Shown: positions 1-33,611 of the stretch, in pieces
How the letters are laid out: every line of letters starts with the position of its first letter
Position numbering within the stretch: position 1 is the stretch's first letter
IMG/VR virus record: IMGVR_UViG_3300045988_134784
Coordinates: 1-33,611 of that record
Source of the DNA: a virus
Length of the DNA stretch: 33,611 nt
Reading direction: 5' to 3' (one strand)
Translations under genes and position numbers: made by a program
Notes under the pieces: model-generated
What the model was told of the DNA's origin: nothing
Seen by the model: only the letters and a program-made list of their open reading frames with translations
Database searches by the model: none

Positions 1-55
1 ACTTGAAGGGAAATCATAAGCTCTTTGAAGAGGCCCCTCTCCAGGTTTAATGCTC
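1..55. repeat. 55-bp exact terminal direct repeat, copy 1 (identical to 33557-33611); contig closes on itself
   Basis: Positions 1-55 (acttgaagggaaatcataag...ccaggtttaatgctc) recur exactly at 33557-33611. The repeat lies inside one continuous minus-strand reading frame. Confidence 0.95.
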
Positions 56-669
56 CATCCTTTACCTCTTGCTCCACCAAGCCAAATATTGCAAGATGAG
101 CTAGAGTAAAGATTGGGAAACATATCCTTTAATGGCTTATATGTATAAAGCTCAGGGAATTCGTTATAATATGTAATTATAAAGTCCTGTAAACGAGTCT
201 TAAAGAAATCCGCCTTATCTCTATAATACTTCTTAATTTGATTTACTTGACTTGCTTCAGCAGCAATATCTTTCTCATCATCAGTTCTCATAACTCCAAA
301 ATTACCAAGCTTATAAGATATAGGAATTACTATCTCGCTAAGTACTTGATAAAGTAAATAAGGCTGAACATAATAGTCTAATAGCTCTTTATATCTGTAG
401 TTATCAGAATCATCAATAGAATCACTTGGAAGTGGCTCAGGAGGTTCTATTGGATGAACTGGAGTATGAGGATCAATCCAATTAATACATTTCTTTTGTA
501 ATGCTTCCAATAGCTTAGTACCAATAGTTGACTGAAGCTCTACATCTTGGGCACTTGTGATGGCTGCTTGTAAATATTTACCCGATATATTGTTATCTAA
601 TGTAGAATTTGACTTTATATAGTCTTCTGAAATAAGCAGTACATTTCTATAGTTAAGTTGTTCCATCAT
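1..669 (-). CDS. hypothetical virion-module protein, 5' part of a gene that crosses the contig junction (229 aa in total; continues 33556 -> 33536)
   Basis: ATG at 667-669 and the frame is open down to position 1. After the wrap it ends at TAA 33536-33538. No in-frame TGA and no family recognised. Product begins MMEQLNYRNVLLISEDYIKS... and ends ...GPLQRAYDFPSSNNKKSK. Confidence 0.6.
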   Translation of the reverse strand, partial: MMEQLNYRNVLLISEDYIKSNSTLDNNISGKYLQAAITSAQDVELQSTIGTKLLEALQKKCINWIDPHTPVHPIEPPEPLPSDSIDDSDNYRYKELLDYYVQPYLLYQVLSEIVIPISYKLGNFGVMRTDDEKDIAAEASQVNQIKKYYRDKADFFKTRLQDFIITYYNEFPELYTYKPLKDMFPNLYSSSSCNIWLGGARGKGWSIKPGEGPLQRAYDFPSS

Positions 670-1261
670 AAATAAATTTATTGTTTTTATAAGGTCTATT
701 TTCTTTTAAAGCTAAATATAATCCAGAACGTTCTCCATTAACTGATTTAACAGCTTCTTTCATTGAATTATATCTTGCAATAAAATTCCCATTCATATCA
801 AATCTTAATATAGGCTTAACTCTAATAATTCGTCCTTTGGAAGCATTTCCAATTTTAATAAGTGTTTCCAAAGTATAGATTCCTTTCTTTCCTTTATTCC
901 AGGGTGTTTTACCTTTTTTAGAATTTGACATTTTTGCTCTACTCTCATTAGAAAAAGAATACCCGTATGTACCTTCTCCTCCTGATGTTATATTGTAACC
1001 ATTTTCAGGAGTATTTGTTTTATATTTATGTATCAATATCCTTTCTAATGTCTTAGCACAAGCTTCTGGTAAATTATCTTTAATTATGATATGTTCAAAT
1101 CCATCTCAGCTATATTTTTGTATCGCTTTATAAAAGTAAGCTTGAGTAGAGTATCCATATCCATTTTTTCACCTAGCTTGCACACTTTGTCCAGTAATGC
1201 CAAAATATAGCTTATTGTTATACTTATTTATATGGCAATAAACAGTATAATTATTCAACAT
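653..1261 (-). CDS. free-standing GIY-YIG homing endonuclease #1 (202 aa, 2 sense TGA)
   Basis: ATG 1259-1261, TAA 653-655. N-terminus YTVYCHINKYNNKLYFGITGQSVQAR[TGA]KNGYGY...KAIQKYS[TGA]DGFEH...NGYNITSGGEG is a GIY-YIG core. TGAs at 1169-1171 and 1106-1108 fall on the conserved RW and KYGW Trp positions. The C-terminus carries NUMOD-like KKGKTPWNKGKKG and a DNA-binding tail. The track shows only the 653-1036 fragment. Confidence 0.9.
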
Positions 1262-2318
1262 TTTGTTTGCTATCTTCTTGTCCATTTGGAGTTAAGCTAA
1301 AAGGAGTTATAGTTATTGAACCTTTCATTCCAAATATCTTATCAAATGTATCTACTATTTCGACCTGAATTGGTCTAACTACTGTACGATTATAAAGTTT
1401 AAAAGCTTCATTAAATTCTTGTTCGTTGAATCCACTTGAGTAGTTAAGGCCAAAAAGTACACTATTAGCTCTAAATGCGCAGAATATTTGCTCCCTTGTT
1501 CTTTCAGATAAAGCACTATATTTCTCATCAAAATCATCAGAGTCTAAACGCTCAATAGTAGTCTTATTTGTCTCATCATCATTATATGAAATAAGAACTC
1601 TACCAGCATTTTGAAATCCTGAGAATTTCTCATTAATATTCATCTCAATCTCTTCTTTAACTTCGTCTGTAGGCTGTCCATTATTAAAGTTAATGATAAT
1701 ATTACCCATAAATCCGTTATGAAGAGAATTTAGATGGAACTCATTAATATTCTTCTCAGTTTCGCAAGATAGGATAGCTGCACCATAAACAGGGACTGGA
1801 TATACTTTTCTTGTTATATAGCCCTTATTATAAACAACACTTGTAGGATTATCATCTGAATAATTAAATTTTGGATATTTGATAGCTTTAATAGACCAAG
1901 CAGACCAATCATCGGCATAATAGAATACTTCATTCTTTTCATCAGAACGAATCTTCATAAAGTCAAGATGATAGATCTCTGAAACTCTACCTAACATATC
2001 TCTAATTATTTGTAAAGCATAACCTCCAAATATCATCTTATCAATAGTGATTTTTCTCATTATATCAACTATTGTTTCACCTTTCTTATTTACAGTTATT
2101 TCAAATCCTGGTGCATTACATACAACATCATTCCCAACAATAAAGTCAGCAGTCCCATTAATGATAGATTGAAGAGTAGCTACATTTAAGTATAAATCCC
2201 ATAGATATAATGGATAGCGATTATCTTCTCCTCACATTATCATATCAGAACCTCTTTTCCTTGTTTCCGTTGGAAGAACGATGTTAGATTGAATAAAAGG
2301 ATCTAGGGCTGACATCAT
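1251..2318 (-). CDS. portal protein (355 aa, 1 sense TGA)
   Basis: The track ORF 1251-2060 extends upstream in frame through TGA 2232-2234 to ATG 2316-2318 (MMSALDPFIQSN...MIM[W]GEDNRYPLYLWDL...). The FSGFQNAGRVLISY...REQIFCAFRA pattern is typical of HK97-type portal proteins. TAA 1251-1253. Confidence 0.8.
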
Positions 2319-2322
2319 TATT

Positions 2323-2970
2323 TTACTTTTGTGCCCATTCTCATTTGTAGCCTTTACATTGTTTATTTTTTCCATAAAGTACTCTGTTAATATTTTTATA
2401 ACCACTTTTTTGTGCTTCTTTACAAGAATCTCATCTTTTAATAAAATTGCCGTCTAAATCTAATTGATTTACTGGTTTGCTTCACTTTTTACGTAGATTT
2501 TCTTTCTCCTCTTCAGTTCTATGTCTACCATACATACCATTCTTCTCTCCAGATCTAGATTCACTCATTTTCTTCCGAGTATCCTCACTACATTTTTGCA
2601 CTCCTTTTTTATCCTTATTTCAGGGATCTTTCCCAATTGTACCTCCGCCTCCTAGAGTTGAATTATATCCATTTTTAAATGTATCATATAAAGCTATATA
2701 TTTAATTTCAGATGCATCTAACTGTTTCTTTAACAACTCTTTTGAAGAACAGGAAAATATTTTAAGTATTTTATAATCTCAATTATCTATACCATATAAT
2801 CTGATTGCTTTATGAAAGTGATCATTATAACTTCTTGAATTTGAATTAAAACTATCAGCACAATGTTGTTTCCATCTTATATCAAATGACCTACAAGTTT
2901 GTCCAATATACATTTTTCCTGTTACCTTAGAGCGGACCAAATATATTTCTCCAGTTTTATTTTCGCTCAT
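2323..2970 (-). CDS. free-standing GIY-YIG homing endonuclease #2 (215 aa, 5 sense TGA)
   Basis: ATG 2968-2970 (MSENKTGEIYLVRSKVTGKMYIGQT...FDIRWKQH...KAIRLYGIDN). It continues through TGAs at 2779, 2620, 2482, 2431 and 2341 to TAA 2323-2325. The tail reads ...NGYNSTLGGGG...GKDP[W]NKDKKG...MYGRHRTEEEKENL...QLDLDGNFIKR[W]DSCKEAQ...CKGYK[W]EWAQK. The plus-strand track ORF 2477-2776 is its antisense shadow. Confidence 0.9.
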
Positions 2971-3349
2971 AAGCCATATATTTGTTTTGTTTATCGTATT
3001 GGTATTTATTATTCTGATAATCTCCAACTCTTATTAGTCCTGAACTCAATACAGGTATAGGTTTACCAGCAACTAATATCTGTGTTCCTGTAGTAAGAGT
3101 ATTTTCATAAGTTACCAGAATAACTGGATTACCATATAGCTCTGACTGCATAGGATTATTTACATCTACAATTACTTCAAGTTTATTTGGGTTACTAAAC
3201 AGAATATACTGATATTCACCATCAGGCATATCATCAGATAATGTAATATCAAACTTATAGTAGATATTTTCAGCATAATTCTGATTTTCTAAGTTATATA
3301 CATAAACTTCTTTAGTAATAGTATTCTGCATTAATATTGAATAATTCAT
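2957..3349 (-). CDS. hypothetical small virion-module protein (130 aa)
   Basis: Intact ORF ending at TAA 2957-2959. The first ATG is at 3347-3349; the track start at 3358 is a TTG. No family recognised. Confidence 0.6.
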   Translation of the reverse strand: MNYSILMQNTITKEVYVYNLENQNYAENIYYKFDITLSDDMPDGEYQYILFSNPNKLEVIVDVNNPMQSELYGNPVILVTYENTLTTGTQILVAGKPIPVLSSGLIRVGDYQNNKYQYDKQNKYMAYERK

Positions 3350-3427
3350 ATTTTGCAATAGTTTTACATTAATTTACATATCTTTTTCTTAAAATATAAA
3401 CCAATTTACTAATGTATTAAAATAATT

Positions 3428-3449
3428 AAAGGAGACCTAAGCCTCCTTT
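3428..3449. terminator. stem-loop (aaaggag-N8-ctccttt) abutting repeat copy A
   Basis: 7-bp perfect inverted repeat 3428-3434 / 3443-3449, with T-rich flanks in both orientations. It lies in the intergenic gap between co-directional minus-strand genes. Confidence 0.45.
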
Positions 3450-3451
3450 AA

Positions 3452-3501
3452 TGTCAAGTTTTTTACTCACTCAAAGTACTAAGAAAAAATAAAAACTGAC
3501 A
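3452..3501 (+). repeat. 50-bp conserved intergenic element, copy A (TGTCA...TGACA inverted ends)
   Basis: tgtcaagttttttactcactcaaagtactaagaaaaaataaaaactgaca. The first 18 nt are identical to the copies at 13024 and 28400. It starts 1 nt after the TAA of the 3503-4474 gene. Confidence 0.8.
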
Positions 3502-3502
3502 A

Positions 3503-4474
3503 TTATGCTGACGCTAAAGTTCAGTTTTTAGAAGCAGCTAATGATTTCTGTTCCTCAGTAAGAGCATTATAAACAGAAGAATTAAATGTAATGGTCTGAG
3601 CTGTTTCCCCAGTTAAATCAATTACAGACTCCAATACATTATTAACAGAGGATTCAGTTAAACCAGATAAATTTGTTAAATTAAAGGACTTATTTGTCAC
3701 AACCCCACCAAAATCAGTCAAATTTGGCATATAATAACTAGATCCGAATGTGTATCCAAATGCAGTACCCTCTAAAGCTGTATTATTAGCTATAGTTATT
3801 TTACCTAATGATTTTAAAGATGCACAATTCATAAACATCCTATTTGTTTGTCCACTACATTGAGGTGCATATATATCAGGTATTGTTTCTAATAATTCAC
3901 AATTCTCAAATATGCCTGAAAGAGAAGTTGCTATTGAAAAATCCATAGTAGGTAATATTTTTAACCTTCTGCATCCATAGAAAGTTTGAACAAACTGTAC
4001 AAGTTTTAAAGTGGCATTTATCTCAACTAAATGTTGACAATTATAAAATAATGAAGAACCATTAGAACTAGTACTATTTAATAAGGTTATTTTAGAAATT
4101 TGATTACTAGAAGAGTAAGAATGAAATAAATCATTCATAAGTTTATTCTGACAATCAAATGTAAAAGTATCTCCTGCACCTCATTCACAACCATAGAAAA
4201 AATAATTATAATTTGATTTGTTCATTATAAAATAATTTTCTAGTTTGTCTTCTCCGCCATCTCTAAATCTATGCATATTAGAAAAACTTAATGATATTGG
4301 AATAATACTTAAATCTATTTTTCCGCCACCTCCAGAAATCTGTCCTATCTTATCTGCATAACTTCTAAAGGTATCGGAATCTGATACAGCAACACCTTTA
4401 GCTACAATAGCATCTTTAATGGCACTCTTAGTACCTTCAAGATACGTTAATTTATCAGAAATTGTATTTGCCAT
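3503..4474 (-). CDS. tail fibre / receptor-binding protein with BspA/DUF285-type leucine-rich repeats, paralogue 1 (323 aa, 2 sense TGA)
   Basis: ATG 4472-4474. Track ORFs 4181-4474 and 3521-4138 share one frame and are joined by TGA 4181-4183. The apparent end TGA 3521-3523 is followed by 5 more codons to TAA 3503-3505 (...AASKN[W]TLASA). Repeats of the form F.nC..L..I (FYNCQHLVEI, FYGCRRLKIL, FENCELLETI, FMNCASLKSL). Confidence 0.7.
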
Positions 4475-4494
4475 ATTATATATTTAAAATGACT

Positions 4495-5154
4495 TTATTC
4501 ATTTGGAATTTCACCATTAATTGTATCAAGAGTAGTTGAAATATTACCAATCTGAGCTTGAACTGCTGAGATTTCTCCATCTAACTCTGTCATCTTTGTA
4601 TTATATGCATCTGTAGTTACATAGTTTGATAACTCACTTTTATCTGCTTTAAGTGCAACTTCATCTTTAGTAGCTAATCCAGATACATCAGGAATCTTAT
4701 TCTCTACAGCTGTAAGCTCTTCTTTAGTAGCAAAATCACTAGTATCAGGAATTTCTGCTTTAGTTGCATAATTACTTAAATCTACAGATAGTTGCAAACC
4801 TTCTCCATTTCTATGTAAAGATAGAGGTTGATTAGCTTGGAATACTTCCATCTTAGAAGTTTCTAACTCCTCAACTTCCCCTTTAAGATTAGTAATCTCA
4901 GTATTAATTGGAGCAAGTTTAGCATCAATAGATTGATCTACTAAAGGTGGAACTTGATCTTCAATACTTTCTGTTACTTTAGTATTAATTAACTCTTCTG
5001 CTTTCTCTTCAGAAATGTAATTACCTTTAGGTTGGAATCTTTCATCTGCTTCAATCTTAGTATAAGAGCCAACAGGAAGTTGTCCAGACTCGATACCACA
5101 TTTCTTACTTACATAGAAAGTTTGTGTATTTTTAGTATTCTTAAGTATAATCAT
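4495..5154 (-). CDS. coiled-coil fibre-like structural protein (219 aa)
   Basis: Intact ORF, ATG 5152-5154, TAA 4495-4497. Repeated ...ATK.E.. heptad-like segments. It shares the motif LSVDLS.Y with the 6320-8926 fibre. Confidence 0.6.
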   Translation of the reverse strand: MIILKNTKNTQTFYVSKKCGIESGQLPVGSYTKIEADERFQPKGNYISEEKAEELINTKVTESIEDQVPPLVDQSIDAKLAPINTEITNLKGEVEELETSKMEVFQANQPLSLHRNGEGLQLSVDLSNYATKAEIPDTSDFATKEELTAVENKIPDVSGLATKDEVALKADKSELSNYVTTDAYNTKMTELDGEISAVQAQIGNISTTLDTINGEIPNE

Positions 5155-5156
5155 CG

Positions 5157-5393
5157 TTATTTAACTTTTATTGATTCTTCATACTCTTTTGAAGCTGTTT
5201 TAGCAGTTTCTTTATATTCAGAATCCTGCTCTAATGTTATCTCTCTTAAATGTTCTAAATCACAATTTAATGGACAAATACACTCTTTAAATGAGTTATA
5301 CCCTTTAATATCCATTTCGTCTTTATAGTTAGTAAGAAGCATATTATCTTCAGGTTTAACTACTTTATACTTTTCTTTAATTTCAATTTTCAT
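5157..5393 (-). CDS. hypothetical small protein (78 aa)
   Basis: Intact ORF, ATG 5391-5393, TAA 5157-5159, tightly packed between fibre genes. Confidence 0.5.
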   Translation of the reverse strand: MKIEIKEKYKVVKPEDNMLLTNYKDEMDIKGYNSFKECICPLNCDLEHLREITLEQDSEYKETAKTASKEYEESIKVK

Positions 5394-5400
5394 AGTGTAT

Positions 5401-6318
5401 TTAATTAGAATATGATATTGTTCATCCTTTAGAAACTATCTGGGCTTTTTGATCTTCAGTTAAAGAGTCAAAGATTACTTTATTAAAAACAATAGTAGGA
5501 TTCTTAGATGCGTCTGAATATAGTCCTTCTATTATATTATTTATAGATTGAACAGTAAGTGCAGGTAATCCTCCTAAATGCAATGTATATGTACTCATAG
5601 TGACTCCCTTCCCAATATTTGTAAAACCTCCAATATCTGTAAGTAGGGTGAAATCTTTAGATTCTTGATCTCTCTCATCATCAGTTCTGAATAAATCAGA
5701 AAAATTACTCCAGTTACTTGCATCATATTGCGGAACAGATTGAAGCCTATAACAGTACCTAAACATTTGATAAACAGTAACTTTTTTAGTTGAAGAAAAA
5801 GTTATCTGAGGTGCTGTTTTTAATTGTTCTGAATATCTAAATAATCCAGTACAATCTACAGCATTAGATAGATCTAATGGATCTATTTCTGTAGCTCCAA
5901 TTCCAGATAAGGCACCATACATACTCTTTTTACCAATAAAAATATCAGGTAATATATATGTTAAACTACGACATCCAGCAAATAAATAATACAAATCAGT
6001 ATCTGTATTTTCAGTAATATATTTTTGAGCATCTATAGATGTAGTTAACTGATACCGTAATGATGAATATGCTCTAAATATAGAAGTTTTTGGGTTAGAT
6101 GAAGTAGGATTTATATATCAACTAATAACATCTGGATTATTACATTCTGTAATTATTGAATTTACACTTCCTAAATATTGTCTTGCAACTGCTTTACGAA
6201 AAGTATCATCTATAAATGGAATTGGAGGACAAGGCCAGACTTTGGTACTGCCAACATAAATAGCAGTACCTTGTCTGTCACCTACATAAAATGTTTTTAA
6301 ATCATCTCTAATATTCAT
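5401..6318 (-). CDS. tail fibre / receptor-binding protein with BspA/DUF285-type leucine-rich repeats, paralogue 2 (305 aa, 2 sense TGA)
   Basis: Track ORFs 6118-6318 and 5422-5994 share one frame and are joined through TGA 6118-6120. The apparent end TGA 5422-5424 is followed by 6 codons to TAA 5401-5403 (...IVSKG[W]TISYSN). Motifs FAGCRSLTYI, FRYSEQLKTA and FRYCYRLQSV. The C-terminal 40 aa are alignable with the 3503-4474 product. Confidence 0.7.
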
Positions 6319-6319
6319 A

Positions 6320-8926
6320 TTATTCTACAATTAAATATTGTGTATTAGGATCTTTAGTAGATAATCTATCATACTCTGATTGAGTTACCACAAGAATAGT
6401 ATGAACTTGTGGTTGAGTTCCACTTCCATAAGTAACTGGATTAGAAACACTCTCAATATCTATATTTCCACTACCTAACAAGCTTTCTCCATTAACTGTC
6501 TTGATATTTGTTCCGCTAACTAAAGTGTCTTGTTTATTTCCTAATCCTGCATTTAATTCAGTTTCTGTAACATATTCATCAGGAATAGAAGTTAAAAATC
6601 CACTATCATTAGTAAGCTCAGATGTCTTAGTTGGTACACCTAAATCCTCAAGACTCTTATTACCACTAAGTTCAACAGAATTGATTTGAGGCTTATTGGT
6701 CAATTGATTATAATCAGTAGTACCTCCTGAAATATCTAAGTTACCAGAACCAAGAATATCCTGTCCATTTATGGTTTTTATATTAGTCCCAGAGACTAAT
6801 TGCTCCTGATAATTATGATAACTAGTATCTGCTGATACTCCAGTTGGAGTAATAGTAGTTTGAACAAGAGTATGATTAGCTGTAGTACTTTCAAAATGGA
6901 AAGTAGCTTGAATATTTTCTCCTGAAACAAAACATACTTCTGGAGCTGCTATATCACCATAACCTAGAATATTTACATAATAAAGCTCAAATGGTGTTTT
7001 ATTAGCTATAGCATTCTTAACAGCAGCGAAATCTCCAGAAAGATGAGTAGTGGAATTTATAAATAGAAATGGAATATTAGAACCACTTTCAATTTCTATA
7101 TTACCTTCTCCAAGTAAAGACTGACTATTGATTGTTTTGATATTAGTTCCACTTACAAGTAAGTCTTGCTTAGTAGCCATCTCTTTATCAAGAGCATCTA
7201 TCTTATTTCCATCTTCTTCTTGCTTTGTTTTAATAATTGATATATCTGAAGTATTAGTTGCTACTTGAGTAGATAAAGATTCTACTACAGAAGAATCAGC
7301 TTTACCAGCAAGTTCTGTTTTTGTTGCATAATCTCCTACAGGCTGTTTAGTAGCAAGCTGCTCATCAACATAAGTCTTATCTGCTTTACCTGCTAAATCT
7401 CCAGAAACCTCTGTTTCAGTTACAAAGTTAGAATCATTAGTAAGCTCACTAACTTTAGTTGGAATATCACTCTTTAAAGCATAATCTCCTTTATCTTGTT
7501 TTGCATCAATCTTACTTTGTAAAGAAGATCTTAGAGTCTCAATTTCCTCATTAACTGAATCGTTAGTTGCATAATCACCAACTGGTTGGTATCCAGATAA
7601 ATCTACAGATAACTGAGTCTTATCTCCATTAAAAGCTAATGGAGCTTGAGGAGCAAATACTCCTTGTTTTTCCTCAAGTTTGGCATCTACTTCTTCTTTA
7701 GTATATCCTTTATTAGTAAGATCAACCTCAGTAACTTTAACAGTCATATTACCATTATTTACTAAGATTGCATTAATAACTACTAATACACCATTATCTT
7801 GGAAATAATAGCCATATAAATCAATAGTTTCGGGATGCTCAATAGTTGCAACAGGAATAACTATAATATCACCTTTATATGTAATCTGGCAGAATAAATA
7901 GAAGTCCAGATTAGTTCTAATAAAGTCATAGATATGTTTCTGTCTTACAGGATCATTCTCATCTAAATTAAGTAAGAAATGATTCTCAAAAGCAGAGATT
8001 ACATTATCTATAATAGATATATTCTTTCCTGCTGTAAGCGTTTCCTGTTTTGAAGCTATCTCTTTATTAATAGCTGTATTTAAAGCATCAATTTCAGCTT
8101 TGGTATATTTATCTGCTAATTGTGCATATAGAGGACCATTAACAATACCAGCTTGGTTAGTCTCTGTATTATATATTGGAAGTTCAACTGCTTCTCCAGT
8201 TTGATTACCAAATACAGGAGCTAAAGTAACTTTAGATGGGACTGATTGAATATTAATGGCAGGTACGATTGAAGCTGCTCCAGATAATTCAGTTCCATTT
8301 AAAGATGGTTTGTTACGAATAGTATTATAATCTGCAGAAATAGTATTCTCTTCAATTACTATACCATCACCTTGGTTTAATTTATTCTGTTTAGAATTTA
8401 ATGCACTTTCAGTAGCTTCTTTTGTAAGATAATTATCTTCAACTCATTTTTCAGTAGCATATCCATCTAAGCTACTAATAAACCCACTATCATTAGTTAA
8501 TTGTGAAGTTTTTGTTGGTATCTCAGATTTATCGGCTTTATTGGCAACTGCATCTGAAATTTCAGTTGTAACCTCTTCTTTAGTTGGATAATCAGCTAAT
8601 CGTTCAGTTATCTGATTATCAATATTTTCAGCACTTGGAATAGTACTCTTTATTTGCTCTAACTCAGAATTAATAGTAACAATATCTTCAGATGACGCTA
8701 ATCCCAACTCTTCTGAAGTCATATTACCATTTAACTCAATACTATTGATCTCAGGTTTATCCTGAAGATCAAAATAGCTATTAGTAGCTAACTGAGAACC
8801 ATCCATAACCTTAACTTCATCATCCTTGTCAATAACAATAACTTTAGTCACATTTGACTTATCTATTGTTTCAACTTCAAGGACATTAAGATAAGGAAGA
8901 ATTGTCTTTTCAGTTTCGTTTGTCAT
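6320..8926 (-). CDS. long tail fibre protein (868 aa, 1 sense TGA)
   Basis: Track ORFs 8444-8926 and 6320-7747 are in one frame. I translated 7748-8443 by hand and found no stop and no start codon. The junction TGA is at 8444-8446. Reiterated fibre motifs: PTK(T/V)S(E/Q)LTNDS(G/N)F x3, LVSGTNIKT(I/V)N..S.LG.GN(I/L) x3, KP.(I/L)N..EL(S/N)G x3. Confidence 0.85.
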
Positions 8927-8969
8927 ATTATTTTTCTATAAAATATAAATTATTCATTATGTGGTATAT

Positions 8970-9006
8970 AAACAAAATAAGGGGCAAGTAAATTAATACT
9001 CGCCCC
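8970..9006 (-). terminator. rho-independent-type terminator after the capsid block
   Basis: Stem 8981-8990 / 8997-9006 (ggggcaagta / tactcgcccc, 9 of 10 bp) with a 6-nt loop. On the minus strand it is followed by ttattttgtt (8970-8980). It lies 11 nt downstream of the TAA at 9017. Confidence 0.65.
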
Positions 9007-9016
9007 TCTTCTGTTG

Positions 9017-9541
9017 TTAAGCACCTACAACACTTTGAATAGCTTCAGCACTCAACTCATAAGGATATGATTCAGAGTCAGTAGCTAAAGTCAGCGTATA
9101 AGCGTTCTGATCACCTTTTGCAGTACCAGTAACACCCGTACCAGCGGAAGCGCTTACATAATCATCTTTTCCTAAGAACCAATATTTGCCATTAGAATCT
9201 TCTACAACAACTACAAGTTGTCCAATAGAAAGAGCAGCAATCTCGATTCTTTTCTTAGTCTCCATCTTTGTAAATACAAGAGCAAGCTCATTACTTACAT
9301 AGTTGGTTCCTGCAGTTTCGTCAACGTTCAATGTTGAGGTTAGAGAACCAGTACCTTTGCGGAATTGGTAATTATACCATTTAGCATCTGCTTCAAGAGT
9401 AATAGCTGAGATTTGATTAGTCTCATCATCTACAGTTACACTCTTAACATTATCGTACTGAGTAATCCATACCTGTTTGATACCACCAAGCGAAGATTCG
9501 CAATCCAGGGTAATACCAGCGATAGTTATTAAACAAGCCAT
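9017..9541 (-). CDS. abundant virion structural protein (possible major tail/tube or head-associated protein; 174 aa)
   Basis: Intact ORF with no TGA, visibly higher G+C than its surroundings, immediately downstream of the capsid gene and followed by a terminator. The functional assignment is tentative. Confidence 0.5.
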   Translation of the reverse strand: MACLITIAGITLDCESSLGGIKQVWITQYDNVKSVTVDDETNQISAITLEADAKWYNYQFRKGTGSLTSTLNVDETAGTNYVSNELALVFTKMETKKRIEIAALSIGQLVVVVEDSNGKYWFLGKDDYVSASAGTGVTGTAKGDQNAYTLTLATDSESYPYELSAEAIQSVVGA

Positions 9542-9579
9542 ATAATTTCAATCTTATTTAAAGTTAAACTCTATTGAAA

Positions 9580-10482
9580 TTAGGCTTTGGCACCAAGAAC
9601 TACCTCATCAGGGAATGCAACCTGTACGCCAGCGTTAAATTCAATAGCTAATCTAAATTCGCGGAAATCTTGTGAATACCACAATTCAAACTTCTCTTCA
9701 TCGTTCATCATATCGCAACCATAGAAGAAGTTCTTATCTAACTGACCAGCAACAATCTTATCAGTTCCATTAAGACCATTAACAGCGATTACTTTAACCT
9801 GCGAACCAGGAAGCATAATCTCACCGTTAAGATTCTCACCACTATAATGGTAGTAGTTCTTAGCAACTAACTCCTGGATAAATTTACGGAAAGTATCACT
9901 ACCAACTAAGATAGAAGCACCATCCAGAACCTTCTCAGGAATAGCGTTATAAACAGTCATAATGTCATCGTAAGCAGAAGTACCAGTAATCGCTACATCA
10001 ACAGTACCAGCAGCATCTTTTAAGATCTTTAACAGACCATCAAAATACTTCAGGTTATTTATTTCAGAAGCAGTATCACCCTGCCAAATAGCAGTCTCAA
10101 TAGCAGCCTTAACATTCTCAACTACTGCATTTACGAAATCCTCTTCAAAAGGAAGCGTCTTCTGACCAGCAGCTACTCGTACTTGATACTGAGTCCAGTA
10201 TTTAAGCATCTCTTTATCACAATATGCCATATTGATCTTAATATTACCAGTAGCCAGAATTCTCTGAGAAAGAGTCTGAGTTCCAGCTTCATTCCAACCA
10301 CAAGCTAGGCCATCGCCAAACTGAATAGCAGTTGATAACAGGTTAAGAGCAGCACTAGTTTTGATGTCAGTTTGAAGATTGAACAACGAAGCACTCTTAG
10401 CCTTTAATACAGCCTCTTTTATCAATGGAAGCCTGCGCTGTTCTACGTAACTAGTTAAACTCGTCATTACGGGGTTTGCCAT
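9580..10482 (-). CDS. major capsid protein (300 aa)
   Basis: Intact ORF, ATG 10480-10482, TAA 9580-9582. Size, position after protease and scaffold, and sequence character (…GWNEAGTQTLSQR…AIWQGD…FFYGCDMMNDEEKFELWYSQDFREFRL…) fit an HK97-fold capsid protein. All 4 Trp are TGG. Confidence 0.8.
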   Translation of the reverse strand: MANPVMTSLTSYVEQRRLPLIKEAVLKAKSASLFNLQTDIKTSAALNLLSTAIQFGDGLACGWNEAGTQTLSQRILATGNIKINMAYCDKEMLKYWTQYQVRVAAGQKTLPFEEDFVNAVVENVKAAIETAIWQGDTASEINNLKYFDGLLKILKDAAGTVDVAITGTSAYDDIMTVYNAIPEKVLDGASILVGSDTFRKFIQELVAKNYYHYSGENLNGEIMLPGSQVKVIAVNGLNGTDKIVAGQLDKNFFYGCDMMNDEEKFELWYSQDFREFRLAIEFNAGVQVAFPDEVVLGAKA

Positions 10483-10496
10483 ACTTAAAAATTTTT

Positions 10497-11135
10497 TTAA
10501 TTGTTATACTTAAATATTTTACCTTTATGCTGTTTATATTTTCCGTTTAATACTCTAAGAATAGAGCTTTTACAGTATCCATCTAAAACAGCATTTTTAA
10601 TTGAAGGATAAGTTTTAATTATATTTCCTTCTAAATCTAGCATAATGATTGATTTAGTACCTTTATTTATATGAGATTCAGACATCCTTTTTCTTGTCTC
10701 TGAAGTAAACTCTCTATTTATAGCTATATTTTTAAGTCTTTCTGTAGTTTCAGCATTATATACTCCCGTTTTGTGTTTATTTCAGGGATTACGACCTTTG
10801 CAAGATTCTGATATTTTAATAGCTATTTCTGGAGTCATTCCTCCATAACCTCCTGGTTTAAGATTTAAACATCTCTTATCGGTGTTATAACAATCGCCTA
10901 TAATATCAGCTTCTCTTAAAGCATTATCTTTTGAAGAATCATTAAATTCAATTATAACTTTTCTGTAAGTAACATCTTTAATCTTGCCATATTTACTATA
11001 GTAATTAGTAAGAATAGTGCCACTTCCTGCATAGCTATTATTAAATGGATCTTCATCAGTACTATGCTTGCCTATATAGTAAGTGTTTTCCCATCCAGGC
11101 ATTAAAGGCTGAATTTCATAAATATAATGGTACAT
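10497..11135 (-). CDS. free-standing GIY-YIG homing endonuclease #3 (212 aa, 1 sense TGA)
   Basis: Track ORFs 10782-11135 and 10497-10685 are one frame joined by TGA 10782-10784 (...CKGRNP[W]NKHKTG...), matching TPWNKGKKG (TGG) in endonuclease #1. The N-terminus YIYEIQP...YYIGKHS...NLKPGGYGG is a GIY-YIG core. The start overlaps the scaffold stop as TAATG. Confidence 0.85.
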
Positions 11136-11746
11136 TACTCAAACATTCCTTGGATATTTTTAAGCTTTTTATCAATAACAGGATTACCAGTCATTATTGA
11201 AGCTTTGCCTTCTATCTGTTCCTCAGCTGAAAATGCAGCACTCATTTTGCTCATCTTTTCAACCGTCTTTTCTGTAGCTTCAGATTTACCCTCTAATTCA
11301 GCTACTTTCTTAACAAGCTTATCAACAATGTCATAAAGCTCATTAATTTCGCGATGAATTGCATCAATTGCATCAGTTACAGTTTCTTTGTCACCATCAG
11401 TAGCTACTTCAGGATCAACTGGCTCTTCAGCAGTTTCTATCTTGCGTTTTCCACAAGCAGCATCAACTTCTGCTTTAGCTGCTTCTTCTGGATCAACCTC
11501 AGCTTTAGGATCAGTTACAGACTCTACTTTACCGTCTTTAACAACAATTGTCTTTCCATCCTCAGTTACATACTCACCATCCTCAGCAGGTTTGTATTCT
11601 CCGTTCTCATCCTGAACATATACATCCATACCAGCGCGTAAGTCTTCATCTGAATCCCAAGTAAGTACACCACTTGATGTCTTTAGATCCGTAAAATTAG
11701 ACAGCATTCTCGCTAACTCCAATTTAATTTTAGTGAATTTACTCAT
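11135..11746 (-). CDS. putative scaffolding protein (203 aa, acidic, coiled-coil)
   Basis: Intact ORF between the protease-like and capsid genes (homing endonucleases interposed). It is highly acidic with E/K-rich helical segments. Confidence 0.5.
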   Translation of the reverse strand: MSKFTKIKLELARMLSNFTDLKTSSGVLTWDSDEDLRAGMDVYVQDENGEYKPAEDGEYVTEDGKTIVVKDGKVESVTDPKAEVDPEEAAKAEVDAACGKRKIETAEEPVDPEVATDGDKETVTDAIDAIHREINELYDIVDKLVKKVAELEGKSEATEKTVEKMSKMSAAFSAEEQIEGKASIMTGNPVIDKKLKNIQGMFE

Positions 11747-12341
11747 ACTTAAATTTAAAATTTTTATGATAGTTTTGTTTACCTTTGCAACATCTTATAA
11801 TAGCACTATGATCAAATTTATCCTCTCGTTCAGCATCCATCGAAGAATCCCAAGTTTTTATATAAACATCATTCAAATCTGTTTGAATTATACGTTTACT
11901 TACTTTTTGCCTGGATTCTTTACTCTGTACAGAACCTAAACGTACTAATCTAAGCTTATCTTTTGTTTCATCGCTTATAATCCTTCCTCTCTGTTTTGCA
12001 GACATTTTATTTCTAGATTCGATTGTATGAATCTGTCCTTTATTGCCTCCTCCACCTAATGTAAGATTATAACCATTTGAATAAGTATCAAATAATTTAA
12101 TATATCTCATTTCTGCTTCATCCAGTTTTGTTCTTAGTAATTCAGCTGTTGAACAGCAAAATACTTGCAGAATATCCCATTTAAAGGAATCAAAACCATA
12201 ATACTGAATTGCATTATGAAATTTATCATTCTTAGTTCTGTACTTATGTTCTTTTTGTCTGCGACTAAAATCATTAGTCTGCCCAACATATTTTGCACCA
12301 TTAGTTTGATTGGTTGCTAAGTATATACATCCACTATACAT
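11739..12341 (-). CDS. free-standing GIY-YIG homing endonuclease #4 (200 aa, no TGA)
   Basis: CIYLATNQTNGAKYVGQTNDFSRRQKEH...HNAIQYYGFDSFKWDIL...NGYNLTLGGGG, followed by a NUMOD-like and DNA-binding tail ending FKFKYE. ATG 12339-12341, TAA 11739-11741. Confidence 0.9.
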   Translation of the reverse strand: MYSGCIYLATNQTNGAKYVGQTNDFSRRQKEHKYRTKNDKFHNAIQYYGFDSFKWDILQVFCCSTAELLRTKLDEAEMRYIKLFDTYSNGYNLTLGGGGNKGQIHTIESRNKMSAKQRGRIISDETKDKLRLVRLGSVQSKESRQKVSKRIIQTDLNDVYIKTWDSSMDAEREDKFDHSAIIRCCKGKQNYHKNFKFKYE

Positions 12342-12351
12342 TAACCTCTTT

Positions 12352-12945
12352 TTAATGTTTAACTCTTTTTATCTTCTTAATCATATTAAGGATCTCTTTT
12401 ATTTCGTCATATTCATCAGACTTTCTCTCTAAAGTAAATAAACCTTCAATTGAGAACCCTTTAAACTTACCAGCTTTAATTGCATCTCAAATAACTTGAT
12501 TATCTACTTTATAAGTGGCAAATAAAGAACCATCAGGAACATCCTGGAATTCAACTGGAGATATTCCTCTATTAATATCCTTTACATAGATTTCTTGTAG
12601 AGTAATTCCATTTAAATCAGAATCTTCTAAATGTTCAATATTTACATCTGTAGTTCTCTTATCATACAGCATCTTCTCTGCCATTTTACGAAGAGTTTCC
12701 TTATCATACTGTATGTAGTATTCTCCGAGTTTCTCATCTCGTCTGAAAATTGGAGTATCACTTAACATTAAGCAAGATGTTACTAAATGCTTATCTTCAT
12801 CCATCGAGAACTTCTGAGAATTACTAAAAGCAACCCAGTTAACTTGTGTAGCTGGTTTACTTGTTAAAGCAACATATTCTATTCCATCACAATCATCAGT
12901 AATCACTGCCTGAAATAATGGAAGATCATTATAAGTAATTTCCAT
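12352..12945 (-). CDS. XkdF-like putative prohead serine protease (197 aa, 1 sense TGA)
   Basis: Track ORF 12487-12945 continues through TGA 12487-12489 (...VDNQVI[W]DAIKAGKFKGFSIEGLF...) to TAA 12352-12354. The W..(I/V)K.G...GFSIEG pattern is as I recall it for the XkdF family. Confidence 0.6.
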
Positions 12946-13023
12946 TTTTATTAATATATAGCACTTTATAAATTTGTAATATTGTTACAATCTTTTATTT
13001 TTATATATTTATATACTATCAAA

Positions 13024-13072
13024 TGTCAAGTTTTTTACTCAAATTTGTATCTAAGATAAATAAATTTTGACA
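13024..13072 (+). repeat. conserved intergenic element, copy B (49 bp)
   Basis: tgtcaagttttttactcaaatttgtatctaagataaataaattttgaca. It has the same 18-nt head and the same ctaaga...taaa...ttgaca tail as copies A and C. Confidence 0.75.
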
Positions 13073-13119
13073 TAGCACTACTATATAAGCACTGATAATC
13101 AGCAACTTACATAGTAGTG

Positions 13120-13152
13120 TGTCATAAATTTTACTCACTTTAGAAACTTGCA
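13120..13152 (+). repeat. degenerate partial copy D of the intergenic element, overlapping the 3' end of the tape-measure-like gene
   Basis: tgtcataaattttactcactttagaaacttgca shares tgtca and the 13-nt core ttttactcacttt with copy C. Confidence 0.5.
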
Positions 13153-15908
13153 TTTGATTCTGTAACTGCTACCTTAGTTTGAGCTGAAGTAATGTCAGAT
13201 TCAACAACATAACACTTAACAGGTTCATTTAAAAGGTCAGTTTCTTTATCTCCAAGTAAGTTTCGAGTATATTCTACAGGAGCAGTATTTAAAGCAGCAG
13301 GTGCTGCAATAGATGCAGAAGCAGAAGATGCAGATGCTCCACTAGTTTCATCTACCTCTCAAATCTTTTTAACATTAGCAATACCAGCAACAACTGCAGC
13401 TGCAGCTGCAGCAATACCTAAAGCAGGACCTACAATAGGAATTCCTGCCATAGCAGAGTATGCGCTATTTGCTGCTGAATAAGTGTCAATTAATGCTTGA
13501 GCAGTAGCAAATCCTTTACCTACTTTACTTTCCTCTCCCCAAATACTTGCCATACTTCCTGCAATGCTTGAAGCTACAGATAAAGTTCCCTGTAAAGCTT
13601 GCTGCCTTGCTTTTTGAAGATTTTGATAAGCCTGAGTATTTGCCTGTTCATTAGCTAATTGAGCATCTGATAAGGCCATATTATTCTCAGTAAGAGTTCT
13701 TTGAATTTCCTCTTTTTGTTCAGCAGTTAATTGTTCATTCATTAATTGCTGATTTAATAAGGCATTCTCTTGCTCTATTCTACCTTGAGTTAATGAGAGT
13801 AAGTTGTTATTGTATTCAATTTGAGCATTGTATTGATTCTCTAAGTCCTCTCTACTCTGATATGTAAATTTATAACCAGTCCCTTCATAATCTCCAGCCA
13901 ATCCAAATGCTTTCGATATACCTTGAGTATAAGTAGTCTGAAAGGTCTGCTCTCTTGGCTCTCTCAAATTACTTGTAGAAGATAAATCTCTAATCCTTTT
14001 TAATTCAGACTGTAGATCATTCCAAGCTTTATCTGCATCTGCTTTACGCTTAGCTTCTTCATCAGCTCTAGCTTTATCTCTAATCTTTTTAAGTTCTTCC
14101 TGATGCCAAGCTTCTACCTCTTCAATTCCCCTATTATACTTAATAGCTAATGCTAATAGTCTAATATATTCATCTTCAAGTTCATCTACTGGATCTTTAT
14201 CCTCTAATCTCTTTTGAAGCCATTCATCAAATTCATTAATTACCTTCTTAGCTTCAGTAGTGTTCTTTGTAATAGTTGGAATATTAAAGAATCCACCATA
14301 CTTTTTATTAGTATCTGCTACATCCTCAAATAGCTTTTTAAGCCTTTTCTCAATGTCTTTATTTAAATCATCCAACTGTTTATAAGTATTCTCTTTATTT
14401 TGCTTTGTATACTCATAAATTGTATTTGAATAATCTTTTCAGAACATTGCTGTAGCTTTAAAAGCCTGCCAAGCAGATGCCTCTCCAAAACTTGTATCAG
14501 AAATTTGATTCTCCAGTTCAGTACGTTTGTTTAAATACTCCTCATAAAGTTTAATTGCAGCCTGTTCAATAGCCTGAGCTTTTGCTCTTGCACTTAATGC
14601 TTCTACATAATTACCAGTATTATTTACAAACGCATCTTCTGCAGTCTTTACATCAGTGATATTTAAACCAGTCTCTTTAATCTTATCGGAATATTGCTCT
14701 ATAAACTTACGCTTAGCATCTGCAGAATCTCCAACCCTTTCGTAAGCTATTTGGAGCTCTCTAAAGATAGCTATAGATTTAGAAGCAATCTGATTAGTAG
14801 TATCTGTAATAGACTTTCTAAATTCAGCAGCCTCCTTTTCAGCTGATTTTATTGAGGATATATACTCTATTATCTTATTAATAGCTAATCCAATAGCTGT
14901 AGCTAATGCAATTCATACAGTTACATTACCAATAGTTTTAAGTGCAGTTTTAACTTTACCTACTCCAGAAGCAGCTTGTTCTGAAGCTTCAGCCATTGCT
15001 TTCTGAGCCTCTGCCCCTTTTCGCAAAGTTGGAATGCCTTTTTCTACATTTTCCTTTAATTCAGCAAGATCTACACCTAAACGTTTAGCAGCTTTCTGCA
15101 TTCTCTCTGCTGGAGTTCCAGTCTCTTTTGCTGCTTCCTTTAAAAATTCAGCAACTGTAGTAAATGTAGGTTTTACTTCTTCAAAGGACTTTTTTGCAGT
15201 TTCTCCTAATTTACCTATAATCGGAATCGTATTAGATACACTCTTATTAGTAGCAGATATTTCAGCAGGAGTGCCCATTACTCCTTGAATCATACCTCCT
15301 TTAAAATTAATATTGGTGCCTTCTAAATCCTTGACTACTTTAGAGATATTACCTAATTCAGTTCCAACATTACCAACAGATGTGCCAATGCCATTAAGCT
15401 TAGATGCATCAATCTGATTAAGATTTTTGGCAGCATTATTCAACCCTGTATTAAATGGAGAAATAAAATCAGTTAATTTCTTAAACCAATTACCTAAAGT
15501 GGGCAATTCTTCTAATAAATCTTTTATACCTCCAATACCTTGTACTAATGCAATAGATGACTGTAACTTAACCATTACTTTAGTTAAATCCTCAGATTCT
15601 TTCCCAAATAAAGTAATAGCAGCAGTTGCAGCACCATATCCACTAGCTAAGCCAGTGGATATTTTAGCTACACTTTCAAACCTTTGAGCAGTAGTTCTTG
15701 AAGATCTTGCTATCTGCTCATTAATTTTATTGAACTCTGATTGTCTTTTACCTAGTAATGCAAGAGTTTCATTATATTCCTTAGTACCAATCTCTAAATC
15801 ATTCAGAGAACTAGATAATGCGTCAATATCTTTCTTTAAAGAGTTTATTGACTTATTACTTGACTTAGTATCAATACTAATTACTTTTTTAATTTCTGTT
15901 TGTGCCAT
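13140..15908 (-). CDS. tape-measure-like protein (922 aa, 3 sense TGA)
   Basis: Track ORFs 14913-15908 and 13359-14375 share one frame. I translated 14376-14912 and 13140-13358 by hand. TGAs at 14913, 14439 and 13359; TAA 13140-13142. Long helical, Q/E/K/A-rich sequence plus a glycine-zipper hydrophobic segment (GIPIVGPALGIAAAAAAVVAGIA), as in tail tape-measure proteins. Confidence 0.7.
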
Positions 15909-16351
15909 TAGATTGTAATATTTTTAACAGTATCTTCTGTTAGTGTTAAATTCTCTGTATATTTAATTGTTCCTGTCGGTCCATCAGTCACTTCAAATTT
16001 AAACTGAACACCTTTTTGAGCATATATTCTATAATTTCCATTATCCTGCATATAAGCCACATTCAAGAAGTTATCGTTTTCTGTAAGTATCTGATTTACC
16101 CCAGTTGGTATAGTGCCACTTGGAGTTTCTAATTTGCCTGTAATAAGAACAGCTTTATTTGGGTCTGGAGTTTGAGTAAACATACATTTAGGACCATCTA
16201 CGCCTCCTTGTTTATAAAGACTAAAGTAGAAACTTCTTTGGTCATATTTAGTATTCTCATTATAAGTAACTGTTAATTCTGTTTCTCCAGGTTGCCCAGA
16301 TTCAGGTGTAATGCTTACAATTTCATTTGGACTATATCATCCTAATTCCAA
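15908..16351 (-). CDS. Ig/BACON-like C-terminal module, either a separate small protein or the -1-frame continuation of 16342-19341
   Basis: The frame is open from the TAA at 16358-16360 down to TAA 15908-15910. The only early start is TTG 16349-16351; the first ATG is at 16181-16183. It contains sense TGA 16337-16339. The sequence LELG[W]YSPNEIVSITPESGQPGETELTVTYNENTKYDQRSFYFSL looks like the second half of a domain begun in the upstream gene. Confidence 0.5.
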
Positions 16352-19341
16352 GGAATATTAGAAGTAACTGTAATCTTTTTAGTCCCAGCTTTATAATCTA
16401 CAACTGGATCTGAATCGTCAAATGATATATATTCACCTAAATCCTGAACTCCAGCTAAATAACTATTAATATCTTGAACTTTAATAAATTCACATCTAAC
16501 AGTAGAATCTGAATTAATATCATAAGCATCTATCTTATTAAGTACCCAGTATGAATCTTCAAAATAATAGAATTGTCTAAGTAGATCATATTTAACATCT
16601 AAATCATCTAATCTTACAAAGCAGGTGACTTTTTTAGTATTTACATCAAATTGATCATTATAAAACTCATTCCAGAATCTACTATATAAAGTAGATTGTT
16701 CCAAATAACTAACTTTATCAATATATATTTCTCTTGGAACTCCAAAATCTCAAGATGAAGATATGAAGTTACTTGAAATAGTATATCTTATAAATTGTGG
16801 TAATGTAGTTCTTTTAATTGCAATTTTTGATCCTGCAGAATTATTTTCACTATTAGTATAGATATAACAAGGTTCACCATCATTAAGAACTGACATTTCA
16901 GTAACATCATCTGTAATCCAATAATTAATTGGATTGCCAGCTATATCATTCATACTAACTGTATCATTATAAAACAATAAAGCACTCTTTATTTCCTCAA
17001 GACTCTGTTCATTATTGTCTAATGTGTAAAAACAAGTTTTTGCAAATATATCATTTCCAGGAACATCTCACCATTCTGTAGTCTTTCCTTGATCTATAAA
17101 ATTAGCTCCATATAAATCCTGATCACTAGTTTTTACTTCTGTAGAAGTTCTATTAAATAAACTATATGTAATATTATCATTCATAAATGCAGGTACATAA
17201 GTATTTCCAGAATTAAAGAAATTTCTAAAATACTTGTCTGCATCTCTAGCAGATACCACATTTTGAAATATATTTCCAGAATATAAATCAGTATTATCAC
17301 TATTAAAATTGTATCCAGTATTTAATCTTTGCTGACCATAGTCTATATCATACTGTCTATCATACTTCTTAGCATAATACGTTTCTGGAGTTTCTAATGA
17401 CATAGTATATCACTTTTTATCAAATAATATTGGATTTACATTAAAGTCTTTAGAATAATCAATTCTTTTACTCCAATCTGAAATTACATTCTTAAAAAAG
17501 TTATTTCTAGTATATATTCTAATTGTTTTACTATCAATATCTTTTGTAAAATATAATCCAAATAGTTTTGCATAACTTAATAAGTAATCAACAGGAGATT
17601 GTTCTGTCTTTAATAATTTCTGCTTAGTAATTAAAGCATCAGAAGTAACTGCTGAAGGCCAAGAAGCTTTTAGGGTATATTGAGTTTCATCATATAAAAA
17701 TTCTGACCATCCAGCCACTCTATTTGCTGTGACATTATTAGGATGCATATTATCTGATTGTCATACTGCATCTTGATTGTATAAATTCTCAGTTCTTCTT
17801 GCAATTTGTATATTCACTAAAATCTTATTGACTTTAGGCATATCTTTTACAGTAAATCTGAAAGTATTAGTATTATTATCACTTTTAAAATAATACCTAT
17901 TTCCACTATCTTTTACAAAATGCCCATAAATAGCTTCTACAGGTGCATCAGTTAATGGATAATAATTAAACCAAGTGCCAGGCCCAGATTGAACTTGAGT
18001 ATTTATTTTATTTGTAAAGTTATATAAAGGAGAATATGCAATAGGTTTACTCCCAGTATCCTCAGCATCATATATCAATATCTGTGCTGTTACTGATGTT
18101 CTGTAAGGATCATTCCTATAATCTATATTTCCAGCTCTTCCGTTCCTTACATAAGATAAATATAAATCATTACCTGCTGAAACATTTGCATTATAAAATA
18201 GCTGAAAATCAACATTAATATTAACAAGAGTATTAGCTGGAGTTGCAGATAAATCAATTACTTGTCCTTCACCAGGTACTATTACATCACTCCCTGTAAC
18301 ACTAAATCTTCCTCAGTTTACTGAAGTAGTTGTTCCTCCAGGTTTTAATCCACACCAAAACAAATCATTATATTTAGTAAGTTTAGCATTCTCTGTAATA
18401 TTATCTGATTCTTCATCTTCAGTAGATCCTAATAAAGGTAATGCAACAAACGCTTTATTTCAATATGGATTTGAATAATTAAAGAAACTATCATCAAATA
18501 TCACATCATATCCAGAATTCTCTTTTCTACATATAGTTTCTATTAACTTACTTAATTTTAAAGCTGGCCTTTGCATATAACTTCTAAGATCTCTCATCTC
18601 CCATTCTGTATATGCTCTATTTAATTTAGCTAATCCATATCCATTATAAGGTGTGTATGTAGTTCCTGAATCGGTCTTACTAGTAGGAAATAAATTATCT
18701 CCATTAGTATTTATTAAACAAGTTTCATTATCAAAGTTTTCATATAAACCGTTATATGCAGGAATAAATGTTAAAAAATCATAAATTTGACTTCCGTCAT
18801 TTACTTTACTCCAATTAAAACAAGTATTTACAAAATCTTTATTAATGTGGAAATTCATTTCAGTATCGGTAGGAAGTACATTACCATCCTCATCAGTTAC
18901 AAAGTATTGTAAATCAGCTAGAGTTCTAATAGTGCCATCTTCTTTATATTTAAGTCCATAAAAGAAATCTCCCAATCCTCCATATAAAGTAATATTATAA
19001 GTAATAACTGCTTGCTTTATAGAGATGCTATTTAACTGCATATATCCTGATTCAACTAAATATCCATTATTATAGATTCCAAAGTCAACTCTTTTTGAAG
19101 GATCAAAATATACTCCAGAGAAATTACCTTCTTTTATATGGAGAAATCTATCTAACTTATAAATCTCTCCAAAAATCTTATTATTGTTTTTTGTGCTAGG
19201 TATAGAAATCGTTTTACTAAACGAGTTCTTGACTATAGTGGGGTTTTGGAAATCCTCAACAGTATATGTTATAGGAAGACTAATTCCCTCACTACAGTCA
19301 ACCTCTTTATTTGCAATAAATAATTTAATATTCTTTCTCAT
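16342..19341 (-). CDS. large tail/baseplate-type structural protein (999 aa, 6 sense TGA)
   Basis: Six track ORFs (18460-19341, 17761-18078, 17410-17748, 17068-17403, 16750-16977, 16342-16704) share one frame. All gaps were translated by hand without TAA or TAG. TGAs at 18460, 18313, 17761, 17410, 17068 and 16750. Ends at TAG 16342-16344. Confidence 0.8.
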
Positions 19342-19343
19342 AA

Positions 19344-21521
19344 TTATTTACGATAAGTATCTTGAGAAGCTTCTACATTAATTGTATAGTAGAACTTATT
19401 CTTACCTTGATTAGTATAAGTTTTATATTCACAATTTGTATCTGTAATTAATACTGGAGTAATAGTATTATCTTTAAGATTATGCAAATATACTTTAGTA
19501 CTTTCAATTAAATTAAACATCTTAGAAGCTTGAATATCATTTAAATAACCAGTATAAAGAATCCAGCTTGAAGTTATAGTATTTAAATACTTATTCCTTG
19601 CAAATTCTTGAGATGTATTTAATACTTTGCGAGTATATGTTTCAGATTTAATTTCATCAGTCTTTCTAACATTACCCTCAACAAGTAATGAATCCCATCC
19701 TCCTGCTGAATTAGTATAATATAACACATAATCTTTACCTGTGGTATCTATATCATATCTAATCTGTCTATCACTAATATTTCCGTCTTCTACAAATCCT
19801 ACTATTAAATAGCTCCCACAAGGCCATAGTTTATTGCTTAAATCTTCTGTATATGTATATCCATTAATTCCAGAATTTAAACTAATATCTATAGCAGTTG
19901 ATGTTCCATCTATATAAAAGAATCTATTAACAACTCCCGTTCCAGTTGGTAAAATTCAACTTGCTACTAAATATTGTCTTGGATCAACTAAACCAGTAAT
20001 AGGATCACTTAACATAGTGCCTTTAGTCAAATCTCTATCTTTATAACTCCAATCATTGAAAAAAGTAATTGGTTTCTCATTTCCAGATGAAGTTATTAAT
20101 GTAAATGGTTTTAAATATTCTGGAGATACTATTGTTTTTGAAGTATTAAATATAATCCCATTAGATAGATAATTTTCAGCAACATTATTTAATAAAAACT
20201 CTACTCTATCAGTTTCTGGATATTTATAAGCTTTTCCAGCATAGACCATATCCCCTGCATAATCTAAATGATATTCAATAAAATCAGAACTGATAATTTC
20301 TTCCCAAACATAATCTTTCCAAATAGGAGATATATCAGATTTAACAGATTGTGTAATATTAATAGATAAATTAATAATACTTGAACTATTCTTTATAACA
20401 GATACTCCAATAGTTGCTTGTCTAGAAGATAAACCTGAATTTTCTGCAATGTTCAAACTAATAGTTGCTACACCTTGAGGATTCACAGTTATCTTCTGTC
20501 CACTAATCCAACCTACAGGAATGCTAAATACAACATCATCTAAGTTGTTTGAGCCTGTACCAGTTATATTTAATGTAGATGCAGTCCAACTTACTTCATA
20601 ATTAGTATTAGGAATCACCAAAGACGTTGCAGCTTGTTTAATTGGAACTGTAGCTTCAAGATTATAACCTCCAGAAGTTGTTGCAGTAACCATTGCACTA
20701 AACTCCAAATTATTAGTAGTTTTATTCTCTGGAACAGTTAATACAAAATAGTTATCAACACTATCCTTTTTAATATTACTAGCTTGTGGACAGGTAACAT
20801 TAAATGAAGTAATAGTTTCTTCTGTTTTAGTTGTACTTAAATGAAATTCTTCAGTAACAAAAGCAGCTGCTCCATAAGTTCCAGAAGAAGGAGTTACTAC
20901 TAACTTTAAATCTTCAGGAGTATTACTCTTTTCAATCTTAAAGCCATAACTATAACTAATAAATTTATTAGTATCATAATAAGCCCCTAATTGGATAGTT
21001 GCAGTTAAATCAGTATTTCATTGAGTATTAGCTCTTACTGTAACTTTAAACTTAATAGAGCAAGAATCTCAATCCAGAACTTCCATATTAACTAAAGCTG
21101 TAGCATTAACAACTGCTGCATCTCATTTAATAATATCTGATCTATTTAATATATACTCTACTGTATATTCTCCACCAGTATTTGGTACTTTAATGGTGCC
21201 ATTAGCAGGATAATATCCAGGAGCTTTACTATGTAAATTAATTGGTAAATCTTCCTCTAATAAAGTAGTAATGCCTCTAGGATAAAAATGAAATACAGTA
21301 GAAGAATCAGTAGTTATTGTTGTAGGAGATAAAAATTGTATTGTACATCCTTCTTTACTTGGATCCTGTATAGTTACATTTAAAGGCCCTTCTTCAGTAT
21401 AATCATCTCCCCAAGTCCAATAATCATATTCTCCAGTAATTCCCCATCCAGGATTATTCCATTTAACAGGAAAACTCCTTGATGCATTATATATTCCTAA
21501 TTTACTTGGTATAAATGCCAT
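19344..21521 (-). CDS. large structural protein with BACON/Ig-like repeats (725 aa, 4 sense TGA)
   Basis: Track ORFs 21123-21521, 19956-20708 and 19344-19727 share one frame, and the gaps were translated by hand. TGAs at 21123, 21069, 21018 and 19956. Contains YEVSWTASTLNITGTG...VGWISGQKITVNPQGVATISLNIAENSGLSSRQATIGVSV, a W...W...G...N...R.A.I pattern. Confidence 0.75.
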
Positions 21522-21523
21522 TT

Positions 21524-22012
21524 TTAAAAGTTTTTAAATAAATAATAATCTACTTGTCCTTGTAAGTCTTTAGTTATAGCATCATCAAGAAGTTCCATAT
21601 AGTTGTTCTCTATATATTCTAGAGTATTAGCAAGTGGATGTTTTCCTTGAGTTCCTTGAAGATGTATCTTTCTTCCAATTAAATATGCAAGTTGATCTAC
21701 AGTAGGTAACTTGCCATTATAAGGTCTTGGAATTACTGGCTTAGTTTTAATCCAACTCTTTATATCAGATAATGGAGGAAATTTACCAGCAGCTCTGCCT
21801 TCTTCAACATATTCTCAATAATCTAATAAGCTAAAATTAACCTCATATTCTCCATCTTGAGTCTCAACTATATAGTTTAAACTATTACCTAATGCTCCAG
21901 TGTCATCAGATCTGGTTTTAACTAATTCCTGTCTATAAAGAGAAATTATAAGATCTCCTCACTTCCTTAATAGCTCACTTAAATTTGAGAACTTTAATTC
22001 TTGAATATTCAT
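21524..22012 (-). CDS. hypothetical structural-module protein (162 aa, 2 sense TGA); absent from the ORF track
   Basis: ATG 22010-22012, TGAs at 21959-21961 and 21815-21817, TAA 21524-21526. Product MNIQELKFSNLSELLRK[W]GDLIISLYRQELVK...SLLDY[W]EYVEEGRAAGKFPPLSDIKSWIKTKP... reads as a normal globular protein. Confidence 0.65.
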
Positions 22013-22052
22013 TTTTGTTAAAATATATTATTTTATATATTAGCAGCTAATG

Positions 22053-22079
22053 AAAATAGGGAGGTTTACTCCCTATTTT
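22053..22079. terminator. perfect 11-bp stem-loop (aaaatagggag-gttta-ctccctatttt) between the terminase block and the structural block
   Basis: Perfect inverted repeat 22053-22063 / 22069-22079 with a 5-nt loop. The A/T runs form part of the stem, so it could terminate in either direction. Confidence 0.6.
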
Positions 22080-22276
22080 ATATGTAACTTTTTTATATTA
22101 TCTTAGTACAAAATATGAGTAAAAAGGTTACAGTTAATGTTTTCTTTTTCATTCTTCAATCTGTCTATTTTCTTCATTAGCTTTATCTATAACATAGCAT
22201 ATAATGTTAAGAAACTCTTTAATCTGCATATCATATATCTGATGTCAATTAAATCTGGTAACTTCACTTACCTTAT

Positions 22277-22918
22277 CTATTCAGATAATTCAGCTTCATT
22301 TTTGAGTAAAAGGATTAATCGTCTCGTCTGTATTAAGCTCTTCAGAAGTTTCCTCCTTTCCAGTTTGTCCCTGGTTTTCCTTAGTCTCTTCTTCATCTCC
22401 CTTTCCGAAGAGTGTAGGGTACTCAGCGTTGATACTTGCAATAAGTTTACAAAAAAAAACATTATGTCTGAAAATATATCTATTGTTAGATGAGTATTTA
22501 AGAATTCTGCCTCATCAATAGGGTCATAATCTTCTCCATACTTCTTTCCATTAGGTAGTAAGAAACAAGCTGCTAGATTAGGCATAAAATCATCATACTG
22601 CTTATAAAAATTCTGAAAGTCAATATATTGACTGGCCGTCATCTTATTAACATTAAAAAAGACTTTATATTCTTTATTACCAATATTATAAGTAGTTTCT
22701 GGGGTTTTTGGCTTATATGGAGTCTCTATAAATTTAAGATTATTTATAAACTCTTGTAGCTTGTTTACTTCCATATTAGTTATATCTTCTATAGGTATAT
22801 CACTAAGTACAGATACCATAGCTAAATTCATATCTAATTCATTTTCCCAGTCTTTTCGTATTATCTCAAACAGTCTTTTATAATGAGATAAATCCATTTC
22901 ATTCCAATTCTTTATCAT
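22277..22918 (-). CDS. hypothetical protein (213 aa)
   Basis: Intact ORF. The start overlaps the terL stop as TAATG (22916-22920), and it ends at TAG 22277-22279. Basic helical C-terminus; no family recognised. Confidence 0.6.
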   Translation of the reverse strand: MIKNWNEMDLSHYKRLFEIIRKDWENELDMNLAMVSVLSDIPIEDITNMEVNKLQEFINNLKFIETPYKPKTPETTYNIGNKEYKVFFNVNKMTASQYIDFQNFYKQYDDFMPNLAACFLLPNGKKYGEDYDPIDEAEFLNTHLTIDIFSDIMFFFVNLLQVSTLSTLHSSEREMKKRLRKTRDKLERRKLLKSLIQTRRLILLLKNEAELSE

Positions 22919-24201
22919 TATTTAATTGCAATATTATAAGTTCCTTTATTTGTATTTAAAGCATCATAAGCTAACATTAAAGATATACAAGTATCATCAT
23001 TAAATCCAGATGGAGCATTATAACTAACATTTCCAGTCTTTGGATTATAACTGGCTTCATATAGTCTTAATTCATTTAATAGTTTATCATCCTTTAAAAT
23101 ACCAATCTTTTCGTTTTCTAATGCAGCTTGTAGCTTATTTACAATAGCTGCCTTAGACTTATTAGTAGTTAAGAATCGTATAATCCTGATTTTCGGATTC
23201 TTCCGAACTAACATATCATAGAAGACACTACCTATTGAGTTTTGTTCGACTTGAACTATCTTTATAAATCCCTGATACTCAGTGAATATATTTGTCAGTA
23301 AATCAACTTGTTCTGTTGGAGTTTTGTCGTTAAAATACTTTATAAAGACCATCTGCCCATTTTCATTTAAAGCTGTAATACAGGTATAGTCTTTACCAGA
23401 ACCAGTAGCCCAGTCAACTCCAATATAAAGATTATGATATTCAGGTTTTTTATCAATTATGCAGTTAGATATATTATTAAAGAGACAACCATCATCATCT
23501 GCAAACTCCCCAAGATATTCAGTTCTAAATTTATTTTTAGAGGTTGTAAGGCGATACATTTCAAGTTTATCCTCACTCAATAGCATAGAGGTATCTTCTA
23601 ATGCTCAATCAAAGGATTGATAATATTTGCTAAAATTGCCATCAAAGCCTTTTTTAAAACATTCATAAAAGAATCCTTCTCTAAACCTTGGAGTACTAAT
23701 TATAAGTATCGGAGCATTCCATACATCAGTGGTAGGCTTAATAATTTCAAATACTTCATCTTTAAGATAAGCTGCCTCATCAAGTACTAATAATCCACTG
23801 ACTGAGAATCCTCGTAATGAATCCATTTGTTCTCCAGATCTAAATAGTATAGAACTGCCATTATTAAACTCTAATTCTAATAAGGTTTCATTCTTTCTCC
23901 TTAATATATCAGAGTCTATAACAGCTTGTACAAGTTCTTTAAATACCTTTCTGGATTGTCCAAGAGTTGGTTCAACTATACAATTAACACTCCCAGGATA
24001 ATTTATAGCGAATCTCAATAATTCATTTTCTGCTAAGAATGATTTGCCTACCTGTCTCTTTGCTTTAATTGTAAAGATTCTACCAGACCTATATGAGTCA
24101 TTCATAGCAGTATGTACCTTTAATTGATAGATAAATGGGCTATATCCTTTATATATTTTTGTCATTGTTAATTGGATCTCCAAATTTAAACTGGACTTCA
24201 T
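22918..24201 (-). CDS. terL: terminase large subunit (427 aa from ATG 24201, or 415 aa from ATG 24165; 1 sense TGA)
   Basis: Track ORFs 23605-24201 and 22918-23586 are one frame joined by TGA 23605-23607 (...YYQSFD[W]ALEDTSMLLSEDK...). Walker A AKRQVGKS, Walker B LLVLDEAAY, and a C-terminal RNaseH-like nuclease half (IGVDWATGSGKDYT...NDDTCISL). Confidence 0.9.
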
Positions 24202-24592
24202 TATTCTGAATAGCTACAATAGTCTCAGGTTGATTTAATCCAAACATACTATTTATAGTCTTAATAATCTCATTTGCAGCTCTAATATCTCCCTTACTAA
24301 TAGCAGTATCCAGTAATGATTCCAATCTTGATAATTGTATATGTCTAAGATTTTTTATAAGGTTATCATTCTTTTCAGCAATTATCTTATAAGCTTCTCC
24401 AATATATCTTGCAGCTGTTGATTGGCTTACATTATATTTACTTTGGAGTTCTTCACTTACTTTATTCCTTGACCATCCTTTGTTAAATAACCTTGCAGCA
24501 TAAAGATATTTAGTCTTTACTTCGTCTATTTGCTCCTTTTCTACCTCTTCCTTTTTCGGTCTCCCTACTTTCTTCTTTATTTGCTCCTTCAT
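24149..24592 (-). CDS. putative terminase small subunit (147 aa)
   Basis: Lies immediately upstream of terL and overlaps it. Has an N-terminal basic/HTH-like segment (KKKVGRPKK...GWSRNKVSEELQSKYNVSQSTAARYI) followed by a helical oligomerisation-like region. The first ATG is at 24590-24592; the track start 24598 is a TTG. Confidence 0.6.
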   Translation of the reverse strand: MKEQIKKKVGRPKKEEVEKEQIDEVKTKYLYAARLFNKGWSRNKVSEELQSKYNVSQSTAARYIGEAYKIIAEKNDNLIKNLRHIQLSRLESLLDTAISKGDIRAANEIIKTINSMFGLNQPETIVAIQNNEVQFKFGDPINNDKNI

Positions 24593-24842
24593 CCTCAATA
24601 GTTTTTAGTTTTTCAACATATTCAAAGTAGTAAACTCCAAGTCTCTTTATAAGGTTAAGAACACAAGTTCCGCAGTTTATATTCATTTTATATGGCTGCT
24701 CTATTAGTTCCTCATAAATAGCTCTCATTCTTTCAGTATCTTCCTTTTGGATATTACGACAATAGTTAGCTCTAACAGCACATTTAAACCTATTATCGAA
24801 TTTACTTAAATATTCATACTGTTCTTTTGTTAATTCTTTCAT
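24510..24842 (-). CDS. hypothetical Cys-containing small protein (110 aa)
   Basis: Intact ORF with KCAVRANYC ... CGTC (a possible zinc-binding quartet). Its basic tail overlaps the TerS start by about 80 nt. Confidence 0.45.
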   Translation of the reverse strand: MKELTKEQYEYLSKFDNRFKCAVRANYCRNIQKEDTERMRAIYEELIEQPYKMNINCGTCVLNLIKRLGVYYFEYVEKLKTIEDEGANKEESRETEKGRGRKGANRRSKD

Positions 24843-24864
24843 TTTTATTTAAAATATATTATTT

Positions 24865-25197
24865 TTAATCCAAGTATTTATAAACTATATCTATTAGTTT
24901 GGTAATCATATCTTTAATTAGAATCATACAATCCTTTATAATAAAATTATAAAAAGCAATAACTAGCACTAAGAATATATTTATCTGAGTAAATCCCAAC
25001 CAAAATAAGCTTATAAGACCTATTCAAGTTCCTAAGCACCACTCACATCCTCAAGGTTTAGACATCCAATTCTCATTAAAAGGCATTTTACCATATAAAC
25101 GCTCCCATATCTTCTTTCTAATTAGAACATCTATACCAGACATTACATATATTATTACTATAAAATTAATCAATAGAATACTTCCAAATATACCCAT
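24865..25197 (-). CDS. small integral membrane protein, DUF1360-like (110 aa, 2 sense TGA); absent from the ORF track
   Basis: ATG 25195-25197, TAA 24865-24867. Product MGIFGSILLINFIVIIYV...MSKP[W]GCEWCLGT[W]IGLISLFWLGF...VLVIAFYNFII has three hydrophobic helices and a CxWC...W motif as I recall it for DUF1360. An alternative start at 25143 would remove the overlap with the HNH gene. Confidence 0.5.
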
Positions 25198-25714
25198 AGC
25201 TAATATTATTTTTTAATTTATTATTGCAACACTTACTTATCTGACCATTATCATATCCTTTTACTCTACGTATCTCTCTTATAGAAGGCCATATCTTAAT
25301 AAGAGTTCCATCTAAACTATATTGGTAAACTTTTTTACTTCGTTTGTTTTGTAAGTTAACACCTCTTTTTAAATGAGAATCATTATATGTATTATTATAA
25401 CTGGCAGTACATCATTCTAAATTGTCTGCAGAGTTATTTAACTTGTTTTCATCTTTGTGATTCACTATAGGTAAATTATATGGATTTTCTATAAAACATT
25501 CTGCAACTAACCTATTAACTCTAAAATTCTTTGATTTACCATCAATACTTAAAGTTACATAATAGTATTGCCTAATAATGTGTTGTTTTAACTCTTTACT
25601 ATCATAATGATGTCTTCTTCCATCTTTATATAATACATCTCTTTCTGTAGTCCTAACTTTTCCTGTATTACTTACTTCAATGTTATAATCTTTATACTTC
25701 TTCCAAACTTCCAT
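25166..25714 (-). CDS. HNH homing endonuclease with N-terminal NUMOD4-like motif, copy 1 (182 aa, 1 sense TGA)
   Basis: WKKYKDYNIEVSNTGKVRT (NUMOD4-like), then RLVAECF...VNHKDENKLNNSADNLE[TGA 25412]CT (HNH_3-type). The C-terminal DNA-binding tail YQYSLDGTLIKIWPSIREI...YGYIWKYSID is shared with the GIY-YIG genes. TAA 25166-25168. Confidence 0.85.
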
Positions 25715-25958
25715 AACATATTTTGTTTCTAATGTTAGTTATTGTCCTTGCTATAGTCGTATGACTAATTCCCAGAATCTTCCCAACTTCTCTATAACTT
25801 CGATATTCAGCATATAAGATAATTATGGTCTTATCTGCTCTATTTAATGCCTCTCATTTCGGATAAATTGCAAGTAATCTATCATCCATCTCTGTAAAGG
25901 TATCTATTTCAAAGTTATACTCAATTAATAAATCATCAATATTAATCTTCTGCTTCAT
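25692..25958 (-). CDS. sigma-70 region-4-like HTH protein (88 aa, 1 sense TGA); absent from the ORF track
   Basis: ATG 25956-25958, TGA 25854-25856, TAA 25692-25694. ...LNRADKTIIILYAEYRSYREVGKILGISHTTIARTITNIRNKI resembles sigma region 4.2 / LuxR-type HTH. Confidence 0.5.
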
Positions 25959-26250
25959 TTAACCAATCCTCTAAATTATCCGTTTGTTGTTCTAATGGCT
26001 CTTTAAATATCTCATAGTACTTTTTATATTGGTAGTAGTATCTACTATTCTTTGAAAACCAATTATTCTTAAATACTCTTGTAATCCAATACTTCAGCTC
26101 ATTCTTACTATCTAATGACTGAAGCTTGGAATTAGATGTTTCCAGAAGTGCAATGCAGACCATTTGTGTGCAATCGTCATCTGCACCAAATTTTTCTTTT
26201 AACTCCATAATAAACGGATAGTATTTCTCTATTATTTCATTGTTATTCAT
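25942..26250 (-). CDS. sigma-70 region-2-like protein (102 aa)
   Basis: Intact ORF. ...DDCTQMVCIALLE...NELKYWITRVFKNNWFSKNSRYY resembles the ECF sigma region 2 pattern (D..Q......f..WL..I..N...D..R). It ends 17 nt inside the next ORF, in a different frame. Confidence 0.45.
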   Translation of the reverse strand: MNNNEIIEKYYPFIMELKEKFGADDDCTQMVCIALLETSNSKLQSLDSKNELKYWITRVFKNNWFSKNSRYYYQYKKYYEIFKEPLEQQTDNLEDWLNEAED

Positions 26251-26734
26251 ATTCCCAAATAAACCCTCCAGCTGTTTTTCGCTGACCTTTAAGAACTTTT
26301 ACAATGTTTCTGGATTGTATATTAAGTCCCCGTTCAGCATCTATTGCGGAATCTCATCTCTTAATCAAACTTCCATCTAATGATAGCTGTCTAATTGCTT
26401 TCTTATGAGAAATTCCTACTTTAATATTATGACTGCCATAATTATTGTTATATTCATAAGTACAGTACTCTAAATTATCTAAGTTATTATTTAGCTTATT
26501 TTCATCCTTATGGTTAATACATAAGTCACTTTTACCTATGAAAACTTCTGCCACTAGTCTATGTATTAGATATTTCTTTTGCCCAAACTGATTATATAAA
26601 GTAACATAATAATATCCACTATTTTGGAGTTGAGGTTTGATATTTTTCGGAACTGAGGTTCTAGTACTCCAGACCGAACCGTCAGTTCCTATTAAATAGT
26701 TTTCATATCCAGGTATTGCCTTATATGTCGTCAT
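26243..26734 (-). CDS. HNH homing endonuclease with NUMOD4-like motif, copy 2 (163 aa, 1 sense TGA)
   Basis: YKAIPGYENYLIGTDGSVWS (NUMOD4-like), then RLVAEVF...INHKDENKLNNNLDNLEYCT (HNH). It continues through TGA 26354-26356 (...LDGSLIKR[W]DSAIDAERG...AGGFIWEYE) to TAA 26243-26245. Confidence 0.85.
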
Positions 26735-27158
26735 TTCTTATATAATTACTAAAAGTTGTGTCTATTTCTAATTTAATTGCTTTCTTTAAAGATAACTCTG
26801 TTTTTAAAGAGTATTTATATTCTCCTCCAAAATCAGTTGTACTTCTTCCATATTTCATTGAATCTTTAATGAAAGCTCTTTTTACATCTTTATAAATATA
26901 AACTCCATCATCAAATATAATGACTAATATAGAGTTACATTTACTAAGTATATCAAATTTATCTCTATTAATAATAGTAGTTGGATATTTATTAGAATTA
27001 AATCTTCTTCTTTTAACTTCTATTATATAATCAATTCCATTCCAATTAAATGTTCCATCATATCTGGAATAATCGTCTTTACATCATTCTATTTCTATAT
27101 TATATTTATCTTTAAATAGATTCTTTATAAAGACTAAACTTCTTATATCTGTTTTCAT
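26721..27158 (-). CDS. putative PD-(D/E)xK-type nuclease (145 aa, 1 sense TGA); absent from the ORF track
   Basis: ATG 27156-27158, TGA 27084-27086, TAA 26721-26723. ...SRYDGTFNWNGIDYIIEVKRRRF... fits a D...(D/E)xK arrangement. The assignment is tentative. Confidence 0.4.
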
Positions 27159-27167
27159 TATCTTACA

Positions 27168-27407
27168 TTATCTTACATTATGAATTTTTAAGGTTACATC
27201 ACAATACTGTTCATATAATTCAGATACTTCTGAACTTCCAGGATTATACCACATTACAGAGTCTAATTTATGCTGAAGTTCTGCCTGTTCTAATCTAAGC
27301 TCAAATGTTTTAGTTTGGTAGTCTCCATAAGCATTATATACTCTAATACCAGCTATAATAAAGCTAAGTACTAATAATCCAGCTAATATTTTATTTATCT
27401 TTTTCAT
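27168..27407 (-). CDS. small membrane-anchored protein (79 aa)
   Basis: MKKINKILAGLLVLSFIIAGI (N-terminal TM/signal anchor) followed by a helical ectodomain. The track start at 27449 overlaps the upstream gene and is unlikely to be used. Confidence 0.55.
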   Translation of the reverse strand: MKKINKILAGLLVLSFIIAGIRVYNAYGDYQTKTFELRLEQAELQHKLDSVMWYNPGSSEVSELYEQYCDVTLKIHNVR

Positions 27408-27418
27408 AATTAAATATA

Positions 27419-27598
27419 TTAGAAAGAAATACCTAAACCAAAAAACCAAGAGGATTTCTTTACCTTTTCATTGGTTTCAATCTCCTTTAATGCCTCATTA
27501 CATAATTCTTGAGCTTTCTCAATAGAACCATCTTCAGTAATCTTACCATCTAATATATCAAGAAAATATTCAAGTGCTTCAATTTGTTTAGTTTTCAT
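27419..27598 (-). CDS. hypothetical small protein (59 aa), first gene of the minus-strand unit
   Basis: ATG 27596-27598, TAA 27419-27421. Product MKTKQIEALEYFLDILDGKITEDGSIEKAQELCNEALKEIETNEKVKKSSWFFGLGISF. Below the track size cut-off. Confidence 0.45.
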   Translation of the reverse strand: MKTKQIEALEYFLDILDGKITEDGSIEKAQELCNEALKEIETNEKVKKSSWFFGLGISF

Positions 27599-27644
27599 AA
27601 TTTATAAAGTTTAATTGTTAATATTATGTCTTACTTTCATAGTA

Positions 27645-27676
27645 CAAATATACAACAAAAAATTCCAATTTCCAAA
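27645..27676 (-). promoter_or_regulatory. Bacteroidota-type promoter candidate (TTTG-N20-TATATTTG) for the minus-strand unit
   Basis: On the minus strand, TTTG is at 27676-27673 and TATATTTG at 27652-27645, with 20 nt between them. It lies about 45 nt upstream of ATG 27598. Confidence 0.5.
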
Positions 27677-27752
27677 TTTTTTAGGTATTATTTTTATTAT
27701 TTTCAAAAAAATATTACTATTTGTATTTTTATTATATATTAATAAAAACAAT

Positions 27753-28238
27753 ATGATTTACGTAATTAAATTAACTAAAACGAATTTTATTAAGGTTGGT
27801 TACACTACTAATATAAGTGGCAGACTAACTGCTTATAAAAATACTATTCCAAATGAAATGATAGAATTTTTTATAGCAAAAGAAGGAACTAGAGATGATG
27901 AAAATTATTATAGAGATAAATATAGAGCATATAAAACTAAGAGTAATTCAGAATGGTTAAAACTTCCAGATGAATTAATTGTAGAGCTATTATCAGATTT
28001 TAAGAGTGCAAATAATATAAAAATAAATAAACAAAGCAAAAAAGAATGATATAACGAGAATATAGATAAATTAGTAGAATTGTGCTTATCTGGAGTATCA
28101 TTAAATAGAGCTGCAATTCAATTAAATGCACTAAATTGAGATTGAATAAAATATGCTAATCAAAGATATGAAAAAGAGAATGGTAAAAAATTAACAAAAC
28201 TTTGGGTAAGAAAAATCAAGAAAAGTTTTGTAGAATAA
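27753..28238 (+). CDS. T5orf172 (GIY-YIG-superfamily) domain protein with C-terminal HTH-like region (161 aa, 3 sense TGA)
   Basis: ATG 27753 (MIYVIKLTKTNFIKVGYTTNISGRLTAY...SEWLKLPDELI is the T5orf172 pattern). The track ORF stops at TGA 28047, but the frame continues ([W]YNENIDKLVELCLSGVSLNRAAIQLNALN[W]D[W]IKYANQRY...) to TAA 28236-28238. The track N-terminal extension from 27615 is low-complexity promoter DNA. Confidence 0.7.
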
Positions 28239-28257
28239 AAATTTATTATTATATTTG
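28227..28257 (+). promoter_or_regulatory. Bacteroidota-type promoter candidate P1 (TTTG-N19-TATATTTG)
   Basis: TTTG at 28227-28230 and TATATTTG at 28250-28257. No ORF follows before the terminator at 28365. Confidence 0.45.
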
Positions 28258-28304
28258 TAGTGTAAAGAAAAAAATAATTTTTTATTAAAATAATACCCAA
28301 ATTA

Positions 28305-28336
28305 TTTGGAAGTATAAAAATAATGTATTATATTTG
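28305..28336 (+). promoter_or_regulatory. Bacteroidota-type promoter candidate P2 (TTTG-N20-TATATTTG)
   Basis: TTTG at 28305-28308 and TATATTTG at 28329-28336, about 30 nt upstream of the terminator hairpin. Confidence 0.45.
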
Positions 28337-28364
28337 CAGTATGAAACTAAAACTAATAATTCTA

Positions 28365-28390
28365 GGCAGGTGAAAGTCCTGCCACTTTTT
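28365..28390 (+). terminator. rho-independent-type terminator (ggcagg-tgaaagt-cctgcc-acttttt)
   Basis: Perfect 6-bp GC-rich stem 28365-28370 / 28378-28383, a 7-nt loop and the T-tract 28384-28390. Confidence 0.65.
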
Positions 28391-28399
28391 GAATCTTAC

Positions 28400-28449
28400 T
28401 GTCAAGTTTTTTACTCACTTTTAGTAGTAAGAAAATAAAAATATTGACA
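28400..28449 (+). repeat. 50-bp conserved intergenic element, copy C, immediately upstream of the helicase gene
   Basis: tgtcaagttttttactcacttttagtagtaagaaaataaaaatattgaca. It ends in TTGACA 30 nt before ATG 28480. The internal arms ttttttactcact / agtagtaagaaaa can pair. Confidence 0.8.
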
Positions 28450-28479
28450 AAAACTTTAACTATTTAAATTATTAAAATT

Positions 28480-30201
28480 ATGAAAACATATTTAAACAAT
28501 TTGATTAATGAGTTGCCAACTAACTGCTTATTTGATAAAGGAAAAGTTGGATGTGGAGGAACTTCAATGGCAATTGAATGTGATAAGCCTTATGTTATTT
28601 GTGTTCCATTTACAAGCTTAGTTGAAAATAAAATTCAACAATATCCAAATGAAAGACGTAAAGAGAAGATATTTGGAGTTTATGCTGGAGTTACTATTAA
28701 AGAGATTAAAGATTATGTAGATAGTGTTAAATGTCCTAAAATTATTGTTACATATAATTCACTACCAAAAGTTATTTCTGCTGTTAATACTAAAGAATAT
28801 AGTTTATTAGTAGATGAATATCATATACTATTTAATCAGTATAGCTTTAGAAAGGATGCGATTAAACCTGTTTTAGAGAATTATACATTATTTAAGGATT
28901 TTACATTTATGACTGCTACACCTCTTGAAGAAGAGTTTGTATTAGATGAATTAAAAGATTTAGAATTAGTAAAACAAGAATGGGATGATGTAATTGAAAC
29001 TAAAGTACAAGCTGTTAAATGTAAGAATGTTGAAGCTTCAACTATTAAATTAATTAATGCTGTTCTTAATAATCAGGTTGAAGGTAATGTTTATATATTT
29101 GTAAATTCTGTAGACTTTATAAAGAATCTTATTCAGAAAGCTAAACTTACAGAAGATAATACAAGAGTTATATATTCTAAAAACAATAAAACTAAATTAT
29201 CAATTCATAATTCTACAGTATTAGATGAACCTAAGAAAATAAATTTATTAACTTCAACAGTATTTGAAGGTTCTGATATTTATGATGAAAATGGAAGAAT
29301 TGTAGTAGTAAGTGATGCTCAAAAAGCTCAAACTCTTCTTGATATCTCTACTTCTATTCAGCAGATTGCAGGAAGAATTAGAAATAGTAAATATTTAAAC
29401 TGGATAACACATCTTTACTCAGCAACAAGATATGCAGATATTAGTTATGAAGACTTTAAAAAGAAGAATATTCAGAATATTGAGGAAACTAAGATTGCTG
29501 TAGATGCTTATAATTCAATGCCTGAAGTTGCAAGAAAGAAGCTTAAGGAATTTACATCTGATGCTTATATTCAAGTAAATGATAACTTTACTTTTACTTT
29601 TGATCCTAATATGGCCAAAGTGGACATATTTAACTTTAAAGTGACAAGAGGCTTATATTCTATTAGAACTAATCTTAATAAGGAATATATAAAGAATGGG
29701 TTTAAAAAAGTAGTAGAATGTGAAGATAATTCTATTAAGATTGATTTTGAATCTGATAATAAACCATTTAAAGATTTAATTAAAGAAGTAAGAGCTGAGT
29801 GGGAAAATAAGTTTAAATTAAACACTCCTATATTAAATGATGCTATTATTAAATATCCTTGGTTACCTGAAGCTATTAGTAAATTAGGATTTGAAAAGAT
29901 GGCAAGTTTAAAATATTGTATTTCAGATATTAAAGATGCCTTATTAAAAAAATCTAATAAAAGTGCAGATAACAAAGCCGCTAAGAAGTTGAATCAATCA
30001 GTTACTCTTGGAATGTGGTATTCTAATTCTGATATTAAAAAGTTTATTAAAGAAGCCTATGAAATTAGTGATATTACTATTACACCAAAAGCAACAGAAA
30101 TTAATAAATATTATGAAGTTAAAAAATGCCAGAAAAGAGTAAATGGTAAACAAACTGAAGGTTATGTAATTATTAATAAAAAATTTGTATTTAATAAATA
30201 A
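28480..30201 (+). CDS. superfamily-2 (DEAD/DEAH-like) helicase, probable replication protein (573 aa)
   Basis: Intact ORF with no TGA. Motif I GKVGCGGTS, motif II LLVDEYH, motif III MTATP, motif VI QQIAGRIRN. The C-terminal ~230 aa are unassigned. Confidence 0.8.
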   Translation: MKTYLNNLINELPTNCLFDKGKVGCGGTSMAIECDKPYVICVPFTSLVENKIQQYPNERRKEKIFGVYAGVTIKEIKDYVDSVKCPKIIVTYNSLPKVISAVNTKEYSLLVDEYHILFNQYSFRKDAIKPVLENYTLFKDFTFMTATPLEEEFVLDELKDLELVKQEWDDVIETKVQAVKCKNVEASTIKLINAVLNNQVEGNVYIFVNSVDFIKNLIQKAKLTEDNTRVIYSKNNKTKLSIHNSTVLDEPKKINLLTSTVFEGSDIYDENGRIVVVSDAQKAQTLLDISTSIQQIAGRIRNSKYLNWITHLYSATRYADISYEDFKKKNIQNIEETKIAVDAYNSMPEVARKKLKEFTSDAYIQVNDNFTFTFDPNMAKVDIFNFKVTRGLYSIRTNLNKEYIKNGFKKVVECEDNSIKIDFESDNKPFKDLIKEVRAEWENKFKLNTPILNDAIIKYPWLPEAISKLGFEKMASLKYCISDIKDALLKKSNKSADNKAAKKLNQSVTLGMWYSNSDIKKFIKEAYEISDITITPKATEINKYYEVKKCQKRVNGKQTEGYVIINKKFVFNK

Positions 30202-30215
30202 AAATATTATATTTG
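30184..30215 (+). promoter_or_regulatory. Bacteroidota-type promoter candidate (TTTG-N20-TATATTTG) overlapping the helicase stop
   Basis: TTTG at 30184-30187 and TATATTTG at 30208-30215. The ATG of the next ORF is 5 nt downstream (30220), implying a leaderless or near-leaderless mRNA. Confidence 0.45.
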
Positions 30216-30219
30216 TGAT

Positions 30220-30381
30220 ATGGAAGGTGATATTAAAGAAACAATTAAACAAACAGAAGAGTATATTAAAGAATTAGATAAATGAATACTCGAATGTAAA
30301 GAATCTACTAAAAGATTTGGTGATATTATAGATAAAGTATTAAAAGATAAAGATTATATGTTTATTTCTAAATTTGATTAA
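30220..30381 (+). CDS. hypothetical small protein (53 aa, 1 sense TGA)
   Basis: Product MEGDIKETIKQTEEYIKELDK[W]ILECKESTKRFGDIIDKVLKDKDYMFISKFD. TGA 30283-30285, TAA 30379-30381. Confidence 0.45.
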
Positions 30382-30383
30382 TT

Positions 30384-30524
30384 ATGAATGATTATTTATT
30401 TAAAAAACTTGAAGAACTAGAATATAGAATAGTTCAATTAGAAAACCAGAATAGAGGTTTAGTCTGGGAAGAAGTAGAAGAAATGCCAAAACCAGAAATT
30501 TCTAATGCAACTTATATTGACTAA
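30384..30524 (+). CDS. hypothetical small coiled-coil protein (46 aa)
   Basis: Product MNDYLFKKLEELEYRIVQLENQNRGLVWEEVEEMPKPEISNATYID. It starts 2 nt after the previous stop. Confidence 0.4.
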   Translation: MNDYLFKKLEELEYRIVQLENQNRGLVWEEVEEMPKPEISNATYID

Positions 30525-30525
30525 T

Positions 30526-30669
30526 ATGAAATATCAAACATATAAAGTATGTATAAACGGAGTGTATTATGTATATGTAATACCAGAGAATAGTAAGTTT
30601 TTAGTAGACTTACAAACAGGAGATCTAATACCTAAAGAAGATGAGAAATTATTTGAGATAATGGAATAA
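30526..30669 (+). CDS. hypothetical small protein (47 aa)
   Basis: Product MKYQTYKVCINGVYYVYVIPENSKFLVDLQTGDLIPKEDEKLFEIME. It starts 1 nt after the previous stop and is followed by the strong terminator. Confidence 0.4.
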   Translation: MKYQTYKVCINGVYYVYVIPENSKFLVDLQTGDLIPKEDEKLFEIME

Positions 30670-30672
30670 ACA

Positions 30673-30707
30673 AAAAGGAGGGTTATTTGCCCTCCTTTTC
30701 TTTTTTA
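30673..30707. terminator. bidirectional rho-independent-type terminator between the convergent units
   Basis: Perfect 10-bp stem aaaaggaggg (30673-30682) / ccctcctttt (30690-30699) with a 7-nt loop, then cttttttatt. In the reverse direction the stem is followed by tttttg. It sits between TAA 30669 (+) and TAA 30708 (-). Confidence 0.8.
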
Positions 30708-31277
30708 TTAAACATATCTTCACTTGAATCCTTTAGCTGTATTTGCTAATCCACCACATACTCTACTAATAGCTCCTCTATCAGTTCCTACAGATTTGGC
30801 TGCTTCTGTGCAACTTTCATACTCTTGAATAAAATTACCATCTAAATCATACTGAGCTACTTTACGACATCTTTGTTTGTTATGAGCATCTACTTTATCT
30901 CTTCAAGATTCTGGGCAATTATGTTTCTTTCCCTTATTAGAATTAGACAGTTTCTTCTTTCATTCAGAATTAAATTTGACTCCGTAATTGCCTCCTTCTC
31001 CTCCAGGTTTCAAATTTAAACACATAGGATCAGTGTCCCATTTATCTCCAATTAGTTTGTATTCTAATTTAGATAATTCATCTGCATTAGTGCAAGTTGC
31101 CAAAATAATCTTTTGGTATGCATTAGGGAATCTTTTGTAATAATTAGTAATAATCCTTCCTGATCCTTTATATGGATCTTTATTTATGTCTTTACCTCTA
31201 TAAATCCTTTTCCCAATATAATACTTGCCTCTTAATGTACCTGCAGTTAAAATTATTTTATAACAATAGTAAAACAT
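30708..31277 (-). CDS. free-standing GIY-YIG homing endonuclease #5 (189 aa, 3 sense TGA)
   Basis: Track ORF 30960-31277 (YCYKIILTAGTLRGKYYIGKR...NLKPGGEGG) continues through TGAs at 30960, 30903 and 30720 (...NSE[W]KKKLSNSNKGKKHNCPES[W]RDKV...AQYDLDGNFIQEYESCTEAAKSVG...AKGFK[W]RYV) to TAA 30708-30710. The start overlaps the endolysin stop as TAATG. Confidence 0.9.
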
Positions 31278-31729
31278 TATATAATAGTAAATTTCTGTCG
31301 TCTTTGCATCCCGTCTTTATTCTTTAATCCCAAGTGTATTCAACTTGCTATACCATTCTTAGGCTTTTCATATATCAACTGGTCTCAATTTAATTCTTCA
31401 ATAGCTTCAGCAATCCAACTTTGGAATACTTTCATATTACCATTAATTGGAGATATATCTGCTGCATACCCTGTTAAATGAGCAGAAGTTGAAGATCCTC
31501 CCACTGCTTTATTAAGCTCCTTATTCCTAAAACCAGAGGAAATCCTGATGCCTGCATTGCCAAGCTGATTGTCATCACAATACTTTGCCCATCTATCTCT
31601 TATTGGGTCTAAAAGCTTCTCGACCAACTCTATTAGGTGCTCTGTTATACTCTCATCTGGAGTGTTATTTATATGCTTAATTGAAGCAGTATCAGATCTT
31701 GTTAATTCTTCGAGTGTGAAATACTTCAT
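31277..31729 (-). CDS. peptidase M15 (D-Ala-D-Ala carboxypeptidase / L-Ala-D-Glu peptidase type) endolysin (150 aa, 2 sense TGA)
   Basis: RISSGFRNKELNKAVGGSSTSAHLTGYAADI is the SxHxxGxAxD zinc-site pattern. It continues through TGA 31385 and TGA 31340 (...NGIAS[W]IHLGLKN...) to TAA 31277-31279. Confidence 0.8.
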
Positions 31730-31887
31730 TATTTATATGAATTATGCAGTTTATAAAGATAAATAAAATAGCACACTGCTCCAAATAACGTTAAACTAAT
31801 AGTAATCCAAAAAGGAATTACTTTAATTAACAAAAATGCAATCATTAATAGTACAACTACTATTACATATTTTAACCAATATTTCAT
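31729..31887 (-). CDS. putative holin (52 aa, two TM helices); below track cut-off
   Basis: Product MKYWLKYVIVVVLLMIAFLLIKVIPFWITISLTLFGAVCYFIYLYKLHNSYK. Its stop overlaps the endolysin ATG as TAATG. Confidence 0.55.
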   Translation of the reverse strand: MKYWLKYVIVVVLLMIAFLLIKVIPFWITISLTLFGAVCYFIYLYKLHNSYK

Positions 31888-31888
31888 A

Positions 31889-32545
31889 TTATATTTTATT
31901 TAAAATTATACTTATCTGTATTCCAGCTCTTCTTAGATGTACTCAAGTATCATAAGGCATAGGTGTATCACAGAATGATAAACCTAAAATGCCAATATCT
32001 TTATCCTCAGTCTTTAAATAAAATACTGCTATTTCATTCACTCTGTTGGATTTAAATGCATAATATAATCTTGGATCATCTGCTTCTAAACTATCTATAT
32101 TACCAAACCATCCATCATTCTTAGAAAACTCTATAATTGAAGTATAGTCAGATAACAGGAAATTTTTATAATGGCTACTTACAGATCGTATTCCTGGTTT
32201 AACTTCCTCGGCATTCATTACTCCATAAGTAAACGGAAGTCCTCCTAATCCAGTAGTTCCATTATGATATTCAATAACCCAAGCTCTATCAGCATTGGTA
32301 CTTTGAAGCAATTCTTTAAGCTTATATTTAATCTTTAAAGTTGCTTCATTTCTTGCAATAGTTTTAGAATTGTGAGTTTGTTCAATATAGGTTACAACCT
32401 TATTATAAACAATAGAGGGATTAAGTGTAATAACCATTACATAGGATATAAATATTAATCCAATCCCTGCTTTAAATATCTTTAGTAATCCATATTTATC
32501 AACCCATTCTAATACTTTACCAAACCAATTTAATTTATTTTCCAT
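31889..32545 (-). CDS. membrane-anchored hypothetical protein (218 aa, 1 sense TGA)
   Basis: Track ORF 31943-32545 plus a 17-codon extension through TGA 31943-31945 to TAA 31889-31891. One N-terminal TM helix (AGIGLIFISYVMVITL); the globular domain is unassigned. Confidence 0.6.
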
Positions 32546-33126
32546 TACATATATTTGAAAGTGTATCCATAAGTTTGTTTTTGTTTACCTTTTAAAACAG
32601 CACATATTAAACAGCTGCTAATATTTAATTCTCTTGAAGCTGCTCTTATACTTTTATAGGATTTAACAAAATTACCATTTAAATCATACTGAGAAATTGC
32701 TTTAGTTCTATTATTTTGATTTTTCTTACTAATAATAGATTTAGTTTCCTCAGAATGGTGTCTACCGTAAAATGGATTCTTATTTCCAATTCTTGTTTTG
32801 GCAAACTCAGAGATAATTTTCTTAGTTTCTTTAGAAATAACGGGATGATTATTAGAATCTGTTCTATTGTAGCCAAATCGTAAATCAGTTGTATTATAAT
32901 AACCAAATAGATATTTTTCAAGATATTTCATTTCTGATTCACTATCTACATAATATACAGTATGTTGAATATTATCTCAACCATATTTCTTAATTGGTTT
33001 ATATACAAACTGATCTTTATAACCATCGCCATTTTTTCATCTATAATTAATCTCTTGAGTTGTTAATCCTACGTACCTTTTTCCATTAGGAAATATATGT
33101 ACATAAACTACATACTGTCTTCACAT
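32545..33126 (-). CDS. free-standing GIY-YIG homing endonuclease #6 (193 aa, 3 sense TGA)
   Basis: ATG 33124-33126. M[W]RQYVVYVHIFPNGKRYVGLTTQEINYR[W]KNGDGYKDQFVYKPIKKYG[W]DNIQHTV... with TGAs at 33121, 33037 and 32977, then the track ORF 32545-32931 (NKNPFYGRHHSEETK...QYDLNGNFVKSY...YGYTFKYM). Confidence 0.9.
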
Positions 33127-33533
33127 ACTCCAATAATATTGTCAACTTGGAAATCAGCTCTAACAAACACTCCACAGGTAATATCTTTGAACTTTTGATA
33201 GAATGGAGTAAAAATTAAAGGATAAGAAATATCAACTTCTGGATATTGGTTATTAAATCGGTTAATTATATTAGTTAATGCTAATATTCCAGCTGATTGC
33301 TCTTCAAGCTGATTATTATCAGTCTCATCCCATCTTGATACGAAGTATAGGTTTAAAGAGTAAGTAATAGTATCTTCATCTACACTAAAAGTATTAGGTG
33401 TTATATAGAACACATTATACTCAATAGTTGGTAAGCTATTTAACTCATAAATATCTTTACTTCCTACAAAATTGATGTTTGGCTCTTCTAATGCACAAGC
33501 TTTTAAATTGCTAATTATCTCATAGTAGGTCAT
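33108..33533 (-). CDS. hypothetical virion-module protein (141 aa)
   Basis: Intact ORF, ATG 33531-33533, TAG 33108-33110. No family recognised. Confidence 0.55.
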   Translation of the reverse strand: MTYYEIISNLKACALEEPNINFVGSKDIYELNSLPTIEYNVFYITPNTFSVDEDTITYSLNLYFVSRWDETDNNQLEEQSAGILALTNIINRFNNQYPEVDISYPLIFTPFYQKFKDITCGVFVRADFQVDNIIGVCEDSM

Positions 33534-33535
33534 AA

Positions 33536-33611
33536 TTACTTACTCTTTTTATTGTTACTTGAAGGGAAATCATAAGCTCTTTGAAGAGGCCCCTCTCCAG
33601 GTTTAATGCTC
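33536..33611 (-). CDS. 3' end of the junction-spanning gene listed at 1-669 (33557-33611 duplicates 1-55)
   Basis: The same frame as 1-669 continues ...YDFPSSNNKKSK to TAA 33536-33538, 2 nt before the ATG of the next gene. Confidence 0.6.
   Translation of the reverse strand, partial: SIKPGEGPLQRAYDFPSSNNKKSK
33557..33611. repeat. 55-bp exact terminal direct repeat, copy 2
   Basis: Identical to 1-55. Confidence 0.95.

Follow-up and report, generated by a model that had tools for sequence, protein, structure and literature searches.

A compact circular phage genome with in-frame TGA codons

The DNA analyzed here, IMGVR_UViG_3300045988_134784 (hereafter the window, 33,611 bp), comprises the entire circular genome of a tailed human-gut phage that appears to be non-integrating. 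It derives from a circular assembly of a human gut metagenome at 77x assembly coverage, and an identical contig is present in two assemblies (ENA). Bases 1-55 are an exact repeat of 33557-33611 (55 bp), which we read as an assembly overlap; the unique sequence is 33,556 bp with a GC content of 30%. A DUF6712 gene wraps the origin (651..1, then from 33556, ending on TAA), and one relative, L023, connects window position 8 with 33592.

Using TAA and TAG as the sole stops, we called 45 genes, nearly all on the minus strand, that cover 93% of the sequence; non-coding space totals only about 2 kb. A first-pass annotation, made from the sequence alone, had described the genome as fragmented under table 11 and intact under table 4. 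The ORF statistics bore it out: under table 11 the union ORF coverage was 74% and the longest ORF had 573 aa, under table 4 the values were 93% and 999 aa, and treating TAG rather than TGA as sense gave no gain of like size. The called frames contain 52 TGAs, in 26 of the 45 genes, among 10,738 codons that lack TAA and TAG by construction. These open frames are not due to chance: each of the five remaining frames holds 304 to 1,140 TAA and TAG codons. One TGA-bearing ORF of 45 aa (13016..13153, minus strand) is probably not a gene; its last codon is TGA (13019) and it overlaps a long hairpin (12946-13139, z=-4.8). Once it is dropped the count becomes 51 TGAs in 25 genes, the number that had been reached by hand. 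Window genes end on TAA (41) or TAG (four: at 16342, 22277, 33108 and in the doubtful 13016 ORF). TGA makes up 36% of window Trp codons, against an A-ending fraction of 0.64-0.88 for Lys, Glu, Gln, Leu and Arg.

TGA is read as tryptophan

In 26 of the 45 genes TGA serves as a sense codon for Trp, and UAA and UAG alone terminate. The tests of this assignment were chosen so as not to presuppose it. Ten relatives that clearly use the standard code supplied 67 residues opposite TGAs of the window, among them 26 Trp, 14 Tyr, 3 Phe and 1 Gly, with Trp the commonest. When the TGA columns were scored against substitution profiles derived empirically for each amino acid, likelihood ranked Trp first, by 45.5 ln units over Tyr, 118 over Cys and 182 over Gly. 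Across all relatives the partners of window TGAs were chiefly TGA (1,091), TGG (454), Phe (136) and Tyr (132), with no TAA or TAG opposite a window TGA in any relative aligned, and 36 of the 51 aligned sites carry TGG in at least one relative. Protein identity in the 25 aa before and after TGA was indistinguishable (0.37/0.37 in standard-code relatives, 0.62/0.61 in the clade). Where homologous genes of the clade end (303 distinct ends), the codon that follows was TAA in 239 cases, TAG in 35 and TGA in none; among standard-code relatives TGA is the stop at 4 of the 11 homologous gene ends that terminate on a stop codon. TGA is never a terminator in the recoded clade, and this result is non-circular; it upholds what had been claimed from the window, except that three TAG ends had been counted there, the fourth being that of the doubtful ORF.

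A further line of evidence comes from the GIY-YIG endonucleases. A profile of the four paralogues matches the I-TevI catalytic domain (1MK0, E=2e-4) and aligns its R-TGA-K column with the Trp of EKRWKRH, in agreement with the equivalence that had been proposed for positions 1169 and 33037. The companion motif KYGW(D/E)N(F/I) (1106 and 32977) draws its sole support from TGA/TGG swaps among relatives; the I-TevI sequence differs there and offers no counterpart.

The same data dispose of two other readings of the codon. TGA might encode glycine (table 25, with an Absconditabacteria or Gracilibacteria host), selenocysteine or cysteine, and the low GC and the presence of table-25 phages in human microbiomes would suit the glycine version. 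However, in addition to the likelihood deficits of Gly and Cys, the columns in all relatives hold 14 Gly and 2 Cys against 454 TGG, and the 52 TGA sites in phage structural genes lack the SECIS-like signal that selenocysteine would require; this reading is effectively refuted. The fragmentation of large genes under table 11 could alternatively mean that the TGAs are real stops in a decaying, pseudogenised element, or that they reflect an assembly or sequencing artefact. The comparative data refute this as well, since dozens of relatives assembled independently keep TGA at the same positions, TAA or TAG never interrupts these frames and conservation is equal on either side of the TGA; the coverage and the identical second contig also speak against an artefact.

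Tail, terminase, lysis and endonuclease genes tolerate TGA

In the tail, tape-measure, terminase, lysis-associated and homing-endonuclease genes, TGG and TGA interchange at about the rate of other synonymous A/G changes. The longest gene, tail/baseplate-like with 999 aa and a TAG stop (16342..19341, minus strand), has six TGAs (18460, 18313, 17761, 17410, 17068 and 16750). All six sites are TGA or TGG in relatives, 17410 being TGG in 5 of 7 standard-code relatives, and TGG-to-TGA flips reach 28% against 40% for synonymous K/E/Q changes. The corresponding values are 16% and 22% in a 725-aa structural gene (19344..21521, minus; TGAs 21123, 21069, 21018 and 19956), whose standard-code homologues stop at TGA, and 18% for both in a 922-aa tape-measure-like gene (13140..15908, minus; TGAs 14913, 14439 and 13359). 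The ORF fragments of these three genes abut at exactly the TGAs that the first-pass annotation had listed. The large terminase (22918..24201, minus; Pfam Terminase_6N and Terminase_6C) has one TGA, 23605, a site that is TGA in 31 relatives and TGG in 3.

The homing endonucleases all lie on the minus strand. Three are of the GIY-YIG/NUMOD type: 653..1285 (Pfam NUMOD3; TGAs 1169, in the R-W-K column, and 1106), where relatives show TGA and TGG alike; 2323..2970 (Pfam GIY-YIG and NUMOD3; TGAs 2779, 2620, 2482, 2431 and 2341); and 32545..33126 (TGAs 33121, 33037, again in the R-W-K column, and 32977). A GIY-YIG-like/NUMOD gene (10497..11135; TGA 10782, in NP-W-NK) is inserted between the scaffold-like and capsid genes. 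Another NUMOD gene (30708..31277) carries TGAs at 30960, 30903 and 30720, the last within a C-terminal GFK-W-RY and occupied in relatives by TGA (8), TGG (2) or TTT (2). Two HNH/NUMOD genes (25166-25714, TGA 25412; 26243-26734, TGA 26354) flank a 102-aa gene and an HTH/sigma-r4-like gene (25692-25958, minus; TGA 25854).

Paralogues within the window exchange the two codons much as had been reported. In the translations, the Trp of TPWNKG is TGG in 653-1285 but TGA at 10782 and 2620, LIKIW in 25166-25714 pairs with LIKR-TGA at 26354, and GFK-TGA-RY is found at 30720. The tails of a BspA-type LRR protein (3503..4474, minus; Pfam LRR_5; TGAs 4181 and 3521) and its paralogue (5401..6318, minus; TGAs 6118 and 5422) do run on beyond the TGAs at 3521 and 5422, as SKN-W-TLASA and SKG-W-TISYSN, respectively, and column 3521 is TGG in the standard-code relative L073. 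A Peptidase M15_3 endolysin (31277..31729, minus; PF08291, E=2e-13) contains TGAs at 31385 and 31340; the adjoining holin-like gene (31729-31887; 52 aa, two TM segments) has none, nor is TGA found in any of its 19 clade Trp codons.

Head and helicase-like genes exclude TGA

In the capsid, scaffold, protease, portal, 174-aa and early helicase-like genes TGA is suppressed 20-30 fold. This signal emerges from the clade, whose members are not independent sequences; in the window alone, heterogeneity among genes is not significant (permutation p=0.11). The major capsid protein (9580..10482, minus; named from nr) has four TGG and no TGA in the window; in the clade, TGA occupies 1 of 150 Trp codons and flips number 1/202, against 14% for synonymous K/E/Q changes. 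The same comparison gives TGA in 1/90 and flips of 2/147 against 11% for the 174-aa protein downstream of the capsid gene (9017..9541, minus), and 0/23 with 0/33 against 27% for a scaffold-like coiled-coil protein (11135..11746, minus). An XkdF-type prohead protease (12352..12945, minus; Pfam Peptidase_S78_2) has TGA in 8/77 clade Trp codons and a single one in the window, 12487, which is TGG in 12 of 13 standard-code relatives. The portal protein (1251..2405, minus; Pfam Phage_portal) avoids TGA apart from one at 2232 (17/148 Trp codons; flips 2/155 against 25%). Exclusion extends to two other genes: an early SF2 helicase-like protein of 573 aa (28480..30201, plus strand; weak Helicase_C_2 match) with five TGG (TGA in 1/92 clade Trp codons; flips 2/123 against 33%), and a small early membrane protein (27168..27449, minus; 0/24, flips 0/46 against 26%). 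Overall A/G third-base usage is identical in the TGA-excluding and TGA-tolerant sets, and in TAG-recoded relatives the capsid, 174-aa, scaffold and helicase-like genes are likewise free of TAG. The earlier description of TGA as sense across the whole genome, although borne out in 26 of 45 genes, is therefore too strong, as a defined gene set excludes it. A rule that early genes are TGA-free fails: the probable early genes 30220-30381, 26721-27158 and 25692-25958 carry TGA, and in the first of these the TGA at 30283 is kept in 13/13 relatives.

The clade encodes no recognisable decoding machinery

Neither a tRNA nor a release factor or Trp-tRNA synthetase could be recognised in the clade. ARAGORN and Rfam (E<=1) found no tRNA in the window. 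At relaxed thresholds ARAGORN returned only noise, including the sole UCA candidate (27677-27746, 7% GC), and tRNA(UCA) was found at 0 of 112 loci. Pfam and PHROGs searches with the 40 larger proteins (all but five ORFs of 45-54 aa) yielded nothing translation-related, and the folds of the three longest gaps between genes are those of terminator hairpins or promoter regions, with no cloverleaf among them. The nucleotide after TGA (+4) showed no significant bias in the pooled clade (p=0.20), and no RF2-competition footprint was detected.

TGA recoding marks one sub-lineage of a phage family

The phage family contains standard-code, TGA-recoded and TAG-recoded members. Distant relatives (L073, L075-77, L079-80, L084-85 and L087-89) remain intact when read with table 11; table 4 is needed for the window clade, L034/L071 and L072, and TAG as sense for L107 and L106. 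L106 has a normal tRNA(CUA) adjoining its helicase-like gene, a tRNA with no counterpart in the window. The table-4 members cluster in a capsid tree, with standard-code L073 as sister, showing that TGA recoding is a property of one sub-lineage. Low-GC standard-code relatives use TAA stops almost exclusively, consistent with the route to stop-codon recoding proposed by Borges et al. (10.1101/2021.08.26.457843). The capsid protein has 3,554 matches at E<=1e-10 and the phage occurs widely in human gut samples; every contig among the best 120 of these matches (at least 88% identity) is 33.6 kb or shorter. GenBank Mycoplasma and Spiroplasma phages show no similarity to the window. TGA-to-Trp recoding is already known in gut phages; what goes beyond it here is that the clade lacks a suppressor tRNA, a release factor and TrpRS, and that exclusion of TGA is gene-specific.

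Host signals point to Bacteroidota

Shine-Dalgarno motifs do not rise above background in the window (5/44 genes) or in the family as a whole. Four matches to the Bacteroidetes-type promoter TTTG-N17-21-TAnnTTTG were found in the window where 1.6 are expected, all intergenic, correctly oriented and in the early region: 27645..27676 (minus), facing the leftward early operon; 28227-28257 and 28305-28336 (plus), upstream of the helicase-like gene; and 30184..30215 (plus), directly upstream of 30220-30381. Homologues of the helicase-like protein occur in Bacteroidota integrative elements, beside Bacteroidetes-type integrases and BACON proteins, and another lies in a TAG-recoded prophage within a standard-code, Lentimicrobium-like contig. 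No CRISPR or prophage link to a host emerged, and a scan of genome contigs gave only four phage contigs, all small and MAG-binned, whose labels conflict (Lachnospiraceae twice, Bacillales, Bacteroidaceae). From the missing SD sites, the promoters, the M15 endolysin and the Bacteroidota homologues we infer a host in the Bacteroidota that has a cell wall and the standard code; one resembling Mycoplasma does not fit.

A model for phage-specific UGA decoding

Two alternatives differ in who supplies the decoder. The phage may simply share the native code of a code-4 host lacking RF2 and possessing tRNA-Trp(UCA), be it a Mycoplasmatales-like bacterium, a code-4 gut member of the Eggerthellaceae or an undescribed code-4 lineage, with no phage-side mechanism. 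The lack of phage suppressor tRNA, release factor and TrpRS would fit, as would TGA in probable early as well as late genes, its absence as terminator, the GC of 30% and the unbiased +4 context; walled code-4 gut bacteria exist (Eggerthellaceae, 31-40% GC; 10.64898/2025.12.01.691617), and Cook et al. (PMC11210395) assigned many table-4 phages to code-4 hosts. Nevertheless, we consider such a host unlikely. An M15 peptidoglycan peptidase with a holin-like gene is at odds with wall-less Mollicutes, and the promoters are Bacteroidetes-type while SD motifs, expected with Firmicutes or Actinomycetota hosts, are absent. The family also includes standard-code and TAG-recoded members, and we know of no bacterium that reads TAG as Gln. 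Native decoding accounts poorly for the low TGA share of Trp codons, for exclusion from head and helicase genes at unshifted codon bias, or for the parallel exclusion of TAG in relatives. Code-4 bacteria are not known to be common in the human gut, where the clade is widespread, and GenBank Mycoplasma or Spiroplasma phages are dissimilar. Less probable still is a standard-code host in which the phage encodes a non-canonical suppressor RNA missed by ARAGORN and Rfam. The tRNA(CUA) of L106 is a precedent of sorts, and Borges et al. suggest undetectable suppressor tRNAs in many recoded phages, a suppressor being detectable in only 35% of TGA-recoded genomes (10.1101/2021.08.26.457843) and in 15% according to Cook et al. 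(PMC11210395). Against it stand the scant non-coding space with its hairpins and promoters, the AT-rich noise of the one UCA candidate, the empty Rfam search and the lack of an L106 tRNA look-alike.

We therefore favor, with a probability of about 0.65 for the whole reading, phage-specific reassignment of UGA to Trp in a walled, standard-code Bacteroidota host, with delayed or inefficient decoding by something other than a normal phage-encoded tRNA. Such recoding would be of the Borges/Yutin type and not an adaptation to a code-4 host. The likeliest decoder may be host tRNA-Trp(CCA), which would read UGA through C-A wobble while a putative early phage product outcompetes or disables RF2; alternatively, a suppressor could come from the host or another element. 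If UGA decoding is delayed or inefficient, as we propose, very abundant head proteins and the first-expressed replication gene would keep TGG, and low-copy tail, terminase and endonuclease proteins could carry between one and six TGAs. Decoding would nonetheless have to be fairly efficient to pass six TGAs in a single gene of 999 aa, which is hard to reconcile with plain near-cognate readthrough.

UGA is read as tryptophan

With only TAA and TAG as stops, the window (33,611 bp, 30% GC) holds 45 genes, nearly all on the minus strand. Gene calling under table 4, in which TGA encodes Trp, rather than table 11, the standard code, raised ORF coverage from 74% to 93% and the longest ORF from 573 to 999 aa; reading TAG instead of TGA as sense gave no comparable ORF gain in the window. 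A full count found 52 in-frame TGAs in 26 genes, such that 58% of genes carry TGA. The first-pass annotation, which had proposed that TGA is a Trp codon throughout the genome, had counted 51 in 25 genes by hand, and the figures agree once a doubtful 45-aa ORF at 13016-13153 is set aside. All of the TGAs that it had placed in 16342-19341 (six), 19344-21521 (four) and 13140-15908 (three) were in frame, as were those assigned to GIY-YIG, NUMOD, HNH and LRR sequences. The 10,738 in-frame codons include 52 TGAs and no TAA or TAG, whereas each of the five alternative frames contains 304 to 1,140 TAA and TAG codons; since the open frames are broken by TGA only, chance is excluded.

To establish which amino acid TGA encodes, we gathered 112 related loci (IMG/VR, GTDB genomes, public assemblies), translated TGA as X and read off the codon aligned to each window TGA. 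Across all relatives these codons were TGA (1,091), TGG (454), Phe (136) and Tyr (132), and never TAA or TAG. TGG was found in at least one relative at 36 of the 51 aligned TGA sites and, conversely, a TGG of the window stood opposite TGA 677 times. In ten distant relatives that clearly use the standard code, their ORFs being intact under table 11, the 67 residues in TGA columns included 26 W, 14 Y, 3 F and 1 G, with W the most common. When the likelihood of each amino acid was scored against that residue's empirical substitution profile from the same alignments, Trp was the maximum-likelihood reading; Tyr was worse by 45.5 ln units, Cys by 118 and Gly by 182. The last value, together with the single Gly among the 67 residues, led us to reject table 25, in which UGA is Gly. 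Protein identity was equal in the 25 residues before and after TGA. Furthermore, a profile of four GIY-YIG paralogues matched the I-TevI catalytic domain (1MK0, E=2e-4), and in this alignment the R-TGA-K column (1169, 33037) falls on the Trp of I-TevI EKRWKRH, as had been proposed; a PDB search with one GIY-YIG protein sequence recovered the I-TevI DNA-binding domain only, and the four-paralogue profile was needed for the catalytic domain.

The claim that no gene ends in TGA looks circular inside the window and was tested on homologous gene ends instead. In the TGA-recoded clade to which the window belongs, the codon after the last aligned residue was TAA 239 times, TAG 35 times and TGA in none of 303 distinct contexts, which bears out the claim; in standard-code relatives, 11 homologous genes finish on a stop codon, and for 4 of them it is TGA. 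Together, the counts, codon alignments, likelihoods and gene ends demonstrate that UGA is Trp and never a stop in this phage, so that both the original observation and its interpretation were correct.

Tolerance of TGA differs between genes

TGA accounts for 36% of the Trp codons of the window, and A-ending codons make up 64-88% of those for Lys, Glu, Gln, Leu (TTR) and Arg (AGR). We compared the rate at which a TGG of the window is TGA elsewhere in the clade with the rate at which an AAG, GAG or CAG of the window is replaced by its A-ending synonym. The two rates were similar in the tape-measure-like gene (13140-15908; 18% for TGG to TGA and 18% for the control), the genes for proteins of 999 aa (16342-19341; 28% and 40%) and 725 aa (19344-21521; 16% and 22%), the terminase gene (22918-24201; 23% and 31%) and the gene at 31889-32545 (44% and 31%), and TGA is therefore effectively a neutral synonym of TGG in these genes. 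Elsewhere TGA was suppressed 20-30 fold: in the genes for the capsid protein (9580-10482; 1/202 with a control rate of 14%), a 174-aa protein (9017-9541; 2/147, 11%), the scaffold-like protein (11135-11746; 0/33, 27%), the protease (12352-12945; 0/53, 31%), the portal (1251-2405; 2/155, 25%) and the helicase-like protein (28480-30201; 2/123, 33%), and in an early gene at 27168-27449 (0/46, 26%). Clade sequences are related, so that these counts are not independent events, and the Lys, Glu and Gln control has the same dependence. Only the portal can be appreciably affected by ascertainment bias, because the retrieval patterns contained no Trp apart from one, matched to the portal, that supplied 15 loci. 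General codon bias was rejected as the cause of TGA avoidance, since A/G third-base usage for Lys, Glu, Leu and Arg is alike in the TGA-avoiding and TGA-tolerant sets. These data show that selection on TGA is gene-specific.

In two relatives that read TAG as sense (n=2 loci only), TAG is absent from the capsid, 174-aa, scaffold and helicase-like genes and present in the tape-measure gene, in the portal gene of L106 and in the terminase gene of L107. The homing endonucleases have the highest share of TGA (16 of 28 Trp codons); one of them, at 11739-12341, had no TGA in six relatives.

A partition of TGA between early and late genes was not significant in the window alone (p=0.11), and the pattern was resolved only with clade-level data. 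The helicase-like gene and 27168-27449 avoid TGA, as do the capsid, scaffold, protease and portal genes, a further early gene at 27419-27598 is TGA-free, and some small promoter-proximal genes carry a conserved TGA. Directly behind a host-type promoter, the 53-aa gene at 30220-30381 (plus strand) has a TGA at 30283 (codon 22) that is TGA in 13 of 13 relatives and never TGG; its conservation in a promoter-proximal gene means that no simple early/late rule applies. This fixed codon contrasts with the free turnover of TGA and TGG elsewhere, and here the stop or readthrough itself could be functional. Overall, the distribution points to decoding of the reassigned codon that comes late, is inefficient or carries a cost: low-copy proteins would tolerate it, and the most abundant proteins and the first replication gene would not.

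Three genetic codes in one phage family

The clade of the window, with about 100 near-complete genomes, requires table 4, as do the related loci L034/L071 and L072, and other relatives are intact in table 11 (L073, L075-77, L079-80, L084-85, L087-89), of which L073 is the sister of the clade on the capsid tree. L107 and L106 need TAG as sense; the TAG-recoded relatives listed (L106, L107, L086) have 46-51% capsid identity. L106 encodes an 88-nt tRNA(CUA) with a long variable arm (8781-8868), directly upstream of its helicase-like gene. One phage family thus shows codes 11, 4 and 15 (TAG as sense), and recoding is lineage-specific. We know of no bacterium that reads TAG as Gln, which indicates that phages of this family recode on their own. 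Low-GC relatives with the standard code end their genes almost only in TAA, which Borges et al. proposed as the state preceding recoding (10.1101/2021.08.26.457843).

Human faecal samples, co-assembled as IMG metagenome 3300045988, are the source of most relatives. A 148.6-kb contig from this metagenome (IMGVR_UViG_3300045988_175865; L023/L050/L090) was considered as a host chromosome and rejected: its flank contains further tail-fibre-like genes full of in-frame TGA and is therefore phage DNA. A relative of the window lies at the end of this contig, and in the adjacent 9 kb are further genes for proteins of collagen-like and tail-fibre type, with as many as 10 TGAs in frame. This contig could have been assembled as a chimera or concatemer, or it could come from a larger recoded phage that shares the module.

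The search for a phage-encoded decoder

ARAGORN found no tRNA in the window or any recoded relative and no tRNA(UCA) in the window or the 112 related loci, and Rfam at E<=1 gave no tRNA on the window. Relaxing ARAGORN to ps60, or running its intron and mitochondrial modes, produced noise only; the single UCA candidate, in early intergenic DNA (27677-27746), has mismatched stems and a GC content of 7%, and we dismissed it as an artefact. The three longest intergenic regions hold terminator hairpins or promoters and no tRNA-like fold, and comparison of the L106 tRNA(CUA) with the window revealed nothing similar. All proteins except five ORFs of 45-54 aa, 40 in total, were scanned with Pfam and PHROGs to assign gene identities; among these 40 there was no release factor, Trp-tRNA synthetase, deaminase, tRNA-modifying enzyme or other domain with a role in translation. 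Borges et al. found a suppressor tRNA in 35% of TGA-recoded phages and none in 65% (10.1101/2021.08.26.457843), and Cook et al. reported a Sup-TCA tRNA in 15% of table-4 phages, with 85% lacking one (PMC11210395). At such rates a suppressor tRNA is frequent in phage-specific recoding without being obligatory, and the window phage belongs to the majority class of table-4 phages, those with no detectable Sup-TCA tRNA.

Probable host and proposed mechanism of decoding

Several signals bear on the host. Shine-Dalgarno motifs are at background (5 of 44 window genes), as they are in the whole family, and the Bacteroidetes promoter consensus TTTG-N17-21-TAnnTTTG has four matches in the window against 1.6 expected, at 27645-27676 (minus), 28227-28257 (plus), 28305-28336 (plus) and 30184-30215 (plus). 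Each lies between genes around the divergent early region and points in the right direction. Initiation poor in Shine-Dalgarno motifs and promoters of the TTTG/TAnnTTTG type characterize Bacteroidota. The full consensus had no match upstream of the structural operons in the window; the restriction of these promoters to the early region, together with a sigma-r4-like gene at 25692-25958, hints at phage-directed late transcription. The early helicase-like protein has homologues at 43-48% identity in Bacteroidota DNA, some of which adjoin Arm-DNA-bind_5/Phage_int_SAM_5 integrases and BACON-domain proteins. It is also shared, at 45% identity, with a TAG-recoded prophage on a 132-kb scaffold (L113; ENA ERZ28598220 scaffold_71), where the prophage is integrated beside tRNA-Thr(CGU) and has a Phage_int_SAM_5 integrase; host genes on this scaffold are intact in table 11, and the glutamine synthetase clusters with Lentimicrobium sp. 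A capsid-profile search of genome contigs yielded four small contigs binned into MAGs, whose taxon labels conflict and which were thus unusable for assigning a host.

We favor recoding specific to the phage, in a walled Bacteroidota host that itself uses the standard code. None of the signals is a direct host link, and we accordingly grade this host assignment at about 65-70%. Its main rival, which we regard as unlikely, is a host with native code 4 whose code the phage simply shares. The odds of this rival have risen since walled gut Eggerthellaceae with code 4 were described (10.64898/2025.12.01.691617), but these would be expected to use Shine-Dalgarno sites, which are at background in the window. 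The clade is found widely in samples from the human gut, where bacteria with code 4 are, as far as is known, rare. Mollicutes as code-4 hosts are further argued against by the M15 peptidoglycan peptidase (Peptidase_M15_3, E=2e-13) and the adjoining 52-aa holin-like gene with two TM segments, which imply a cell wall. Phages of Mycoplasma and Spiroplasma resemble the window in reading TGA as Trp, needing no suppressor tRNA, having only TAA and TAG stops and being AT-rich; unlike them, the window has a peptidoglycan peptidase, a holin-like gene and Bacteroidetes-type promoters, excludes TGA gene by gene and uses it for a minority of Trp codons. A Mycoplasma-type phage was rejected on this lysis cassette and because there was no sequence similarity in 50,697 GenBank phage records: neither megablast of 20.6 kb nor capsid tblastn gave a match, so that no cultured relative or host is obtainable from GenBank phages.

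Under phage-specific recoding in a standard-code host, UGA would be decoded either by the tRNA-Trp(CCA) of the host or by a suppressor provided in trans, a putative early phage function would outcompete or neutralize RF2, and the efficiency or timing of decoding would decide which genes may carry TGA. The evidence is against plain near-cognate readthrough of UGA: six TGAs in one gene demand a high per-codon efficiency, and the pooled clade has no +4 context bias. T is depleted after TGA in the window (p=0.03); the effect is not significant in the pooled clade (p=0.20), and we treat it as no evidence for a footprint of RF2 competition. Taken together, we tentatively speculate, at well below even odds, that, in a host with the standard code, this widespread gut Bacteroidota clade has UGA translated as Trp without a suppressor tRNA, release factor or synthetase of its own, by means of a putative factor such as an early RF2-neutralizing protein that lets host tRNA-Trp read UGA, and that incomplete or delayed decoding sets expression. 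Abundant head proteins and the first replication gene would stay free of TGA, and low-copy tail, terminase and selfish endonuclease genes would be throttled by one to six UGAs. If this is true, the same partition in the TAG-recoded cousins would turn it into a design rule that applies to recoded phages in general.

Comparison with known recoded phages

Recoding of TGA to Trp in gut phages is established, and the window is a new, well-resolved member of this group. Work by Ivanova et al. in 2014, reportedly on table-25 phages, is said to be among that which established TGA recoding in phages, and Yutin et al. reportedly described TGA to Trp recoding in gut phages. The contig itself is public as NODE_591_length_33611 in ENA assembly ERZ1311704 and was found again in a sample of human gut from the Qin 2012 cohort; nr already contains its capsid protein, as 'MAG TPA: Major capsid protein [Caudoviricetes sp.]', and the public gene table of the ERZ1311704 contig gives products of 725, 999 and 922 aa, in which TGA is read through. 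With recoding known and TGA already read through in that table, the bare finding adds little, and modern gene callers already handle stop-codon recoding in phages.

The closest known systems are the TGA to Trp gut phages of standard-code hosts described by Borges et al., in clades such as Agate and Jade and the small Garnet and Amethyst phages of ~34 kb (10.1101/2021.08.26.457843). Like these, the window is a low-GC gut phage that uses TGA as Trp in ~60% of its genes, has standard-code relatives with almost no TGA stops in a family that mixes codes 11, 4 and 15, and keeps its replication gene free of the recoded codon. It is alike to Garnet, as that clade is described, in size (33.6 kb and ~34 kb), Bacteroidota signals and mixed codes; Garnet phages are temperate, however, and the scan of the window's 40 larger proteins gave no integrase. 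Two further differences from these phages are that no suppressor tRNA occurs anywhere in the window clade and that not all structural genes are enriched in the recoded codon, the head module and portal excluding it and the tail genes tolerating it.

As far as the TGA- or TAG-recoded crAss-like phages of Bacteroidota (Crassvirales, Yutin et al.) are described in PMC11210395, the window shares with them a probable Bacteroidota host, genes without Shine-Dalgarno motifs, stop reassignment and blocks of codon-avoiding genes. It differs in its length (~33 kb vs ~100 kb), in having no crAss-type RNA polymerase or DNA polymerase genes and in matching no GenBank phage. Recoded crAss-like phages usually carry a matching suppressor tRNA. 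In table-25 phages of Absconditabacteria and Gracilibacteria (Liu et al. 2023, PMC10746230), TGA is likewise sense throughout a human-microbiome phage genome, but there it is Gly and occurs in ~90% of genes, rather than Trp in 58%. Table-4 phages make up 46 vOTUs, or 0.08%, of the Unified Human Gut Virome (Cook et al. 2024, PMC11210395).

The window offers a small, complete and abundant representative of the TGA-recoded phages without detectable suppressor tRNA (65-85% of table-4 phages), and its sister lineages in the standard code and the TAG-recoded state make it a compact comparative system for how and why UGA is decoded. Rejection of TGA by head and helicase genes, with neutrality in tail, terminase and endonuclease genes, departs from the published generalization that recoded stops are enriched in structural genes, and gene-by-gene selection on TGA is a concrete, testable clue to the decoding mechanism. 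Annotation under table 11 destroys the tail, terminase and endolysin genes of this phage family.

Genome organization

An exact 55-bp direct repeat lies at both ends of the window (1-55 and 33557-33611), a DUF6712 gene runs across the end junction, and position 8 is joined to 33592 in one relative. These features make the window a complete assembly, circular at 33,556 bp, and the repeat is probably the k-mer overlap of the assembler. Of 3,554 proteins similar to the capsid protein (E<=1e-10), the best 120 are all on contigs of at most 33.6 kb, and the phage was thus not seen integrated.

Head and packaging genes identified with Pfam and PHROGs encode a large terminase, a portal, an XkdF-type protease, a scaffold-like protein and a capsid protein; tail genes encode a tape-measure-like protein and a tail-tip fibre, and there are also two BspA-type LRR proteins, an early SF2 helicase-like protein and an HTH/sigma-like gene. 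Eight homing endonucleases (653-1285, 2323-2970, 10497-11135, 11739-12341, 25166-25714, 26243-26734, 30708-31277 and 32545-33126), six GIY-YIG/NUMOD and two HNH/NUMOD, occupy ~13% of the 33-kb genome, and several are wedged among head-morphogenesis genes.

The module order of the minus-strand array at 1251-24201 is unusual: the terminase, a neck-like gene, two very large structural proteins and the tape-measure-like gene are followed by the protease, scaffold and capsid and then by the tail fibre and LRR proteins, and the portal is distant from the terminase and close to the lysis genes. A 20-bp near-perfect hairpin follows the tape-measure-like gene (12946-13139; fold z=-4.8), and an intrinsic terminator with a GC-rich stem and U-run follows the gene at 22277-22918 (~22040-22070, minus strand). 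These two elements appear to split the array into transcription units, with tail genes upstream and head genes downstream.

Follow-up and report, generated by a model that had tools for sequence, protein, structure and literature searches.

Reading of TGA as tryptophan by a small human-gut phage genome that encodes no tRNA

How does a phage use TGA as a sense codon in 23 of its 39 genes when it carries no tRNA that could decode it? The question is raised by a 33,611-nucleotide stretch of viral DNA, analyzed here over its whole length (the window), and by its relatives. We address what TGA encodes, where it is placed, which host is involved and how decoding might proceed.

The genome and its code

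The window is a complete circular genome, very probably that of a tailed phage of virulent appearance. The phage belongs to an abundant clade of the human gut (more than 3,500 capsid homologues), and its host is most likely a standard-code Bacteroidales. Crassvirales have crAss-type TerL, portal and capsid proteins, genomes of about 100 kb or more and their own polymerases. Membership in that order was rejected, as the genome measures 33.5 kb, the best TerL matches are Thermus and haloarchaeal phages at no more than 29% identity, and no GenBank phage match was found for the capsid protein. The main features are as follows.

1-55, no strand: terminal overlap of 55 bp, identical to 33557-33611; complete circular assembly with 33,556 unique bases
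653-1285, minus: homing-endonuclease-like gene, one of nine, TGA-rich across the clade
2323-2970, 10497-11135, 11739-12341, 25166-25714, 26243-26734, 27753-28238, 30708-31277 and 32545-33126: the other eight homing-endonuclease-like genes
1251-2375, minus: portal protein; 1 sense TGA, at a site aligning to W or Y in standard-code relatives
3503-8926, minus: fibre and receptor-binding region, with an LRR_5 protein (3503-4474), a related 305-aa protein (5401-6318) and an 868-aa fibre (6320-8926)
9017-9541, minus: 174-aa abundant virion protein adjoining the capsid gene; by position, a major tail or decoration protein
9580-10482, minus: major capsid protein; 0 TGA, 4 TGG
11135-12945, minus: scaffold-like gene (11135-11746, 0 TGA) and S78_2 prohead protease (12352-12945, clade TGA fraction 0.10), with a GIY-YIG endonuclease gene between them
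13140-21521, minus: low-copy tail genes, encoding a tape-measure-like protein (922 aa, 3 TGA) and two further proteins of 999 aa (6 TGA) and 725 aa (4 TGA)
22918-24201, minus: large terminase subunit; 1 sense TGA
24865-25197, minus: 110-aa protein with three hydrophobic segments, putative holin; 2 TGAs, clade TGA fraction 0.61
25692-26250, minus: HTH/sigma-70-region-4-like protein (25692-25958, 1 TGA) and an adjoining 102-aa protein (25942-26250, 0 TGA), which may be transcription regulators
27753-28238, plus: T5orf172/MUG113 protein; 3 sense TGAs
28480-30201, plus: 573-aa SF2-helicase-like early protein; 0 TGA, 5 TGG
30220-30669, plus: three small ORFs (30220-30381 with 1 TGA, 30384-30524 and 30527-30669), with a bidirectional terminator downstream at 30673-30699
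31277-31729, minus: Peptidase_M15_3 endolysin; 2 sense TGAs
31889-32545, minus: 218-aa membrane protein adjoining the lysin; clade TGA fraction 0.65

Of the protein domains proposed in the sequence-only reading, the M15 peptidase (M15_3, Pfam E 2e-13) and the leucine-rich repeat (LRR_5, E 1.8e-6) were recovered, and the BACON-like domain has no Pfam match at E<=0.01. The proposed holin is a putative assignment, drawn from transmembrane segments only.

Several lines of evidence indicate that TGA is a sense codon. Reading it as such raises coverage by ORFs of at least 100 aa from 0.83 to 0.95. The stops of the 39 tightly packed genes are TAA (35) and TAG (3), never TGA, and a further gene spanning the circular junction ends in TAA when the junction sequence is read by eye. 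The window contains 49 in-frame TGA and 88 TGG codons, a TGA fraction of 0.36; the fraction is 0.43 across the clade. Alignments of relatives point to tryptophan as the encoded residue. Among about 1,850 aligned TGA codons, the aligned residue is W in 1492, Y in 96, F in 67 and G in 18 cases, and 106 of 249 Trp columns mix TGA and TGG. Against standard-code relatives, TGA sites of the window fall on W in 8 cases, on Y in 7 and on F in 2, and glycine is found at none of 24 aligned TGAs. Alignment thus identifies the meaning of TGA as Trp, and the code-25 reading (UGA as Gly) was ruled out by the same counts.

The terminal overlap means that the tRNA scan covered the entire circular genome. ARAGORN found 0 tRNA genes in the window. 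Rfam returned nothing at gathering thresholds and no tRNA or tmRNA match even at E<=10, and the relaxed ARAGORN modes gave noise inside ORFs with no credible UCA loop. Pfam and PHROGs scans detected no release-factor or aminoacyl-tRNA-synthetase domain. The earlier statements that the genome lacks a tRNA, a Trp suppressor, a release factor and a Trp-tRNA synthetase thus held under dedicated searches. They extend to the clade: about 60 related loci (a set of 62, totaling 0.98 Mb) are likewise TGA-recoded, none of the small-clade loci scanned has a tRNA, and genes for a tRNA, a release factor or a synthetase are missing from every relative examined. Recoding without any tRNA extends to relatives with TerL identity as low as 47%. 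Strong structure is seen in several intergenic regions of the window (z-scores of -4 to -7.5); their shapes suggest hairpins of terminators or a palindromic element that is repeated, and not cloverleaves.

Uneven use of TGA among genes

TGA is distributed very unevenly. Across the clade, the major capsid gene has no TGA among 60 Trp codons and the neighboring 174-aa virion gene none among 46, the scaffold-like gene is also TGA-free, and the helicase-like early gene has 2 TGA versus 171 TGG. At the other end, clade TGA fractions reach 0.84-0.90 for the LRR_5 protein and the 868-aa fibre (0.30 in the related 305-aa protein), 0.55-0.75 in homing-endonuclease-like genes and 0.41-0.65 in lysis proteins. 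The difference is significant in the window alone, where the genes kept free of TGA have 0 of 14 and the others 49 of 123 (Fisher p=0.002). TGA is thus kept out of the proteins needed most or first, namely the capsid, its virion neighbor, the scaffold and the helicase-like protein, and builds up in the genes for fibres, lysis, homing endonucleases and tail proteins of low copy number.

This pattern modifies the earlier picture of recoding in both transcription units, early-type genes included. Sense TGAs do occur in such genes: three in T5orf172 and one each in the 30220 ORF, the HTH/sigma-region-4-like gene and the ORF at 26721. The main early gene, encoding the helicase-like protein, has none, and the recoded T5orf172 counts among the accessory, homing-endonuclease-like genes: 17 related loci have it, versus 36 with the helicase. 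Recoding is not indiscriminate.

Gene-specific avoidance suggests that decoding of TGA works but is costly or delayed. A-ending codons are favored 2:1 to 7:1 elsewhere in the window, yet TGA makes up just 36% of Trp codons. The base 3' of sense TGA gives p=0.03 for bias in the window and p=0.60 over unique clade sites. Competition with RF2 predicts such a bias, and the lack of a robust one counts against the RF2-based mechanism proposed below.

Host signals

The promoters resemble those of Bacteroidota. The motif TTTG-N19/20-TATATTTG occurs four times versus 1.07 expected, and four or more were obtained in just 2 of 100 shuffles. All four copies, already noted in the sequence-only reading, are intergenic and correctly oriented.

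27645-27676, minus: TTTG-N20-TATATTTG, heading the long minus-strand unit
28227-28336, plus: two motifs (28227-28257 and 28305-28336) upstream of the helicase-like gene
30184-30215, plus: fourth motif, preceding the three small plus-strand ORFs

The motif 5' of the helicase-like gene is retained in 28 of 34 relatives despite diverged spacers. Sigma-70-type promoters show no enrichment. Shine-Dalgarno sites are at background level in the window, consistent with their earlier reported lack, and absent in all relatives.

Relatives point in the same direction. The family includes members using codes 4, 15 and 11, among them a syntenic TAG-recoded relative (L068) and the standard-code relatives L067, L069-L071, L073 and L074. 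One standard-code relative is integrated as a prophage in a Rikenellaceae chromosome, on a contig where it adjoins housekeeping genes and a Phage_int_SAM_5 integrase. Outside the clade, the nearest homologues of the endolysin (about 50% identity) are in Bacteroidales chromosomes.

Genes are also exchanged with large crAss-like phages. The fibre region in relatives holds a 1,682-nt module with 7 in-frame TGAs that is 89-95% identical to 13 contigs of large TGA-recoded phages; the TerL of one such partner (L076) matches Crassvirales only. The membrane protein-M15_3 pair is also seen in the partners. A 148.6-kb IMG/VR contig joins a small and a large genome in frame within the fibre gene, which indicates that the two kinds of phage co-occur and recombine.

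Promoters, the lack of Shine-Dalgarno sites, the Rikenellaceae prophage relative, the TAG-recoded relative, lysin homologues and crAss-like module exchange, all indirect signals, together point to Bacteroidales, strengthening the Bacteroidota signals noted earlier. Sampled Bacteroidales loci do use TGA stops, in roughly a quarter of genes. A standard-code Bacteroidales is thus the most likely host. A Mollicutes-type host is unlikely, as neither a lysin nor promoters of this type nor the absence of Shine-Dalgarno sites would fit it.

Decoding without an encoded tRNA

The sequence-only reading had presented the missing machinery as a departure from published recoded phages. The puzzle is real but already documented. 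Suppressor tRNAs were found in 15% of code-4 phages by Cook et al., and TGA suppressor tRNAs in only 35% by Borges et al. (10.1101/2021.08.26.457843). Four opal-recoded zeta crAss-like phages (3075_90106, ctddo16, ctvkg4 and ctPTU4) have 18-25 tRNAs and no suppressor (PMC12386605), and Yutin et al. (2021) discuss crAss-like phages with unmatched recoding (PMC7886860). That either host answer would be unusual was overstated, since the Bacteroidales answer is a documented, still unexplained case. The window has the traits of recoded phages in its TGA at Trp positions, TAA-dominated stops, relatives in other codes and uneven recoding. It lacks a suppressor tRNA(UCA), RF1 or TrpRS, which are frequent but not universal in such phages.

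The zeta and unmatched crAss-like phages are similar in TGA as Trp, human-gut origin, low G+C, TAA-dominated stops, no detectable Sup-TCA, recoded lysis and structural genes, a predicted Bacteroidota host and direct gene exchange with the clade. They differ in size (155-190 kb), in 18-34 tRNAs and in their own RNA and DNA polymerases; the window is 33.5 kb, has zero tRNAs and no polymerase, and is not crAss-like. Jade and Agate phages (Borges et al.) resemble the window in several ways: they use code 4 although their hosts have a predicted standard code, recoding is enriched among lysis genes, replication genes keep the standard code, and there are standard-code relatives already without TGA stops (here L067, with 11 TAA, 1 TAG and 0 TGA). 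The Jade phages differ in having an operon for a suppressor tRNA, RF1 and TrpRS, and the Agate phages in their size of about 127 kb and, in some, suppressor tRNAs. The window has none of these, and its major capsid gene is TGA-free and not recoded.

Two other groups of phages use TGA as sense without a suppressor of their own. Those of Mycoplasma and Spiroplasma, whose hosts have no cell wall, read TGA as Trp and require no suppressor tRNA. The window differs in its M15 lysin, Bacteroidota-type promoters, absence of Shine-Dalgarno sites and family members in other codes. Its TGA is under-used and gene-specific, and not the prevailing Trp codon expected of a Mollicutes-type system (0.36 in the window and 0.43 in the clade, falling to 0 for the proteins of highest abundance). 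Code-25 phages of Absconditabacteria and Gracilibacteria, which have TGA as Gly, sense throughout, and no phage suppressor, resemble the window in the last two respects; here TGA aligns to Trp or other aromatics and almost never to Gly.

We tentatively propose that the host's ordinary tRNA-Trp(CCA) reads UGA after RF2 is neutralized; of the mechanisms weighed this is the leading one, though by itself still doubtful. Most likely, RF2 would be inactivated or outcompeted by a small early protein of the phage whose gene has no TGA. With RF2 competition lost, tRNA-Trp(CCA) would decode UGA and no suppressor tRNA would be required. Phage genes end in TAA or TAG, both of which RF1 can read. Infection would turn the Bacteroidales cell into a leaky code-4 system, in which TGA placement would set protein stoichiometry and perhaps host shut-off. 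In E. coli with RF2 blind to UGA, about 80% of the residues inserted at UGA are Trp, via native tRNA-Trp (PMC11903333), which makes tRNA-free decoding plausible. No RF2-inhibitor candidate was identified among the early ORFs, which have no informative Pfam or PHROGs match. A further point against the proposal is that the 999-aa protein with 6 TGAs would need efficient near-cognate read-through in Bacteroidales at every site. Taken as a whole (phage, host, code and mechanism), we give this explanation an even chance.

A limiting suppressor acting in trans would be compatible with the TGA pattern as well. In this less probable alternative, a tRNA(UCA) would come from another element in the same cell, such as a TGA-recoded crAss-like phage that persists in the host population or a host-borne mobile element. 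The shared TGA-containing fibre module, the joined contig and the common lysin-membrane protein pair are in its favor, and Yutin et al. proposed host-encoded suppressors for the same gap (PMC7886860). However, the tRNA block of the partners (tRNAs for Met, Leu, Lys and Ile, plus two odd tRNA-like genes) has no Sup-TCA over 77 kb of the joined contig and about 50 kb of a 167.5-kb genome. The abundance of the small clade and its full set of virion and lysis genes argue for autonomy, and a constitutive opal suppressor would be harmful to a host with about a quarter of its genes ending in TGA.

A host with peptidoglycan whose own code has UGA as Trp, or in which UGA no longer terminates, is unlikely. 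It would fit the recoding of the whole clade without any tRNA, and also the TGA recoding of a second, unrelated phage lineage that shares the host, the crAss-like one, in which the portions scanned have no Sup-TCA. One Alistipes-like MAG has 0 TGA stops in 27 genes. However, a 94%-identical relative of that MAG has TGA stops in 2 of 10 genes, and typical Alistipes have them in about 20%. The under-use of TGA against the A-ending preference, its absence from the most abundant proteins and the close family members in code 15 or 11 also argue against such a host. We know of no code-4 Bacteroidales in the literature, and the signals against a Mollicutes host are given above.

A non-canonical suppressor RNA hidden in the genome (split, permuted, intron-containing or armless) was raised by Borges et al. 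(10.1101/2021.08.26.457843) and Yutin et al. (PMC7886860), and the structured intergenic regions and two partner tRNA-like genes with 32- and 59-nt insertions, found by Rfam and missed by ARAGORN, lend it some substance, but the empty scans of window and clade, the resemblance of the structured regions to terminators or palindromic repeats and a coding density of about 95% make it highly improbable.

The small and abundant clade provides a clean test case for tRNA-free recoding. If neutralization of RF2 with decoding by host tRNA-Trp is true, the same trick could explain most recoded phages that have no suppressor tRNAs.

Genome content and reading of TGA

The first 55 bases of the window (1-55) are repeated at 33557-33611, so the assembly is circular and complete, at 33,556 bp. 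An identical contig is present in human-gut metagenomes (ENA ERZ1311704 NODE_591_length_33611; Qin T2D cohort sample SRR413676). When TGA is treated as a sense codon, coverage by open reading frames (ORFs) of 100 aa or more climbs from 0.83 to 0.95, and 39 closely packed genes emerge together with three small ORFs on the plus strand. These genes end with TAA in 35 cases, TAG in 3 and TGA in none. Within genes there are 49 in-frame TGA codons, spread over 23 genes, and 88 TGG codons. The recoding proposed in an earlier sequence-only reading is thus upheld.

That reading had also found no tRNA and no release-factor or synthetase gene, and our searches agree. ARAGORN identified no tRNA in the window, and Rfam gave no match at gathering thresholds; relaxing the cutoff to E<=10 still brought up neither a tRNA nor a tmRNA. 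The relaxed ARAGORN modes (intron, low-threshold, mitochondrial) produced only noise within ORFs. Scans with Pfam and PHROGs matched no predicted protein to a release factor, a synthetase or a domain for tRNA modification, and no translation-related domain was found by them in the early and unknown ORFs. The same scans revealed a terminase, portal, capsid, S78 protease, M15_3 peptidase, LRR_5 protein, SF2-helicase-like protein and nine homing-endonuclease-like proteins. The M15 peptidase expected from sequence was therefore confirmed, the holin stays putative, and the suggested BACON-like domain had no match in Pfam.

Genes referred to in the text
9017-9541 (-): 174-aa virion protein
9580-10482 (-): capsid
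27753-28238 (+): T5orf172
28480-30201 (+): helicase-like early protein
653-1285, 2323-2970, 10497-11135, 11739-12341, 25166-25714, 26243-26734, 27753-28238, 30708-31277 and 32545-33126: nine homing-endonuclease-like genes (types GIY-YIG/NUMOD, HNH/NUMOD4 and T5orf172)

The nine homing-endonuclease-like genes occupy ~5.3 kb, or 16% of the 33.5-kb genome. They sit squeezed in among core genes, including portal, capsid, scaffold and protease.

For the capsid protein, 3,554 homologues were found; identity is at least 88% in the best 120, and none of their longest contigs exceeds ~33.6 kb, indicating an abundant clade of small phages. No sign of integration was seen among the contigs of these best 120 of 3,554. 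TGA recoding extends to every IMG/VR relative with a TerL identity of 82-99% and also to a deep branch at 47%. Our clade set comprised 62 loci, 0.98 Mb in total, and no tRNA was found in any clade locus scanned. GenBank phages gave no nucleotide match to the window and no capsid match. Their TerL matches are remote, limited to Thermus and haloarchaeal phages at no more than 29% identity, so the host cannot be read from any cultured relative. The window is an unusually small, tRNA-free addition to the known class of TGA-recoded gut phages.

Identity and distribution of TGA codons

TGA codons of ~60 related loci align with window residues W (1492), Y (96), F (67) and G (18). Of 249 Trp columns, 106 show TGA in some relatives and TGG in others. 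When window TGA positions are compared to standard-code relatives, they face W 8 times, Y 7 times, F twice and G never. Alignment with W, Y or F and almost never with G shows that the code used is code 4 and not code 25.

TGA use is strongly gene-dependent across the clade. In the window alone, the TGA-free gene set has TGA at 0 of 14 Trp codons, compared to 49 of 123 in other genes (Fisher p=0.002). Overall, TGA makes up only 36-43% of Trp codons, even though A-ending codons are favoured 2:1 to 7:1 elsewhere.

TGA as a share of all Trp codons, by gene, in the clade
Capsid: 0/60
174-aa virion protein beside capsid: 0/46
Scaffold-like protein: 0/7
27168 ORF: 0/39
Helicase-like early protein: 2/173
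Protease: 0.10
Portal: 0.20
Lysin: 0.41
Holin-like protein: 0.61
Membrane protein adjoining lysin: 0.65
Homing endonucleases: 0.55-0.75
LRR_5 protein and 868-aa fibre: 0.84-0.90

TGA is tolerated in low-demand proteins and purged from high-copy or early ones. This distribution, with TGA avoided where much protein is needed or needed early, points to costly or delayed decoding. Early genes had previously been described as recoded, with T5orf172 as the chief example. The TGAs in T5orf172 are real, but it is an accessory gene, found in 17 loci versus 36 with the helicase. As a class, the homing-endonuclease-like genes are the richest in TGA, and so would be functional only in a code-4 setting. 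An influence of RF2 competition through the nucleotide following sense TGA was considered and dropped (p=0.03 in the window, p=0.60 at unique clade sites).

Host signals and a module shared with crAss-like phages

Four TTTG-N19/20-TATATTTG motifs are found in the window versus 1.07 expected, all in intergenic regulatory positions and in the correct orientation. Of 34 relatives, 28 retain the motif 5' of the helicase gene despite diverged spacers. No enrichment was seen for sigma-70-type promoters. Neither the window nor any relative has Shine-Dalgarno motifs above background. Bacteroidota-type promoters and missing Shine-Dalgarno sites, both noted from sequence, are thus corroborated. Some relatives carry 'Clostridia' or 'Coprococcus' MAG bin labels; since those contigs also lack Shine-Dalgarno sites, we regard the labels as suspect.

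Several other intergenic elements were observed.

Intergenic elements
3448-3502, 13024-13064 and 28396-28450 (+): partly palindromic repeat of ~55 nt
~22110-22160 (-): diverged copy of this repeat
28337-28479: leader of the helicase-like gene
28365-28383: hairpin and T-run (GGCAGG-tgaaagt-CCTGCC) in this leader, ~30 nt 3' of the promoter
8927-9016 (-): structured RNA (z=-7.5), a long, terminator-like hairpin after the 174-aa virion gene
22013-22276: structured RNA (z about -4 to -6) within the largest non-coding gap

The core of the ~55-nt repeat, TGTCAAGTTTTTTACTCA, occurs exactly three times versus 0.13 expected. The exact copies are all on the plus strand irrespective of the direction of flanking genes, and the repeat is kept in the helicase leaders of relatives. 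Its role may be that of an operator, phage-specific promoter or terminator element. Three relatives have another hairpin and T-run in place of the leader hairpin, which suggests an attenuator or a short RNA.

Syntenic relatives are found in GTDB genomes. A standard-code relative lies in a 49-kb Rikenellaceae contig, where it adjoins genes for a Phage_int_SAM_5 integrase, an excisionase, a flavodoxin, an aminotransferase and NhaC. The closest lysin homologues outside the clade (~50% identity) are in Bacteroidales contractile-injection-system loci with Mfa-like flanking genes, and one further homologue is in an Alistipes-like chromosome. In loci L137-L139 and L176-L179, the nearest cellular M15_3 homologues are conserved parts of these systems, located between PAAR/gp25 genes and an Mfa-like gene.

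A 148.6-kb contig, IMGVR_UViG_3300045988_175865, consists of 118.8 kb of a TGA-recoded phage fused to a nearly complete relative of the small phage, with the junction in a fibre gene and its reading frame kept. We rejected its interpretation as a prophage with host DNA, as walking along it showed a crAss-like genome fused to a small phage. A separate contig, 99.8% identical to the 118.8-kb portion, has a TerL that matches Crassvirales only. Bona fide small-phage contigs also contain this fibre module, 1,682 nt with 89-95% identity to 13 large crAss-like contigs and the same breakpoint. The join is most likely the assembler crossing a fibre module truly common to both phages, given this identity between independent contigs. 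All seven in-frame TGAs of the module encode Trp. An M15 lysin gene paired with a membrane-protein gene, homologous to the pair in the small phage, is likewise present in the crAss-like partners. That a receptor-binding module containing TGA was exchanged recently implies that both phages share host cells and a decoding environment. All cultured Crassvirales known come from Bacteroidota. We infer, as the best-supported reading, that the host is a standard-code member of the Bacteroidales and that the phage is virulent.

In the crAss-like partners, the portal gene is interrupted by a ~350-nt insert with an HNH-endonuclease-like match (L076, 5410-5761), in agreement with the intron- and intein-rich zeta group. 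A TGA-recoded crAss-like phage, IMGVR_UViG_3300045988_161810 (L168), encodes a full-length tmRNA at 19118-19541 (Rfam 68.5 bits, E 2e-24), with a tag peptide ending in ...AQVAFAA.

Decoding of TGA

The best-supported reading is that TGA is decoded by something the phage does not visibly encode. The sequence-only reading saw here a departure from the published picture; its observation stands and its interpretation is borne out in part. Suppressor tRNAs are found in only 35% (Borges et al., 10.1101/2021.08.26.457843) or 15% (Cook et al.) of code-4 phages, and in 13% of TAG-recoded genomes from Dutch cohorts. Four opal-recoded zeta crAss-like phages with 18-25 tRNAs each have no suppressor (PMC12386605). 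Published surveys thus place 65-85% of code-4 phages among those without a suppressor tRNA, whose decoding is a recognised open question. A lack of visible recoding machinery is therefore the common unexplained case, not a departure.

Our preferred, though tentative, explanation is that competition from RF2 is relieved, so that host tRNA-Trp would read UGA as near-cognate. This would account for Trp as the inserted residue, for true stops that are all RF1-readable, for imperfect-looking decoding with TGA purged from high-copy proteins, and for the lack of suppressors in most code-4 phages. In E. coli with an RF2 that no longer recognises UGA, ~80% of residues at UGA are Trp, inserted by native tRNA-Trp(CCA) (PMC11903333).

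Supply of a suppressor tRNA in trans is rather unlikely, although host-encoded or divergent suppressors are explicitly discussed by Yutin et al. (PMC7886860). The tRNA block of the partner genomes walked contains tRNA-Met, Leu(UAA), Leu(UAG), Lys, Ile and two odd tRNA-like genes. No tRNA(UCA) or Sup-TCA was found in the parts examined, this block included, which cover 77 kb of the joined contig and about 50 kb of a 167.5-kb genome; to that extent the helper idea is weakened. The two tRNA-like genes (7600-7704 and 7840-7968 in L169, part of the 148.6-kb contig; also in L168) have variable-region insertions of 32 and 59 nt and atypical anticodon loops. They score 34.7 and 32.8 bits in Rfam, are missed by ARAGORN, and neither has a UCA anticodon.

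A host with a natively non-standard code is less probable still. The family combines codes 4, 15 and 11, which fits phage-driven recoding and not adaptation to a code-4 host. One syntenic relative from a Bacteroidaceae bin, L068 (CAVCAD010000156.1), with 30% G+C and 49% capsid identity, is TAG-recoded (code 15) and has no tRNA within the 16 kb examined; it represents a second, independent recoding inside the same family. Other relatives use the standard code with TAA-dominated stops. We also considered a TGA-free host lineage. In an Alistipes-like MAG (L140 and L180; GCA_020026395.1, JAHHQM010000005.1 113972-144340), a run of 27 genes stops at TAA 19 times and at TAG 8 times, with no TGA stop and no in-frame TGA. 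TGA stops occur in 4 of 20 genes in the syntenic region of A. putredinis and in 2 of 10 in a relative with 94% RlmD identity (L183). Their absence in the MAG is probably chance, and this candidate was rejected. A suppressor RNA hidden in the phage genome is highly improbable.

Annotation of genomes of this kind needs table 4, without which most genes for tail proteins, lysis and endonucleases go missing. The clade shrinks the problem of tRNA-free decoding to ~45 genes with no tRNA at all, and provides natural variants by the hundred along with a well-defined list of early ORFs free of TGA. In the window these candidate ORFs lie at 24510-24842, 27168-27407, 30384-30524 and 30527-30669, with one more, recognised by eye, at about 27420-27597. 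The phage is thus a minimal system in which to study this mechanism. A shared receptor-binding module with TGA codons also connects this small tailed phage and its clade with crAss-like phages that are TGA-recoded. As this module works only in recipients that read TGA as Trp, the genetic code may be a barrier that defines a gene-exchange community.
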